DNA from: a bacterium
GTDB taxonomy: Bacteria > Zhuqueibacterota > Zhuqueibacteria > Residuimicrobiales > Krinioviventaceae
Length of the DNA: 64,000 nucleotides
Assembly (NCBI GenBank): GCA_963674595.2
Contig: CAXXFV010000029.1
Coordinates: 1-64,000 of the forward strand
Reading direction: 5' to 3'
Shown one piece after another: positions 1 through 64,000 of the stretch. Each line of letters starts with the position of its first letter. Position 1 is the first letter of the stretch. Position numbers and translations under genes: made by a program. Below the pieces are notes generated by a model that saw only the letters and a program-made list of their open reading frames with translations, was not told the DNA's origin and did no database searches.

Positions 1-132
1 CAATTAAACCCGGTTTATCGGGGTAGATACGCCGCCTGATTTGCGCCTTGGGAAAATTCACAGGGCCAACGTAAGACCACCGAGAGTTTCAAGTCAACTT
101 GAACGGAATATTATTACACCTTGCCAATAGTA

Positions 133-1221
133 CTAGCTAAATTTTATTTCCTTTTCATAATAATTATTTAAGATAGAATTAACCATACGCTCAATAAACA
201 TAACTGTAGGTAAATTCCTAATTTCTTTAGCACGTCTAGGTTTTATTGGTTTCCCCATTTCTGATACAGGCAAACCGAATGGAATGTCCGTTTTTCCATT
301 CATATGCCAGCTAGTATGAGGTAACGGATAACCTGCGTGTAAGGTTAGACTTCTTTGAGTATATATAGAATTTATATATTTATCCAAATCTTCTTTTTTT
401 GCTTTTCCTGAATCCTCTTCGGAATCAGAATATTCCCAAAAATCTGATGGTAAATATTTTTTTATAAAAGATTTAAATTTTTTAGAAATAAAGTACTGGT
501 TCTTTATAATTTTATCCTTTAATTTTTTATTCAATTCTGGATCTTTTATGTTTTCATTAATTATTTTACCAACTCCTTGCCAATTTGAACCTAAACCAGA
601 AAAAGAAACACCAATTTCCATCTTATTAGACAGTATTTCAATAGCAGATACTAATGAAAGAAATGATAATTCTGGCTCTAAATCGATTATTTTTATAGCA
701 AAATTATATCTCTTTACAGCTTGAATGAATAGATAAAAATTTTGATTCGAATATGCTTTGGTTATTGAATTTAAAAAAGAATTAAAATCCTTTAATGGAA
801 TTGAATCAACTGGACCTTGTCTTCGCCCATGAGTGGAGTAAAATATCTCATTTATTAAAGGGGGGTCGACAAGTTTGTCAAGTTTTTTATATGGATTGTG
901 TGGACGGTCCTCTAACCTGCTAATACCAACAAAAGTGAATCTTTTTCTAAAATATAAAGACAATAATGCTGCAAGCTCTAAACCAATATCATATTGAGAA
1001 ATTGCCACATTATTAACAATTAGGTTTTCAAAAGATACATACAAGTCTGTTTCAAAAGGCCAACGATCACTTAAAATATGACTTATTTTTAAAAATTCAT
1101 TCTCAACTTCACCTGTAATTCTATTTTTTGATTCAACAACCAACTCAACTTTCTGTTTCTCATAATTTTCTGTTCCATTCTTGACTTTTGAGGAGGCTAT
1201 AAAAAAATCTTGTAAACTCAT
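133..1221 (-). CDS. ApeA-like HEPN domain protein (putative RNase/defence), integron-type cassette gene
   Basis: C-terminal RSLTLH (Rx4H HEPN motif) preceded by LSLVSAIEIL helix; starts just downstream of attC core GTTATAC (1250-1244). Confidence 0.65.
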   Translation of the reverse strand: MSLQDFFIASSKVKNGTENYEKQKVELVVESKNRITGEVENEFLKISHILSDRWPFETDLYVSFENLIVNNVAISQYDIGLELAALLSLYFRKRFTFVGISRLEDRPHNPYKKLDKLVDPPLINEIFYSTHGRRQGPVDSIPLKDFNSFLNSITKAYSNQNFYLFIQAVKRYNFAIKIIDLEPELSFLSLVSAIEILSNKMEIGVSFSGLGSNWQGVGKIINENIKDPELNKKLKDKIIKNQYFISKKFKSFIKKYLPSDFWEYSDSEEDSGKAKKEDLDKYINSIYTQRSLTLHAGYPLPHTSWHMNGKTDIPFGLPVSEMGKPIKPRRAKEIRNLPTVMFIERMVNSILNNYYEKEIKFS

Positions 1222-1362
1222 TATTTTATCTCATATTTATAAGGTATAACATAGTTTTAATATATTTCTATATCCGTATTTACAGTGGCTAAATACAAAA
1301 ATAGTTATACGGCACAGTTTTACGAAACCGTTTAGATAATTTTTTCTTAATCCTCATATAAT

Positions 1363-3086
1363 GGGGCTGTATCAAAAGCCCAAAAAACTGCAATTCAATA
1401 AAGTAATTTTAGTATTATTTAGAAACAAAGCCTGCTTTAAGAGAATCGGGCTTTATATTTTTTTAATTTCCTGATTTTTTATAGTATTTTCGGATATTAA
1501 ATGCCAAGCATAGCAACCCAAATTCATGGTTTACTTTTTCAATTCCCCTTAAACTAAATTTACTGAATTTTTGGTTTTTTTTGAAATCAGCAAACGGGGT
1601 TTCAACTTCATTGCCTCTTTTTTTACGGAGTTTTATACCTTTTTCAGAATTCAAATTCTCGCGGGCTTTTGCCTTGAATTTTTCCAATTCACGATTTATC
1701 TGCACTGTTCGATGGCCAGCACCTCTTTTACATTTTTCGGCATGTGAACAACCGCCACAATCTTCACATTCATAAACACGTTGTTGATTGAGGAACCCTG
1801 TTGCTGTTTTCCTGGTCCTTATATCCCGGAACCAGAGCGCTCTGTCTGCCGGACAATAGAAGCAATCCTGCTGCTTATCATATCTCATATTATCTCGATG
1901 AAAGATATTTTGACGAAAACTACGGCTTTGTTCTCGATGGAACGAACCATATTTCAAAAAGTTTTCTATTTTATATTCAGACAAAAGTAAATAGTTTTCA
2001 TGATTGCCATAGCCACAGTCTCCGGTATAGGTCTCTGGAATAAATTTTTCATTCCGCTTGACGATCTTGAAAAGATGGGCTGGAAAGCTGGCTGAGTCCG
2101 ATGCATTTTGACCAACAGAATAATTGACAAGAAATTGGTGGTTGGTACTGATTTGCACATTATAGGCAGGCCGAAGCGTTTCATCTTTCATTCGCATAAA
2201 GGTTGAGTCGGTGTCTGTTTTGGAATAAGAGTTGCGGCCGGCAAGTTTATTTTCCTGGTCCTCATATTTGGCCAATTTTTCCGATTCCTTCTTCAGCTTG
2301 TTGGCCCGGCTTTTTAAAGAGCGGGCCTTTTTCTTATTCCCTTCTTTTTCCAGTCGTTCGTTGATTTCTTCTGCAACCTTTTCAATGTTCTCAGCCGTGA
2401 TGTCCGAATGCTCTCCCCGTTCCGGTAGATCGCTTTCCCCATATTTCAAGTCCTCTTCAGCATTAAGCTCATCAATCTCGTGAAATAGGGATTGGACCCG
2501 TTGCTTTACAGCGGCTTTATAACGTTCGGTGTTTTTTCTCCACACATAGGTGTATTTACCTGCGTTTGCCTCAAATTTGCTGCCATCAACAAAATAATTT
2601 TTTAAATCAATATAGCCTTCTGCTTCTAGAAACAGCAATACCTGGCTAAAAATATCTTCCATCGTGTTGCGAAAGTACTCACTGCGAAAACGATTTACTG
2701 TATTAAAATCAGGACGGCTCATACCGGAAAGCCACATAAAGGGTAAATCTTCACGCAGTGCTTTGGCGATTTTACGACAACTATAAATATGACAAATATA
2801 AGCATATAAAATAACTTTGAGCATCATTCGCGGATGATAGGACGGTGTGCCGCCTCCGCTAAAACGATCTTCTATGGATTTTGAAGAAATTCGATCTATT
2901 ACAGAATCCAATACCCGGACCAGATGGTTTTTGTCTATAAATTCATCCAGGCTCGGTGGCAATAACATTATTTGGTTCTGATGGACTTCTCTAAACTTTT
3001 TCATCCGCTCCTACTCGTATTACTTTCCTTTTTTTAAAATTATACTTATTTTTTATCTTATTATAAAGAACTTTTGATACAGCCCC
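1363..3086 (-). mobile_element. IS1182-family insertion sequence
   Basis: Perfect 16-bp terminal inverted repeats GGGGCTGTATCAAAAG (1363-1378) / CTTTTGATACAGCCCC (3071-3086) around one transposase. Confidence 0.9.
1463..3004 (-). CDS. IS1182-family DDE transposase
   Basis: GGTPSYHPRMMLKVILYAY, PDFNTVNRFR, FVDGSKFEANA, SKTDTDSTFM, RGNEVETPFADFK motifs. Confidence 0.92.
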   Translation of the reverse strand: MKKFREVHQNQIMLLPPSLDEFIDKNHLVRVLDSVIDRISSKSIEDRFSGGGTPSYHPRMMLKVILYAYICHIYSCRKIAKALREDLPFMWLSGMSRPDFNTVNRFRSEYFRNTMEDIFSQVLLFLEAEGYIDLKNYFVDGSKFEANAGKYTYVWRKNTERYKAAVKQRVQSLFHEIDELNAEEDLKYGESDLPERGEHSDITAENIEKVAEEINERLEKEGNKKKARSLKSRANKLKKESEKLAKYEDQENKLAGRNSYSKTDTDSTFMRMKDETLRPAYNVQISTNHQFLVNYSVGQNASDSASFPAHLFKIVKRNEKFIPETYTGDCGYGNHENYLLLSEYKIENFLKYGSFHREQSRSFRQNIFHRDNMRYDKQQDCFYCPADRALWFRDIRTRKTATGFLNQQRVYECEDCGGCSHAEKCKRGAGHRTVQINRELEKFKAKARENLNSEKGIKLRKKRGNEVETPFADFKKNQKFSKFSLRGIEKVNHEFGLLCLAFNIRKYYKKSGN

Positions 3087-3179
3087 TTACAACTAATTTG
3101 TTATGCATTTAAACTTGCTATATTTTAGTGGACACAAAGTTAAGCACTTTTTATATTATAAACCAAAGGAGGTGTCCAC

Positions 3180-3476
3180 ATGACAAACAGAAGACGACGT
3201 TACACAAAAGAATTCAAAATAGAAGCTGTTCAGCTTGTACTTTCTAAAAGCAATGGTAATGCTTCAGAAGTTGCCAGAAATCTTGGTATTGAGCCTAACC
3301 TTCTCTCCAAGTGGGTTCGAGAATACAAAATTGATAAAGAACATTCCTTTCCAGGACTAGGGAACAGCAAAGAAAGTGATGAAATACAGAAACTGCGTAA
3401 AGAACTTGCAGACGTAAAACTGGAGCGGGATATATTAAAAAAAGCTGTGGCCATTTTCTCAAAACCGTCCCATTAA
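3180..3476 (+). CDS. IS3 transposase OrfA (HTH)
   Basis: RRYTKEFKIEAV...ERDILKKA; A7G slippery run at 3436-3443 for -1 frameshift into OrfB. Confidence 0.9.
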   Translation: MTNRRRRYTKEFKIEAVQLVLSKSNGNASEVARNLGIEPNLLSKWVREYKIDKEHSFPGLGNSKESDEIQKLRKELADVKLERDILKKAVAIFSKPSH

Positions 3477-3517
3477 AGTTTGGGTTTATCCAAAAGCATC
3501 AACAGGAATTCCCAATA

Positions 3518-4339
3518 GTGAAAATGTGCCAGGTTCTCAATGTCAGCCGGGGCGGGTTTTATACCTGGAGCAAGCGACCAATGAGTCAACGAGAACTGGA
3601 AAACAAAAAGATACTTGAACGGATCAAACATATCCACAAGGAATCCAGAGGAAGCTATGGCAGTCCCAGAATAACACAAGAGTTACATAAGGAAAACTTG
3701 ATTGTCAGCCGTCCGCGTGTTGCTCGTTTAATGAGAAAGAACAAAATTTGTGCAAAAACAAAACGTAAATTCAAAGTAACCACAAATAGTGATCACAGAC
3801 TGCCAATATCACCAAATCTTTTACAACAGAATTTTACAGTCAATCAACCCAATAAAGTCTGGGTTTCTGATATTACATACATCCCGACTCGCAAAGGATG
3901 GTTGTACCTGACAGTGATCATTGATTTATACAATCGCCAGGTTGTCGGCTGGGCCATGAGTAACAACCTGCATGCTTCTTCAACAACAATCCCGGCCCTA
4001 AAACATGCATATCATCGTTTTCGTCCTTCAACAGATTTGATTTTTCATTCGGACCGTGGTGTTCAATATGCATGTAAAGAATTCAGAAAAATGTTAGCTC
4101 TTTTTCAAATGGTCCAAAGTATGTCCGGAAAAGGAAACTGCTACGACAACGCTGTGGCTGAAAGCTTTTTTGGTACTTTGAAAAAAGAACTGATTTATCA
4201 TCATACTTATGAAACACGATTAATTGCGAAGCAATCAATATTTGAATATATTGAAATATTTTACAACCGAAAAAGAATTCATTCCTTTTTGGGCAATATG
4301 TCACCAGTACAATTCTTAAAATTTAATAAAGCAGCTTAA
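3518..4339 (+). CDS. IS3 transposase OrfB (DDE/rve)
   Basis: WVSDITYI, FHSDRGVQY, GNCYDNAVAESFF motifs. Confidence 0.92.
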   Translation: MKMCQVLNVSRGGFYTWSKRPMSQRELENKKILERIKHIHKESRGSYGSPRITQELHKENLIVSRPRVARLMRKNKICAKTKRKFKVTTNSDHRLPISPNLLQQNFTVNQPNKVWVSDITYIPTRKGWLYLTVIIDLYNRQVVGWAMSNNLHASSTTIPALKHAYHRFRPSTDLIFHSDRGVQYACKEFRKMLALFQMVQSMSGKGNCYDNAVAESFFGTLKKELIYHHTYETRLIAKQSIFEYIEIFYNRKRIHSFLGNMSPVQFLKFNKAA

Positions 4340-4372
4340 ACTTAACTAGGTGTCCATTTTTTTATTGCAATT

Positions 4373-5419
4373 TCAATTAATTGATAATAATTCTAAGATG
4401 TATTTTGCCCTTAAGAGCTCTATTTTATTTTTTCTTGATTTAACTATATCATTACAGATAAATTTTGCTTTATCAATATGTCCAGGTATTTTTCTTGAAT
4501 AGTATAAATATTTAGCCAAATTGGATTTGGAAATCAATATATTCGGGTTCAATAGCAAAGACTCTGTTAAATCAGGATGATTCTTAACACCTTCTAATGC
4601 TGGATTAATATAGAGTTCTAAATATTTCAAATTAAGTTTCTCAGTTATTTCATCCATTTTTTGAGGAAGTAAATTGTTATAAAGGCACTCTTCGAAACAT
4701 ATGATTGCAATTTTAGATTTTGTTCTATCTTTAGCTGACTCTTCAACAAAACGATGAAATGGATTTTCATTATTTCTATTCTCCTGCAAATTAGTTTCTA
4801 AAAGACGGTTCACATTGTTGAATGCAGCAGTACCAATTTCGTAAAAATATTCAGGTATACGTGAACGAAGTTTTTTTGCCTCAATAGGATCAAAAATTTC
4901 ATATAAAACTTTTATTACTGTTGGCAATTCTTCTAATTGTGAATCTATACAAATTTTACTTATATCACCGGAAAAAACAGAAAATTTAGACTTTGTGGAA
5001 TTTATTATTGACGGATAATTTTTAATATCTTTTAGTAATTCCTTATCATTTTTCTCTTCATCCTTTAAAGTCTGTACGAAACCAATAATGGGGTAGATAA
5101 AATAAAATAATTCTCCCAATTTATTTTTTGTTGGAGTAAATTTAAAGGACAATATGAATAATATTATAATAACAGGCCATGACCACCCACCAATATAAAC
5201 ACCTAATAAATTCCTAAGAAAACTTAAAAATAAAACATCAAATACAATAAATATTAATATCATTAAATTAGTATATTTAAAAATTGTATTGACAAACAAT
5301 GTCTTATTTTCAATATAATCCAATAAATGCTTTTCAGTATCAAAGGAATTTTTAGAATATTCATTTATTGTTTTAAAAAATGCTTTAAGATTTTGATCGC
5401 TAAGATTATATATTTTCAT
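4373..5419 (-). CDS. Hypothetical membrane protein, cassette gene; current stop codon supplied by the IS3 end
   Basis: Two N-terminal TM segments; RBS GGAGG; removing IS3 restores ...AAT GCA TAA inside the attC R'' box. Confidence 0.75.
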   Translation of the reverse strand: MKIYNLSDQNLKAFFKTINEYSKNSFDTEKHLLDYIENKTLFVNTIFKYTNLMILIFIVFDVLFLSFLRNLLGVYIGGWSWPVIIILFILSFKFTPTKNKLGELFYFIYPIIGFVQTLKDEEKNDKELLKDIKNYPSIINSTKSKFSVFSGDISKICIDSQLEELPTVIKVLYEIFDPIEAKKLRSRIPEYFYEIGTAAFNNVNRLLETNLQENRNNENPFHRFVEESAKDRTKSKIAIICFEECLYNNLLPQKMDEITEKLNLKYLELYINPALEGVKNHPDLTESLLLNPNILISKSNLAKYLYYSRKIPGHIDKAKFICNDIVKSRKNKIELLRAKYILELLSIN

Positions 5420-5438
5420 TAGGTACCTCCATTATATT

Positions 5439-5566
5439 GCATAACGCTTTGTTCACGCGCGCCGTGAACAGCGAATCGACTTGACGAACAAAATCCGCAA
5501 ACCAAGTTGACAGCGAAGCTGTCAACCGTGACGGCTGGCGCCGTCGCGTGCAACAAAATGTTAGCT
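5439..5566 (-). other. attC recombination site
   Basis: Minus strand AGCTAAC-ATTTTGTTGCACGCG ... CGCGTGAACAAAGC-GTTATGC imperfect palindrome; GC-rich island between two AT-rich ORFs. Confidence 0.8.
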
Positions 5567-5581
5567 GCTGATGTTAGGATA

Positions 5582-6697
5582 TTATAAAAGACGTAATGTA
5601 TAAATGAATTCGTCTAACGTTTTTTGGGAACTCTCGTTAATAATAATTTGATTTCGGTTGACCGTTATAATATGTCTATCTAATAATTCTTTTACCAAAT
5701 GTTCACTTTGTTCGAATATGTAAGGTCTTTCATTAGGCGAATGAGCCATTATATCTATGCTCTGTTCGTGAAATTCTTGATATTCTTTTTGTTTCAAATT
5801 ATATATTCGTAAAAGTCTCTTTATCCTTGGAGTATCGGCCAACAATTCTTGGATTCTTGCAAGTGTAGATTCGCCACGGTCTAGGTAGATATCGAAGATT
5901 ATTTCAGATGATTCATCAAATTCAACCTTTGCATTTTTCCTAAACTTATCAATCGTCTTCCGTTTTTTCTTTGTATCAATAAAGGTAGAAATTCTGATGA
6001 TGGGTGTGAAAATTATCGTAGCCGAAATAGCTATAACAAATAAGTAGAACCAAAATCTGCTAAAATGAATTAGGAAGTTTCCGTGCAAAAGTTTTTTAAA
6101 AAATCCAACATCTTTAACAGAATCCTGAGAAGTATCGACTATATCGAAAGTTTTTATGCCTGCGACTTTTCCAAAAGTTTGGATCGAAGAAGTTGATTCT
6201 ATTTCGGTAATGGATAGAATTTTTATAACAAAAAAATCTTTTCTATCAAACATAATGCTTGAAAGGAAAACTTTGTTAAGTGTATCCGTTCTTATTGTTA
6301 GATTCTTTGTAATGTAATCTGAACTACTATTAATGATTTGTGGTTTTTCAATTATTTTTGAATTTGAAATTTCAAATCCCCAAATATCGTTCTCGTCAAA
6401 TGATTCTTTGAGAATATGAACATTACCTGTATTAATAATTTTGATAGTTGTAATTCTGAGTTCTTGATCAAAGTTTCGTATTTTCTCACCGCTGTAAATA
6501 ATATCGAGTTTGCTCAGATTTTCTTTTAAATCAAGCACACTAGTATTTGTCAATATTTCAAACTTTATGCTTGGGTTTTCTTTGTAGATAAATGTTGTAT
6601 AAATTGCACTTCCCAAGCCTAAAATTCCAATTATAAAACTCCAGAATGACCATGAAAATTTGTTGTCTAGATTTTTTATCTTTTTCCACAACTTCAT
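5582..6697 (-). CDS. Hypothetical membrane protein (TM - beta-rich domain - TM), cassette gene
   Basis: Long ORF bounded by attC-like sites; motif pattern shared with 14971..15870. Confidence 0.75.
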   Translation of the reverse strand: MKLWKKIKNLDNKFSWSFWSFIIGILGLGSAIYTTFIYKENPSIKFEILTNTSVLDLKENLSKLDIIYSGEKIRNFDQELRITTIKIINTGNVHILKESFDENDIWGFEISNSKIIEKPQIINSSSDYITKNLTIRTDTLNKVFLSSIMFDRKDFFVIKILSITEIESTSSIQTFGKVAGIKTFDIVDTSQDSVKDVGFFKKLLHGNFLIHFSRFWFYLFVIAISATIIFTPIIRISTFIDTKKKRKTIDKFRKNAKVEFDESSEIIFDIYLDRGESTLARIQELLADTPRIKRLLRIYNLKQKEYQEFHEQSIDIMAHSPNERPYIFEQSEHLVKELLDRHIITVNRNQIIINESSQKTLDEFIYTLRLL

Positions 6698-6723
6698 ATT
6701 AATGTTTTCTCAATTGTTATTCA

Positions 6724-6946
6724 GCATAACATAGTATTTAACGAGTTGGATAACTTGTTATAGATTGCTAAAGTTTGTCGTATAACAAAATCAGGCAATA
6801 AAGTACAAGTTTCATAAAATCAAAAGATTGTTGCTTGATAATGATGCCTTGTGTTTTATGTTATACGACCTGGATAACATAACTACTCATTTTTACGATA
6901 TATCATCAATCGTGATGCGAAACAAATACATAAATCATTGTTATAT
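6724..6946 (-). other. Long attC-like site
   Basis: Minus strand ATATAAC-AATGATTTA ... TAAATACTAT-GTTATGC with internal inverted repeat GTCGTATAACA/TGTTATACGAC. Confidence 0.55.
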
Positions 6947-6954
6947 ACAATAGT

Positions 6955-7119
6955 ACGCAATCTCATCCTCGTAAGTACTTTTTTACTTCCCATATATTAA
7001 TTTTAAAGGTGGTAAATCAGCAAAAGGTATCAGGCTCTCCCGTGCGCGACCAAATTGTCCTGAAAAATTATCCTTTTGTCTGATAGAATAATGATACAAA
7101 CTTTTTATTTTTCCCGCAA
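6955..7119 (-). ncRNA. Promoter + structured RNA element, copy 1 (3'-truncated)
   Basis: TTGCGG-17-TATCAT, ATCAG start at 7084, hairpin ATCAG-ACAAAAGG..TCAGG/CCTGA..CCTTTTG-CTGAT, then TTACCAC...CGAGGATGAGATTGCG. Confidence 0.7.
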
Positions 7120-7154
7120 GCTGTTTTTACAAAATTTATCCGCCCCCTTTATCA

Positions 7155-7185
7155 CAAAAAAAAGCCCCGCATTCCTGCGGGGCTT
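7155..7185 (-). terminator. Intrinsic terminator ending the phage-like leftward operon
   Basis: AAGCCCCGCAGGAATGCGGGGC followed by a T8 run on the minus strand. Confidence 0.85.
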
Positions 7186-7271
7186 GACAAGCGATTGAAT
7201 TCCATTATGATTGGTTTTCAGCTCAATCGATAATCACCACCTCCTTTTAGAAAAACCGACATTTATAGCTA

Positions 7272-7760
7272 TCATCTCACATCAATCCAAACGCGGGCGA
7301 CGCTGCCCTCAACATCCACATTAATATACAGCGTCGCAATGACATAATCCGCGTTGGAGGCGTCTACCGTGCCGGGGTTGCGCAGGGCTTTGCTGACAAA
7401 GACCCTGTTTTCATCGACAAAAGCGTTGGCCACAAGATCGTAATCGGCGCCGCTAAACAGATCGCCGTCGTCTTTTTTGGCCTTGCCGTCCTCCAGCACC
7501 AGTTGCGCCGGACCGTCCCAGAACAAATCGAACTGAATGCCGTCAAACCCGGCGCTGCTGTTGACGTAAACGTCTATTACGAATTCCGTTGTTTGCGTCG
7601 CCGTCAACACCGCGTTTGTAACAACCACATCGACCAGTTCGGTGGCGCCCTGGTCGTCTATCACTTGAACGACCTTGACATTCTTCAGTTCCAAATTTAT
7701 GTCTGCGGCGCGAACAAATGCGGCCGCCAGCATCAGCAGCATAAAAACTGTCTTATTCAT
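7272..7760 (-). CDS. Secreted cohesin-like domain protein
   Basis: Signal peptide; FVIDVYVNSSAGFDGIQFDLFWD ... IATLYINV resembles the cohesin strand pattern. Confidence 0.6.
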   Translation of the reverse strand: MNKTVFMLLMLAAAFVRAADINLELKNVKVVQVIDDQGATELVDVVVTNAVLTATQTTEFVIDVYVNSSAGFDGIQFDLFWDGPAQLVLEDGKAKKDDGDLFSGADYDLVANAFVDENRVFVSKALRNPGTVDASNADYVIATLYINVDVEGSVARVWIDVR

Positions 7761-8317
7761 TTTATGGCTCCCTGTTGTGATTGTGCGATAAACAAGTCCT
7801 GCAGGTCAATGCCGCGACTGCGGTTGAGGTCATAGATCAGCGAATAAAAAGAGTGGCCGAAATAGCTCCCCTGCCGGTACAGCATTAAAAAATAGTCCTG
7901 AATGTCTACCACGTTATCGAAATTAAAATCGCAATACAGCATGTCGGTGATGCAAAACAGGTCTGCAGCCGGTTGGGACATGCCGGATTCGTTACCGCTG
8001 TTGTCATAGGCGGTCACGCGAAATTCCATCTCTTTATAATATTCGCCGCTAAACTGCGCGGTAAACGCGCACTCGGTAACCGGGTGCAGCAGGTCGGCAA
8101 TTTGCGTATAGCCGCTGTCTGTTTGCAGGTACACGCGGTAACCGGCAATGTCCGGTTCGGTGTTGGGGTCCCAGTGCAGCTTAACGGTCGGGCCGATGGT
8201 TTTGGGCCAGGCCCGCGCCTGCATCATCAGCACCAGCGCCATGATAAAAAACACGGCAAACATGAGCAGCAGCGCCCGGTTGTCGTTGTTCATGAGGTTT
8301 TTCCATGTTGTCTTCAT
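7757..8317 (-). CDS. Fibronectin type III + dockerin-like protein
   Basis: LHWDPNTEPDIAGYRVY...FRVTAYDNSGNES (FN3) followed by duplicated Ca-loop motifs DFNFDNVVDIQDY / DLNRSRGIDLQDL. Confidence 0.75.
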   Translation of the reverse strand: MKTTWKNLMNNDNRALLLMFAVFFIMALVLMMQARAWPKTIGPTVKLHWDPNTEPDIAGYRVYLQTDSGYTQIADLLHPVTECAFTAQFSGEYYKEMEFRVTAYDNSGNESGMSQPAADLFCITDMLYCDFNFDNVVDIQDYFLMLYRQGSYFGHSFYSLIYDLNRSRGIDLQDLFIAQSQQGAIK

Positions 8318-8334
8318 TTAAATGCCTCCAAAGC

Positions 8335-8721
8335 TCAGTTTTCATTCATGCCCAAAAACCGGTAAACGGTATTGCGGTTGACCTGCAGCCGCCGCGATAC
8401 CCGGGAAATGTTGCCATTGCAGGCCTTTAAGTACGTCTGGGCCAGCACTTTTTGAAAGTCTTCTCTTATCTGCGAATAGTTTTTGCCGTTGGGAATAAAC
8501 TCGAAACAGCCGATGGGGTCAGGCTGCACCTGGATGACCACTTTGTCCAGCTCTTTTGCCAGGAACACGGCGTGGTCCGGGTCGTCGGCATCGATGTCAA
8601 AAATCCGCCGCACATTGTCGTTGGTTTCCTGTCGCAGTTTTTCAATGTCGGCCAGACACAGTTCCGGCACAAACCGGTATTGCTCGCGTGCGATCCAAAT
8701 TTTGGCTACCAGAAATCTCAT
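8335..8721 (-). CDS. Protein with C-terminal Fis-type HTH
   Basis: LKACNGNISRVSRRLQVNRNTVYR. Confidence 0.7.
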   Translation of the reverse strand: MRFLVAKIWIAREQYRFVPELCLADIEKLRQETNDNVRRIFDIDADDPDHAVFLAKELDKVVIQVQPDPIGCFEFIPNGKNYSQIREDFQKVLAQTYLKACNGNISRVSRRLQVNRNTVYRFLGMNEN

Positions 8722-8788
8722 AACTCACCTCTGTGGTTTTCCTTCAATTTCTTTAGTTAACATAAAACAAAGCATGTGCCCTGCCCAC

Positions 8789-9410
8789 CCTTCGACTCCG
8801 CTCAGGGTGACACCCTTTAAAAACGCTCAAGGTGACACTGTTCGCCTTAACCTCTCACAATGTTCACAAAGCTCACAAAGGATGATTTAAATTGGTATTT
8901 CCTTGTGTACGCAGTGTATCTATGCATTCAATGTGCTTTGTGCCCTTTGTGAAAAATCAAACCTAGCCATTCAAAATTTAACTCTCACACCCAACACCGG
9001 GACGCCGAAACCTTGGTGTCCTTTGTGTTAAAAAAATGCGAAACCAATGCATTCGGGATTTCATCCCCAATGCCATAAAGTGTCGCCCTTCGACTCCGCT
9101 CAGGGTGACACCCTTTAAAAACGCTCAGGGTGACCCTGTTCGCCTTAGTCTCTCACAATGTTCACAAAGCTCACAAAGGATGATTTAAATTGTCATTTCC
9201 TTGTGTACGCAGTGTATCTATGCATTCAATGTGCTTTGTGTGCTTTGTGAAAAATCAAACCTAGCCATTCAAAATTTAACTCTCACACCCAACACCGGGA
9301 CGCCGAAACCTTGGTGTCCTTTGTGTTAAAAAAATGCGAAACCAATGCATTCGGGATTTCATCCCCAATGCCATAAAGTGTCGCCCTTCGACTCCGCTCA
9401 GGGTGACACC
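8789..9410. repeat. ~299-bp tandem duplication of a REP-rich block
   Basis: CCTTCGACTCCGCTCAGGGTGACACC at ~8789, ~9088 and ~9386 with near-identical intervening sequence. Confidence 0.85.
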
Positions 9411-9435
9411 CTACTGTCACCCGAAATCTCATAAC

Positions 9436-10113
9436 TCATCTCTGCGATTTGCCCTGAATCTCTACATATTTAAACAACTTTTTGTCCGACCAGCGGTCCA
9501 CCACCCGGGTGTAAATGTCCAGGTCCCGCAATTGTTTGGCGGACAAATTGGTGGTGATGACTGTGGACAGTAAATTGGCGTAACGGTGTTCCACAAAATC
9601 CTCAAAAGCCGACACCGGAAAATCGTGCTGATACTCACGGCCAAAATCATCCAGCAGCAGCAGTTTACAGTTTTTAAACTCGTCCGCTGCCCGGTTTTTC
9701 TGAAAAAACAGGCTGAACAGGTGATTAATGGACGTAAACTTGACGCTGCAAAAAGGCCGGTATTTAACCGGGTGCCAGCCGTCGTTGTATTCGGATTTTA
9801 CAATGTCGCCCAGTGCAAACACTTTTTTGGCGATATAACACAGGGCCGTGGTTTTGCCCACCCCGACTGTGCCGCTGAGCACCAGTCCCCGGCCGGCCAG
9901 GATGTTGTTTTTCAAATCGCTGACATATTCCTCAACCACACTTTTGCCGGCCAGCCGGTCCCCGTCAATGTTCCAGTACAGCGGCCCAATGTCCATGTCG
10001 ATCAAAAACATCCGCAGTTTCTCAGAGCGAAAGGACGCGAACCGTTGTTTGGCCAGCGCCTCTTTGAGCTGAGGGTCGAGTTGTTTTTGTTTTATTACCT
10101 CCGGAATGTGCAT
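9436..10113 (-). CDS. DnaC/IstB-like AAA+ ATPase (helicase loader)
   Basis: Walker A GTVGVGKT, Walker B LLLLDDFG, HRYANLLSTVITTNL; likely start at ATG 10113 after GAAAGGCGG. Confidence 0.85.
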   Translation of the reverse strand: MHIPEVIKQKQLDPQLKEALAKQRFASFRSEKLRMFLIDMDIGPLYWNIDGDRLAGKSVVEEYVSDLKNNILAGRGLVLSGTVGVGKTTALCYIAKKVFALGDIVKSEYNDGWHPVKYRPFCSVKFTSINHLFSLFFQKNRAADEFKNCKLLLLDDFGREYQHDFPVSAFEDFVEHRYANLLSTVITTNLSAKQLRDLDIYTRVVDRWSDKKLFKYVEIQGKSQR

Positions 10114-10963
10114 GTGCCGCCTTTCGCATGTATTTGGCAATGTTGGTTTTGGCGTTTTCCACGGATTTTGCAGGATTGATCAGCATAAACAGACCGCCGT
10201 TGTTGACAAACCACTCCTGCTGTTTGATATTTTCCACCGCCGTTTTCAGGGCCCGAAACCCGGACATCCCTCCTATCATGTCGCCGCTGCAAATCAGCTT
10301 TAACCGCTTGTATAACAAATAATAAGGATCGTCCTCTTTAAACTGATTGCTCGTCAGCATGGCGTCGTATTCCGGATGAATCTCCAGAAACGACTCGATA
10401 AACCGGAAATCCTGCAGCGGAATTGTTTTCACCAATGCTGCTTTATCTTTTACCGGTTCCCTTACCTCTTCCGTTACCGATACCTTTTCCTGTACCTGTA
10501 ACCTGCCGGGCAGGTAACGGTTACCTAAAGGACCGCCCACATCATTCTGCAAAAGAACATCGGAAATAATATAAACATCGTGCAAAAGGTTGTTTTTGCC
10601 GGGTTCTGTGGATTTTTCCAGACAGATAAGGTCCAGCAGACCGTATTTTTGCAGTTCCTTCAGGGCCTGATTTTTCCGGTTGTGCGCGGTGGAGAGCCGG
10701 CCTTTTTCCTGAAATTCCACAAAGCCCACAAACCACAGTTTTTTACCGTTATCGATCTCCAGCATTTTGTCGCCCAGTTCCTGTTTGGCCTTTTCCAGGG
10801 AAAAATCGGGTCCGCAATAAACCTTGAACAGCGCCTCGTTTTTCGCCAGAATGCCCGCGTGAGAGCACTTGTCCCAGAAAAACATGACAAACAATCGTGT
10901 GGGAATATGGGAAATGGACAGCAGCAGCTTTTCCCATTTTTCCGTATCCGTGAGCCGGGTCAT
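10022..10963 (-). CDS. Putative phage replication initiator/replisome organiser
   Basis: Immediately upstream of the DnaC-like ATPase; N-terminal RLTDTEKW wHTH-like start and low-complexity linker. Confidence 0.55.
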   Translation of the reverse strand: MTRLTDTEKWEKLLLSISHIPTRLFVMFFWDKCSHAGILAKNEALFKVYCGPDFSLEKAKQELGDKMLEIDNGKKLWFVGFVEFQEKGRLSTAHNRKNQALKELQKYGLLDLICLEKSTEPGKNNLLHDVYIISDVLLQNDVGGPLGNRYLPGRLQVQEKVSVTEEVREPVKDKAALVKTIPLQDFRFIESFLEIHPEYDAMLTSNQFKEDDPYYLLYKRLKLICSGDMIGGMSGFRALKTAVENIKQQEWFVNNGGLFMLINPAKSVENAKTNIAKYMRKAAHAHSGGNKTKTTRPSAQRGAGQTTVRVLSL

Positions 10964-11262
10964 GACACGGCCCGCTTGAATGAAAACGGATTATTGGTCC
11001 GGGGCAGGGGTGTGAAACCCGCGTCGGCATCGGACTGCTTTATGGCAACCACATCGTCGATATAGTTTTTTTTGAGATTGAGGAACCGGTCCACCGAACG
11101 CTGACCCAGCCACCAGAAATTTTCATCCGGGTCCGTTTCCACCGGCCGAAATGACCAGTCCGGCAGTTTTTTAAACTCGGCCAGAAACTCTTTCCAGGCG
11201 CCCTGATAATCGGATTTTTCAAACTTCCAGAAAATGCCCGTATCTGTTTGCTGAATAATCAT
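10960..11262 (-). CDS. Hypothetical phage protein
   Basis: ATGA-coupled to neighbours, RBS GGGAGG. Confidence 0.65.
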   Translation of the reverse strand: MIIQQTDTGIFWKFEKSDYQGAWKEFLAEFKKLPDWSFRPVETDPDENFWWLGQRSVDRFLNLKKNYIDDVVAIKQSDADAGFTPLPRTNNPFSFKRAVS

Positions 11263-11732
11263 CGTTCCTCCCCGCCTGTATGGCAGTCTTTATACACGTT
11301 CATCCAGTCGTGATAAGCGCTGATTGGGAAATCCGGATCGATCTCGTTAATCAGCGCAATCATTTGGTTTATGATGCCCATCAACTGGTCCCGATTGGTA
11401 TGCTCTTTTGAAATGGAAAACACCTTTTCCGTGACGGTGATTGAGCCGTCCAGATTGCGGACTTTGTGCCGGCGTTTGTTAAAGTTCTCCTCGACAAAAT
11501 CGATGCCCTGCCGCAGGGTGAATCCCCGGCGGTCCACCAGCCAGTCTTTGATGAGGTGTCCGACCAGGTATTTATACTGCGGCCAGGACGCGTCCCTGCG
11601 GTATGTCGCCACCGACACCAGGATTTTCTGTCCCTCCCGGGCTTTGAGCTTGTGCTCGAAATTGTGTTTATTGTACCAGGGCACCGGCTGCCCGTTTTTA
11701 ACAATACACGGATGGTTTTTGATAATGTTCAT
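11259..11732 (-). CDS. Hypothetical phage protein (weak NinB/Orf-like pattern)
   Basis: RDASWPQYKYLVG motif; translationally coupled to the downstream gene. Confidence 0.55.
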   Translation of the reverse strand: MNIIKNHPCIVKNGQPVPWYNKHNFEHKLKAREGQKILVSVATYRRDASWPQYKYLVGHLIKDWLVDRRGFTLRQGIDFVEENFNKRRHKVRNLDGSITVTEKVFSISKEHTNRDQLMGIINQMIALINEIDPDFPISAYHDWMNVYKDCHTGGEER

Positions 11733-12010
11733 TTGTTCCGCCGTTCAAATGAAATTTATTTTAATTAAACGGTAGGGCGTGGTCCTGCCGCACCGTTGCA
11801 CTGTTCTTCGTCCCACCCTTCGACTCCGCTCAGGGTGACACCGCTCTCCTTAGTCTCTCACAATGTTCACAAAACACACAAAGGATGATTTTAAAATACT
11901 ATTCCTTTGTGCCCTTTGAAAAATTAAATCTCTCCGCTCGCAGGGGATTTGCAATCCCCGGCGGAACCAATGGATTCGGGATTTCATCCCCGATGCCATA
12001 AAGTGTCTCC

Positions 12011-12895
12011 CTTCGACTTATCTCAATGTGACACCTTTCAACAACATTATTATACCTTAAACGCAGAGGCGCAGAGACCGCCGAGGTTCGCAGAGTTTTA
12101 AAAATTCAACATAACCGACACCTCAACTCATTTTTTAAGCATTCATATCAATCCTGTCCAAATTTTCATTGTGACCTTTGTGCCTATGCATTTAAACAAA
12201 TTCATAATCACCGAAAAATTTTAACACCACCGATGCACATGCCCAACCACCTTTGTGCCCATTGTGTTAAAACAATATCCTCTGCGAACTTGAAAAAATC
12301 CTAAAAATTCATCTTTTCCGGTTCATCGAATCCCACCTTAAAATTGCGTACAATGCGGTTGATCAACGCCACCTTTACCGTCATGTCCGAAAATGCCGAT
12401 TTCACCGCTCCCTGCAATGCCGACAATCCAATTACATTGCTGCCGCCCAGCAAAATCTGCGCAAACTCGGCAATATCCGTATCAATCGTTATCGTCAAAC
12501 TCGCATTTTCAATCAGCGTCTTGGCAACCAGGATTTGCGTATCCTTGGCCGGAGTTTTGTTATTGTTCACATCTTGCCTCTTTTTTTACACAAAATTTTC
12601 ATCCGTAACTGTATCGCTCTGTTCTACGTCCCACCCTTCGACTCCGCTCAGGGTGACACCTTTCAACAACATTATTATACCTTCAACGCAGAGGCGCAAA
12701 GGCCGCCGAGGTTCGCAGAGTTTTAAAAATTCAACATAACCGACACCTCAACTCATTTTTTAAGCATTCATATCAATCCTGTCCAAATTTTCATTGTGAC
12801 CTTTGTGCCTATGCATTTAAACAAATTCATAATCATCGAAAAATTTTAACACCACCGATGCACATGCCCAACCACCTTGGTGTCCTTTGTGTTAA
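12011..12895. repeat. ~260-bp direct repeats (12011-12270, 12637-12895) flanking one small gene
   Basis: Near-identical blocks ...GACACCTTTCAACAACATTATTATACCTT...GCCCAACCACCTT. Confidence 0.85.
12301..12570 (-). CDS. Hypothetical protein
   Basis: GTG start with AGAGG RBS; lies between the direct repeats. Confidence 0.55.
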   Translation of the reverse strand: MNNNKTPAKDTQILVAKTLIENASLTITIDTDIAEFAQILLGGSNVIGLSALQGAVKSAFSDMTVKVALINRIVRNFKVGFDEPEKMNF

Positions 12896-13001
12896 AAATA
12901 TTCACAATAGCCAAAAACTTTTTACTCCAACACCGGGACGCCGAAACCTTGGTGTCCTTTGTGTTAAAACAATCTCCTTTACGACTTTGCGTTAAAAATC
13001 C

Positions 13002-13247
13002 CTACAACAACCACGTCTCAAACCCCTCCTCATACACCACCTGCAAGCGCGACCGGCACAACGCACAGACAACAATGCCATACCCGAAATCCTTAATACG
13101 CTCGATCCGCTCCGTATCAATATAACCCGTCACATCGCCGCACTGGGGACAAACAACCGCGTCCGGAGACGACGTGTTATACTCCCGCTCCTCAGGACCA
13201 TAAGGCCCGCCCGCGTCCGGCCCCTGCCCTATTCCGAAAAAGGACAT
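13002..13247 (-). CDS. Small Zn-ribbon protein
   Basis: CPQC ... CALC. Confidence 0.6.
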   Translation of the reverse strand: MSFFGIGQGPDAGGPYGPEEREYNTSSPDAVVCPQCGDVTGYIDTERIERIKDFGYGIVVCALCRSRLQVVYEEGFETWLL

Positions 13248-13435
13248 CCCTTGCTTTCCTTATACTTTTCGATCGCATCCTCCAGCGCCCGGTCCGCTTC
13301 GCTGCCCATCTTGCACAGCAGCACCGCACAAACAACAAACACCAGCCACAAAAAAACAATCACAAAGGTCCACATAAGCAACTCCCAAATGAAACATTCG
13401 TTAAAAAACTGCAGCTTTTTTTCATTTCCCGGCAT
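13229..13435 (-). CDS. Small membrane protein (true start possibly MWTFV)
   Basis: Single hydrophobic helix; GGGAG RBS before the internal ATG. Confidence 0.5.
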   Translation of the reverse strand: MPGNEKKLQFFNECFIWELLMWTFVIVFLWLVFVVCAVLLCKMGSEADRALEDAIEKYKESKGCPFSE

Positions 13436-13471
13436 CTCGCTTCCGTCAATTTCTGTTCACATCCAGCCGCC

Positions 13472-13711
13472 CTACATGGCGTCCTCAATACACAACGAAC
13501 AATAGGTCGTCTCGCCGTCCGGCCCCTCGTCCACCCTGATCTTGCCCGCCTCCTCCAGGTCCTTGCAGATCCGCTCCAGATAAACCTGTGGTTTTTTCAC
13601 CAAAAGCGAACAATCATAAATCTTGACCGCGCCGTAATTATTAATCAGCCACAAAATTTTTTCATGATCAGGAGACATGACACACACCCTCAAGTTGTTC
13701 AATTTTTGCAA
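13472..13711 (-). CDS. Small putative winged-helix protein
   Basis: LERICKDLEEAGKIRV pattern; in operon after the Cro-like gene. Confidence 0.5.
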   Translation of the reverse strand: MQKLNNLRVCVMSPDHEKILWLINNYGAVKIYDCSLLVKKPQVYLERICKDLEEAGKIRVDEGPDGETTYCSLCIEDAM

Positions 13712-13871
13712 TCACCTTTTCATTCACCGGATGCAGCCCGTTTAAAATCCCGGACACATACCCCCGCGTATACCCCAGCTCGTCGGCAATCTGCCGGTGA
13801 TGAATGCCGCTTTCAAACAAAATACGTTTTAAACGCGCCGACTGTTGAACAGATAAAACGTCTCTTTTCAT
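13668..13871 (-). CDS. Cro-like XRE HTH regulator
   Basis: GIHHRQIADELGYTRGYVSGILNG; divergent from the CI-like gene. Confidence 0.8.
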   Translation of the reverse strand: MKRDVLSVQQSARLKRILFESGIHHRQIADELGYTRGYVSGILNGLHPVNEKVIAKIEQLEGVCHVS

Positions 13872-14090
13872 AAAATGGACCTCAACTCAAAAATGAATTA
13901 TATGTTGCTTTTTATATCCAAGTTTTGTAACATAAAAAACGGACATGACGTAAAAACGGCGTGTACCCGAAACTTTTCCCGGCCCTCAAGATTTTGCGAT
14001 CAACAAGGACCGGGAGAACTAAATACCTGCAGAAAAAGCTTCTGCTCACAATTCTTAATTTTTTACTCATTATATCGAGTAACTAAGGTT

Positions 14091-14134
14091 AAAATACATA
14101 GAAAATTCATATATGTCAAGTAAAATATTTGACA
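14091..14134 (-). promoter_or_regulatory. Leftward sigma70 promoter and palindromic operator candidate of the CI/Cro switch
   Basis: Minus strand TTGACA (14119-14114)-17bp-TATTTT (14096-14091); palindrome TGTCAA-N9-TTGACA at 14114-14134 overlaps the CI start. Confidence 0.55.
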
Positions 14135-14523
14135 AATCTAAATTTTTTGAGAATATTACAGCGTTAAGAAAAGAAAAAGGCTGGACGCAAAACCGACTGG
14201 GCGAAGAAACCGGCATGTCCTCCCCGTTTATGACCAACATGAAACAGGGTTCCATGCCCTCAAGCCGGTTTTTAATCAACCTGTTTGATATATTCTCAAC
14301 CAAAGAAAAAATGCTCAGTCCCATGTGGTTGTTTTTCAACATCGGACCGCGATACATCGCTGTTGAAGAATCAAATTTCGACAAAGACACCATCGCCGCC
14401 CTGGACGAAAACGCCACCGACCTGGAAAAACTGTTTTTCAGAATCGAAAAACTCGACCCCCAAAAGCAGCAGGCCCTCATTCAAATGATCGAGGGAATGA
14501 CCTCCCTGCTGAAAATCTCATAA
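14113..14523 (+). CDS. CI-like XRE HTH repressor (no S24 peptidase domain)
   Basis: NITALRKEKGWTQNRLGEETGMS ... SPMWLFFNIG. Confidence 0.8.
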   Translation: MSSKIFDKSKFFENITALRKEKGWTQNRLGEETGMSSPFMTNMKQGSMPSSRFLINLFDIFSTKEKMLSPMWLFFNIGPRYIAVEESNFDKDTIAALDENATDLEKLFFRIEKLDPQKQQALIQMIEGMTSLLKIS

Positions 14524-14611
14524 TCCTCCCCTTTTTAAACCTTCACCACAACAAACCATTCACCCCGTAAATTTCGTGCGTAAAAAAAGTTATAAATTCA
14601 TTAAAAACCGC

Positions 14612-14837
14612 TTGCACAGTGCCGACAAAATTTGTATAATTACTTTATCAGTAAAAGAGGACTGTTTTCAGAACAATATGGTCGGACATGGGAGTTCTGA
14701 AGACATTGACTGATTTACCACCTTAAAAAATTACATTCGGGTAGTCACTGCACTTGCGAGGAAGAGATTGTTGCGTCGGAACCATCATCATATTCCTGTT
14801 ATTTCGTGTTTATATATTTGGGTTGGGTGGGGTGTGG
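14612..14837 (+). ncRNA. Promoter + structured RNA element, copy 2 (full length)
   Basis: TTGCAC-17-TATAAT, ATCAG at 14647, TGTTTTCAGAAC/GTTCTGAAGACA stem, AGGAA/TTCCT stem, 3' TTTGGGTTGGGTG. Confidence 0.75.
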
Positions 14838-14970
14838 GTATAAATTGCCAGCAGTGGCCTGTTTAACTAATAAATTTAAGGACTACTGTAAAAAATTAAC
14901 TTTTTATTTAAAACCTTTAACAGAATTATAGGCTTATCGAAATCAGACAAAAAAATATTATTTTGGGATT

Positions 14971-15870
14971 ATGATGATGGACAATTTAATGGATTTCTTA
15001 CGTTCGCTTGCAAAAATTACAAAAAGTGAATATTTTGCCTTAACAACATTTATTTTAGCAATAATTTCTATTGTTCTAGCCTACATTTTTTATAGAAAAG
15101 GTAGAAAAACCATAAGACTGATTCACAGTCTAACTAGTTATGCCTTAATAGAGAATAATAAATCAAAGTTTCCTCGGTTGAAAATATTTTATGATGATAT
15201 GAATCTAGATAATTTTTCTATAGCTCAATTAATTATAAAAAATTTTAGTAATACAAGTATAAAGGCTGATGACATCGCGCCCTCTGATCCCATAAAGTTA
15301 ACAATTGATGGAGAAGCAGAAATATTAGAAGCAGAGATCATCTATCAAAAGGATAAAACAAATAACTTTCAAATTAATAAAATTGATAAAAATACTATTC
15401 TAATTAAGTTCGATTTCATTGATCCAAAAGATGAAACATCTATTCAGATTTATCATACAGGATTTTCTCAAGCCGATTTAAAAATTTCTGGATCTATAAT
15501 TGGAGAAGACAAACCTTTTTCAGAAGAAGGAAAAAAAAGATTCCAAATAAGTTATCTCTCGTTTAACACTAATATGTTAAAGTTTATTATTGATCCAAAA
15601 TTAAAATGGGTCAGAGTATTATTAGATTTTATAATTGGTATTGGTTTGATTTCATACGCTTTTTTGTGTAAACCAGCAATTTTAAGTTGGCTATTATTGA
15701 TAATAATTGGTATTGGATCACTAATTACTAGTATACGACGAATTTTTAAAAAAGAAAATTTATCTATTGAGAGGATGAAAAGTCTAGAATATTTAGGCGA
15801 TGCAGCTAGTCACAATATTTCCAAAAGATTGCAAAGTGTCTTGAAAGACATAAACAAAACAAAGCCATAG
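14971..15870 (+). CDS. Hypothetical membrane protein (TM - beta-rich domain - 2TM)
   Basis: Long ORF; IIKNFSNTSIKADD / FIDPKD / GSIIG pattern parallels 5582..6697. Confidence 0.75.
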   Translation: MMMDNLMDFLRSLAKITKSEYFALTTFILAIISIVLAYIFYRKGRKTIRLIHSLTSYALIENNKSKFPRLKIFYDDMNLDNFSIAQLIIKNFSNTSIKADDIAPSDPIKLTIDGEAEILEAEIIYQKDKTNNFQINKIDKNTILIKFDFIDPKDETSIQIYHTGFSQADLKISGSIIGEDKPFSEEGKKRFQISYLSFNTNMLKFIIDPKLKWVRVLLDFIIGIGLISYAFLCKPAILSWLLLIIIGIGSLITSIRRIFKKENLSIERMKSLEYLGDAASHNISKRLQSVLKDINKTKP

Positions 15871-16000
15871 GGTCCTGCCGTAGAATGCGGATCTACCTCA
15901 CCATTTATGGAGTACAAAGAGAAAATAGCACATCGGAGCCATAAAACTGCACCCTACAGCTGATAAATATTAAAAGTATCTATTGTGTAAATTTTAATAG

Positions 16001-18322
16001 ATGGAGAGAAAAATGAAAACCATTAGAACATATCTTTATGGCGATTTCTCTATAGACGAAATGGAACTTGAAATACTACACACACCAATCATGCAGCGTC
16101 TCTATAATATCAAACAATTAGGTTTCACTGATCGTGTTTATCCTGATGCTGTACACTCAAGGTTTAACCATGTATTAGGAACATTAGAAAGAGCAGATAA
16201 AATCTTAAAAGGCATTTATACCTCACTCAATAAATCAAATGATATTATTGACTTTAAATATGGCGAAAAAAACAAAATTACCCGTATTGAAATGATTGAA
16301 CATTTAAAAAATAGATGGTTTAGTATTCGTTTAATGGCACTGCTTCATGATCTCACGCATATTCCCTTTGGTCATACACTTGAAGATGAGCTTGGACTTT
16401 TTAATTGTAAACACGATGATCCCAAAAGACAAATAATTTTTTTCAATATTCTTACAGGACAACTGATATATGGCCAGATCATTCGTCACACTCCCGTAAA
16501 GGCCACCAATGGTTTAGTTAATATTATAACAAAAGTGACATACACAAAGTCTGAAGAAGAAGAACTGATTGAAAGATTTATTGAAGTAAAAGACAGAATA
16601 GAAGATTCATATAAAGAAACACCATCCATTCATTTTTTTGATTTATTAGAACAACTTAATTTTGCTATTGTTGCTTTACTTCATCTAAAAAAAATTGAAG
16701 AGAATCACACAAGCAGAGAGATTTCACATGATAGTCTTTTAATCAATAAATTAATGAAAAAAATTGATAATCAAAATAAGACACAACTTGATTTTTCATT
16801 GGGAATTGACGCCTTTTGTGCAGACATTATTGGAAATACTATATGCGCAGATTTATTAGACTACAGTAGACGTGATGCCGTTCTTTCTGGCTTAAAATAT
16901 GATTATGATGATCGCATTTTTAAATACTTTACACTTGTAAGTATTGAAAATAAAGAGCAAGGAATTAATCAAATAAGAGTAGCGCTTCAATTATTTACCA
17001 ATAAGCTACGTCATGATGTTATTTCCGAAATAATTACTATTTTACGAAATAGGTATTTAATAAGCGAAAGAATAATTTTTCACCCTACAAAATGTTCAGC
17101 AGGTGCTATGTTAGGTGAAGCATCTCATTTGTCCGGATTGTTGGGTTGTGATGTGCTACAGTTCTATGTTCTTGATGATAGTGCGTTTTTATTATTTCTT
17201 CAAAATCATATTGATGAGTTATCAAAAACAATATATGAATTTAAAAATAGAATTTTTATTGAAAAAGAAACAGAAAAAATAAATGTTATTGAAAAAATTC
17301 TAATCAAATCAAAGGCTTATATTGAAAAAGAAGAAAACAATTTCCACTTAAATTCAGAAATTTATAAAAATGAAGATATTAATAAACATCTCAAAGAATT
17401 TTTTAATATTGTTGACACATTTGAAGTCCAGAAATCAGATAAATTCGAAATAAATATTATTCCAGCTTTATTTTATATAATGCTTGAAGAAATTGTAATG
17501 CCAGATTTTGTAATTCAAAAATCATTATTACCAATATCATTTCTGAAAAAATTAATTGGCTTAATTGAAGAACGTATATTAACAGCAAAAAGAATTCTCT
17601 GGCAATTGACATCAAGACAGTATTATAAAAGAGTATTTAGAATTGCTGGTATTGATCCAGCTATCTCTGCAGGTTCATGTAAAAATATTGCTGATTTGTT
17701 TTCAAAACCTAATAGGAGATTTCGTATAGAACGTAAAATTGAGAAACAATGTAACATTCCTTATGGATCGGTAATAATTCATTGTCCTATAAAAAAAACC
17801 ATGATGAAAGAAGCAAATGTGATAGTGATTGGATCTGAGCGAAAAGCTCCAATAAGGTTTAAGGAAATAAGGGAATCAGAAGACCATGAACTTTCTGTAT
17901 TAAAACCTTATTCAGATGAAGTTTACTCTATTCAAAATATGTATGAAAAGATATGGAATCTATATGTATTTGTAAATGAAGGTACTCTTAGCAAATTACC
18001 ATTGATTGAACGAATATGTGCCAAGACGCTTGGTGAATATAGTGAACACAAGCCACTTCAAAACAACAAAGAATTAAGCAAAGAGCTAGAGCAGAATTAT
18101 CGCGAAGTGGCATATCCTTTATACGAATGTTTTAGGTATATTGAATCTGAATCATCAAAAGTTAATCCTAGAATTGATTATGAATTAGCAGAATACTTGT
18201 TAGTTCAGGTAAACGAGGCTAAAAAAAGGAATCTATCAATACCTGAACTTCTTGATGGTTATATGAATACATCTCCAAAGGAATCAGGAAATAACAATCA
18301 AAATAAAATTAACAAACTTTAA
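16001..18322 (+). CDS. Large HD-domain phosphohydrolase (SAMHD1/dNTP triphosphohydrolase-like)
   Basis: MQRLYNIKQLG, HSRFNHVLG, LLHDLTHIPFGHTLE, ADLLDYSRRD, FHPTK motifs. Confidence 0.85.
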   Translation: MERKMKTIRTYLYGDFSIDEMELEILHTPIMQRLYNIKQLGFTDRVYPDAVHSRFNHVLGTLERADKILKGIYTSLNKSNDIIDFKYGEKNKITRIEMIEHLKNRWFSIRLMALLHDLTHIPFGHTLEDELGLFNCKHDDPKRQIIFFNILTGQLIYGQIIRHTPVKATNGLVNIITKVTYTKSEEEELIERFIEVKDRIEDSYKETPSIHFFDLLEQLNFAIVALLHLKKIEENHTSREISHDSLLINKLMKKIDNQNKTQLDFSLGIDAFCADIIGNTICADLLDYSRRDAVLSGLKYDYDDRIFKYFTLVSIENKEQGINQIRVALQLFTNKLRHDVISEIITILRNRYLISERIIFHPTKCSAGAMLGEASHLSGLLGCDVLQFYVLDDSAFLLFLQNHIDELSKTIYEFKNRIFIEKETEKINVIEKILIKSKAYIEKEENNFHLNSEIYKNEDINKHLKEFFNIVDTFEVQKSDKFEINIIPALFYIMLEEIVMPDFVIQKSLLPISFLKKLIGLIEERILTAKRILWQLTSRQYYKRVFRIAGIDPAISAGSCKNIADLFSKPNRRFRIERKIEKQCNIPYGSVIIHCPIKKTMMKEANVIVIGSERKAPIRFKEIRESEDHELSVLKPYSDEVYSIQNMYEKIWNLYVFVNEGTLSKLPLIERICAKTLGEYSEHKPLQNNKELSKELEQNYREVAYPLYECFRYIESESSKVNPRIDYELAEYLLVQVNEAKKRNLSIPELLDGYMNTSPKESGNNNQNKINKL

Positions 18323-18326
18323 CAAT

Positions 18327-19283
18327 ATGATTTCTGAACTCTTAAATAAAAAACCATATCTTCAAGCACTCCAAATTTTTCAAGATTGTAATAATAATAT
18401 TAAACAATTTTCACCCACTATACAGGCTTTTATCAGAGAATCAGACACAAAAGACTTACTTTATTCAGTTTCTAACTTTACTGATTCTCTTATTAAGAAA
18501 TATTTTATTAATTCAAATAACCAGCCTCGAATAATAATTTCAAAGATAGCAAAAATAGCAAACTGTAGAATTGTTGCACCGTCTTCACTAAAAACGGGTC
18601 TTTTTATTGATAGTTATATTAAAGGCTCATTAAAAGTCGAAAACGGAAAATTTATAATTAATATAGCACCTAGAATTAAACATTATAAAGAAACAATTCG
18701 TTTTACGATTGCACACGAAATTGTCCATACAATGTTTTATAAAGAAGGTTTAAAACGATATGCAGAATTGAGTTCAGAAAGAGATGAAGAATTCCTTTGT
18801 GATTATGGAGCTTGCAGACTATTACTACCAGATACTTTATTGGCAGAGGAAAATTTTAATAGTCATTCTTTTTTAATACCATCGTTTATAGTTAGTGCCT
18901 CAAAAAAATGGTGGGTACCATATAAAACATTGTGTTCAAGACTATTTGATCCTATATCAAAATATAATAATGATAATATTAATGCTATAATATTATGGAA
19001 GTACAAAGAAAATGAAAAATATATTAATCACGAAAATCTTGTACCTTCTTGGGTGATTACAAGAAACGCATATATACCTTTGAAGGGTAAATGTCATGCA
19101 AAAAAAAATAGCATAATATATTCTTCGTTTAATGAAAAGAATCCATTTTATGAATCTGATTCCTTTGAAAATGTGAGTATAGGGTCTTTAAAAGGAAAAA
19201 TGTTTGTAAATGTTTGTGCTTTCGGCAACATTAATGAATCAAGCAGGTATGTATTAAGTATATTTTATAATAAAAATGAATGA
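18327..19283 (+). CDS. ImmA/IrrE-family Zn metallopeptidase
   Basis: RFTIAHEIVH ... EEFLCDYGACRLLLP; starts 4 bp after the HD gene. Confidence 0.85.
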   Translation: MISELLNKKPYLQALQIFQDCNNNIKQFSPTIQAFIRESDTKDLLYSVSNFTDSLIKKYFINSNNQPRIIISKIAKIANCRIVAPSSLKTGLFIDSYIKGSLKVENGKFIINIAPRIKHYKETIRFTIAHEIVHTMFYKEGLKRYAELSSERDEEFLCDYGACRLLLPDTLLAEENFNSHSFLIPSFIVSASKKWWVPYKTLCSRLFDPISKYNNDNINAIILWKYKENEKYINHENLVPSWVITRNAYIPLKGKCHAKKNSIIYSSFNEKNPFYESDSFENVSIGSLKGKMFVNVCAFGNINESSRYVLSIFYNKNE

Positions 19284-19411
19284 TCTGTTCATCTTGACAA
19301 CGCTTCCCAAGGCACAATTAGATGGGGTATTTACCCCGCGCATTTGAATTGTCATTGTTAGCTTTAAAAAATGAATCCAAACTTACATTTAAAATAAGGA
19401 AGAAATAACCT

Positions 19412-19921
19412 GTGATATTAGAAAGCTTGCTTTTAATATTTAAATATTTATTGGCGTTCCTTGGGGGTTTTACAGTTATTGTTGCTATTAAACAACTTTT
19501 AGAGGCACAACATCAAAGGGCAGCGGCGATGTCCTGGAGTCTATACAAAACTTATTCATCAGAAGAAATGGAAGTTGCAAAAAAAACATTGTATTTGATC
19601 AAAGATGAGTTTTCAAATGCCGAAGAGTATAAAGCAAAATTTCATGATCAAGAACTTGGATCAGAAGCCAAAACCCAGGATCGTAAAATTTTATTTCGAC
19701 TGCGCTTTTTTCATCAAGCTGGCTTACTAGTAAAAAAAAGACTTGTCGATGCGGATTTATTATTCGGATTGGTGGGTCAAGGATTAAAAACAGATTATAA
19801 TTTACTTGGAATCATTGCAGAAAGCCATAGAAGAGCACATTTATCTCCATTAATGTTTGATCATTTTGAATATTTATATAATCGATATTTAAAATGGGAA
19901 GCCTCAAAGCAAAAAAAATAA
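19412..19921 (+). CDS. DUF4760-like membrane-anchored hypothetical protein
   Basis: N-terminal TM, QLLEAQ, RFFHQAGLLVKKRLVD, FEYLY pattern. Confidence 0.6.
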   Translation: MILESLLLIFKYLLAFLGGFTVIVAIKQLLEAQHQRAAAMSWSLYKTYSSEEMEVAKKTLYLIKDEFSNAEEYKAKFHDQELGSEAKTQDRKILFRLRFFHQAGLLVKKRLVDADLLFGLVGQGLKTDYNLLGIIAESHRRAHLSPLMFDHFEYLYNRYLKWEASKQKK

Positions 19922-19954
19922 GATCAGACTATTTGTACAGTAATTAGCCGTGGC

Positions 19955-20605
19955 GTGCAGTCCTACTGTACCCTACAACTTTGGATAAAACAAATAATAT
20001 ATAAATCTATGAATATACCTAAATGGCTCAAACTCATCGTTTTTACTGTTTTTATTTTATCACTTATCGGAATAGTTTTTGATTTATTTACTGACTATGA
20101 AATATTAGGTTCAATTGCGGATTTAGCACTTATTATGTCCTTACTTGTGTTGATAATTTATGCCTATTATACGTACTTATTATCAAAAGACGCATGGACA
20201 CCCAGTGCATCGATCCAATTAGAGTCAGACAACCAAAATCCTCCACATATACGTGTCAGCATCCAGAACCATAGTAAATTATCACTTAATTGTTGGTGTA
20301 ACCTTAAAGTAACCGTTTTTGGAGAACAGATTTTTTTAGGCGGTTTTTATGATGGGAAATCTTCCTTTGACTTACAGCCTTTCGGAAGTGGAACTGGACA
20401 TTTTAGAATCAAAAAAATACTGAAAGATGCTGACAAGTCAATTGATGAAATGAAAAAAAATGCCACACCTGAGAATATCAAAAACCAACTAAACTTTGAA
20501 TTACATTTTTGGTATAATCCAGTAGGAGAAAAAATAAAAAAGGAAAATCCGATATTAAGATATTATTTTGATTTTTCTTCTAATAGATTAATAATTGATA
20601 TATAA
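19955..20605 (+). CDS. Hypothetical membrane protein (likely start MNIPKW)
   Basis: Two TM helices then a soluble domain. Confidence 0.65.
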   Translation: MQSYCTLQLWIKQIIYKSMNIPKWLKLIVFTVFILSLIGIVFDLFTDYEILGSIADLALIMSLLVLIIYAYYTYLLSKDAWTPSASIQLESDNQNPPHIRVSIQNHSKLSLNCWCNLKVTVFGEQIFLGGFYDGKSSFDLQPFGSGTGHFRIKKILKDADKSIDEMKKNATPENIKNQLNFELHFWYNPVGEKIKKENPILRYYFDFSSNRLIIDI

Positions 20606-20902
20606 ATTGCTCACCTTGACAACATTCACCCAAGGCGCAATTAACTGAAAAATACACCCAATGACACGTTTCATCATCATCATATTTGCCTTTCTACCCT
20701 CCTTGTTGGCGGCGCAGGTGCAAGGTGATTTGTTATATACACACGGCAATGATACGCGGTACGTTCCCTTTATGTACCTGTTAAACGACACGCTTGACTA
20801 TGCAGTTTTGTAGGTGCAATTCTACCGCCCCATTAAAGTTTCTACAAGGGAAAATACGATAAACTAAAAGTATCGCCAACAACTCGTAATTTGTAAAAAA
20901 AG

Positions 20903-21448
20903 GTGAATGGAGCTATGATGAAAAAATTATTTGGTTTAGTGTTGATTTTATTAATCATTGCAGCCGGAATTATATTTGCCTTAAACTATTTTCAACTAGA
21001 AAAACCTATGACGGATGTCTTGAAAAACAACTCTTCAAATAAAGGTATTAAAATTTCTGTTTACTATGACAACTATATTAATCTTTCAAAAATAGTCATC
21101 AGCATCAAGGGTATTTCGGGACAAAATAGTCGTGCAGATGTTTTCAGGGTGTTTCTTCAGTTTGCTGAAAAAATGAAGGACAAAAAATTTACATATGTTT
21201 ATTTCGCTTTTAATAGAGATAAGCGATTTATGATAGATGGTGATTATTTTCAAAAACTTGGAAAAGAATATTCTTTTCAAAATCCAGCCTATACTATCAG
21301 AACGTTTCCGGAAAATCTGAAAAATCCAAAAGGAACCAGTGCATATTCATCCTGGACGGGTGGTCTCATCGGTGTTTTAAATAAACAAATGGAAGATTTT
21401 AACGATTTTCATGACAAGTGGTATATTAATGATCTTTTAATAAAATAA
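20903..21448 (+). CDS. Hypothetical membrane-anchored protein
   Basis: GGAG RBS, N-terminal TM, long ORF. Confidence 0.7.
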   Translation: MNGAMMKKLFGLVLILLIIAAGIIFALNYFQLEKPMTDVLKNNSSNKGIKISVYYDNYINLSKIVISIKGISGQNSRADVFRVFLQFAEKMKDKKFTYVYFAFNRDKRFMIDGDYFQKLGKEYSFQNPAYTIRTFPENLKNPKGTSAYSSWTGGLIGVLNKQMEDFNDFHDKWYINDLLIK

Positions 21449-21603
21449 GGTAAGCTTGCTTTTTTTACAAGTCCGGCGAATAGACGATCTATAGACAAAA
21501 ATATAAAGCTGAAATTGGATGTTGAGAAAAATTTAGTGTATAATTATCGAAAAAAAATAGACAAACCTTTTAGTCTTACATAATATTTTAAGGAGGCAGA
21601 ATT

Positions 21604-22278
21604 ATGACCAGGCGACATTTCCTTTTAACGTTAACGGTTTTTTGTTTTATATGTTTATCAAACGTATCTCAAGCTCAGATAAAGGCAGTGACAGATGATG
21701 GTAAAGTGGTCCTTTTATATGATGACGGCACATGGACGTATAGCGATTATAGCGAGCAGCCCTCAACTAATGATTTTACATTTAGAAACACATACTGGGG
21801 GATGTCAAAAGCACAGGTAAAAGAATCTGAAAAAACCAACTTAATTAAAGAAGAGGCTAATTTACTTGTTTATCAAGGTACAGTGTCTGATTTGGGTTGT
21901 TTAATTGTATATATTTTTTCTCAAGAAAAATTAGTGCGTTGTAAATATTCGATCATTGAAAAACACACTAATAGAAATGATTATATAACTGACCAACAAA
22001 AATTGAAAAAAATATTAATAGACAAATATAAAGATCCAATACAAGACGATACGGCTTGGAAAAATGATCTATATCGAAATGATTATCAAGAATGGGGATT
22101 TGCTGTGAGTGTCGGTCATCTGGTTTATTTTACTAAATGGGAAAACACGGAAACTGAAATTACCCTGGTTTTATATGGAGAAAATTATGATATAACTTTG
22201 GGAGTAGAGTATAAGAGTAAAGGGCTAAAAATTTTAGAAGAGCAAGACAGGCAGCAAAAGGCAGCTAACGAATTTTAA
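21604..22278 (+). CDS. Secreted hypothetical protein (DUF3157-like N-terminus)
   Basis: AAGGAGG RBS, signal peptide, AVTDDGKVVLLYDDGTWTY, FRNTYWGMS. Confidence 0.7.
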   Translation: MTRRHFLLTLTVFCFICLSNVSQAQIKAVTDDGKVVLLYDDGTWTYSDYSEQPSTNDFTFRNTYWGMSKAQVKESEKTNLIKEEANLLVYQGTVSDLGCLIVYIFSQEKLVRCKYSIIEKHTNRNDYITDQQKLKKILIDKYKDPIQDDTAWKNDLYRNDYQEWGFAVSVGHLVYFTKWENTETEITLVLYGENYDITLGVEYKSKGLKILEEQDRQQKAANEF

Positions 22279-22351
22279 TAGTCGCAGGTTGTGCCATTTT
22301 TCATGGCCCAACAATTAACACCATAAAGACAAAATATAAAACGAACCATGC

Positions 22352-22978
22352 ATGACATCAAACAAACAGATCGTTCCGGTCGGTAAAATCGAAGAACGGA
22401 TATTACTTGTACGCGGCAAAAAAGTAATACTTGATTCTGATCTTGCCGGATTATATGGCGTTGAAACGCGTCGTCTTAATGAACAGGTACGCAGGAATAT
22501 AGAAAAATTCCCGCAAGATTTTATATTTCAACTCAACAAAAAGGAATTTGCCAACTTGAAATCGCAATTTGCGACATCAAGTTCCGGTTGAGGTGGCCGC
22601 CGAACAGCTCCCCTGGTTTTTACAGAACATGGCGCCTTGCAGGCAGCAAATGTTCTTTATTCAAATCAGGCCAATAAAATGAGTGTGTATATCGTCCGGG
22701 CATTTGTACGATTATGCGAGTTTGCATTGACCAATGAAAAGCTGGCCCGCAAAGTAGACCAGCTTGAAAAAAGAGTAAGCGAACATGACGCCATATTTAC
22801 AAAATTGGTCCGGGAAATTCGCCGGTTAATTGAAACCCCGGCACCAAAAACAAAAGAACACAAAATCGTGTTTATTCCTCCGGAGGAACGGAATCCAGAG
22901 CTTAAATTTACTCGCCTTGATAAAATCTCCAGAGCGGCATCAGGCGGGGTATTTATCCGTGCAAGAGGGAAAAAATAA
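22352..22978 (+). pseudogene. ORF6N-domain DNA-binding protein interrupted by in-frame TGA
   Basis: VRGKKVILDSDLAGLYGVETRRLNEQVRRN; TGA at 22589-22591 replaces Trp of the conserved WGGRR...FTEHG motif; downstream part is in frame. Confidence 0.85.
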
Positions 22979-23040
22979 CTTTTAACGTTTCTGAATATAA
23001 TTTTAAGGTAAATACAAAATCATTAATAAATAATTAATCT

Positions 23041-23607
23041 GTGAGGTTAGAAATGAAAATGAATTATAAATTTGCCCTGATATTGATTTTTTTATGTATG
23101 CTTTTGATTCCCAATGCACATAGCCAAAACAAATTTGAAAAAATTGGGGTCATGGAAACAATACTTGGCAAAATAGAAATTTATGCAATTTGGACTGAAG
23201 ATTTAGTGAATCCACAAGCGGCAGCAGGCATTTCATTCAACAGTGGCAAGATTATAATATTGGTGCGTCCTGAATATTGGGGCCCATTCTCAGATGCTCT
23301 CAATAAAGCTTTAGAAAAGGTAAAACCTGTATATAATGGACCAAAATTAACAGAAGAAGAGAAAACAATTGCAAAAGTAGAGCTCAAGTTTGAGAAAAAT
23401 TATGAGGTTATTATACAATGGATGCCGCGCTCTGACGAGGGATCAAAAGGGGTTGTATATATCAGACTTTTGCATGAAGGTAATCCTAAATCAGATCAAT
23501 CCGTTTCGCTTATGATGTATCCTGAACAAGCAGAAGCTTTTATCAAGGCAACTGCCAAGGCAGTTAAAGTAGCAGAAACCAAAGCAGCAGAATCAAAAGA
23601 GATTTAA
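23041..23607 (+). CDS. Secreted hypothetical protein
   Basis: Signal peptide, long ORF. Confidence 0.65.
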   Translation: MRLEMKMNYKFALILIFLCMLLIPNAHSQNKFEKIGVMETILGKIEIYAIWTEDLVNPQAAAGISFNSGKIIILVRPEYWGPFSDALNKALEKVKPVYNGPKLTEEEKTIAKVELKFEKNYEVIIQWMPRSDEGSKGVVYIRLLHEGNPKSDQSVSLMMYPEQAEAFIKATAKAVKVAETKAAESKEI

Positions 23608-23904
23608 GTAACAGGGTGTGGTTCTACCGCACCATTGAATGTTCTTTTTTAAAAAAATCCTGTAACCGGTGCCGTAAAACTGCACCCTGCATTCTGGTTT
23701 TTAAAGAATATAAAAAAAAGTAATTCTCCCAGCCTTGATAACATTTTCCAGGGCACGTTTAGGCAAATTATTTACGCTGATAACACATGGTGCAAAGATG
23801 TAAATATTAATATAAGCCCATTATTTGAGAACGGATCAGGACAGAATGCCCTGTTTTATTTAACACCCCGGAAAAGGAATTCCGGGATAAGCAAAGGATA
23901 ATAA

Positions 23905-24510
23905 ATGAGTCCTTATAAAATGAAACGTAAAGATTATCAGCAGAATATCAGAGCACTAATTATATTGTTTTATGGACTTGCGATTGCAACAGGCCTAGAG
24001 TACTCAATTCCTAAAATATTACCAGAATCAGGAGATTATAAAAATTTTACACAATTATTCCCTTTTGTATTTCTTTCATTAGCAATTGCTCTTTCAGACT
24101 GGGTAATGTATTTTACTTTAGCTGCACAAAATAAGTATAAAAACATCGCCAGAGTAGTGCTTGATATTTTATTTCCTATATTTATTTACTTTCTTTTTGT
24201 ATTAATAAGCAATGTTGAACTTTATATAATATTTTTCACGTTATATTTTTTCTTATCCATTATTTATTTACTGTTGTTAAAGGCTGATAAAGAGACTGCT
24301 AATCCTCCCAAGATAATTCTAATTCCAAATTTAGGTTTCACGTTTTCCGGATTAATACTCATTTTTATATTATATTGTAATTTGTTTTCTAACAAGTTAG
24401 AAAATATTATTTCAATACTATTTTCCTTAATTGTCGGTCTTATTTGGTTATGTTGTAGTTTTTATTATTTAAATACGAAACTTGAAGAAACGAAGGATAA
24501 AACAGTTTAA
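23905..24510 (+). CDS. Multi-pass membrane hypothetical protein
   Basis: About six hydrophobic segments. Confidence 0.65.
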   Translation: MSPYKMKRKDYQQNIRALIILFYGLAIATGLEYSIPKILPESGDYKNFTQLFPFVFLSLAIALSDWVMYFTLAAQNKYKNIARVVLDILFPIFIYFLFVLISNVELYIIFFTLYFFLSIIYLLLLKADKETANPPKIILIPNLGFTFSGLILIFILYCNLFSNKLENIISILFSLIVGLIWLCCSFYYLNTKLEETKDKTV

Positions 24511-24730
24511 ACAAAAAGATAATAAAACATTTTTTTGCCTATGTATATTTAAAAATTATTTCTATTCCCTTGATAACATTTCCCAAGGCGCGAATAAACG
24601 ATTTATACACCCAATGTAAGTAAATGGTCGGGGTTATTCATGCAACGCGCCAATAAGTTAACTAGAGAAATATAAAACTGTCATTCTGTAAAAATCCTGC
24701 CGGGATTAAGAACCGAAAGTCAGAAAGGAG

Positions 24731-25951
24731 TTGTTCATGTTACACCTGGTTATAAAGAGAATATTATCCTTAGATAATGGCACATTTATTATGGGAATTC
24801 GACAAAAATGGAATGATTGTAAAAATTTAATACTTTTTTTAATTTTTGCTCTAGTTATAGCACCTTTTATGACTTGTGATCAGCCAACAAGTACAGAAAA
24901 ACAAGAATTATATGGCGTGTTTTTAGGTATAGCTGATTTAAATTATCAATCCTCTACTCAAAATAAATTTGAGGAGGGTTGCAGACGTTTCTCATATTAT
25001 GAGGGTGATCAAATTACATTTTACCTGGGTCGGATGAAGATTGGAACCATACCGGCAAAGCCTAAAATTACACTTTTTGATTTTGTTCCAGAAACAAAAG
25101 ATATATACCACCCAACTCTAATAAATATGTGCCGATTTTTATGGCAGTGCAGTGGGTCTTCAAGCAGGGGATGCGGAACGCTTTCCATTCCTTTGAGTAT
25201 TAGAGAAAAGGCTATGAGTTATACAGATCAAGTCGATTTTGATCAAACCATAAATGAATTTGAGCGAAAGTATAGCCCCATGATGTCCGCTCTTGCAGGA
25301 AGTGGTTATTTTATGAAAATCGAACGTGCCAAAGAAATCTTAAATTGTCATGCATCTTTGGACGAGAATGACGATTATGACAGAGATAATTTCTCTGAAA
25401 GAGAAGGAGATTGCAATGATCTTGATCCCCTTATAAATCCGGATGCTCCGGAGCTTTTAGGTGACGAGATCGATAATAATTGTAATTCAAAAATCGATGA
25501 ACCTCGCGATGAAATTATTCAAAGTGTTTGTAGTGGTAATGGATGGCAAAAAGCATCAGACTATGATAGTTTAAAGCAAGGTATTCATCCAATCTTAGTC
25601 CCTGCTTCAAATTTCATAAATTTTAAAGATGCACTTCCACCTGCCTGGATACCAAATGAGACATCTATAGAACTTTTGGTTTGTTATGAAAACGACGAGT
25701 TCAATTGTATTCAATTATGTCATTATAAGGACCCTAACTCTTCCCGTACAGCAGAGATAAACCGCATTAGGCATAGTATTATCGTTTCTGTGTATATAGC
25801 TAAAACCGGCACAAAAATCAAAGAAAAGAAATTTTATGGAGGAAAACCTTCACCATGTCCGGCAACAACCACAGGAAGTAGAACTATCACCGGATCAAAA
25901 GTAAAACCGGAAACAATTATCGAATGGTTAAAACAATTTGTTGAAATTTGA
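24731..25951 (+). CDS. Probable lipoprotein with putative metal-binding (MopE-like) motif
   Basis: FMTC lipobox-like; GDCNDLDPLINPDAPELLGDEIDNNCN. Confidence 0.7.
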   Translation: MFMLHLVIKRILSLDNGTFIMGIRQKWNDCKNLILFLIFALVIAPFMTCDQPTSTEKQELYGVFLGIADLNYQSSTQNKFEEGCRRFSYYEGDQITFYLGRMKIGTIPAKPKITLFDFVPETKDIYHPTLINMCRFLWQCSGSSSRGCGTLSIPLSIREKAMSYTDQVDFDQTINEFERKYSPMMSALAGSGYFMKIERAKEILNCHASLDENDDYDRDNFSEREGDCNDLDPLINPDAPELLGDEIDNNCNSKIDEPRDEIIQSVCSGNGWQKASDYDSLKQGIHPILVPASNFINFKDALPPAWIPNETSIELLVCYENDEFNCIQLCHYKDPNSSRTAEINRIRHSIIVSVYIAKTGTKIKEKKFYGGKPSPCPATTTGSRTITGSKVKPETIIEWLKQFVEI

Positions 25952-26320
25952 GTTTAGTAAGGATTGTAAAATAAAACTCTTTACTAGCCCCGGAACTTCT
26001 TTTCCGGGGCGCACTTGGATGGGGTATTTACCCCGCGTAGATAAATGGCCGGGTTCCCTTTTGCAGCCCGGCAATAAAATAACCGGCGAAATATAAAACT
26101 GTCATTCTGTAAGAATCCTGCCGGGATTAAGAACCTAAAGTCAGCAAGATGCTTCCGGCATGACATGTTGTTTTTTCGTCCCTGTTTCATGGGTTCCGCA
26201 GAGGAATGCAAATCCCCTGCGAGCCAAGAAATCCCACCTCCTGCCCCGCAACCCCTTACTCCACAATCCGAAACAGCACATTTCGTGCGGGGAAAAAGCA
26301 CTAAATTCTTGAAAAACCAC

Positions 26321-26535
26321 TTGCACTAATGACTCAAAATTTGTACCATTATTTTATCAGCTATAAAGGATTGTTTTAAGAACAATTGGGTCTACGAGGG
26401 AGAATGTTCACGTCCTTTGGCTGATTTTCCACACATACAAACGGGCTTGTAAAATTCGAGGAATCGATTGTGCCGATTACAAAATCACATTCCTTTTATT
26501 TCACATTCACAATTTTTGGGCTGGGTGAGGTGCGT
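26321..26535 (+). ncRNA. Promoter + structured RNA element, copy 3
   Basis: TTGCAC-17-TACCAT, ATCAG at 26356, ATCAGCTA/TGGCTGAT, AAAGGAT/GTCCTTT, GAACA/TGTTC, GGAAT/ATTCC. Confidence 0.75.
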
Positions 26536-26695
26536 TCGGACGATAATAATTTGCAAAATTTATTATCAATCCATCATTAATTTATATGATCTAAAAACAA
26601 GAATTGATTTGGGCTGCGTAACACGGTCCTGCAAGCCCAAAATTCATTATCAAATCCGTTCAATACAATGTCAGACAAAGAATTAGCGTGTCAAA

Positions 26696-27259
26696 ATGGA
26701 TATTGTAATCGAGAGTTTTAAAAATTTCGTTAATGACCGGTTCGCCCGCTATCGAATGGGGCGGCAATTTTATCCCAGCAATCCCTCTACCGAGGATCAG
26801 TTTAGCCTTAATCCCTATCTTAAAACCGAGGCCGATATTCAGGTAAAATTTGGCGGTTATCTTGAAAACCGGCTTTTGCAGCACCATCCGCAATTAACCG
26901 TTCATGCAGAAATGCCGGTGTATAAAAAGTATCCAAGAGCAAGGGCCGATCTTACAATACATCGCGCAGGTACCGGCAGCTATTGGGTATCTCACGACCT
27001 GATTCTCGCGTCTCTTGACAGCGTAATTGAAATTAAATATGCAAATGTGATAACGCCGTATCATGATTTTAATAGCGGTGGCATAAAAAAGGACATTGAT
27101 GTGCTTGGCACTGTTCCGGACAGCGTAAAAAAATACCTCATCATAGTGGATGAAGCAGAATTAATCGAACCCGGCAAAATTAAAAACTTTCTTGATGATG
27201 CTAAAGCATCCCATATAACTATTGTTTCGAATAATCATAAAATCATTAGCGAGGTTTGA
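26696..27259 (+). CDS. Putative PD-(D/E)XK nuclease-fold protein
   Basis: TEADIQ ... VHAE ... ADLTI ... VIEIKY. Confidence 0.6.
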   Translation: MDIVIESFKNFVNDRFARYRMGRQFYPSNPSTEDQFSLNPYLKTEADIQVKFGGYLENRLLQHHPQLTVHAEMPVYKKYPRARADLTIHRAGTGSYWVSHDLILASLDSVIEIKYANVITPYHDFNSGGIKKDIDVLGTVPDSVKKYLIIVDEAELIEPGKIKNFLDDAKASHITIVSNNHKIISEV

Positions 27260-27407
27260 CAAATTGCTGCAACGGCTGTTTTTCTGTGCAGTGTTATCAA
27301 CCCCGTGTACAAGCTTGCAGGGCGCCGGTCCTGCCGCAGCATTTTATATTCAATATGCGAAACATTCTATTTTTTTGAATACCGGAAAAAAATTCCGTGA
27401 AACATGA

Positions 27408-28454
27408 GTGTCATTGGAGGTAAAAATGTTAAATAAATTTTGTATTGCTGCAATTACTATAACGATTACTTTATTTGCTTGCAAATCACCGACCGAATCT
27501 GATTCAAATGATGTAAAAAGTCTTGGAAACCCTTCTTTGGTAAGCCCAGACAATGGAACGGAACTGGAAGATACCAGTCCGACTTTCAAGTGGAAAAGTA
27601 TAAATGAGGCAACAGGCTATGAAATTTCTGTTGATAAAAACAGCTCCTTTTCCAGTCCGGATGTGAATGAAGAAACGGAATCTTCACCCTTTACACCAAC
27701 AACCAACCTTTCCACGGGCAAATATTACTGGAAGGTGCGGGCAAAGGGCCCTGATAAAAAGTGGGGTGATTGGTCATCTGTTTGGAATTTTACAATTATC
27801 CAGGTCATACCTCCGCCGGAAGCGCCTACGTTGTCCGGCCCTGAAAAAGGGTCAACCACATCAAATACAACACCTTTATTTTCATGGAGCCCTGTGGACA
27901 ATGCGGTAAAATATGAACTGATTGTTGATAATAATTCTAACTGGAGCAGTCCTGTCATCCACAATTCAAATTTATCCGAAACAGATTACACGCCCACGTC
28001 TTCACTCCCGGCAGACAAGTATTATTGGAGAGTCAGGGCCGTGAACGAAAACGACCAAAAAGGTGACTGGAGCAGCACCTGGAATTTTACAATTCGCGAG
28101 GCTGATAAATATGAACAACTCTTAATCGGCGGCTGGAAGGCCTCCTATGCGGATCTTTATTACAATGTTTATTCGGAATATCTGTTTACAGATTCAGGAG
28201 AAATCAGCTCCTATACGGCTTTTTACAGTAATGTTTATACAAATTTTGCTACGCTCTATACCGGCACTTTTCAGGTACTAAAAAATGGTGGTAATTATTA
28301 TATAAGTTATAACTATACGAGTTGGGATCTGCCGCCGGAAATAACACCCTATCCCAGCGGCGGTATGCAGTTTAAATTTAATTCGCAGGAAAAGTTGCAA
28401 ATATTAATGTCAACCGGATATGGTAACAAATGGATAACCTATAGTCGTTTATGA
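27408..28454 (+). CDS. Lipoprotein with two FN3/Ig-like repeats
   Basis: LFAC lipobox; two GKYYWKVRA / DKYYWRVRA ...WS..WNFT repeats; paralogue of 42982..44025. Confidence 0.8.
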   Translation: MSLEVKMLNKFCIAAITITITLFACKSPTESDSNDVKSLGNPSLVSPDNGTELEDTSPTFKWKSINEATGYEISVDKNSSFSSPDVNEETESSPFTPTTNLSTGKYYWKVRAKGPDKKWGDWSSVWNFTIIQVIPPPEAPTLSGPEKGSTTSNTTPLFSWSPVDNAVKYELIVDNNSNWSSPVIHNSNLSETDYTPTSSLPADKYYWRVRAVNENDQKGDWSSTWNFTIREADKYEQLLIGGWKASYADLYYNVYSEYLFTDSGEISSYTAFYSNVYTNFATLYTGTFQVLKNGGNYYISYNYTSWDLPPEITPYPSGGMQFKFNSQEKLQILMSTGYGNKWITYSRL

Positions 28455-28519
28455 GAAAACCGATAACCGGGTGTTTTAAACCGTCCGGTATGGAAAAATA
28501 AAAGATGCAATCCCGGTTT

Positions 28520-28910
28520 TATGGATTCCACAGGGGATTGCAAATCCCCTGCGGGCGGGTCTGTTAAAAGCTGAATCTCAAGCGGACGCTGGGCTGCCTT
28601 TCGGTTCCGCTCAAGGACCGCTTTCGACTTCGCTCAAGGACCGCCCGGATTCTGCTATAAACCCGGACTCCAAGCGGACGCTGAGTGGCCTTTCGGCTCC
28701 GCTCAAGGACCGAGTCGAAGCGGGAGCGGAAGCGTGTCGTGCGGTGTCACCCTGTAAAACCGGTTCCGCAGGAGATTGCAAATCCCCTGCGAAAGGAGAA
28801 AATTTAAGAACATCTATCTCCACATACCAAATCCCGAAGGGATGACATATTTGATCGCCCGGTGGTTCCTACCTCTTGGCGTAGTAAAGTAAAGGCTTGG
28901 CCTTTATATA
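28520..28910. repeat. Mixed REP cluster
   Basis: CAGGGGATTGCAAATCCCCTG, TTCG..TCCGCTCAAGGACC, AATCCCGAAGGGATGACAT and GATC-hairpin motifs recurring elsewhere in the window. Confidence 0.75.
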
Positions 28911-29031
28911 TAATGACTATAAATAAGGAATGTTTGCCATAAAAGGGCAAAGCCCTTTTGTTAATCCGTACAATAAGAAAAAATAACGAAACAGTGCCAT
29001 AATATTGCACACAAAAACAAAGAAGGACTCT

Positions 29032-31236
29032 ATGCAAGAAATATTAATAGAAGAATTGGCATATTGGCTTAAAAAAGCTAAAGAAAACGGCCAACCGCAG
29101 CCTATTTTCTTTCTCGGTGCAGGCGCGTCAAAGTCAGGAAATATTCCTTTGGCCGACGAAATCACATCAGACTTTCTATCTGAACATCCTGATCACCCCC
29201 TTGTCAAAAAACTTGATAAAAAAGATATGTCCTATTCCAAATTGATGGCATGTCTTCAACCTTATCAGAGAAACCAGCTATTGAAAAAACTAGTCGATAA
29301 AGCAAAAATCAATGTAACGCATATATATTTAGCCAAGCTTCTCAAGCGCGGCTATGTTGACTATGTGCTGACCGTGAACTTTGATAATTTAATGCTGCGG
29401 GCGCTGTCACTGTTTAATATATTTCCACCCACCTATGATATGGCAATATTTAATGACCTGACAACAACTACGTTTAATGAAAAATCAGTCGTTTATCTGC
29501 ATGGTCAGCACCACGGAGTATGGCTGCTGAATACCAAAGAAGAAATGGACAAGGTAAAAGCAACAGTGCCGAGAATTTTTGATACGATAAAAAGTAAAAG
29601 GCCCTGGATTTTTATCGGCTATAGCGGTTCAGACCCGATTTTTAATTATGTTAAAGATCTGGGCAGGTTTGATAACGGGCTTTATTGGGTCGGATATGGT
29701 GACAATCCCCCGGCCAAAAACGTTATTGAATTTCTTAAAACGCCGAACACAAATGCATTTTACATCAGGGGATATGATGCAGACGCCTTTATGCTGAAAC
29801 TCAATGAATCTTTAGACCCTTATCAGCCGGAAATTCTGGACAAACCCTTTACCTGTTTACAAACCATGCTGAATGAGGTTAATGACATTAACAATGAAGA
29901 CCATTTCAAAGGCGTTAAAGAACGGCTGGAAATGGCAAAAAGGGATGTTGACAAAGCAATAAGACAATTTGAGAACAAGGAAATGGTACCTGTGGATGAG
30001 GAAGAATTAAAGATTGAAAAGTTGAAAAAACAGATCATAGATTTATTAATATCCGAAAAATATAATGAACAACAAATCACGTCAATTGCAGAACAGGTCA
30101 GGAATATTAATAATCCGGATACGGACAACTTGATGGCCGACCTCTTCAACAACTGGGGAAATTTTTTAGGTGACCGTGCAAAAGCAGAAAAAGGCAAAGA
30201 AGCAGAGGACCTGTACCAACAGGCATTTGAAAAATACCGCAAAGCCATTGAGGTTAAACCAGACAAAGATGAAGCATTCTACAACTGGGGAACAGATTTA
30301 GGAAGCCTTGCAGAGACCAAACAAGGCCAGGAAGCAGAGGACCTGTACCGGCAGGCATTTGAAAAATTCCAAAAAGCAATTGAGATAAAACCAGACAAAC
30401 ACCAAACCTTCAACAACTGGGGAATATATTTAGGAAATCTTGCACAGACCAAACAAGGCAAGGAAGCAGAGGACCTGTACCAACAGGCATTTGAAAAATA
30501 CCAAAAGGCCGTTGAGATAAAACCAGACAAACTCGAAGCATTCAACAACTGGGGAAATTCTTTAGGAAACCTCGCAGAAACAAAAGAAGGCGCAGAAGCA
30601 GAGGACCTGTATCAACAGGCATTTGAAAAATACCAAAAAGCCATTGAAATAAAACCGGATTATCAACAAGCATTTAACAACTGGGGAACATTTTTAGGAA
30701 AATTTGCACATACCAAACAAGGCAAAGCAGCAGAGGACCTGTACCGGCAGGCTTTTGAAAAATTCCGCAAAGCCATCGAAATAAAACCGGATGATCACTT
30801 GGCATTCTACAACTGGGGAAATTCTTTAGGAAACCTTGCAAATACCAAACAAGGCCAGGAAGCAGAGGACCTGTACCGGCAGGCTTTTGAAAAATACCAA
30901 AAGGCCGTTGAGATAAAACCAGACGATCACCAGGCATTCTACAGCTGGGGAACATATTTAGGAGACCTTGCAAAGACCAAAGAAGGAAAAGAAGCAGAGG
31001 ACCTGTACCGGCAGGCTTTTGAAAAATTCAGCAAAGCCATTGAGTACGGAGGGCGGCATTATAACCTTGCCTGTTTATATGCCATTAAGGGAGAAAAGGA
31101 AAAAGCGTTACACCACCTGGAAATCAGTTTAAAGGACAAGGAAATTACGGCTGATTATGTGCTTAATGATGATGATTGGCAGAGCTTGAAAGAAGATGAA
31201 CAATTCAAAATATTGATTAAAAAATACAAGGTTTGA
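29032..31236 (+). CDS. SIR2-like domain + TPR-repeat protein (candidate NADase defence)
   Basis: FFLGAGASKSGNIP, LTVNFDNL, YLHG, FIGYSG; seven 44-aa repeats; terminal YNLACLYA repeat. Confidence 0.85.
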   Translation: MQEILIEELAYWLKKAKENGQPQPIFFLGAGASKSGNIPLADEITSDFLSEHPDHPLVKKLDKKDMSYSKLMACLQPYQRNQLLKKLVDKAKINVTHIYLAKLLKRGYVDYVLTVNFDNLMLRALSLFNIFPPTYDMAIFNDLTTTTFNEKSVVYLHGQHHGVWLLNTKEEMDKVKATVPRIFDTIKSKRPWIFIGYSGSDPIFNYVKDLGRFDNGLYWVGYGDNPPAKNVIEFLKTPNTNAFYIRGYDADAFMLKLNESLDPYQPEILDKPFTCLQTMLNEVNDINNEDHFKGVKERLEMAKRDVDKAIRQFENKEMVPVDEEELKIEKLKKQIIDLLISEKYNEQQITSIAEQVRNINNPDTDNLMADLFNNWGNFLGDRAKAEKGKEAEDLYQQAFEKYRKAIEVKPDKDEAFYNWGTDLGSLAETKQGQEAEDLYRQAFEKFQKAIEIKPDKHQTFNNWGIYLGNLAQTKQGKEAEDLYQQAFEKYQKAVEIKPDKLEAFNNWGNSLGNLAETKEGAEAEDLYQQAFEKYQKAIEIKPDYQQAFNNWGTFLGKFAHTKQGKAAEDLYRQAFEKFRKAIEIKPDDHLAFYNWGNSLGNLANTKQGQEAEDLYRQAFEKYQKAVEIKPDDHQAFYSWGTYLGDLAKTKEGKEAEDLYRQAFEKFSKAIEYGGRHYNLACLYAIKGEKEKALHHLEISLKDKEITADYVLNDDDWQSLKEDEQFKILIKKYKV
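30145..31045 (+). repeat. Seven 132-bp coding tandem repeats (TPR)
   Basis: A(A/G)CTGGGGAA at 30151, 30283, 30415, 30547, 30679, 30811, 30943. Confidence 0.9.
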
Positions 31237-31387
31237 TCGTTCAGAGGTTCCTGCCTCTGAACGCAAAAGAGTAAAGGCTGTGCCTTATTAAATGATGACG
31301 TTAAACCAAAAATCTAGGATACGGAGGGCCAGGCCCCTGGACGATAAAATTATTTCACCAGTAAAATTAAAATAAAGGATAATCCCA

Positions 31388-31972
31388 ATGAACATGACTG
31401 ATGGTTTGATGGAAGATTACAAGAGTTTGAAAGAAGAGTTGCTATCTATTTACAACACAAGGATTTGGGGCACATTGGCATATATCGTAATCACCGGCGG
31501 TATTCTGGCAATTAAAAATATAAAACCTGATGGAATTGAATATCTTTTGCTGATATATCTGGCTATTCCGCTTATGATACATTCCATACATCGTGAAAGA
31601 GCACGGATAAGAATTGCCAATTACATCAAATGTGTTATTGAAAAAAAGATACCCGGTCTATGCTGGGAAAATTTCCTAGTAAAATGGAGAGAGCGTGTCA
31701 TAAATAAGCGATTGGATTTATATTTACACATAACAAGCATACTGGGCATTTACCTTGTCATTGTGACAATAAATCTATTGATTTTACTACTAAACTATCA
31801 TAAAAATCGGATTATTATAGTTTTTGCTACAACGGGTGTTCTTGTGTGTTACTGGTTGGTTAGTTATATGTTTTGTTTATTCAAGAAAGATAATAAGTGC
31901 CAGGCAGAATATTTAGGTTATTTTGAAGAATTTGAAAAAACAAAATCCAGCTCAAATAAAAAAGTCAAATGA
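31388..31972 (+). CDS. Four-TM hypothetical protein
   Basis: DYKSLKEEL ... RIANYI ... WE pattern with TM pairs. Confidence 0.65.
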   Translation: MNMTDGLMEDYKSLKEELLSIYNTRIWGTLAYIVITGGILAIKNIKPDGIEYLLLIYLAIPLMIHSIHRERARIRIANYIKCVIEKKIPGLCWENFLVKWRERVINKRLDLYLHITSILGIYLVIVTINLLILLLNYHKNRIIIVFATTGVLVCYWLVSYMFCLFKKDNKCQAEYLGYFEEFEKTKSSSNKKVK

Positions 31973-32030
31973 CATCGGTTACACTGTTGCATAATAAAAA
32001 ACGGCACAGGAGCTAACATACTCTTAATTT

Positions 32031-32390
32031 TTGATCGTCAAGAGGTTCCGGCTTCCTGGCACAGAAAAGATTTTGGAAAAATGTTCTATTCAATATTTTG
32101 CAATTGGGATGCAATCCCGGTTTCATTGGTTCCGCAGGAGATTGCAAATCCCCTGCGAGCGGAGAAAATTTAAGAACATCTATCTCCACATACCAAATCC
32201 CGAAGGGATGACATTATTATAGACGCGCAATAACCAACGGATTCAATCCCGAAGGGATGACATATTTGATCGTCAAGAGGTTCCGGCCTCCTGGCGTAGT
32301 AACGATTTTGGAAAAATGTTCTATTCAATATTTTGCAATTGGGATGCAATCCCGGTTTCATTGGTTCCGCAGGGGATTGCAAATTCCCAA
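32031..32390. repeat. REP cluster with ~235-bp period duplication
   Basis: TTGATCGTCAAGAGGTTCCGGC...GGTTCCGCAGG repeated at 32031 and 32266. Confidence 0.8.
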
Positions 32391-32447
32391 CAAGGCGGAA
32401 GAATCGAAAAGTAAAAGAGCTTGTAATATGGAGGCGTAAATTCTGAT

Positions 32448-32906
32448 ATGGTAAACAATTCTTTAAACTGGGAAAAATTTTGTCCGTTGTGTATTCACTT
32501 TGATACGAATATGGGTGTGTGTTCACGGATTCATGAAAACATTCACCTAAATCCGGCCAAGTTTGAAAAAAAATGCAGCGGTAAATTTTTCGAATTTGAC
32601 CAAACAAAAAAAACTGAAAAAAGTAAAAAAGGAAAAGTGAGTGAGGAATTAGAGCCGGATGAAACAGACGAAATAGACGAAACAGACGAAAGCATGGAAA
32701 TTATCGAGGATGAAAAAGGCGGATTTTATAATTCAAAATTTGCCAAACCATTCGGCATTTTTATGATAATCGCCACCATCGGATTAAGTATATACAGTCT
32801 AAAACATTACGGTTTTGAAATTCACAACATCCGCAATATAGCTATTTTTGTGTTTTTATGTATTGCTGTCGTTCAAAGAATTTTTAAAAACGATAAAAAC
32901 AAATAA
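32448..32906 (+). CDS. Hypothetical protein with Cys cluster and 2 C-terminal TMs
   Basis: CPLC...C...C; GGAGG RBS. Confidence 0.65.
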   Translation: MVNNSLNWEKFCPLCIHFDTNMGVCSRIHENIHLNPAKFEKKCSGKFFEFDQTKKTEKSKKGKVSEELEPDETDEIDETDESMEIIEDEKGGFYNSKFAKPFGIFMIIATIGLSIYSLKHYGFEIHNIRNIAIFVFLCIAVVQRIFKNDKNK

Positions 32907-32966
32907 CAACCTGTTCAGTACGGTATCGCAGGATGACTCTAAAATAACAACCAGAGTATAAAAATA

Positions 32967-33491
32967 ATGAAAAAATCTATTCTCATCATATCATTCCTGT
33001 TTACTGTTTCGCTGCTTTACGGGCAGGAAATAAATTTATCTGACGAGTTTTTCCATCAACTGGGATACCGCATCACCAAATCAGATACTGAAAAAACAGC
33101 ATGGGAAGAACGCGAATTCAAGTTGCTTAACAAACGGGCCATCTCCATAAAAAGCATCAACCAGGTAAAAGGCTGGGCAAACACCTGGTATCGTTATATC
33201 ATCCAAATCGAATCATTTCCCACAACGGCCCGCGCCGAACAACGGCTCAACAGGATACTGGACCTTCCCCCGGACAGTCCGCTGCATGAGGACAAATCAT
33301 TTCCATTAAGAGAAGGATTTGTGTATAAAACATATACGGTCATTCTTTCCACAGATGTGTACAAATTTTATCTTGACCCGGAGTTTAAACGAATTTTTAA
33401 ACATGTTCAACATAAAATTAAAAAAACAGAAACATCGCTTGATATAAGAGAAAAATCCAATAAACAGGAGCTAAAAGATGAAAGCAATTAA
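32967..33491 (+). CDS. Secreted hypothetical protein
   Basis: Signal peptide. Confidence 0.65.
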   Translation: MKKSILIISFLFTVSLLYGQEINLSDEFFHQLGYRITKSDTEKTAWEEREFKLLNKRAISIKSINQVKGWANTWYRYIIQIESFPTTARAEQRLNRILDLPPDSPLHEDKSFPLREGFVYKTYTVILSTDVYKFYLDPEFKRIFKHVQHKIKKTETSLDIREKSNKQELKDESN

Positions 33492-35466
33492 ACTTGTTTT
33501 TGTTTGTTTGCTGATTTTTTGCAGCCGGCCTGCAAACAGCCAATCCGCATTTTCTGCGTTTCAAGAAAGCTATAAAGAAGCTGAGCAGCAACAGAAATAT
33601 CACAAATATCAGTTGTCCCAAAAAACAATAAAACCTCAAAAATATTATAAAGGTCCCGAGGTTAACATCACCATACAACTTCCTAAAGACTGGATTTCAA
33701 GTGCATGGATAGATAATCCGGGTGATAGTGAGCCAAATTTTTGGGTGTATGCTGGTGATCCCTCGGAAGAACAAATTATTTACATGTATGGCAAAACCGT
33801 TGAGGACCCCAATGTTGCAGAAAATTTCCATATTAAAGAATTCATCGAATATGGTTATGGAGGAATGGATGCAACGGAATGGAACGACAGAACCATGTAC
33901 TATACGGTAGGCCATCCAACCGACAACATAACCACAGTATCCCTTGAATGCGACATCCGGATGAGTGATAAAAAGGCCCGGCTCTCAATTACCAGCTACA
34001 GGGACGATAATTTTGTGGTGATGTATTGTGCCGCCGCATTGCCAAAGAAATTCAAAAAATCACAGGACATGTTGAACACCATTTTAAATAGCATCACCAT
34101 ATCAGGATGGGCCGGGATTGGCTCGCTGGCCCCGAAAGACAGCGATCCGAAAAAGCTGGCATTTTCCAGGCCCAGGGATGAGGTTAAACTAAACAGGACG
34201 TCGGTTACAAAAAACAAACGTTCCCTTCCGTCAGCTAAAAAATCAACAACACAGGCAGGCAGAACATCGGCACATGTTTCGCTTAAAAAAATCCAGCAGT
34301 CCGGGTCATCATTTATTCTGCAATCGACAGGGTCAGCGCCGTCCAATGCCGTTGCAGCCGGTGCGGCAGCCATCCGGTCCGCTGCTGAATATTTTGACGC
34401 ATCCCCCAAAATAGACGGCGGCATCGGCGCCAACAACAATAAAGAAGCCCAGTTATTCTTTACAGCCCGGAAAAACGGCGTTACCTATAAGGGATTGGCT
34501 GTTTCAGGCAAAACCAATAATCAAACAGGACAAACCGTAACCCTGTTTTGCGACAAGGCCGCACATTTTCAACAATCCCTTCCGGATATGTTAAACGACC
34601 ACGGCAGCCGTGGCGCATCAACATCACAAAGCCGCAAACAATTGCGGCCGGAAGACCTGCAATGGCAATGGCACCAATGCGGGTCCGGACGCGTTAAAAT
34701 GCCCCAGGGCTGGAAAATAACATTATCCGACGGAGGCATGGTCGGCGGTTCAGGTCCCCAGGGCGGATTTACATTTGGTTTTAATTTCCAGGTACGTTAT
34801 CACGGCATGTTTGATGCGATGGTGGCCAATGACAGAAATTCTGTTCTCGAAAACTATCAACCGCCCCTCCCTGCCCTGGTCCATGTTTATCCAAGAATCG
34901 TTGCCGCCAAGCTCCATTTTGCGGGTCTTGAGGCCCCCCGTATAAATATCAAGGTCCTCGATCATCGAAAGATTGCTGCCCCCCAGGGACAGGAGGCAGA
35001 ATATATTCTTTGCCGGTCAACAATAAACGGAAAAAAAGATGACAATTTTGCCCTGGTTGTTACGTCTCCTGCCGGCGGGACCGGTATGTGGCTTTACTAT
35101 CAATCCTCTGTTTCAGCGCCGGTAGGACAGTTGGAAACCAACCTGCCTGTTTTGATGGAAATATGGGCCTCCTGGGAAACGAATCCGCAGATTTTTCGGC
35201 AAAGGATCAATCAGGCGCTGCGTGATATGAATATCGCCACGGAAACAATGCAGGAAACAATTGCAGCCCGTAACAAAAGTATTTACAACATGTCGCTAAA
35301 ATGGGATGAATATATTCGTGGCGTCGGGCATTTGTTAAATACCGATACCGGCGATGTGTTTGAACTCGATTTATACAAACTAGAGAGCTACAGAGATAAT
35401 TTAAACGATGCGGCAGGTTACCAGCTTTTTCGGGTCTTTGAACCATCAGAGATGTATGAATATTAG
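33478..35466 (+). CDS. Large secreted hypothetical protein
   Basis: Signal peptide, 662-aa ORF overlapping the upstream stop. Confidence 0.75.
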   Translation: MKAIKLVFVCLLIFCSRPANSQSAFSAFQESYKEAEQQQKYHKYQLSQKTIKPQKYYKGPEVNITIQLPKDWISSAWIDNPGDSEPNFWVYAGDPSEEQIIYMYGKTVEDPNVAENFHIKEFIEYGYGGMDATEWNDRTMYYTVGHPTDNITTVSLECDIRMSDKKARLSITSYRDDNFVVMYCAAALPKKFKKSQDMLNTILNSITISGWAGIGSLAPKDSDPKKLAFSRPRDEVKLNRTSVTKNKRSLPSAKKSTTQAGRTSAHVSLKKIQQSGSSFILQSTGSAPSNAVAAGAAAIRSAAEYFDASPKIDGGIGANNNKEAQLFFTARKNGVTYKGLAVSGKTNNQTGQTVTLFCDKAAHFQQSLPDMLNDHGSRGASTSQSRKQLRPEDLQWQWHQCGSGRVKMPQGWKITLSDGGMVGGSGPQGGFTFGFNFQVRYHGMFDAMVANDRNSVLENYQPPLPALVHVYPRIVAAKLHFAGLEAPRINIKVLDHRKIAAPQGQEAEYILCRSTINGKKDDNFALVVTSPAGGTGMWLYYQSSVSAPVGQLETNLPVLMEIWASWETNPQIFRQRINQALRDMNIATETMQETIAARNKSIYNMSLKWDEYIRGVGHLLNTDTGDVFELDLYKLESYRDNLNDAAGYQLFRVFEPSEMYEY

Positions 35467-35694
35467 GTATGGTACAATTAACAAGGCCCGGGATTCGTTA
35501 CTCCGCGTTTTGAGAATGTTTCCCGGGACGCACGTAGGCAGAGATAATTTTAACGTTATGGAAAAGGAATTTCAAGAGGATCAAACCAGGCAGGGATTAA
35601 AAACTTTACACCCCTGCCCTGCTGCACTTTTAATCCACAACCACAGACAACACATTTTGTGCGGGAAAAATGTGCTAAATTCTTTAAAAACCAC

Positions 35695-35915
35695 TTGCAC
35701 TAATGAGCCAAAATTTGTAACATTATTTTATCAGTTCTAAAGGATTGTTTGAAGGACAATTGGGTCACACGTGGGAAAAGGTTCAGGTCCTTTAGCTGAT
35801 TTACCACACATACAAACGGGCTTTATACACACACGAGGAATAGATTGCGTCGGTCACAAAATCACATTCCTTTTGTTTCACATTCACAATTTTTGGGTTG
35901 GGTGACGTGCGTTCG
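35695..35915 (+). ncRNA. Promoter + structured RNA element, copy 4
   Basis: TTGCAC-17-TAACAT, ATCAG at 35730, TAAAGGAT/GTCCTTTA stem, GGAAT/ATTCC, TTTTTGGGTTGGGTG. Confidence 0.75.
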
Positions 35916-36213
35916 GACGATGATAAATCCGCTCGTTTTGGGACTGTTTTCTGGGACGTAAGTAGACAGAGATAATTTTAGCGTCATGGAAAAGGAATTG
36001 AAAGACAATCAAACCAAGCAGGAGTTAAAAATGTAAAATCCCTAAATATAAGGTCGGATTGTACAATCGCACATTCGTAAAGACGCACGGCCTCTCTACC
36101 ACGACGGCAACCGCTCTCAGAACCGGCAAACGAGAAACAAGACACAGTTATTATAATTATGAGCATGGAAATATTTTAAGCTGCAAAATACAAAACAAAA
36201 ACAGGAGGTATAA

Positions 36214-36402
36214 ATGTCGAGACGTTATTTTTGTCATAAATGTAACCCCAAGCGTGACATTACTGAATTAGTAAATAAAAAATTAAACGCTAATATGTCA
36301 GTGATGAGAAATATTACTATCTCTGACGAGGATGATTACGACGAAATAATTGTTACATGCCCGGAAGGTCATAAAAATCTTTTTAAAATACCAAATTATT
36401 AG
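36214..36402 (+). CDS. Small putative Zn-binding protein
   Basis: AGGAGG RBS; CHKC ... CPEGH. Confidence 0.65.
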   Translation: MSRRYFCHKCNPKRDITELVNKKLNANMSVMRNITISDEDDYDEIIVTCPEGHKNLFKIPNY

Positions 36403-36410
36403 GGTGAAAC

Positions 36411-37166
36411 ATGAATGAAAATGAAATTATTGAAGAGATTACAGGTGAAAATGTATCTGAAGAGCTGGAAAAGGAGGTACAAACTTATCAATCTATTTTA
36501 AGTTACGAAGCAAGTATAAAGAAAATAGACGAATTTACGAAATGGATTTTCAGTGCATCAAGTATTGTCGCGGCATTAGGCGCCGGTTTTTCATCTGTTT
36601 ATTTTAACAATTTAGAAGGTATTAGTATATTATTATTTGGAATCAGCATTTTACTTATCACCTTTGTTCTATCCCTATCTGCATTTGCCTATGCTCCCAT
36701 AATCTTTACTTACAATCCAAATAAAATAAACATTTTAAAATATATTATAGAAAAATATTTAATTCGAAGAAGAGGTCTTCAAATTCGAATAGCCGGGATA
36801 TTATTTGCCCTGGCAATATTATTGGCCGGGTTGTCACCGTTAATTACCAAAGTTTTATATAATAAAAGTTCATTGAATGTGAATTACGAATACCTGAATA
36901 ATAGCAAAGTTAAGATATCATTTTCCGGTCAAAAGTTAAAACCAAACTCACAGCTAGCAATAAATATGTTTATTGTAAAAAACAAAAAATCCGTCAAAAT
37001 TGCTTCACTTAACAGTACCATTGCCGTCGGCGGTCATTATGAAAAAGAACTTTTATTTAATAAAATGGATGACCTGTTATCGTCAGATACTTTAAATATT
37101 GACTGCACGCTTTTATATAATAATTCTATTAAAAGCGATACGACCTATTCATTATATCTGAAATAA
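36411..37166 (+). CDS. Membrane protein (3 TM + C-terminal domain)
   Basis: 8 bp after the Zn-protein gene; hydrophobic segments. Confidence 0.7.
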   Translation: MNENEIIEEITGENVSEELEKEVQTYQSILSYEASIKKIDEFTKWIFSASSIVAALGAGFSSVYFNNLEGISILLFGISILLITFVLSLSAFAYAPIIFTYNPNKINILKYIIEKYLIRRRGLQIRIAGILFALAILLAGLSPLITKVLYNKSSLNVNYEYLNNSKVKISFSGQKLKPNSQLAINMFIVKNKKSVKIASLNSTIAVGGHYEKELLFNKMDDLLSSDTLNIDCTLLYNNSIKSDTTYSLYLK

Positions 37167-37304
37167 CAGAAATAAAGCAGTTGCGCAACAAGGCAATCAT
37201 ACCGGAAAATGAACCGTGTTTGCTGAGAATATAACTAAATCCAGGAGTCAGTATGTTCAAGCTCTTTTTCGGCTTATTACAATCGTTATAATTGGAACCA
37301 TGCC

Positions 37305-38515
37305 ATGAAGTTTAAATTCAAAAATCCGTTTTCTATTTTAATAATACTCTTTTTTTCATTTTTTGCTCAAGCCCAGGATTCTAAAGAGTTTAATAAATTA
37401 TACTATAAAATAACGGCGAATCCGGTTTATAATGTCAAGAAGGAAATGACTCGACAGCCATACACCAAATCTATGAATACATGAACCACGTTAAGAAATT
37501 TTTAGAAACAGAACACAAGCTTAACGGCACAGGCCAATTTCAGTTTGCCGGGAACGAATCAAACAGCAATGACCTGCTCAAGCTTAATGTTGGGTTGACC
37601 ATCGATTATGGTATATACCCCTATGAATTTGATTTTTCCAGCAAAACAAATGCTGTGCTTACAAATGGTGAGTTTCAGGAAAATGTATCCGACATTGATG
37701 TTTCATTCGATTTACACCCCTTTCACCTGCCTGATACAAGTATAAGTGATGACCATGCCGGACTAGGGTTTGAAAATTATGTGTTTCTCAAAAGGCTTAA
37801 TGACGATTTTTTAGGGATCAACCAACGTTATGAAATCGGCACCGGTTTTATTTATAACATTTATACCGGAGGATTGACGGAAACAGGCGAAAAGCATAAA
37901 AAGGACCTGGACAAAGTATCCACAATTAAAAACCAGGATTTGATAAAATTTCTTGAAACATGTACCGATGCTAAAAATAAACTTGGCTTGTCGACAGAGG
38001 AATGTGGAACGCTCAGAAAAATGGAAAATGTAATTAAAAGAACAAACAAGAAACAATACTCCAAAGTAAGGGCCGCCCTGCTGTTGGGACTTTACTATGA
38101 GATCGACGACGCAAAAGCCTATAACACCATCAGGTTCAACAATGTTGATACATTAATGACACAATCATTTGAAACAACAAACAAATTAAAAGTTTCAATA
38201 AGGCCCACATTTGCCTGGAAACCGTCAGACAAATATTCCTTTTATTGCCGGTCATATTTTAAATTTCCTTTCAAAATCACAGATAAAATTTCAGCAGGCA
38301 ATTTAATGAGTGAAAAGAAGGATATTTTTATTGATTTAAAAGCATCCCTGAATATGAAAGTCGACCAGGATTTTACAATTGGTCTGGAATACAGACTGCT
38401 TTATGATTGTGCACCCAAAAGAATATATTTATTCGAAACAAACGGCCATCCGGTATTGCTGACCGGACAAAATCATCACAGTACCTTCGGACTGGTATTA
38501 AAATATAATTTTTAG
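37305..38515 (+). pseudogene. Frameshifted outer-membrane beta-barrel-like protein
   Basis: Signal-peptide ORF MKFKFKNPFSILIILFFSFFAQA from 37305 stops at 37484; the other frame is open from ~37433 into 37481..38515, which ends LKYNF (C-terminal Phe). Confidence 0.6.
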
Positions 38516-39001
38516 ATGATGATATGGCGTGGATTTACAAGTTTTAAACCGCCCCAAGGGTCCGCAGGCCGGCCAGGAATTCATAATTCGATATGCAGGG
38601 CGCTGTTTACCTGCGCCCTGCTTTCTGACGGATCCCGGAACGATCAATTATTCAAATGAAACCCGATAGAACAACGCTTTTCACACACCACACACACTGA
38701 CACTCACTTTCCTCTAACCTCTTTTAGAATCCGCTTATGACATAGAACAATTCAGAAACTACCTGGTCATAAAAATTTGGATACATTCATGATCAACAAA
38801 CACTCACCAAATACAGGCGGCATGGGCATTCGCAGCCCAATGCCGTCATTGAAAAAGTTGACTCGTTATATTATCAAACCCGTTCAATGCCATGTTGTTT
38901 TATACTTGTTTCGCGCATAAAAATCAAGACTCATTACCTGATTCATAAAAAATTTAATAACGAATTCAAGACATGTAATTTTGACAAAGGAGGCGTTAAA
39001 A

Positions 39002-40411
39002 ATGAAAAAAAGAATCACATTTTTATCAGTCCTTGTTATTTTCAGTATTATTGTTTTTTTCATTCAGTGTGGCAGCTCATCGCATTTAGAGTGGGTACGC
39101 ACTTTTGGCAGCACAAAGCCCGACGCCCCATACGGTTTAGTTGCAGATAGATCGGGAGCGTATATTACCGGCTCTTATTATATTATTGAAACCGTAGATA
39201 GTTCTACTCAATGTTTAGCTTTGATGAAATACAATCCCGATGGAATTCTGGAATGGGTGGATACATATAAAAATGGTTATGCACAATCACGTCCGATATT
39301 ATACCAAAGTGGAAAAGTGAAACATATTTATCTTATGGGAATAACAAAAGCCGTAGGAGATAGTAATGACTATTTAACACAAAAATACAGGGACAATGAT
39401 GGGCTCGCATGGAGCAATGTTTACACTTACTTTGATACTATAAGAGTTGATACGACGAGAATTGATACCGTTTATATAGATAAGGATGATAATCCGCATG
39501 GACTGGCTGTAGATTCTGATGCAAATGTGTATATAACCGGGTCAAGTTATAACGACGATACGGATGAAATTCTTACAATTAAATATGATAAAAACGGCAA
39601 TGAATTATGGAAAAAGAGATACCCGGATGATGAATCTGCCAAAGCAAATGGAAGTTCAGTCGCTGTTTTGGATAATTTTGTTTATGTATTTGGAAGCATA
39701 GGTGACCCGTCGGATTTTATCACACTTAAATATGACGCTCTGGAAGGTGATTTGCTGCAAAAACATATCTTTGATAATGGTAATGGATATAGAGATGATT
39801 CTAAATCCATGGCTTTTGATAGTGATAAAAATTTGTATATAACCGGCACGGCCTGGAATGATGAAGTAGATTTATCTTTAAACAGGGACATTATAACCGC
39901 TAAATATCAAAATGGGGATTTGTCAGTTCCACCAACCATTACGAGATATAATTATGAGGATGCCGACCGGTTAGATGAAGGAATGCAAATCATAACAAAA
40001 GCAGGATTCATTTATGTGTTAGGTATCAGTTGTGGTTCGACAACAGAATCGGATATCGTATTAATAAAATATGATCCTGATTTAACGGAAGTTAAAAATG
40101 TTCGTTATAATAACACACCTGTTAATAAAGCAGATTGGGCCTATAGATTTACTATGGATGATTATGGAAATTTATATCTGGCAGGGTCCAGCCAGAGTAT
40201 TGATGATAAATTCGATATAATAACGCTAAAGTATGATGCCGATCTTGAGTTACAATGGCTCCAAAGGTATGACAGCGGCGGTATTAACGATATTGGTCTG
40301 GATATAGCCCTATCAAATATTATAACCAATCATAATGATATTTATGTGATTGGCCGGAGCGTTTCAGAATTAAATGATGCCGATCATGTGCTGCTCAAAT
40401 ACAGTGAATAA
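39002..40411 (+). CDS. SBBP-type beta-propeller repeat protein
   Basis: Repeated LAVDSDANVYITG / DIITLKYD..G...W motifs; AAGGAGG RBS. Confidence 0.8.
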   Translation: MKKRITFLSVLVIFSIIVFFIQCGSSSHLEWVRTFGSTKPDAPYGLVADRSGAYITGSYYIIETVDSSTQCLALMKYNPDGILEWVDTYKNGYAQSRPILYQSGKVKHIYLMGITKAVGDSNDYLTQKYRDNDGLAWSNVYTYFDTIRVDTTRIDTVYIDKDDNPHGLAVDSDANVYITGSSYNDDTDEILTIKYDKNGNELWKKRYPDDESAKANGSSVAVLDNFVYVFGSIGDPSDFITLKYDALEGDLLQKHIFDNGNGYRDDSKSMAFDSDKNLYITGTAWNDEVDLSLNRDIITAKYQNGDLSVPPTITRYNYEDADRLDEGMQIITKAGFIYVLGISCGSTTESDIVLIKYDPDLTEVKNVRYNNTPVNKADWAYRFTMDDYGNLYLAGSSQSIDDKFDIITLKYDADLELQWLQRYDSGGINDIGLDIALSNIITNHNDIYVIGRSVSELNDADHVLLKYSE

Positions 40412-40522
40412 TAATTCCAGCATCAGGGAATAAATAAAACATATAACGCCCTGTTCGTTGAAAAACGCACTTGGTTAAATTTACCCGCTCGCAGGAGATT
40501 TGCACCCCCCTGCGGGATTTTC

Positions 40523-41198
40523 GATCGACCAAGGGTTCATATCCTTGGTCGGAATAATAAGAGGGCTTTGCCCTCCTAGCTTAAACATTCCTTATTTATG
40601 GTTATAAGGGCATTATCATCCAATATCCAGTTTTGCGTGCTGCTGTATTTCCAATACTCGGGCCTTTCGACAAATCCTTTGCGAACAGGATTATTGTGCA
40701 GATAATTTAATTTTTCAAGTAACCATTTTTCAGATTTCAAAGCAACCGGATGATATTCATCTTTCCATACTTTGTATTGCTGCTTTGGCAACCGGGAAGC
40801 CGCTTTTTCAAATATATTTATAAATTGAACCCTTTTGTCATTTTCCAATAACTCCCTGACTCTTTTTGATGTATATTGGCGAAAATCTCTCATAATATTG
40901 GATAGACTTGTTTCAGGTGTGTTCCATGTTATTAAATGTATATGAGTCGGCATAATTACATATCCAATGAGAAAAAGTCCTTTGTTTGCCTGGCAATATT
41001 TTAAGCTGTCCATGATAATTTGAAAATATGATTGATTTTGAAAAATCGGCAACCAGGCTGTTAAGGTGCATGTTGAATAATAAAAATTGGTTTCCGTGTC
41101 GTATATTTTGTAACGTTTCATTTGATAATTCTCGTTCTTTTATCTAAAGGCATAGCCTTTATTTTATTACGTCCGGAGGTAGGAACCTCCAGACGATC
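40523..41198 (-). mobile_element. REPtron: RAYT gene flanked by inverted GATC-footed hairpin REPs
   Basis: GATCGACCAAGGGTTCATATCCTTGGTCG (40523-40551) and reverse GATCGTCTGGAGGTTCCTACCTCCGGACG (41198-41170). Confidence 0.7.
40576..41121 (-). CDS. REP-associated tyrosine transposase (Y1 HUH, RAYT/TnpA-REP)
   Basis: YVIMPTHIHLI (HUH), RDFRQYTS, YLHNNPVRKG, WKYSS. Confidence 0.88.
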   Translation of the reverse strand: MKRYKIYDTETNFYYSTCTLTAWLPIFQNQSYFQIIMDSLKYCQANKGLFLIGYVIMPTHIHLITWNTPETSLSNIMRDFRQYTSKRVRELLENDKRVQFINIFEKAASRLPKQQYKVWKDEYHPVALKSEKWLLEKLNYLHNNPVRKGFVERPEYWKYSSTQNWILDDNALITINKECLS

Positions 41199-41286
41199 AA
41201 AAACGCACCAGTGAAATAATTTTGATTTGTACAAATTAATACAAGGGCTTTGTCCTTTTAAGTTCTTTGCTATAAAGTCACAGCCT

Positions 41287-42429
41287 TTATTTCAGCAAAA
41301 TCAATCTCCTTGTTTCAGAAAAATGCTCTGTTTGCAACCGGTAAAAATACACGCCGTTTGATAATCCATTGGCCTGCCAGACTATTTGATGTTTTCCGGC
41401 GGACTGAAAACCATTAACCAGCGTTTCCAATTGCCGGCCGGCAAGGTCGTAAATTGTCAGTGTCACATGAGATGAACCCGGCAGGTTGTAGGGAATGGTG
41501 GTTGATGGATTAAACGGATTGGGGTAATTTTGCGATAAATGAAACGTCGTTTTTTTAGCCGGTCTGTGTGGCTGCGGTACAGATGTAGAATAATCCTTGC
41601 TATGATTTTTGAAAAATTCCCAGATAACATCCGTTGCTTTAATGCCGGTGGACGGCCATTCGTGCGACGAGTTGGCGATTGTATAAAGGTCAATGTCGCC
41701 GTGACTATCCAACGCATGCCAGCTTATTTTTTTAACGCCAAAAGCCACATCAACAGTATCCGGCCGGGGATTGCAGTTGTTTTCATTGGCCCATAACTGC
41801 AAAGTATAATGTACGGGGATGATAAACGCGCCTTCGTAAAGTACGACAGGATCATAAAGACTATGAAAGTGAACGATTGCCAGCGGGTATTCCGGCTCAA
41901 AACCAAAGTATGCCATTCTCCCGGCGACCGGACCGATTGCTGATATGATATGGGATAGTTCAACACCCAGATGATATACCATAAAACCACCCAGAGAAAC
42001 GCCTGTTACAAAGATTTTGCTGGAATCAATTTTGTAATGGCGGCGTAATGTATCAATAAGTACGGATACAAATTCAACATCATCCCGATTATTCGTCAGT
42101 TCTGCATAACCAGGACCGCCTATGTTCCACAGTCCGTCTATGCCGCTTGGAAAGGCGACGATAAATTTTTCGGCATCGGCTTTGGCTGTCCATTGCGGCG
42201 TAACAGACCAGGTTTCTCCGGCGCCGCCGCGGCCATGGAATCCCAGCACAAGCGGATAGGCTGTTGAATCCGAATAACCGGCGGGAAGATGCAGGTAATA
42301 GGACCGGGTGTATACGATATTCGGATCGTTTTTGTCCGTTACATAAAGCTGCGTTTCCTGAGAAAATAACAAACTGAAACAGGGAAAAATGATACCCCAA
42401 AATAATGCCGCTGCATATTTCTTGACCAT
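41287..42429 (-). CDS. PHB-depolymerase/LpqC-family esterase with T9SS-type C-terminal sorting domain
   Basis: PLVLGFHGRGG, DDVEFV, GVSLGG nucleophile elbow, HEWP, QNYPNPFNPSTTI...GVYFYRL. Confidence 0.85.
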   Translation of the reverse strand: MVKKYAAALFWGIIFPCFSLLFSQETQLYVTDKNDPNIVYTRSYYLHLPAGYSDSTAYPLVLGFHGRGGAGETWSVTPQWTAKADAEKFIVAFPSGIDGLWNIGGPGYAELTNNRDDVEFVSVLIDTLRRHYKIDSSKIFVTGVSLGGFMVYHLGVELSHIISAIGPVAGRMAYFGFEPEYPLAIVHFHSLYDPVVLYEGAFIIPVHYTLQLWANENNCNPRPDTVDVAFGVKKISWHALDSHGDIDLYTIANSSHEWPSTGIKATDVIWEFFKNHSKDYSTSVPQPHRPAKKTTFHLSQNYPNPFNPSTTIPYNLPGSSHVTLTIYDLAGRQLETLVNGFQSAGKHQIVWQANGLSNGVYFYRLQTEHFSETRRLILLK

Positions 42430-42981
42430 TTTTTACTCCTTTCTTGTTCACCCCGGAATTGCTTTTCCGGGTGCCGACAGCCGTTTGGCTGTTTTCTCTT
42501 GATCGCACAAGGGTTCCACCCTTTTACGGAATAACAAAAGCGCTTGACCCTTTTAAGTGAACCAGGTTCTTTGTTATAAAGGCAACGCCTTTATTTTATT
42601 GTGTCCGTATATTGGAACCGCCGGACGATCAATCCTTCGACTCCGCTCAGGATGACACCTCTCCCGCTTCGACTCGGGCCTTGAGCGGAGCCGAAAGGCC
42701 GCTCTGCTCGCAGGGGATTTGCAATCCCATGCGGAACCAATGAATCAGGGTTTTCATCCCTGTGATCCTACTTAAATAACTATATCATCCTTTCGGGATT
42801 CAATGGAGCCGGTGCCTTTTATCTATAATACTACCTCTACCCTCCGACGGAATAACTAAAGGGTTTTGCCCTTTTTATGTAAAGACCAAGCCTTTACTTT
42901 TCTGTGTCTTTATTATTTATTTATTGCCGGGTCATAGGTGATGATCCAGCCGACAAAAACAACTTCACTCCTGCCAACTTT

Positions 42982-44025
42982 TTATAAACGGCTATAGGTT
43001 ACCCAAAAGTCACCATAATCTGCGCTTTGTAACAATATTTGCAACTGTTTTTCAGAATTGAATTTTATTGGTATAAGTTCATTTTTATGGATACTGGCAT
43101 CAGGAGGCAGGTCCCAATTTTTATACAAACAAAATAGATAATAATCATTATTATATTTCATTATTTCAAAACTTCCGACATAGAGCGTTGTATGATTTCC
43201 ATGCATATGACTTTCATATACTTTATAGTTGGAAATTGTTCCGGACTTTGCAAACATAAATTCCGAATAAATGGAATAATAACCTTGAACATAGGTGGCT
43301 TTCCACATACCAATAATGAGCAGCTCATATTCATAAGGCTCGCGGACGGTAAAAGTCTTTGTACTGCTCCAGTCACTTATTTGTTTACTGTTCAGTGCCC
43401 TTACCCGCCAATAATACGTACCCAACGGCATGGAGGATGCAGGCGTATATTCTGCTTTGGGTATAGTTGAATCGTGAATTATCGGGCTGTTAAAATCAGC
43501 ATCATCATCAACAATCAGTTCATAATTTACAGCATCGTTTACCGTATTCCATGAAAATAAAGGTGTTTTATTTTTTGTGTCTGATTCATCTTTAGGGGCT
43601 ATCAGCACAGGTGCCGGCGGCGGTATTAATGTTTGAATAAGTGTAAAACTCCATACCGGCGTCCAATCGCCCCACACACCATCAGCATCCCTTGCCCGAA
43701 CCCGCCAGTAATAGGTGCCCAGAGAAAATTCTTTTGTTGGTGTATAGCTGTTATCCGGCGTCTTCTGCGTCAGCTCGGGACTGAGAAAGGTTTTACCCTC
43801 GTCAATGGCAATATGATATCCGGTTGCCCCGTTTATTTTGTTCCATGTGAACGTCAGATCAGGTGTTTCGAGGCTGGTTCCATTAACCGGATTTTGTAAA
43901 GAAAGGATTTTATTACCATTCATATCATTTTGGTCAACTTCGCTTGGTGACTTACAAAATAGCAAAAATGATAAAGCTGTAATACCTAATCCAAAACAGA
44001 ATTTGTAAAACATTTTGACCTCCAA
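42982..44025 (-). CDS. Lipoprotein with two FN3/Ig-like repeats
   Basis: LFCKSP lipobox; GTYYWRVRA repeats; colinear paralogue of 27408..28454. Confidence 0.8.
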   Translation of the reverse strand: MEVKMFYKFCFGLGITALSFLLFCKSPSEVDQNDMNGNKILSLQNPVNGTSLETPDLTFTWNKINGATGYHIAIDEGKTFLSPELTQKTPDNSYTPTKEFSLGTYYWRVRARDADGVWGDWTPVWSFTLIQTLIPPPAPVLIAPKDESDTKNKTPLFSWNTVNDAVNYELIVDDDADFNSPIIHDSTIPKAEYTPASSMPLGTYYWRVRALNSKQISDWSSTKTFTVREPYEYELLIIGMWKATYVQGYYSIYSEFMFAKSGTISNYKVYESHMHGNHTTLYVGSFEIMKYNNDYYLFCLYKNWDLPPDASIHKNELIPIKFNSEKQLQILLQSADYGDFWVTYSRL

Positions 44026-44535
44026 TGATTTTAATACGTCCCGGAAATTCTGTTCCTGGACGTTAAAATACTCTCACCGCTCGCAGGGGATTTGCAAAAC
44101 CCTTCGGAACCAATGAAACAGGGATTTCATACCCAAACCAAAATATTTGATCGTACAAGGATTCTACCCTTGTACGGAATAATAAAAGGGCTTGGCCTTT
44201 TAAAAAGTTCTTTGCTATAAAGTCACAGCCTTTACTTTTCTGCGTCTTTATATTATTTATATATTGCCGGGTTATAAATGATGACCCAGCCTGCAACTTT
44301 TCAATGGTGCAGCAGAACTGCACGCTCCTGACAGGTTGAAATAATTTTCACTCCAACGCAGAGGCGCAGAGCACGCTGAGATTCGCAGAGGTTAAAAATT
44401 TCTCTCTGCGGTCCTCTGCGATCTTTGCGGCTCTGCGTTAAAATAAACTCGAACAAAAGGGCTTGGCCCTTTTAAAAAGTTCTTTGCTATAAAGGCAACG
44501 CCTTTACTTTTCTGCTTCCGGTTATATATAACATG

Positions 44536-44747
44536 ACGCACCCAACCCAAAAACGCCGGATGTGAACCAACAGGAATATGATTATGTGATAAACGCAATC
44601 TCTTCCTCGTGTGTGTGTATGAATCCCATATCTGTGTGTGGAAAATCAGCAAGGACGCCAGGAACTCCCAGACTCGACCAAATTATCCTGTAAACTGTCC
44701 GTTATAGCTGATAAATTAATAATACAAATTAAATAAAATCAAGGCAA
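44536..44747 (-). ncRNA. Promoter + structured RNA element, copy 5
   Basis: Minus strand TTGCCT-17-TATTAT, ATCAG at 44712, ATCAGC/GCTGAT, GGAC/GTCC, CAGGA/TCCTG, CGAGGAAGAGATTGCG, TTTTTGGGTTGGGTG. Confidence 0.75.
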
Positions 44748-44896
44748 GAGGTTTTTGAAAAATATTAAAAATAATTGATGGCCCAAAAAAAGCAGAGACG
44801 CACGGCCGTGCATCTCTACCAATGTGCGTCCCCGCTCGCGGTATCAAAAGTTCTTGAGCTGACCCTTTGTGTTCTTTGTGCCCTTTGTGAGAGAAT

Positions 44897-44963
44897 ACCC
44901 CCCTGCACTATTTTCAACATTTCTCAAAAATTCCTTGCACCAATGACACAAAATTTGTAATAT
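44897..44963 (+). promoter_or_regulatory. Promoter-only copy of the element (no RNA part) upstream of SatD
   Basis: CCCCCCTGCACTATTTTCAACATTTCTCAAAAA upstream block, then TTGCAC-17-TAATAT. Confidence 0.7.
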
Positions 44964-44982
44964 AATTCCATACTATCCAATA

Positions 44983-45057
44983 TGAACCAATTAGGTTCAA
45001 ACCTCACACAATGAACCAATAAAGTTCAATTAATTGTATGTGAACAAAATAAGTACA
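44983..45057. promoter_or_regulatory. Three palindromic TGAAC-N7-GTTCA boxes at 29-bp period (operator candidate)
   Basis: Boxes at 44983, 45012, 45041 (third TGAAC-N7-GTACA). Confidence 0.65.
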
Positions 45058-45084
45058 GCAGTAATAAAGAGAATAGGTATAAAA

Positions 45085-45717
45085 ATGAAATATCTCGCTG
45101 TGATTGCAGATATTATTAAATCCAGAGAAATTTTAAATAGAGAAGATTTCCAATTAAAGCTTACAAATAAATTGGAACAACTAAACAACTCTTCGAAAAA
45201 TATTATATCCCCGTATACAATAACGTTGGGAGATGAATTTCAATCAGTATATAAATCTGCTGATGGTCTGCTTGAAGATTTTTATGAAATATTAATTGAA
45301 TTATATCCCGTCAAAATTCGATTTTCCGTAGGACTGGACCTCATTTCCACAAATTTAAAGACAAATACATCTTTGGGAATGGACGGCCCCGCTTTTTATA
45401 AAGCCAGGGAAGGAATCGAAACTCTAAAAAACAAAAAAATTTCACTCGTCCAGTTTTTCAGTTCACAAACAGATGAGTTGGATCTGATTAATAAAAGTTT
45501 AATTTTGATGAACAGCATAATGAATAATTGGAAGTATAATTCATTATTTATATTTAATGAGCTTTTAAATACAAATCAAATTCCCAAAATTGCAAACAGC
45601 CTCGAAATATCTACCAGGGGTGTTTATAAAACAATAACAACAAATAACATTAAAGAATTTGTACGAATGCATCAAATGATAGAAAATTATTTAATAAAAG
45701 AAATAAACAGAGAATGA
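45085..45717 (+). CDS. SatD-family protein
   Basis: YLAVIADIIKSR, ITLGDEFQ, MDGPAFYKAR, C-terminal HTH-like segment. Confidence 0.85.
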   Translation: MKYLAVIADIIKSREILNREDFQLKLTNKLEQLNNSSKNIISPYTITLGDEFQSVYKSADGLLEDFYEILIELYPVKIRFSVGLDLISTNLKTNTSLGMDGPAFYKAREGIETLKNKKISLVQFFSSQTDELDLINKSLILMNSIMNNWKYNSLFIFNELLNTNQIPKIANSLEISTRGVYKTITTNNIKEFVRMHQMIENYLIKEINRE

Positions 45718-46473
45718 GCATACAAATTTTATATGTCTTCAATTTTTTGCTTATAATACGCATTATTTTCCAATGGAATGATGCCCAACTAACTTTTAAA
45801 AAGAATATTTTTATGTTCTTTTTACATACAATCTCTATCGTTCCATTTATAAATAATAATTTCTGTATTTTATTGTCAAGTATAATTCTATATCATATTT
45901 TTATATTTTTATCAGAAAAATTCATTAATGAAAAAACACTAGCCAGAATTTTACAATTTATTTTCATCGTTATAATGACCAGTTTTATATTTAAAGTATT
46001 TAACATAAAGTTTAACAATCTATTTTTAAATTTTTATAATATAATCAAACATAACAATATGTTATTAAATAGTTTTAATAACATCCAAATAAAAAAAGCT
46101 TTTATTGCGCTGTGTGGTGTTTTAATTGCAATGAATGAAATTAATAACCTTATACGATTCATTCTTAAATTTTTTAAAATCCAGCCATCATCAAATCACG
46201 AAAAGGATGACATTAAATCCGATAAAAATAAAGTAAATGATACAGAATTAAATCGAGGAAAAATTATTGGTATTCTGGAACGAATTTTAATATTTTTCTT
46301 TACACTTGGGGAATTATGCGTCAATTGGATTTATTTTAGCAGCAAAAGGTTTTACAAGATTTAAAGAGTTGGACAACAAAGATTTTGCTGAATATGTTTT
46401 AATAGGAACATTGCTCTCATGCTCATTATCCATATTTTTGGGATATTTATTTCATTTAATAATAGAAACATAA
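45714..46473 (+). pseudogene. DUF3307-like membrane protein (usual SatD neighbour), frameshifted
   Basis: GKIIGILERILIF then a shift at GGGG ~46307-46310; the other frame gives IGFILAAKGFTRFKEL..FAEYVLIGTLLS to TAA 46473. Confidence 0.75.
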
Positions 46474-46623
46474 AACACTTTATTTCACATAACAATGTGC
46501 GGCACTTGACTGGCAGGCGGTATTTCAATTTCAGAAGATGAGCGCCAAAATTTTTCAAGAACAATCCAAATAGTGGGTAAAAATCTCCCCCCTGCACTAT
46601 TTTCAACATTCCGCAAAAATCCC

Positions 46624-46826
46624 TTGCCTTGATTTTATTTAATGTGTATAATTATTTATCAGATACAAGGCGTGTTTTTAGGACGATTGGGTCGGACATA
46701 TGAGTTCTGAAAACCTTGACTGATTTACCACTATTTTTTTAAATACGGGTTTTAACAGCACACACGAGGAAGAGATTGCGCTATAGCTATAATCATATTC
46801 CTGTTGGTTCACGGTCTCAAATTTTT
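46624..46826 (+). ncRNA. Promoter + structured RNA element, copy 6
   Basis: TTGCCT-17-TATAAT, ATCAG at 46658, both hairpins present, diverges after GGTCTCAAAT. Confidence 0.75.
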
Positions 46827-46923
46827 GTCGCCCCTGATATATTATCATAGCCGATTAAATAAATGGGGAATTTCCCCCGCAAATAAAGATTAACAGGGAA
46901 ATTTTAACAACAAGGGAGAATAG

Positions 46924-47631
46924 ATGAAAACAAGCAAAATAATTATCGTTATTCTGTTTTGCTTAAGCGCAATGGCCCAGGCTAAAAAGGACGTTTCACC
47001 GGAAATAAGATTGTTCGGGGGTTATGCGGATTTTCCCTATATGCCTTTTTTTGCAGATGAGTTTTATAGAGACGGCCTGGGTTTTTACAACGGAACAAAT
47101 GTCGGCATCAAAGCCGGTTTAAATATCTCTTCATTTGACGTGAATGTAAAATTCCGGCGCTATTATTACAAAGCCGATGGAAAATATGCCGGACGTGTTG
47201 AACCACATTACCATCACCATCTCGACATCAAGGGTGAGACCGAGCTGGAAATCAATACCTTTTCATTTGGAATTGAGTGGAATATCAGAAGGCATAAAAA
47301 AATTAGTCCATTTATCTATTGCGATTACTTGCCGGATTGCGATACAGATGTAAAAATTTTAAAAATCCCAACAGGTCCAAATTTACCGGCTTCCTATGCA
47401 AACATTCGAACAGATTTTTCATTTTCTGAAAACAACCGCAGCGGTTATGCCTTTGGGGCCGGCATTGAGATAAAAATTTTACCCCATATATCAGCGGGAA
47501 TTTTGGTCGAACAGGCAAAATTTCCAAAAGATCAAAATGATCCCAGTAACGACTCGATTTATTCAAAAGTACTGCCCCAGGAAAACATTTCAATCATGTC
47601 CGTTAATGCGCTGCTGAGCTTTGAATTATAA
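46924..47631 (+). CDS. Outer-membrane beta-barrel protein
   Basis: Signal peptide, alternating beta-strand pattern, GYAFGAGIE, C-terminal LSFEL. Confidence 0.7.
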   Translation: MKTSKIIIVILFCLSAMAQAKKDVSPEIRLFGGYADFPYMPFFADEFYRDGLGFYNGTNVGIKAGLNISSFDVNVKFRRYYYKADGKYAGRVEPHYHHHLDIKGETELEINTFSFGIEWNIRRHKKISPFIYCDYLPDCDTDVKILKIPTGPNLPASYANIRTDFSFSENNRSGYAFGAGIEIKILPHISAGILVEQAKFPKDQNDPSNDSIYSKVLPQENISIMSVNALLSFEL

Positions 47632-47802
47632 AACAGATAACCGGATGTCAATCGCAGTATACCGGGCCTGCCATACCGTTTTATATCAAATAGGGTAAAC
47701 ACCCGGATCTTTTAAATGCCCCGGGGAAAGAATTTTAAAACGACGATAAAAATTACAAATAAATAATCATTGCTAAAATGCACCAAAATTGGTACATTCT
47801 CT

Positions 47803-48153
47803 ATGAATAGCAAAACGCGTTTAAAAGTCGTATTTTACAGAACGGATTCAGGTAATGAACCGGTACGGGAGTGGCTTCAAAATTTATCTCGTGAGGACAA
47901 GAAAATAATTGGTGAAGACATAAAAACAATACAGTTTGGCTGGCCTTTAGGGATGCCCCTTGTTCGAAAATTAGAAAGCGATATATGGGAAATCCGCAGC
48001 AGTTTAAAAGACCGTATTTCACGCGTATTGTTTACCGTCATTAACGATAATATGATTTTACTCCACGGTTTTATTAAAAAATCCCAAAAAACACCCAAAG
48101 AAGATATGACTAAAGCAAGAAAAAGAGTTAAAGACATCAGGAGTCAATTATGA
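47803..48153 (+). CDS. RelE/ParE-family (Gp49-like) toxin
   Basis: VFYRTDSGNEPVREWL, IWEIRS, LLHGFIKKSQKTP; palindrome TGCACCAAAATTGGTACA upstream. Confidence 0.88.
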   Translation: MNSKTRLKVVFYRTDSGNEPVREWLQNLSREDKKIIGEDIKTIQFGWPLGMPLVRKLESDIWEIRSSLKDRISRVLFTVINDNMILLHGFIKKSQKTPKEDMTKARKRVKDIRSQL

Positions 48154-48431
48154 ATAATAAATATATTGGCAGTGACTTTGATGATTTCCTTGAACAAGAG
48201 GGGTTGCTGGCGGAAATCGAATCGAATGCCATAAAAAGAGTCATTGCCTTTCAAATTAGTGAATTGATGAAAAAACACAAGCTTTCAAAAGCAGCCATGG
48301 CCAGACAAATGCAAACCAGTCGTTCGTCAATCGACAGACTGCTCGATCCCCAAAACGAATCCGTAACCCTTCAAACACTGGAACGCGCCGCAATTGTTTT
48401 GGGTAAAAGACTCGAAATAAATTTTATTTAG
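48150..48431 (+). CDS. XRE HTH antitoxin
   Basis: IGSDFDDFLEQEG, SKAAMARQMQTSRSSIDRLLDP; ATGA overlap with the toxin. Confidence 0.88.
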   Translation: MNNKYIGSDFDDFLEQEGLLAEIESNAIKRVIAFQISELMKKHKLSKAAMARQMQTSRSSIDRLLDPQNESVTLQTLERAAIVLGKRLEINFI

Positions 48432-48530
48432 ACACAAAAGGATAATAACGTGTATTATCCTTTGTGTTCTTTGTGCCCTTTGTGAGAGAATCCCCCCCCT
48501 GCACTATTTTCAACATTTCTCAAAAATCCC

Positions 48531-48738
48531 TTGCCTTGATTTTAATTAATGTGTATAATTATTTATCAGATACAAGGCGTGTTTTCAGAACAATATGGTC
48601 GGACATGGGAGTTCTGAAAATCCTGACTGATTTACCACTATTTTTTTAAATACGGGTTTTAACCACACACACGAGGAAGAGATTGCGCTATAGCTATAAT
48701 CACATTCCTGTTGGTTCACGGTCTCAAATAGTTGGGTG
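48531..48738 (+). ncRNA. Promoter + structured RNA element, copy 7
   Basis: TTGCCT-17-TATAAT, ATCAG at 48565, TTTTCAGAAC/GTTCTGAAAA stem. Confidence 0.75.
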
Positions 48739-48869
48739 ATACTCTGCAGAACTATTCCAGTTGAAAAATTCCAGGGACGGCAATTTTTACAAAAGTGTTG
48801 TGAAATTCTCAGTCATGTTATTAAATAATTCTTTCTGTTGCATTTTGTTAACAAATTAGTTAACTTTTT

Positions 48870-49208
48870 ATGATAAGAGAAATTAAGTTCTATAAACATT
48901 ATTTTATTGACTTTTACAGGTCGTTAAGCAATTCCGCACAGGAAAAAATTGATTATGTTTTTAAATTGCTTGGGACCGTTAATAAAATACCGTCAAAATT
49001 CCTCAAACATATTAAAGGAACAGACGGACTCTATGAAATTAGAATTAAAACCGGCAGTGATATTTACAGAATTTTTTGCTGTTTCGATTCGGACAATATA
49101 ATAATACTGTTTCATGGATTTCAAAAAAAGAGCCAAAAAATACCGAAAAAAGAAATCAGCAAAGCAGTTTGTCTCAAAAATGAATATTTTAAAAACAGAA
49201 AAGATTAA
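48870..49208 (+). CDS. RelE/HigB-family toxin (copy A)
   Basis: DGLYEIRIK, RIFCCFD, LFHGFQKKSQK; GTTAAC-N6-GTTAAC palindrome upstream. Confidence 0.88.
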   Translation: MIREIKFYKHYFIDFYRSLSNSAQEKIDYVFKLLGTVNKIPSKFLKHIKGTDGLYEIRIKTGSDIYRIFCCFDSDNIIILFHGFQKKSQKIPKKEISKAVCLKNEYFKNRKD

Positions 49209-49210
49209 CC

Positions 49211-49504
49211 ATGGATAAAGATATAAAAACATTTGATGAGCTTTTGGATAACAAATATGGTGTGCCCGGCACCCAAAAGCGCGACGCATTTGAAGTAAAG
49301 GCAAAAGCCTTTATTATCGGAGAAATGGTTAAACAAGCCAGAAAACAGGCCCAATTAACCCAGGAAGATTTGGCAAAAAAAACAGGGACAAAGAAAAGCT
49401 ATATCTCCCGGCTTGAAAACGGCAAAATTGATATTCAAATATCCACTCTTTTCAAAATATTTGAAGACGGCCTCGGTAAAAAATTAAAATTGACCTTTTC
49501 ATAG
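49211..49504 (+). CDS. HigA-like XRE antitoxin (copy A)
   Basis: ARKQAQLTQEDLAKKTGTKKSYISRLENG. Confidence 0.88.
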   Translation: MDKDIKTFDELLDNKYGVPGTQKRDAFEVKAKAFIIGEMVKQARKQAQLTQEDLAKKTGTKKSYISRLENGKIDIQISTLFKIFEDGLGKKLKLTFS

Positions 49505-49624
49505 CCGCAGCGTGCGGCGTCACCCTGAGCGGCCTTTCGGCTCTGCTCAAGGACCGAGTCGAAGGGTGGCCAAGAAACCAGTCCATTCCCCCCTGCACTA
49601 TTTTCAAAATTTCTTAAAAATCCC

Positions 49625-49784
49625 TTGCCTTGATTTTAATTAATGTGTATAATTATTTATCAGCTACAAGGCATGTTTTCAGAACAATATGGTCGGACAT
49701 GGGAGTTCTGAAAACCTTGACTGATTTACCACTATTTTTTCAAATACGGGTTTTAACCACACACACGAGGAAGAGATTGCGTCG
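49625..49784 (+). ncRNA. Promoter + structured RNA element, copy 8 (3'-truncated)
   Basis: TTGCCT-17-TATAAT, ATCAG at 49659; similarity ends after GAGATTGCGTCG. Confidence 0.72.
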
Positions 49785-49817
49785 CTCAGTATAATATTAT
49801 AATTCAAGGAGATTAAA

Positions 49818-50027
49818 ATGTTAAATCCAGCACCATCAACTCAGGAAATTATTATTATTTCAGTCGTGTGCCTCCTTCCGATTGTTCTGTTTTGGAAGAT
49901 ATTTAAAAAAGCAGGATACCCGGGAGCGTTATCTCTATTACTCTATATCCCTGTTGTAAATCTGGCTCTATTGATATATTTCGCATTTGCAAAATGGCCA
50001 ATTGAACATAAATTGAATGCGAATTAA
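49818..50027 (+). CDS. Small two-TM membrane protein
   Basis: AAGGAG RBS; WKIFKKAGYPGALSLLLYIPVVN...FAFAKWP pattern. Confidence 0.8.
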   Translation: MLNPAPSTQEIIIISVVCLLPIVLFWKIFKKAGYPGALSLLLYIPVVNLALLIYFAFAKWPIEHKLNAN

Positions 50028-50205
50028 GAGTCATTCTCAAGGGCATATTTGATGGCCCAGAGGTTGCGTATAGTCCTACCGCATCGTTCCAGTTAAAATA
50101 TTCCAGGGACGGCAATGTTCACAATTATAAATGTTGTGAAATTCTCAGTCATGTTATTAAATAATTCTTTCTGTTGCATTTTGTTAACAAATTAGTTAAC
50201 TTTTT

Positions 50206-50544
50206 ATGATAAGAGAAATCAAGTTCTATAAACATTATTTTATTGACTTTTACAGGTCGTTAAGCAATTCCGCACAGGAAAAAATTGATTATGTTTTTAA
50301 ATTGCTTGGGACCGTTAATAAAATACCGTCAAAATTCCTCAAACATATTAAAGGAACAGACGGACTCTATGAAATTAGAATTAAAACCGGCAGTGATATT
50401 TACAGAATTTTTTGCTGTTTCGATTCGGACAATATTGTAATATTGTTTCATGGATTTCAAAAAAAGAGCCAAAAAATACCGAAAAAAGAAATCAGCAAAG
50501 CAGTTTGTCTCAAAAATGAATATTTTAAAAACAGAAAAGATTAA
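50206..50544 (+). CDS. RelE/HigB-family toxin (copy B)
   Basis: Differs from copy A by one residue (I/V). Confidence 0.88.
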   Translation: MIREIKFYKHYFIDFYRSLSNSAQEKIDYVFKLLGTVNKIPSKFLKHIKGTDGLYEIRIKTGSDIYRIFCCFDSDNIVILFHGFQKKSQKIPKKEISKAVCLKNEYFKNRKD

Positions 50545-50546
50545 CT

Positions 50547-50840
50547 ATGGATAAAGATATAAAAACATTTGATGAGCTTTTGGATAGCAAATATGGTGAA
50601 CCCGGCACCCAAAAGCGCGACGCATTTGAAGCAAAGGCAAAAGCCTTTATTATCGGAGAAATGGTTAAACAAGCCAGAAAACAGGCCCAATTAACCCAGG
50701 AAGATTTGGCAAAAAAAACAGGGACAAAAAAAAGCTATATCTCCCGGCTTGAAAACGGCAAAATTGATATTCAAATATCCACTCTTTTCAAAATATTTGA
50801 AGACGGTCTCGGTAAAAAATTAAAATTGACCTTTTCATAA
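50547..50840 (+). CDS. HigA-like XRE antitoxin (copy B)
   Basis: Differs from copy A by three residues. Confidence 0.88.
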   Translation: MDKDIKTFDELLDSKYGEPGTQKRDAFEAKAKAFIIGEMVKQARKQAQLTQEDLAKKTGTKKSYISRLENGKIDIQISTLFKIFEDGLGKKLKLTFS

Positions 50841-50963
50841 CCATAGCGTGCGGCGTCACCCTGAGCGGCCTTTCGGCTCTGCTCAAGGACCGAGTCGAAG
50901 GGTGTCCTAGCAAGCAGCACATTCTCCCCCACACATTTATTTTCAACATTTCTTAAAAATCCC

Positions 50964-51180
50964 TTGCCTTGATTTTAATTAATGTGTATAATTATTTATC
51001 AGAAAGGCGTGTTTTCAGAACAATATGGTCGGACATGGGAGTTCTGAAAACCTTGACTGATTTACCACTATTTTTTTAAATACGGGTTTTAACAGCACAC
51101 GAGGAAGAGATTGCGCTATAGCTATAATCATATTCCTGTTGGTTCACGGTTTCAATTATTTTGGGGTTGGGTGGGGTGTG
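50964..51180 (+). ncRNA. Promoter + structured RNA element, copy 9 (full length)
   Basis: TTGCCT-17-TATAAT, ATCAG at 50998, both hairpins and TTTTGGGGTTGGGTGGGG tail. Confidence 0.75.
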
Positions 51181-51385
51181 TCTGTGATGGATTGGAAAGT
51201 TATTTATTATAAAGTCAACTACCGAGGAATACTCGGTAGTTCAAAAAGAAGGTGCCAGAAATATTAAACTCGATCGTTCAGAGGTCCCAACCTCTGGATG
51301 CAGGAAATTAAAGACTTTGCCTTTATGTTAACCAGTCCAAGGGTTTACATTCATAGACGATTAAAATTAATATTAGTAGGAAGAC

Positions 51386-52261
51386 ATGACTTACAAAGTA
51401 AACTCAGTGTTTGAAACAACATCGAAAGGAATTGCCTCGATCATCTCTGGCGGAGAGTCCGAAAGAGTCGAATTCGAACGAATGCTACCACCTGAGGCTG
51501 TCATTGCACGAGCCTTGACCGCTTTTGCCAATACTTCAGGCGGCATTCTTCTCGTCGGTGTTGATGACGACGGGGCTATCATCGGTTTAACAGATGGTGA
51601 GGTCGCCGAAGCAATCGCTAGATTACAGGCTGTCAGCTACTCACTCCTAGGACGGAACTGCAATGTTGGGACAGTTGAAGTGGATGGAAAATCAGTAGTT
51701 TACGTAAGCACAACGAAAATACCAGAGTATCTCGCACCCGTTGTAACTTCGGAGGGGCGAGCATACCGGAGGAAGGGATTTACGAACATAGGCATTGATC
51801 TTGGGACAACCAACTCATCCGTGATTTATTCACCATCGGTTGGTCCCCGAAAAATTTCTATATTCGTCGCTATGTCTTTTCGTATAGAAGAAGAGCCAGC
51901 CCTAGTAGACTATTTCCGTGCAATGCAACGGGCAATTGAGTATTTGAATGTAGCCATTGAGCTGAGACGTGTTGATCTTGCGGAGGGAGACTTTGAAATC
52001 TCTCAAAAAATCATGGATGAGATTGACATGGCAGATGTAGTTATCGCAGATCTAACACTAAATTCCCGAAATGTTTACTTTGAGCTTGGTTATGCACGTG
52101 GAAGAAAACGCCGTATTGTGCAGACCGCTAGAAAGGGAACTGTGCTCGAGTTTGATATTCGTAATTGGCGTACGATCTTTTATCGAAATGCAACAGAGTT
52201 GGAGGAGAAGCTCGTAGAAGAATTCAAGAATTTGTGGGATGAGTTGAAAGATACAGTTTAA
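51386..52261 (+). CDS. AlbA_2 (Schlafen-like) domain fused to a nucleoside 2-deoxyribosyltransferase-like domain
   Basis: GESERVEFE, AFANTSGGILLVGVDDDG; IFVAMSF, ADVVIADLT..SRNVYFELGYA, FDIR. Confidence 0.8.
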   Translation: MTYKVNSVFETTSKGIASIISGGESERVEFERMLPPEAVIARALTAFANTSGGILLVGVDDDGAIIGLTDGEVAEAIARLQAVSYSLLGRNCNVGTVEVDGKSVVYVSTTKIPEYLAPVVTSEGRAYRRKGFTNIGIDLGTTNSSVIYSPSVGPRKISIFVAMSFRIEEEPALVDYFRAMQRAIEYLNVAIELRRVDLAEGDFEISQKIMDEIDMADVVIADLTLNSRNVYFELGYARGRKRRIVQTARKGTVLEFDIRNWRTIFYRNATELEEKLVEEFKNLWDELKDTV

Positions 52262-52548
52262 CCATCCTTTCGTGTGGTCCGAGCCAGCGTAGGATCAGTC
52301 AGAGCGCAATTCTTCGACACCATTTTATGCTCAACAGGGCAAATGCCCTGTTATATTTAACGCCCTAGAGAAGATTTTCAGGTCAAGCAAGGTCAATAAT
52401 TAGTTGATTGTAACTCTACTGAGTTGTTCTATAGTCAATATTGGAAATATCCTAATCTTTTAACGTTTGCTAAAAGGAAATACAAAGTGAGTAAAGAATT
52501 TACAAAAGTTGAAATATTATTTGCATAAGTTGTAATTTGTGACTATAT

Positions 52549-52563
52549 TTGACATATTGTCAA
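52549..52563. promoter_or_regulatory. Palindromic operator candidate for the HTH-fused methyltransferase
   Basis: TTGACA-TAT-TGTCAA, 19 bp upstream of the ATG. Confidence 0.65.
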
Positions 52564-52582
52564 TTTTATTCCCAGAGGATAC

Positions 52583-53842
52583 ATGAATTACAAAAAAATA
52601 ATAGAATTTTCAGCCCTCCGCGAACAGGCAGGTTTATCAATAGATCAAGTTGCAAACCTTACAGGTACAACATCCAGGACAATCTATCGATGGGAAAATG
52701 GTGAAACAAAACCCAATAAACTCGCTATAAATATTCTTCGAGATATTGTCAAAGAATATAGAACAGTAAAAAAAGAAAGTAATAATTTTACTTTTATCGA
52801 TTTGTTTGCAGGTATAGGTGGAATGCGTATTGCTTTTGAATCGATTGGTGGTGAGTGTGTTTACACAAGTGAATGGGATAAACATGCTGTAAAAACATAT
52901 CTTGCAAATTTTCCAGAGACACACAAAATTGATGGCGATATTATAAGAGTAAATCTCGATGATATTCCGAAACACAATGTATTAGTTGCTGGATTTCCAT
53001 GTCAACCTTTTTCAATTGCAGGAGTTTCTAAAAAAAATTCATTAGGTAAGCCACATGGATTTCGAGATAAAACTCAAGGAACTTTATTCTTTAAAATTGC
53101 AGAAATTCTCGAACGACATGAACCTGACGCTTTTCTGTTAGAAAATGTAAAAAATCTAAAAAGCCATGATCGAGGTCGGACCTTTAATATAATTTGTGAA
53201 ACATTGGACGAACTCGGCTACACTTTTGATACAAAAATAATCGATGCAAAATCCTTTGTTCCACAACACCGCGAAAGGGTTTTTATTGTTGGTTTTAAAA
53301 AAGATATGGGATTCAATTTTCAAACACTCAAAATTAATAAGCCAGAAACCGGCCCTAAACTTCGATCTATTCTGCATCCGGAAGATGGCACAGAGTCACC
53401 AACACCATATACAGAAGAAACAACAGGAAAAGTGAAACCCAAATTTACACTATCAGAAAATTTATGGAACTATTTACAAAGTTACGCAGAAAAGCACCGA
53501 GCTAAAGGTAATGGTTTTGGATTCGGTTTAGTTGGACCGAGCGACACAGCCCGGACACTTTCAGCCAGATATTACAAGGACGGTTCTGAAATTTTAATAA
53601 GACAACGAAAGGAAAGGCCAAGAAGATTAACCCCGCGAGAATGCTCTAGACTTATGGGCTTTGATAATTTCTATAGAGAATTCAAAATACCTGTTTCCGA
53701 TACACAAGCATATAAACAGTTTGGAAATTCTGTCGTTGTTCCAGTCGTTGAAGCTGTCGCTTCACATATGCTTCCTTATATTTTAGGTAAAAAATCAGGA
53801 ATTTCTGCAAAACAGCTTAAGCTTGATTATGCCGAATATTAG
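52583..53842 (+). CDS. dcm: C5-cytosine DNA methyltransferase (Dcm/M.EcoRII-like) with N-terminal XRE HTH
   Basis: FIDLFAGIGG, AGFPCQPFS, ENVKNL, PQHRER, RTLSARYYKDGSEILI, YKQFGNSV. Confidence 0.92.
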   Translation: MNYKKIIEFSALREQAGLSIDQVANLTGTTSRTIYRWENGETKPNKLAINILRDIVKEYRTVKKESNNFTFIDLFAGIGGMRIAFESIGGECVYTSEWDKHAVKTYLANFPETHKIDGDIIRVNLDDIPKHNVLVAGFPCQPFSIAGVSKKNSLGKPHGFRDKTQGTLFFKIAEILERHEPDAFLLENVKNLKSHDRGRTFNIICETLDELGYTFDTKIIDAKSFVPQHRERVFIVGFKKDMGFNFQTLKINKPETGPKLRSILHPEDGTESPTPYTEETTGKVKPKFTLSENLWNYLQSYAEKHRAKGNGFGFGLVGPSDTARTLSARYYKDGSEILIRQRKERPRRLTPRECSRLMGFDNFYREFKIPVSDTQAYKQFGNSVVVPVVEAVASHMLPYILGKKSGISAKQLKLDYAEY

Positions 53843-53855
53843 GATTTTATAAGTA

Positions 53856-54323
53856 ATGGTAGATGTTGTAAGCCCTCAAAAACGTAGCCAAATGATGTCG
53901 GGTATTCGCGGAAAGGATACAAAACCTGAACTTCAAATAAGAAAAGCCCTGCATGCACGAGGTTTTAGATATCGATTACATAATAAAAATCTCCCAGGGA
54001 AACCGGATTTAACTTTACCAAAATATAATGCTGTTATTTTTGTTCATGGTTGTTTTTGGCATTTACATGATTGTCATTTATTTAAATGGCCATCAACACG
54101 ACCAGAGTTTTGGCAAAAAAAAATAACAGGTAATAAAATTAAAGATAAAGAAAGTATCACCAAATTAAAAAAATCAAATTGGAGAATTTTGATAGTTTGG
54201 GAATGCGCTTTAAAAGGTAAAGAAAAACTTGATTTTCAATACATAATTGATACAATTGATAAGTGGCTCAATTCTTCCCAAAATTTTTTTGAAATAAAAG
54301 GTGAAAGCAAAACAAATGATTAA
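53856..54323 (+). CDS. vsr: Very short patch repair endonuclease
   Basis: RSQMMSGIRGKDTKPE, LPGKPD, FVHGCFWH, VWEC. Confidence 0.93.
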   Translation: MVDVVSPQKRSQMMSGIRGKDTKPELQIRKALHARGFRYRLHNKNLPGKPDLTLPKYNAVIFVHGCFWHLHDCHLFKWPSTRPEFWQKKITGNKIKDKESITKLKKSNWRILIVWECALKGKEKLDFQYIIDTIDKWLNSSQNFFEIKGESKTND

Positions 54324-55521
54324 AGGATTTCTTTCAAATTATTTCAAAGGTATAGCAGCCAAATATTTAAGCTCGGTTGAAACTCATCCAGAAAATTCAA
54401 ATCAACATGAATTCAATGGAATTGCCGCCTTAAAAACAATACTTGGTGAGTCAAAATATACTTTTAGCTCAAGAATTCTCTATTTGGGTTCAGACGAAAA
54501 CGATATTATTTCAACTGAATGCAAGCTTACATGGTATGACGCAAGAGAAAGCCACCCGTCTCGCTCGGAATACCGCCTATATTTCCAGACTAATCCAGTA
54601 CTTGAACAAGCTGATATTGGAGATTTACTCATCATTGGTCTTACAAGCGATGATACATTATTTATAGTGATTGCGAAAGCAAATACAACTTATGAATCAC
54701 AACTTCGTTGGCTATTCGCTCTTGATGAAATAGGTGAGCGTTTCAATGTTCGAAAAATCGAGGATAAAAACGACTTTCAGTTAAATTTCTCGATCAGATA
54801 CATATTTGATGAACTAGGAATCGAGATTAAAGAAAAAGCTGATGATTTTCTTGATTTGTTAATACAACGTTTTGAGGATAATTTCCCGACAACACATGAT
54901 TTTTCAGATTTTGCACGACAAACATCAGATCCAATCACAATTTTTGATGATCCAGATACTACAATTGTTAACTGGATAGATCACGAAGAAATGTTGTTTC
55001 GAACGTTTGAAAAACATCTCGTGTCACAAAAATTGGATGAAGGTTTTAACGATGTTGATGAATTTATAAGCTATTCTCTCAGTATACAAAATCGTCGAAA
55101 ATCCAGAGCAGGCTTTGCTCTAGAAAATCATCTAGAATATCTTTTTCTTCAAATGAATGTTGATTATTCAAGAGGGAAAATGACCGAAAACAGGTCAAAA
55201 CCTGATTTCATCTTTCCCGGTATTAGTCAATACCAAGACAATAACTTTCCAAATAACAACCTTACGATGCTTGGTGTAAAATCAACGTGTAAAGATAGAT
55301 GGCGACAAGTATTATCTGAAGCCTCTAAAATAAAAAAGAAACATTTATTTACACTGGAACCTTCGATATCATGTAATCAAACTGACGAAATGATTGCGAA
55401 TAATTTACAACTTGTTCTTCCAGAAAGTTTGCATAATTCCTATCAAAGGAGCCAGCGTATCTGGCTTATTAATTTAGCAGAATTTATAAACATTGTCAAA
55501 ATTCGTCAAAAAAACTCGTAG
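54301..55521 (+). CDS. Type II restriction endonuclease, EcoRII-C-terminal-domain family
   Basis: NRRKSRAGFALENHL, KPDFIFP, KSTCKDRWRQVL. Confidence 0.88.
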   Translation: MKAKQMIKGFLSNYFKGIAAKYLSSVETHPENSNQHEFNGIAALKTILGESKYTFSSRILYLGSDENDIISTECKLTWYDARESHPSRSEYRLYFQTNPVLEQADIGDLLIIGLTSDDTLFIVIAKANTTYESQLRWLFALDEIGERFNVRKIEDKNDFQLNFSIRYIFDELGIEIKEKADDFLDLLIQRFEDNFPTTHDFSDFARQTSDPITIFDDPDTTIVNWIDHEEMLFRTFEKHLVSQKLDEGFNDVDEFISYSLSIQNRRKSRAGFALENHLEYLFLQMNVDYSRGKMTENRSKPDFIFPGISQYQDNNFPNNNLTMLGVKSTCKDRWRQVLSEASKIKKKHLFTLEPSISCNQTDEMIANNLQLVLPESLHNSYQRSQRIWLINLAEFINIVKIRQKNS

Positions 55522-55705
55522 CCCCACTCAACATCCAACAAACAAACAAAATAGAAAAAACCATTATTTAAAATTTGCAGTTAAACAAAAATTCGCTCAA
55601 TATCTGTTGGGCCCACAAAGCGAGCCCACCCCACCCGATTAAATCCTCCCCCCCTCCCCAAAAACCCCTTTATTAACCATCTAAAATTCCGTATATTATA
55701 AAACC

Positions 55706-56905
55706 ATGAACAGCTATCAACAACTTTTTAATACAACGAATCCGCACATTCGGGACGGCCAGATCGGGCTGCTGTGTAATCAAACGGCTTTTGACGCAGG
55801 AAGCGGCACGTATCTGTTTCAGCTATTGGCTGAAAAGTTTAACCTGAAACGGTTGTTTTTCCCGGAGCACGGTTTGTTTGCCGAGCTGCAGGACCAGGTG
55901 CCGCTGGACTCGTCCGAAGCCTATCGTTTTTTAAACATGGACTGCGAGTTCCGCTCTCTGTACGGCAGCACGGACAAAACCCTGCGGGTGGACGCGGCAG
56001 ACCTGTCCGATTTGGATGCGCTGATTGTGGATATTCAGGACGTTGGCAGCCGCTATTACACCTTTGCCACCACGCTCAGTTATCTGCTGGAAAAAATTGC
56101 CGCGCACAAACCGGGCCTGCTTGTGTATATCATCGACCACCCCAATCCGGCCGGGCGCAAGGTGGAAGGCACGCCCCTGGACCCTGTGTACGAGTCCTTT
56201 GTCGGGCGGCCGGGTCTGGTGCACCGGCATGGTCTCACCATTGGTGAGCTGGCGCTTTTTTATCAGCACCAGATCGGCGCACACCTGAATTTAGAGATTG
56301 CCAGATACACCACAACCGGCGCGTCTGGCCTCACCACCTGGGACGTCCCTCCTTCTCCCAACATGCCGGGGCCATACACGCCCCTGGTTTATACGGGTCA
56401 ATGTTTGCTGGAGGGCACGAACCTGAGTGAAGGACGGGGCACCACGCGTCCTTTTGAAATTTTCGGCGCGCCTTTTCTAACGAACACGTTCAAGGTGAAC
56501 GCCTGGCCCCATGAACCGGGCGCGGTGCTGAGGCCGTTAAAATTTATCCCCACGTTTCACAAACACGCGCAGCAGGTGTGCAGCGGATTTCAGGTCCATC
56601 TCACAGGTCCATCCTACAACTCGCTGGCCCATTCGCTCAAGTTTTTGCGATATGTGAAGGACCATTTTTCAGCCTTTGAATGGCGCACGGAAGAGTATGA
56701 ATTTATATCCGACAAACCGGCCATAGAAATCCTTGCCGGTGACGAGGCGCTGATCAGCTATCTGTACGGGGAGGAAAAATATTCAGCGGTCCGCGAAAAA
56801 ATGACACAGGAGGAACAAAAATGGATGGACACGGCGTCGCAGTTTTTGCTGTATCCGCAGCCGCTTTTTCGGGCGGACCTAAAGCCGGAGTTTGATTACG
56901 CCTGA
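55706..56905 (+). CDS. DUF1343 / NamZ exo-beta-N-acetylmuramidase family protein
   Basis: PEHG, DIQDVGSRYYTF, RHGLTIGELA, PPSPNMP, EGTNLSEGRGTTRPFE. Confidence 0.88.
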   Translation: MNSYQQLFNTTNPHIRDGQIGLLCNQTAFDAGSGTYLFQLLAEKFNLKRLFFPEHGLFAELQDQVPLDSSEAYRFLNMDCEFRSLYGSTDKTLRVDAADLSDLDALIVDIQDVGSRYYTFATTLSYLLEKIAAHKPGLLVYIIDHPNPAGRKVEGTPLDPVYESFVGRPGLVHRHGLTIGELALFYQHQIGAHLNLEIARYTTTGASGLTTWDVPPSPNMPGPYTPLVYTGQCLLEGTNLSEGRGTTRPFEIFGAPFLTNTFKVNAWPHEPGAVLRPLKFIPTFHKHAQQVCSGFQVHLTGPSYNSLAHSLKFLRYVKDHFSAFEWRTEEYEFISDKPAIEILAGDEALISYLYGEEKYSAVREKMTQEEQKWMDTASQFLLYPQPLFRADLKPEFDYA

Positions 56906-56948
56906 ATCAAGTGACGGGTTATCAGCATATTAGCGCTTAATAAAAATT

Positions 56949-57668
56949 ATGATTAATAGACAGACAATTACATATTCAACATTAGTTGTTTACTTTTTCT
57001 CAATAATGATATTGATAATGGTTGTATTTTTTAAATTATTTTTATCCATTATTTTTGGGCCGTTTATTGATATGTTGGCAATGATTGGGGCCTTTATATT
57101 ATCATTATTATCCTCTCTACTATTGATTTTTTTAATAAAGAAAAGTGTAATATACAAAGTCATTCCGATTCTTATTCTAATTACGCTTTGTTTAATATTC
57201 TTTTCTCCTTTACGATTTGATTTTTCCAGAAAACTTTATTATCAAATAAATAAAGGTCGGTTACATAAAATTGAAGCAATCCTAAGTGAGAATCCAGAAA
57301 TTGAAGAAATGTCTGATTTACAAAGGCATCATAAAAATATAAATGAGAAATCTTTTTCTGATAAAGATATAGTCAAAAATAAAAAGCAAATTCAAGCAAA
57401 GTTTGGTGATTATTTAAAAGAAACACATATTGATATCGATATCATAGTTCAGTTACGTAATTTAATGGATAGGTCTGAAATTATAGAGATTAGAAATTAT
57501 GATAAATATTTATTGTGCACGATTGATGGATTTATTGATAATGAATTTGGAGTTCTTAAACTTAAGGATGGTACTCTAAAAGAAGGAGATTCTATTGAAC
57601 CATGGGGATTTAGAATTGTTACCCTTGAAGAAATAGGAGATGGCTGGTATTATTGGGCAGCAACGTAA
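56949..57668 (+). CDS. Hypothetical membrane protein
   Basis: Three N-terminal TMs, C-terminal IGDGWYY. Confidence 0.7.
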   Translation: MINRQTITYSTLVVYFFSIMILIMVVFFKLFLSIIFGPFIDMLAMIGAFILSLLSSLLLIFLIKKSVIYKVIPILILITLCLIFFSPLRFDFSRKLYYQINKGRLHKIEAILSENPEIEEMSDLQRHHKNINEKSFSDKDIVKNKKQIQAKFGDYLKETHIDIDIIVQLRNLMDRSEIIEIRNYDKYLLCTIDGFIDNEFGVLKLKDGTLKEGDSIEPWGFRIVTLEEIGDGWYYWAAT

Positions 57669-57980
57669 CTGAGAAATAATTTCGTTAGGTGCATTTTTCG
57701 GTTCGTGCGTCAACAACCAAATCTGCTCATTACCTTGCGTCTGTTGCACTAACAAATGCATTCACTTGAAAAAAGGGTAAATTTTAAAATCCAGAAAAAT
57801 TGTGCGGCGGGTCAAAACTTAATTATTTCAAAACGGATGAAGCGAAGCCAGCCATTTTTCAAGTGATGCTCGTCGTTAACACGTTTTCACTTGCATTTTA
57901 GGTCACTTTTAATTATTGTTAACCTGACAAGATTTTAAAATTTCCCAATAGAACAACTCATCAACCATTAGAGGAGTCAC

Positions 57981-58523
57981 ATGAAAAAACTAACATTATT
58001 TTTAACCGCAGCGCTTTTTATAACTCTGCTGCAATCCTGTACCAATACCGATAAAAAGCTCTATGGGACCTGGAAACTGGACACAAAACAATCGACCGAT
58101 CTTGTTACCTGGAGATACCGACAGCTTGAAGTGAATATTGAAAAAAACGAACAGGGTGTGGTAAGCATCGTTAACAACTGGATGGAGCGCGGCAAAGTTG
58201 CCAATATCGATTCCATGGCGTTTGTTCCGGGACAGGGCGTTACTGAAATTCCTGTCACGTCACAAATCTGGCCGGAAAACTGGTACATGGGTGTTTTGGC
58301 AAAACTGGGCACCATGAAAAAAGCAAGCGGCGAATGGCAGGAACCGGACCGCAAGCTTGCAGTAACACGGGAACTGACCGTGGAAATATCACAGGGCGAT
58401 ACCGTATTTGAAACCACTTTTGAATATTCTTTGGACCGGCGCGGCGATACCATGACCATTATTGAAAAAAGATCAACACGCCCAACGCCCATAACTCTAG
58501 TTTTAACCAGAGTTGTCGAATAA
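57981..58523 (+). CDS. Lipoprotein, hypothetical
   Basis: GAGGAG RBS, LQSC lipobox, YGTWKLD lipocalin-like start. Confidence 0.75.
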   Translation: MKKLTLFLTAALFITLLQSCTNTDKKLYGTWKLDTKQSTDLVTWRYRQLEVNIEKNEQGVVSIVNNWMERGKVANIDSMAFVPGQGVTEIPVTSQIWPENWYMGVLAKLGTMKKASGEWQEPDRKLAVTRELTVEISQGDTVFETTFEYSLDRRGDTMTIIEKRSTRPTPITLVLTRVVE

Positions 58524-58561
58524 CATTTAACAAAAGACCTGAAATTGTGAAAGGAAATAAT

Positions 58562-60169
58562 ATGATTAAATATAAATGGCTTGCCCTGTTATTGGCGCTC
58601 ATTTTTGTTGTTCCGGTATTCAGTCAGACAGCCGATGAAATGTATGTAATGACCCTGGATAACAACTGGGAAATTGACGGCGATCTGCCGACCAAAGCGA
58701 TGCTGATCAGTCTTCAGGGTGTGGCGAATCTGGATGCCCCGCGGCTCTACTTTTTGTATCCGCAAAAATGGGATTTTAAATTTTCCGAACCGCTGATGAA
58801 CTATTATAATACCTCACGCAATATGGAGTTTACCCCGCTGACCACGCCCGAAGAGGCCCTGGAAAAACTGAGCCGTTTTGTAAAAGGCTATGTTGTTTGG
58901 GACAAATCAGAGCGCACGTCGCTGATTGTTGCCTTTACCGCCGCCGGTCAATACGAGTCCATTATTGTTTCGGAAGAACTGATTCCATTGGCTGAAAAAT
59001 ACGGTCTGAAAATGAAAGCCGATTTTCGCGGTCAATTTACGGGTCAGAGTGATTATGAAATTTATACCTGGGCCTATAAAGAATATTGGAAAAACTGCAG
59101 CCGCGATTACCTGGTTTATATGGGCGGCGAGCACGGCAAAATTATGAAACCGGGTATTGCTGATTTTGGTATCCACAAAAAAGCGTTTTTCACCGACGCT
59201 TCCACCAATCCTGCTGACACGCTGGAATATCATTTTGCCAAACGCTTGTTCCGTGAAATGAAACCCATGAGCCTGGTTATGGGATGGCATTCCTATAAAA
59301 AAGACAAAGAAGCCCAGCACGCGCGTTTGGCTTCCAACTATGCATTGCGTATAGAAGGTTTGCACACGCTGCCGAATATGAGTTTTAACCATCAGATTGG
59401 GTTAACGCCCGGATACAAGTTTAAAAACAATCACAGTGTTGAACCCGGCAAAGAATATGTTCCGGAAAACAAAGTGTACCTGGCCTGCATTCAAACAGAC
59501 TGTCTCGGACTTGGCGCCTGGACCGAACCCGGCCGCGGTGATATTCCATACGCATGGGAAGTGACCATGAACTGGTCATGGCTGGCCCCGGCCATGCTGC
59601 AGTTTTTTTATGACGAATCGACCCCCAACGACTATTTTATCGGTTCGCTTTCGGGTCCCGGATATATGTACCCCAAGGCCATTCCTATGGAGTATTTGCC
59701 GGAAACCGTGGAAAAAGCTTACGAGTTGATGCAAACCCTGGACCTCAATTCTTTTGAACTGATGGAGCACACCAATTATTGGGAAACCGACGGTTTGGAT
59801 GACGATATTACCGAAGAGGTTATGGACGAATATTATAAAGGCATGCCCGACGCAATCGGATTTGCCAACGGTTACCGTCCGGCCCATACCTTTGCCGTTA
59901 AAAACGGTGTTCCTTTTATCTCTTTTGATTATTATTTGTCTGAAAAACGTGACGAAGACGAAGCCGCCGCCGATATTATTGAGCTGGCTAATTTGAACAG
60001 CAACAGGCCCTATTTCTGTCTGCTGCACGTTCGTGAATTCGGTCATATTGAACGCGTAAAACGGATTCTCGGCAAACTCGGTCCGGACTTTGAGCTGGTG
60101 CCGCTGGATGTCTTTTTCAAAATGGCCGGTAACAATCCGACCTACACAACGCGATACGCTGAACAATAG
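58562..60169 (+). CDS. GxGYxYP-domain putative glycoside hydrolase
   Basis: Signal peptide, SLQGVAN, SGPGYMYP motif. Confidence 0.82.
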   Translation: MIKYKWLALLLALIFVVPVFSQTADEMYVMTLDNNWEIDGDLPTKAMLISLQGVANLDAPRLYFLYPQKWDFKFSEPLMNYYNTSRNMEFTPLTTPEEALEKLSRFVKGYVVWDKSERTSLIVAFTAAGQYESIIVSEELIPLAEKYGLKMKADFRGQFTGQSDYEIYTWAYKEYWKNCSRDYLVYMGGEHGKIMKPGIADFGIHKKAFFTDASTNPADTLEYHFAKRLFREMKPMSLVMGWHSYKKDKEAQHARLASNYALRIEGLHTLPNMSFNHQIGLTPGYKFKNNHSVEPGKEYVPENKVYLACIQTDCLGLGAWTEPGRGDIPYAWEVTMNWSWLAPAMLQFFYDESTPNDYFIGSLSGPGYMYPKAIPMEYLPETVEKAYELMQTLDLNSFELMEHTNYWETDGLDDDITEEVMDEYYKGMPDAIGFANGYRPAHTFAVKNGVPFISFDYYLSEKRDEDEAAADIIELANLNSNRPYFCLLHVREFGHIERVKRILGKLGPDFELVPLDVFFKMAGNNPTYTTRYAEQ

Positions 60170-60177
60170 ATAATTTT

Positions 60178-60206
60178 AAGCCCTGATCTTTCAGGGCTTT
60201 TTTTTT
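60178..60206 (+). terminator. Intrinsic terminator
   Basis: AAGCCCTGA-TCTT-TCAGGGC followed by a T9 run just after the stop codon. Confidence 0.85.
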
Positions 60207-60309
60207 GGAGGGGTACCTGCTTTGGAATAATGCTGTTTTTTCTACAACTGATTCAATATATCTCTCACAAAGGCACAAAGGTCACAGAGAAATAAAAAAC
60301 ATCAATCCA

Positions 60310-61325
60310 GTCCTTTGTGTCCTTTGTATATTCTTTGTGTTCATTGTGGTAAAAAGATAACCATTTAAAAAGCCTCAGCACAGAGCCGAAGGGTGACTGG
60401 ATTCCTACTTGCGCAGGAATGACAAGTTTCGATCACATTGTGTCCTTTGTGTGTTCTTTGTATTCATTGTGGTAAAAAGATAACCATTAAAAAAAACCAC
60501 AGCACAGAGCCGAAGGGTGACTGGATTCCTGCTTGCGCAGGAATGACGGGTTTCGAGCACATTGTGTCCATTGTGTATTCTTTGTGTTCGTTGTGGTAAA
60601 AAGATAACCATTTAAAAGAGATTCAATGCGGAGTCGAAGCGGGAGCAATGTCGAGCGGATGTCACCCTGAGCGGAGTCGAAGGGTGCCCTCATCCTAAGC
60701 AAAGCCGAAGGGTGGCTGGATTCCTGCTTGCGCAGGAATGACGGGTTTCGAGCACATTGTGTCCATTGTGTATTCTTTGTGTTCGTTGTGGTAAAAAGAT
60801 AACCATTTAAAAGAGATTCAATGCGGAGTCGAAGCGGGAGCAATGTCGAGCGGATGTCACCCTGAGCGGAGTCTAAGGGTGTCCTCATCCTGAGCGGAGT
60901 CGAAGGGTGACTGGATTCCTGCTTGCGCAGGAATGACAAGTTTCGATCACATTGTGTCCTTTGTGTGTTCTTTGTATTCATTGTGGTAAAAAGATAACCA
61001 TTTAAAAAGCCTCAGCACAGAGCCGAAGGGTGACTGGATTCCTGCTTGCGCAGGAATGACGGGTTTCGAGCACATTGTGTCCTTTGTGTGTTCTTTGTGT
61101 TCATTGTGGTAAAAAGATAACCATTTAAAAAAAACCACAGCACAGAGCCGAAGGGTGACTGGATTCCTGCTTGCGCAGGAATGACAAGTTTCGAGCACAT
61201 TGTGTCCATTGTGTATTCTTTGTGTTCGTTGTGGTAAAAAGATAACCATTTAAAAGAGATTCAATGCGGAGTCGAAGCGGGAGCAATGTCGAGCGGATGT
61301 CACCCTGAGCGGAGTCTAAGGGTGT
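60310..61325. repeat. Tandem mosaic REP cluster (CGTC-type: GTCATTCCTGCGCAAGCAGGAATCC and GTCACCCTGAGCGGAGTCGAAGGG)
   Basis: Six GGATTCCT(G/A)CTTGCGCAGGAATGAC palindromes alternating with TTGTGGTAAAAAGATAACCATT units. Confidence 0.88.
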
Positions 61326-61362
61326 CCCCCTACACTTGTATTAAACATTTCTCAAAAACCAC

Positions 61363-61550
61363 TTGCGCCAATAACACAAAATTTGTAATATGTATTATCA
61401 GCCATAAAGGACGATTTTTCAGGACAATTCGGTCGGATATGGGAGTTCATGAAAACCTTTAGCTGATTTACCACCTTAAAATTTATATATGGGAAGTTAC
61501 AGCACTTGCGAGGAAAGATTGCGTCGGAGTTATAATCATATTCCTGTTGT
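61363..61550 (+). ncRNA. Promoter + structured RNA element, copy 10
   Basis: TTGCGC-17-TAATAT, ATCAG at 61397, ATCAGC..TAAAGG / CCTTTA-GCTGAT, AGGAA/TTCCT. Confidence 0.75.
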
Positions 61551-61657
61551 TAGCACTCAAAAATATTGAGCAGGGCAAAATTGTGTCTGGCAAAACAATA
61601 TAAAAACGGCTAAATTTTACTACTGTAAATACGGATATAGAAATGTAAGAAAACTAT

Positions 61658-62334
61658 GTTAGCGGAGTTTAGGAACGCTGTCTCTTTCAGAAAAGACCCG
61701 ATGTGTAACCGAAGAGACGTTCATCGTGTACGAAATGGAAATCGGTTTTTTAAAACTAAATGTATGTTGGAGAATTGGCTGAATGGAATATCTGGGATCA
61801 TGTTTATGTAGAACGGTTAAATATAAAGTTACAGGAGAGTTTGAAAATTTCTATTTGTGCCATTGTCGGTACTGCCAGAAAGATACAGGCTCTTCACATG
61901 CAGCAAACTTGTTTTCATCAACAGCTAAACTTGAATGGCTTAGAGGTGAAAACAATGTACGAAAATTTCAAGTAAAAAAATCCAATCATGTAAGAGCATT
62001 CTGCTTAACATGTGGATCTGCCTTACCCAATGTGCAAATGGAAGGTAGGCTTCTGGTGGTCCCTGCGGGAAGTTTGGATTGTAAATTGGATAAAATACCA
62101 GATGGACACATATTCATTTCAAACAAAGCGAACTGGGATGAAGCACTGGAAACAGTGAAAAAATTTGAGCGATTTCCATTTAAAGAGTAAATCGCTATGA
62201 ATCGTTAAAGTCTATTTCAAGGGCTATTAACAAGGAAAAAATGCTTGAAAAAAATTCCGCTAACAACTGCTTCCAGGGGACGCCATAACCGCGCTGTCGC
62301 GCGGTCACAGTGCCTGTTAAGCAGAGCATTATGT
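61658..62334 (+). mobile_element. Integron-type gene cassette (GFA gene + attC 62258-62334)
   Basis: Opens with GTTAGCGGA (61658), closes with the complementary TCCGCTAAC (62256-62264); attC arms CTGCTT/AAGCAG, degenerate R' ATTATGT. Confidence 0.7.
61783..62190 (+). CDS. GFA / CENP-V family protein
   Basis: GSCLC, CHCRYCQK, FCLTCGS, HIF...KANW. Confidence 0.9.
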   Translation: MEYLGSCLCRTVKYKVTGEFENFYLCHCRYCQKDTGSSHAANLFSSTAKLEWLRGENNVRKFQVKKSNHVRAFCLTCGSALPNVQMEGRLLVVPAGSLDCKLDKIPDGHIFISNKANWDEALETVKKFERFPFKE

Positions 62335-63388
62335 GCCAGACAGCTATCATTCAATTTTACATCGGATTAAAACACAAGTGCTGAATTTTTTAAAAAGAAA
62401 ATTAAATCCCGCATGTTATCAAGGAATAAGAAATAATTCCCAACATTTCGAGGGCTGGTATTTCAAAATAGTTGATAAAAATCAGCAAAATTTATATGCC
62501 ATTATACCAGGTGTTTTCATTGATAAAAATAAAACGGATAGTCACTCATTCATACAAATATTTAATGGTGTAAACAACAAAACTTATTATTACAGGTTTC
62601 CAATCGAGGATTTTCAATCAAAAGATTATGATTTTAATATTCAAATTCATTCAAATTCATTTTCTTTAAACACATTGTTATTAGATCTGGACAGTTCTTC
62701 TCTAAATATAAATGGTGAATTGAATTTTGAAAACTTGATACAATGGCCTAAAACTCTAGTTTCACCCGGTATTATGGGCTGGTATACCTGGGTACCCTTT
62801 ATGGAATGTTATCATGGTGTTTTAAGTTTAAATCATAATATTCAAGGTTATTTAAATATAAACGGTCACGATATAGATTTTTCAAACGGTAAAGGCTATA
62901 CAGAAAAGGATTGGGGAAAGTCATTTCCTGAAGCTTGGCTCTGGTGTCAATCTAACCATTTTAATACTGAAAATGTTAGTGTTACAGGATCGATTGCCAT
63001 TATACCTTGGATTAAGAGACCTTTCTTGGGTTTTATTTTTGGTCTATGGCATAATAATAAATTATATCAATTTTCTACTTATACCGGTGCGAAACTTGTT
63101 CATCTTGAAATGGAAGAAAGTAAAATCAAATCTATTTTAGAGCAAAAAAACCTGACCCTGGAATTTATCATAAATCGTAGCAATGGAGGCTTTCTTCAGG
63201 CGCCAACAATAAATGGAATGACCCATCAAATATCCGAATCAATAAAGTCAACTGTAGAGATCAAGTTATCGAAAAAATCAATCATTAAAAGTGAGACTAT
63301 TTTTAAGGACACCGGGCGACATACCGGTTTTGAAATTACAGGAGATGTTAAGCGATTGATCGAAATGTATAAAAATTTAAAATCCTGA
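62333..63388 (+). CDS. Tocopherol cyclase-family protein (true start probably ~16 codons in)
   Basis: FEGWYFK, IMGWYTWVPFMECYH, GYTEKDWGKSFPEAWLWCQSN. Confidence 0.85.
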   Translation: MPDSYHSILHRIKTQVLNFLKRKLNPACYQGIRNNSQHFEGWYFKIVDKNQQNLYAIIPGVFIDKNKTDSHSFIQIFNGVNNKTYYYRFPIEDFQSKDYDFNIQIHSNSFSLNTLLLDLDSSSLNINGELNFENLIQWPKTLVSPGIMGWYTWVPFMECYHGVLSLNHNIQGYLNINGHDIDFSNGKGYTEKDWGKSFPEAWLWCQSNHFNTENVSVTGSIAIIPWIKRPFLGFIFGLWHNNKLYQFSTYTGAKLVHLEMEESKIKSILEQKNLTLEFIINRSNGGFLQAPTINGMTHQISESIKSTVEIKLSKKSIIKSETIFKDTGRHTGFEITGDVKRLIEMYKNLKS

Positions 63389-63399
63389 AGGAGCAATCA

Positions 63400-64000
63400 A
63401 TGATGGATAGAAATCATCCGGGTATTACTAAAATGGTTCGAGCACCATTTTTATCGTCAATCATCAGTCCATTGATTGTCGGAACTTTACTTTCGGTTAT
63501 CATAACCGGAAAATTACAAGTATTGAATTTTATTATTGTGCTGATTATGGGAATTTGTTTACATATCGCTACCAATGTCTACAATGATATTTATGATACA
63601 AAACAAGGGACCGATAAAATCAATGTCAATCGTAATGAATTTAGCGGTGGTTCCGGTGTGCTGGTAGATCATCCGGATTTATTTCCTAAAATGTATCGTT
63701 TGGCACGATTGGGATTGATTGGTGCGGTTTTAGCAACCATTGTACTTTATTTTAACATTAATGATCGTTTACAGATTCATCTAATATTATTGTTGCTCTT
63801 TTCTTTATTCTTTAGCAAATATTATACTGCAGCGCCGGTAAAGCTGGCTTATCGGGGATTGGGTGAATTTTTTGTTTGGCTTGCCTTTGGGCCTATGGCT
63901 ATTCTTGTTGCTGCAGTAAGCCAGAATGTGGGCTTTTATAAAATAATTTGTTTGGCGATGCCGATTACAGGAATTAGTACACTCTCAATTCTTTTAATCG
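63400..64000 (+). CDS. UbiA/MenA-family prenyltransferase (runs off the window)
   Basis: My translation from ATG 63400 (AAGGAG RBS): MMDRNHPGITKMVRAPFL...NVYNDIYDTKQGTD...FSGGSG...YYTAAPVKLAYRGLGE. Confidence 0.85.
   Translation, partial: MMDRNHPGITKMVRAPFLSSIISPLIVGTLLSVIITGKLQVLNFIIVLIMGICLHIATNVYNDIYDTKQGTDKINVNRNEFSGGSGVLVDHPDLFPKMYRLARLGLIGAVLATIVLYFNINDRLQIHLILLLLFSLFFSKYYTAAPVKLAYRGLGEFFVWLAFGPMAILVAAVSQNVGFYKIICLAMPITGISTLSILLI

Follow-up and report, generated by a model that had tools for sequence, protein, structure and literature searches.

A putative family of promoter-coupled, structured 5' leaders present in about one hundred copies in one uncultured bacterial genome

Within the window, i.e. 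the complete stretch of 64,000 nucleotides analysed here, a promoter followed by two potential hairpins recurs in front of unrelated genes. This raises the question of what kind of element is repeated. A preliminary description had listed ten copies and interpreted them as an undescribed leader family under structural selection that heads acquired genes. This interpretation is supported by a negative Rfam search, covariation, promoter coupling, orientation and the downstream genes. Judged from sequence comparison, the copies probably represent an undescribed, lineage-restricted family of about 100 cis-acting, promoter-coupled and structured 5' leader modules.

Copies in the window and in the genome

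The regular expression TTGNNN-N16-18-TANNAT-N3-9-ATCAG recovered exactly the ten sites claimed, eight on the plus and two on the minus strand, with -35 boxes starting at 7119 (minus), 14612, 26321, 35695, 44747 (minus), 46624, 48531, 49625, 50964 and 61363. Bit scores given in the following refer to the covariance model R1. Copy 1 (6920..7145, minus strand, 103.1 bits) consists of an UP-like A-tract, the -35 box TTGCGG (7119), the -10 box TATCAT, ATCAG at 7084, hairpin 1 (7084-7016) and the 5' half alone of hairpin 2 (from 6970); it precedes the ORF 6697-5582 on the same strand. Copy 2 (14590..14838, plus, 125.2 bits) has the promoter TTGCAC-17-TATAAT (14612-14640), ATCAG at 14647, hairpin 1 at 14647-14714, hairpin 2 at about 14758-14797 and a G-rich tail at 14817-14838, and heads an operon starting at 14971. 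In copy 3 (26300..26532, plus, 124.2 bits), hairpin 1 (26356-26425) and hairpin 2 (26458-26494) are followed by TTTTATTT, the tail (26513-26532) and genes from 26696. Copy 4 (35675..35909, plus, 131.5 bits) contains hairpin 1 at 35730-35800, hairpin 2 at 35835-35871 and the tail at 35890-35909, with genes from 36411. Copy 5 (44536..44770, minus, 146.2 bits), with hairpin 1 at 44712-44645, hairpin 2 at 44608-44572 and a tail to about 44536, heads genes at 44025-40576 that code for an Ig-like protein and a T9SS esterase and include a Y1_Tnp-like ORF. Divergent to it lies a promoter-only relative (family D5; 44909..44974, plus), which has the same UP/-35/-10 module without ATCAG and hairpins and is located upstream of a SatD-like gene at 45034.

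The remaining five copies are all on the plus strand. Copy 6 (46598..46822, 143.6 bits; promoter TTGCCT-17-TATAAT, hairpin 1 46658-46724, hairpin 2 46766-46802) precedes an OMP beta-barrel gene and a HigB/HTH pair, and copy 7 (48505..48735, 143.8 bits; hairpin 1 48565-48631, hairpin 2 48673-48709) a HigB/HigA-like pair. Copy 8 (49599..49790, 104.5 bits; hairpin 1 49659-49725) heads a second HigB/HigA-like pair; of its hairpin 2 only the 5' half is left (49767 onward), and a short ORF that has an AAGGAG site of its own comes next. Copy 9 (50938..51178, 136.3 bits; hairpin 1 50998-51061, hairpin 2 51101-51137, tail 51159-51178) is followed by genes for Schlafen/AlbA_2, a Dcm methylase, Vsr, EcoRII-C and more. 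Copy 10 (61337..61560, 156.0 bits; promoter TTGCGC-17-TAATAT, hairpin 1 61397-61467, hairpin 2 61510-61545, without tail) precedes GFA and tocopherol-cyclase-like genes.

The host is an uncultured, KSB1-like organism represented by a 6.6-Mb MAG. A profile deduced from the ten copies yielded 104 matches (E<1e-3), 68 of which are nearly complete; they lie on 20 of its 37 contigs. Covariance model R1 gave 71 matches in the genome search and 85 within 77 genome stretches. The family is thus larger than first described, with about 100 copies instead of ten. The element was not found in the 42 genomes of the same order and the 150 genomes of the phylum that were searched, nor in reference genomes, metagenome contigs, plasmids and phages screened by motif and by BLAST. 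Among the genomes searched, the family is therefore lineage-restricted and confined to one. The Rfam search gave no match at the gathering score and only chance-level matches at E values up to 10; as far as sequence and model comparison tell, the leader fits no described RNA family.

The median pairwise identity between copies is 72%. Identities above 90% occur between neighbours only, and no dispersed copies exceed 88%, which argues against a recent burst of spread. Counted from the predicted start, pairwise homology blocks begin at -226 to -19 and end at +126 to +265. Because the ends are not sharp and the dispersed copies are old, the element is unlikely to be an active transposon.

Promoter, orientation and RNA structure

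The promoter pattern TTGCNN-17bp-TANNAT noted initially holds, as the spacer has 17 nt in 10/10 window copies, and in all ten ATCAG lies 5-6 nt past the -10 box, as had been stated. Genome-wide coupling was measured with an RNA-only profile, which gave 84 matches, 69 of them starting at the model 5' end. All of these 69 have TTGNNN-N16-18-TANNNT immediately upstream; the spacer is 17 nt long in 63, and the -10 box ends 4-5 nt ahead of model position 1 in 61. The constant distance between -10 box and hairpin is possibly inherited rather than selected. The -35 and -10 hexamers are conserved across copies and the spacer sequence is free to vary. The rRNA promoters of the host carry AAAAA-CTTGAC-N17-TAYYTT; since they share the pattern, the promoter of the element is assigned to the housekeeping type.

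The next ORF has the same direction as the element in 10/10 window copies, in agreement with the preliminary description. According to a crude ORF caller, the downstream ORF is co-oriented for 99/104 genomic copies; 78 copies lie in tandem gene contexts and point with the genes, none points against them, 21 are in divergent and five in convergent contexts, and only 2/104 overlap an ORF. Orientation is therefore non-random throughout the genome.

The alignment of the window copies displays the ATCAG/CTGAT closure, TTWCCAC and the GGG block, as claimed. The loop AAT-NN-GGTC-N-GGGA is indeed near-invariant, except that copy 6 has ATGAG for GGGAG. The hairpin 2 pattern CGAGGAA..GATTG..ATCAYATTCCT was found as well, with its 3' half missing in copies 1 and 8; since genes follow these two copies too, hairpin 2 is possibly not required. 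The tail TTTGGGYTGGGTG occurs in 5/10 copies (2, 3, 4, 5 and 9), and a U-rich run past hairpin 2 was confirmed for copies 3 and 4. By eye, loop indels break any common reading frame between copies.

Covariation was counted in 85 genome copies aligned to the covariance model, a fitted alignment that biases the count in the model's favour. Paired cells amount to 86.8% versus 81.1% in shuffles. Double changes were found in 25/28 base pairs, with 130 double-changed cells versus 44.1 expected; none of 500 shuffles reached the observed values, and shifted pairing registers are only 29-57% paired. Covariation thus supports both hairpins, within paralogous copies of one genome that share ancestry, as no other genome yielded the family. 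A count of 183 G-U versus 83 A-C cells speaks for the sense strand as the one that folds. When 68 copies were folded singly by MFE, most gave the same three-part hairpin (judged by eye, uncounted). For the ten copies in the window, MFE z-scores range from +0.51 to -2.52, with 2/10 below -2, and are weak as sole support; RNAalifold on plain MAFFT alignments found a weak structure (-4.12 kcal/mol) in one alignment and none in another.

Downstream genes and host factors

The first genes downstream code for 101 proteins that fall into 85 clusters. The cargo comprises 160 Pfam families, of which the T9SS sorting domain is the commonest (11/100), and its GC content is 35.7% compared to 39.2% for all ORFs (p=7e-10). 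Such heterogeneous, low-GC cargo agrees with the suggested acquisition. The median length of the 5' UTR is 327 nt, and operons headed by the leader extend up to about 10 kb (e.g. 14971-25951 and 51386-60169). Neither clustering nor Pfam analysis of the leader neighbours revealed a common co-occurring protein, and a candidate partner protein was not found. The host genome encodes RNase E/G and Rho; the RNase J C-domain was not found in it, and its two NusG-family members equal the number in relatives without the element.

Further repeats accompany the element. The window contains 13 REP-like hairpin sites (CMYCCTSAGCR) versus 0.19 expected, and 9/104 copies have such a site at most 260 nt upstream. 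Eight Y1_Tnp-like ORFs exist in the genome, several within leader-headed units. Immediately downstream of one copy (G000:C3:115823-116767, minus strand) lies a complete gene for an integron integrase (TIGR02249, 453.7 bits versus a cut-off of 265).

Possible roles and known counterparts

For the preferred reading, a cis-acting leader family, the following scheme is conceivable. A promoter of the housekeeping-sigma type (A-tract plus TTGC-N17-TAnnAT) would initiate transcription at or beside the A of ATCAG, which would place a long hairpin of three parts at the 5' end of the mRNA. This hairpin would consist of P1 (ATCAGY/RCUGAU), P1a (AAAGGA/UCCUUU) and P1b (UCAGGA/UCCUGA) and carry the conserved loop AAU-NN-GGUC-N-GGGAG. 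The predicted continuation is a conserved single-stranded stretch with UUUACCAC and GGG blocks, hairpin 2 (C-AGGAA-GA-UU / AA-UC-UUCCU-G) and, for roughly one copy in two, the G-rich tail. The leader would thus form the initial 160-220 nt of a 5' UTR of about 330 nt in unrelated low-GC accessory operons. Its 5'-terminal hairpin may protect the transcript from 5'-end-dependent attack by RNase E/G, and hairpin 1, the unpaired conserved motifs and hairpin 2 might offer a common docking surface for one trans-acting factor, either a protein or RNA polymerase itself. Acquired genes would in this way gain high and co-ordinated expression. Taken alone, this stabiliser and platform mechanism is tentative, and we would sooner doubt it than adopt it. 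A conserved loop, linker and hairpin 2 would be superfluous for a pure stabiliser.

If the nascent leader instead bound its own RNA polymerase, this could enable the enzyme to resist Rho-dependent as well as intrinsic terminators throughout long, AT-rich and poorly translated foreign operons. The strictly promoter-proximal position (69/69), two hairpins with conserved unpaired nucleotides, operons that can reach about 10 kb, the low-GC cargo and long 5' UTRs that would lie exposed to Rho fit such processive antitermination, which moreover needs no protein partner and agrees with the missing co-occurring gene. However, no sequence or model similarity to any Rfam family was found, and the cargo of many copies is limited to single short genes, for example toxin-antitoxin pairs, where no antitermination is required. 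The hairpins are about 45 nt apart, whereas those of put are adjacent, and we know of no processive antitermination system that comes near 100 sites per genome. We regard this role as unlikely. Somewhat less likely still is a selfish or neutral intergenic repeat that carries a promoter by chance and keeps its hairpins as single-stranded DNA signals for spread. Neisseria Correia elements are intergenic repeats carrying a promoter, and REP/PATE elements are moved by Y1 transposases; lineage restriction, high copy number, clustering in repeat-rich islands beside the REP-like sites, the nine copies that closely follow such a site and the Y1_Tnp-like ORFs are in line with this view, and ssDNA hairpins tolerate G-T wobble too. 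On the other hand, the termini are variable, neither a terminal inverted repeat nor a target duplication was noticed by eye, and the divergence of dispersed copies speaks against a recent burst. Selection for promoter function is indicated by the orientation in tandem contexts (78 to 0), the rarity of overlaps with ORFs and the conserved hexamers around a free spacer.

A ligand- or protein-responsive attenuator or riboswitch, with hairpin 2 and the U-rich run as regulated terminator, would account for the aptamer-like conservation of loops and linker and for the U-rich sequence after hairpin 2 (CCUGUURUUUC; UUUUAUUU in copies 3 and 4). Yet the stretch from hairpin 2 to the start codon contains a terminator-like site in only 1/67 leaders, versus 94/887 control co-oriented gaps, which makes a classical attenuator unlikely and weakens this earlier alternative. 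Hairpin 2 is AU-rich and interrupted, in contrast to the strong GC-rich terminators of the window (60178-60199, 44820-44791), and the sole alternative pairing that can be drawn is broken, as P1a covaries and hairpin 2 is constant. With 160 Pfam families lacking a common pathway and an occurrence in one genome only, unlike known riboswitch classes, this reading is very improbable. Even less can be said for a non-canonical recombination site of the integron integrase, with leader and gene as mobile cassette. The neighbouring integrase gene, typical cassette genes such as HigB/HigA pairs and the attC-like shape of hairpin 1 (about 70 nt, outer 6-bp box, internal loop, bulged inner stem, variable tip) are matched against an element that lacks RYYYAAC/GTTRRRY boxes, lies 5' of genes with its own promoter, and occurs on both strands of 20 contigs with copies typically many kb apart. 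Variable homology ends leave no fixed crossover point, no cassette array adjoins intI, and canonical attC-like hairpins, sought in a crude scan, numbered 42 scattered candidates without a cluster. Least probable of all are trans-acting small RNAs or guide/scaffold RNAs, which the variable hairpin 2 loop and hairpin 1 tip might suggest: a common neighbouring recombinase, nuclease or reverse transcriptase was not found, no terminator marks out a short RNA, and the element is always oriented toward a gene.

The preferred leader family shares features with several known systems. As with integron attC sites, an imperfect hairpin (hairpin 1) recurs next to varied accessory genes and the host codes for IntI, and chromosomal integrons have a species-specific repeat sequence; the lack of the boxes and of an array at intI, the promoter, the position 5' of the gene and the dispersal on both strands set the element apart. 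As in riboswitch and T-box regulons, a conserved structured 5' leader precedes many transcription units of one genome, here without expression-platform terminator, without common cargo pathway and in a single genome among those searched. Correia elements, pneumococcal BOX and REP/BIME are likewise high-copy, lineage-specific, foldable intergenic repeats that can supply a promoter, whereas the element has variable boundaries without inverted termini or target duplications noticed by eye, is directed toward the downstream gene, and exists in old, diverged copies with compensatory changes. HK022 put and Bacillus EAR are also cis-acting, promoter-proximal hairpin RNAs with conserved unpaired nucleotides at the head of long operons; they occur once or twice per genome, and the element differs in its copy number, its linker between the hairpins, its lack of similarity to any Rfam family and a context that is neither phage nor eps operon. 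With the 5' stabilisers of the ompA 5' UTR and the Bacillus aprE/ermC leaders the element shares a hairpin at most 1-2 nt from the predicted +1, and RNase E/G is encoded in its host. These stabilisers are short, gene-specific hairpins without conserved loops, linker, second hairpin or multi-copy family, whereas the element has all of these.

Promoter-leader copies in the window and in the genome

The regular expression TTGNNN-N16-18-TANNAT-N3-9-ATCAG matched the window ten times, eight times on the forward and twice on the reverse strand, at the same places where the preliminary description had located ten promoter-coupled RNA leaders (copies 1 to 10, numbered by position). In every copy the spacer comprises 17 nt and ATCAG follows 5-6 nt past the -10 box, exactly as had been claimed. 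A ten-way alignment has a mean column identity of 67%. The -35 and -10 hexamers are invariant, the spacer sequence varies freely, the -35 box is preceded by an A-tract, and in every copy ATCAGY/RCTGAT closes hairpin 1. All sequence blocks named previously can be seen in this alignment, namely the ATCAG/CTGAT closure, the AAT-NN-GGTC-N-GGGA loop, TTWCCAC, GGG, and CGAGGAA..GATTG..ATCAYATTCCT, which forms hairpin 2. The postulated common architecture holds overall; it has to be restricted for copies 1 (7119, reverse strand) and 8 (49625), which have no 3' half of hairpin 2, and for copy 6, which has a loop variant. The G-rich tail is present in five of the ten copies.

A profile built from these copies gave 104 matches on 20 contigs of the host genome G000 (assembly of 6.6 Mb, 37 contigs, 97.6% completeness, 5.1% contamination), 68 of them near full length. 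The density is greatest on contigs C29 (23 copies), C26 (11) and C13 (10); the window corresponds to positions 1-64000 of C29. R1, a covariance model of the RNA part with 162 positions and 28 base pairs, yielded 71 matches in a genome search and 85 matches at E ≤ 1e-3 within 77 retrieved stretches of G000. The median pairwise identity among the 68 copies is 72%. Values above 90% occur only between neighbours, i.e. four copies at 46.6-51 kb of the window and two on C23; the closest pair across different contigs is 88% identical. The leaders are modular. Past the G-rich tail, some of them (for example C29:233581, C29:68508, C18:109420 and C13:63162) contain an extra conserved hairpin, GGTGCCGGTTC..CCGCACC, and another subset has TATCAAA..CGTTCAATACTATGT in common before the start codon.

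When the promoter columns were omitted from the profile, 84 matches were obtained, of which 69 begin at the 5' end of the model. TTGNNN-N16-18-TANNNT lies directly upstream in all 69; the other 15 are 5'-truncated local matches outside this count. The spacer is 17 nt in 63 cases, 18 nt in five and 16 nt in one, and the -10 box ends 4-5 nt ahead of model position 1, the predicted start site, in 61 of the 69. Upstream of the 16S gene on contig C3, four near-identical tandem rRNA promoters read AAAAAAG-CTTGACA-N17-TAYYTT. Given this like architecture (AAAAA-CTTGAC-N17-TAYYTT), the module of the element corresponds to the organism's housekeeping promoter type. A promoter-only relative at 44909-44974 (+) carries the same UP/-35/-10 module without a leader and diverges from copy 5 (44747, reverse strand). 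Approximately ten more partial profile matches in G000 end inside the promoter part.

The next gene is co-oriented with all ten window copies, in agreement with the preliminary description. Genome-wide, a crude ORF caller placed a co-oriented ORF downstream of 99 of the 104 copies and found an ORF overlap for two. With the same caller, 78 copies lie in tandem contexts in co-orientation and none in anti-orientation, and 21 and 5 are located in divergent and convergent gaps, respectively. A ratio of 78 to 0 is beyond what replication-strand bias can give; the orientation of the element therefore follows the genes.

The NusG sequence groups the organism with MAGs labelled KSB1/Calditrichota, the best match having 88% amino-acid identity. 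R1 gave no match in 40 relatives (18 of the same family and 22 of the same order; 71 candidates scored per genome) or in 150 genomes across the phylum, for which only 19 candidates each were scored, and BLAST with copy 7 (48531) gave none in 42 genomes of the order. No match to a composite motif, which recovers 17 copies in their own genome, was obtained in 185,579 species genomes or in metagenome contigs. A looser pattern restricted to hairpin 2 had four metagenome matches, which fit hairpin 2 by construction. The best of these, L273, lacks an upstream hairpin 1 and resembles coding sequence; in the other three, the agreement is confined to the stretch fixed by the pattern. Blastn against plasmids and against 50,697 phage records gave no match. 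Among the genomes searched, the element was not found outside G000; the 199,900-species set used lacks other species of the same genus. Full-text searches of the literature brought up no description of a comparable element. The family is real and large and, within the scope of these searches, confined to one uncultured genome.

Predicted secondary structure of the leader RNA

Minimum free energy folding of the first 78 nt of the 68 copies, each taken singly, resulted mostly in one same three-part hairpin, as judged by eye. Compensatory variants are clear, for example CAGGGC/GCCCUG, UCGGGG/CCCCG and ACAGAUUGU/ACAAUCGGU. In an alignment of 85 distinct copies, which was fitted to the model and consists of paralogues of one genome, standard pairs occupy 86.8% of the cells, compared to 81.1% in shuffles, and none of 500 shuffles reached the observed value. 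Double-changed cells number 130, compared to an expectation of 44.1, and both sides have changed in 25 of the 28 pairs; the covariation previously deduced from the window copies is thus borne out for the whole set. Sliding the 3' partners by 1-3 columns lowered the pairing to 29-57%. G-U cells (183) outnumber A-C cells (83), as would be expected if the promoter-sense strand folds.

Folding-energy z-scores, at +0.51 to -2.52, are unimpressive for the ten copies of the window. RNAalifold applied to a sequence-only MAFFT alignment gave a weak consensus of -4.12 kcal/mol with 21 pairs, two of them compensatory, and no consensus structure for the sequence-only alignment of 68 sequences; scans of the MAFFT alignment for mutual information and for helices suffered from excessive noise. 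Because indels in hairpin 1 misalign the stems, the structure was set by hand and the covariance model was used. Of the 40 mutual-information pairs ranked highest in the model alignment, 8 belong to the given structure, and the corresponding scans revealed no convincing pseudoknot or linker helix except an AAGU/ACUU helix in about nine copies. Two further pairings were rejected. A "middle hairpin" formed by CCA and GGG is possible in 27 of 46 copies, which is not above the control mean of 0.58. An alternative pairing of stem P1a of hairpin 1 with hairpin 2, which could have acted as an antiterminator, was discarded because P1a covaries whereas hairpin 2 does not.

Downstream genes, mobility and neighbouring repeats

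Predicted 5' UTRs measure 327 nt in the median (interquartile range 269-412, n = 60). The 101 first downstream proteins fall into 85 similarity clusters, and 160 Pfam families were found among 100 of them. The T9SS sorting domain is the commonest (11 of 100), followed by PAS/histidine-kinase, restriction-enzyme, methyltransferase and other domains. In the window, the cargo comprises three HigB/HTH pairs, an OMP beta-barrel protein, a SIR2-TPR protein (29005-31236), Ig-like/DUF4962 proteins, a T9SS esterase, GFA, many proteins without a family, and a Schlafen/AlbA_2-Dcm-Vsr-EcoRII cluster. The latter is of the defence type, lies behind copy 9 (50964) at 51386-55521, and encodes a Schlafen/AlbA_2 protein, an HTH-fused C5 cytosine methylase, a Vsr mismatch endonuclease and an EcoRII-C nuclease. 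The GC content of leader-headed genes is 35.7%, compared to 39.2% for the ORFs of the genome (Mann-Whitney p = 7e-10). An apiosidase-like downstream gene has homologues in five relatives at no more than 32% identity and no orthologous locus among them. The low GC content and this gene without a close homologue in five relatives support, albeit indirectly, the previous claim that the cargo consists of accessory or acquired genes.

Blocks of homology between pairs of copies start at -226 to -19 and end at +126 to +265 relative to the predicted start, with no constant terminus; together with the low identity of dispersed copies, this argues against an active transposon. MITEs, REPs and IS200/IS605-type PATEs have defined termini, either inverted repeats or subterminal hairpins at constant ends, and dispersed copies that are young and nearly identical; they were rejected for the variable ends of the leaders and for an identity of dispersed copies of at most 88%, and furthermore because the orientation-independence of their insertion disagrees with the exclusive co-orientation in tandem contexts. 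The pattern favours old copies that would be under selection and would have been propagated, together with their promoter, by duplication or recombination. In contigs assembled from four DNA runs, breaks at repeats and joints between different copies were observed, which are indistinguishable from the assembly effects of a 100-copy repeat.

A further reading takes hairpin 1 for a non-canonical recombination site of an integron integrase. A full-length integrase gene of this type lies outside the window at C3:115823-116767 (-) (TIGR02249, 453.7 bits, cut-off 265), directly downstream of the leader copy at C3:116978-116781, and hairpin 1 resembles attC in outline. In integron attC sites, however, the R''/R' boxes RYYYAAC..GTTRRRY close the hairpin, and these conserved boxes are absent from hairpin 1. 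Moreover, attC cassettes are co-oriented, promoterless and arrayed next to intI, whereas the leader elements are dispersed and carry a promoter. No cassette array flanks this intI, no divergent array lies beside the gene, and a crude canonical attC scan of the genome found no clusters. We assign this reading a low probability.

Other repeats were observed in the vicinity of the leaders. A tandem array at 60260-61330, just upstream of copy 10 (61363), consists of 7-8 units of 124 or 195 nt, each containing a REP-like hairpin (GTCACCCTGAGCGG..CGAAGGGTG). The array is covered 50-91x in the best DNA run, compared to approximately 7x nearby, and the unit is therefore multi-copy; the ORFs called within the array at 60487-60981 and 60947-61249 are probably spurious. 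The REP-like motif CMYCCTSAGCR occurs 84 times in the genome and 13 times in the window (0.19 expected), with sites at 49520-49570, 50855-50905, 8799-12655 (-) and 42644 (-). It lies within 260 nt upstream of 9 of the 104 leader copies, always in sense orientation, and at 46.6-51 kb it delimits the short toxin-antitoxin units on their 3' side. A 181-aa ORF at 40576-41121 (-) has a weak Y1_Tnp match (IS200-like/RAYT-like). Eight Y1_Tnp matches were found in G000; judged by coordinates, four of five weak ones (C23:98086, C29:40834, C26:88206, C16:568611) are located downstream of leader copies, and these ORFs may belong to leader-headed transcription units. A second repeated motif, a hairpin CAGAGGTcccaACCTCTG followed by GATGCAGGAAATTAAAGACTTTGCCTTTAT, is found at 51270-51330, 28842-28909, 31223-31287 and 41141-41200 (-); by coordinates, the three copies other than 51270-51330 lie between genes inside operons. 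The genome contains at least ten further weak matches (E 1.6e-4 to 9.6e-3), and the motif has no Rfam match at the gathering score.

Possible function of the leader

The search of the 64-kb window with Rfam 15, which includes riboswitches, T-box, 6S, SRP, tmRNA and known ribozymes, gave no match at the gathering threshold. At E values up to 10, only two chance-level matches (E 3 and 9.4) appeared in 14560-14900, and none in 44450-51300. A riboswitch, i.e. an aptamer conserved across taxa and linked to one pathway, was rejected in view of the negative searches in the relatives, the phylum and the order, and of the 160 Pfam families downstream. Guide RNAs (IS110 bridge RNA, TnpB/IscB omega RNA, retron msr) were likewise discarded, as the first genes form 85 clusters, and none of the cognate genes expected next to such RNAs, for a recombinase, nuclease or reverse transcriptase, is represented in the 25 commonest of the 160 families. 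Downstream of hairpin 2 and ahead of the start codon, 1 of 67 leaders has a terminator-like site, compared to 94 of 887 control gaps, and hairpin 2 is weak beside the true terminators of the window; a classical attenuator is therefore unlikely. The G-rich tail does not qualify as a STAB-SD-like stabiliser that binds ribosomes: for 27 copies located by regular expression, the duplex energy with the 3' end of 16S rRNA equals that of shuffled tails (-6.6 compared to -6.6 kcal/mol), and its SD-likeness is a composition effect only. A specialised NusG paralogue was rejected as a partner, since G000 does not differ from its relatives in the number of NusG-family genes (two).

A role that depends on the 5' end would accord with the strict positioning of hairpin 1 at the predicted +1; the leader could protect the transcript from RNase E/G or act on the polymerase during transcription. 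The conservation of the loop, the linker and hairpin 2 implies that something recognises the leader specifically. G000 encodes an RNase E/G domain (E 9e-104), RNase III and Rho; an RNase J C-domain was not found in this genome. Two frames share the RNase III domain match at C27:421343-421737 (-), with profile positions 1-90 in one and 83-127 in the other; a frameshift or an assembly error in rnc could account for this. We propose a cis-acting, promoter-coupled leader that would stabilise the mRNA and would also serve as a common platform for a factor. A more far-reaching model, which we regard as rather improbable, would make the leader a new class of self-sufficient RNA "adaptor". Combined with a housekeeping promoter, it would reprogram the polymerase or recruit one dedicated factor and let foreign AT-rich operons escape Rho-mediated silencing. 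The approximately 100 sites would then form a genome-wide processive-antitermination or licensing regulon for horizontally acquired genes, and this regulon would have arisen in just one KSB1 lineage.

If the leader is functional, about 100 unrelated accessory, defence, toxin-antitoxin and secreted-protein operons of an uncultured FCB-group bacterium would rely on a single promoter-leader design. This would imply one shared control point after initiation for acquired genes and would offer a ready-made expression part for a phylum without genetic tools. RNA biology would in addition gain a new, well-populated structured family, whose 85 diverged paralogous copies with compensatory changes are enough for structure modelling. 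If the element is only a promoter-carrying repeat, it would still illustrate with unusual clarity how repeats can supply promoters.

The main rival of the proposed stabilising leader is an antitermination RNA similar to put of phage HK022. RNAs of this type consist of two stem-loops immediately downstream of the promoter. The leader comprises two covarying hairpins that start at the predicted +1 and are about 45 nt apart; in sequence they are unrelated to anything known. In contrast to put, which belongs to the early operons of lambdoid phages, the element has no blastn match to phages and heads cellular accessory genes. Structured 5' leaders and promoter-bearing repeats are both known kinds. 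To our knowledge, however, the combination of about 100 promoter-locked copies in one genome with covarying helices and a heterogeneous cargo of low GC content is without parallel.
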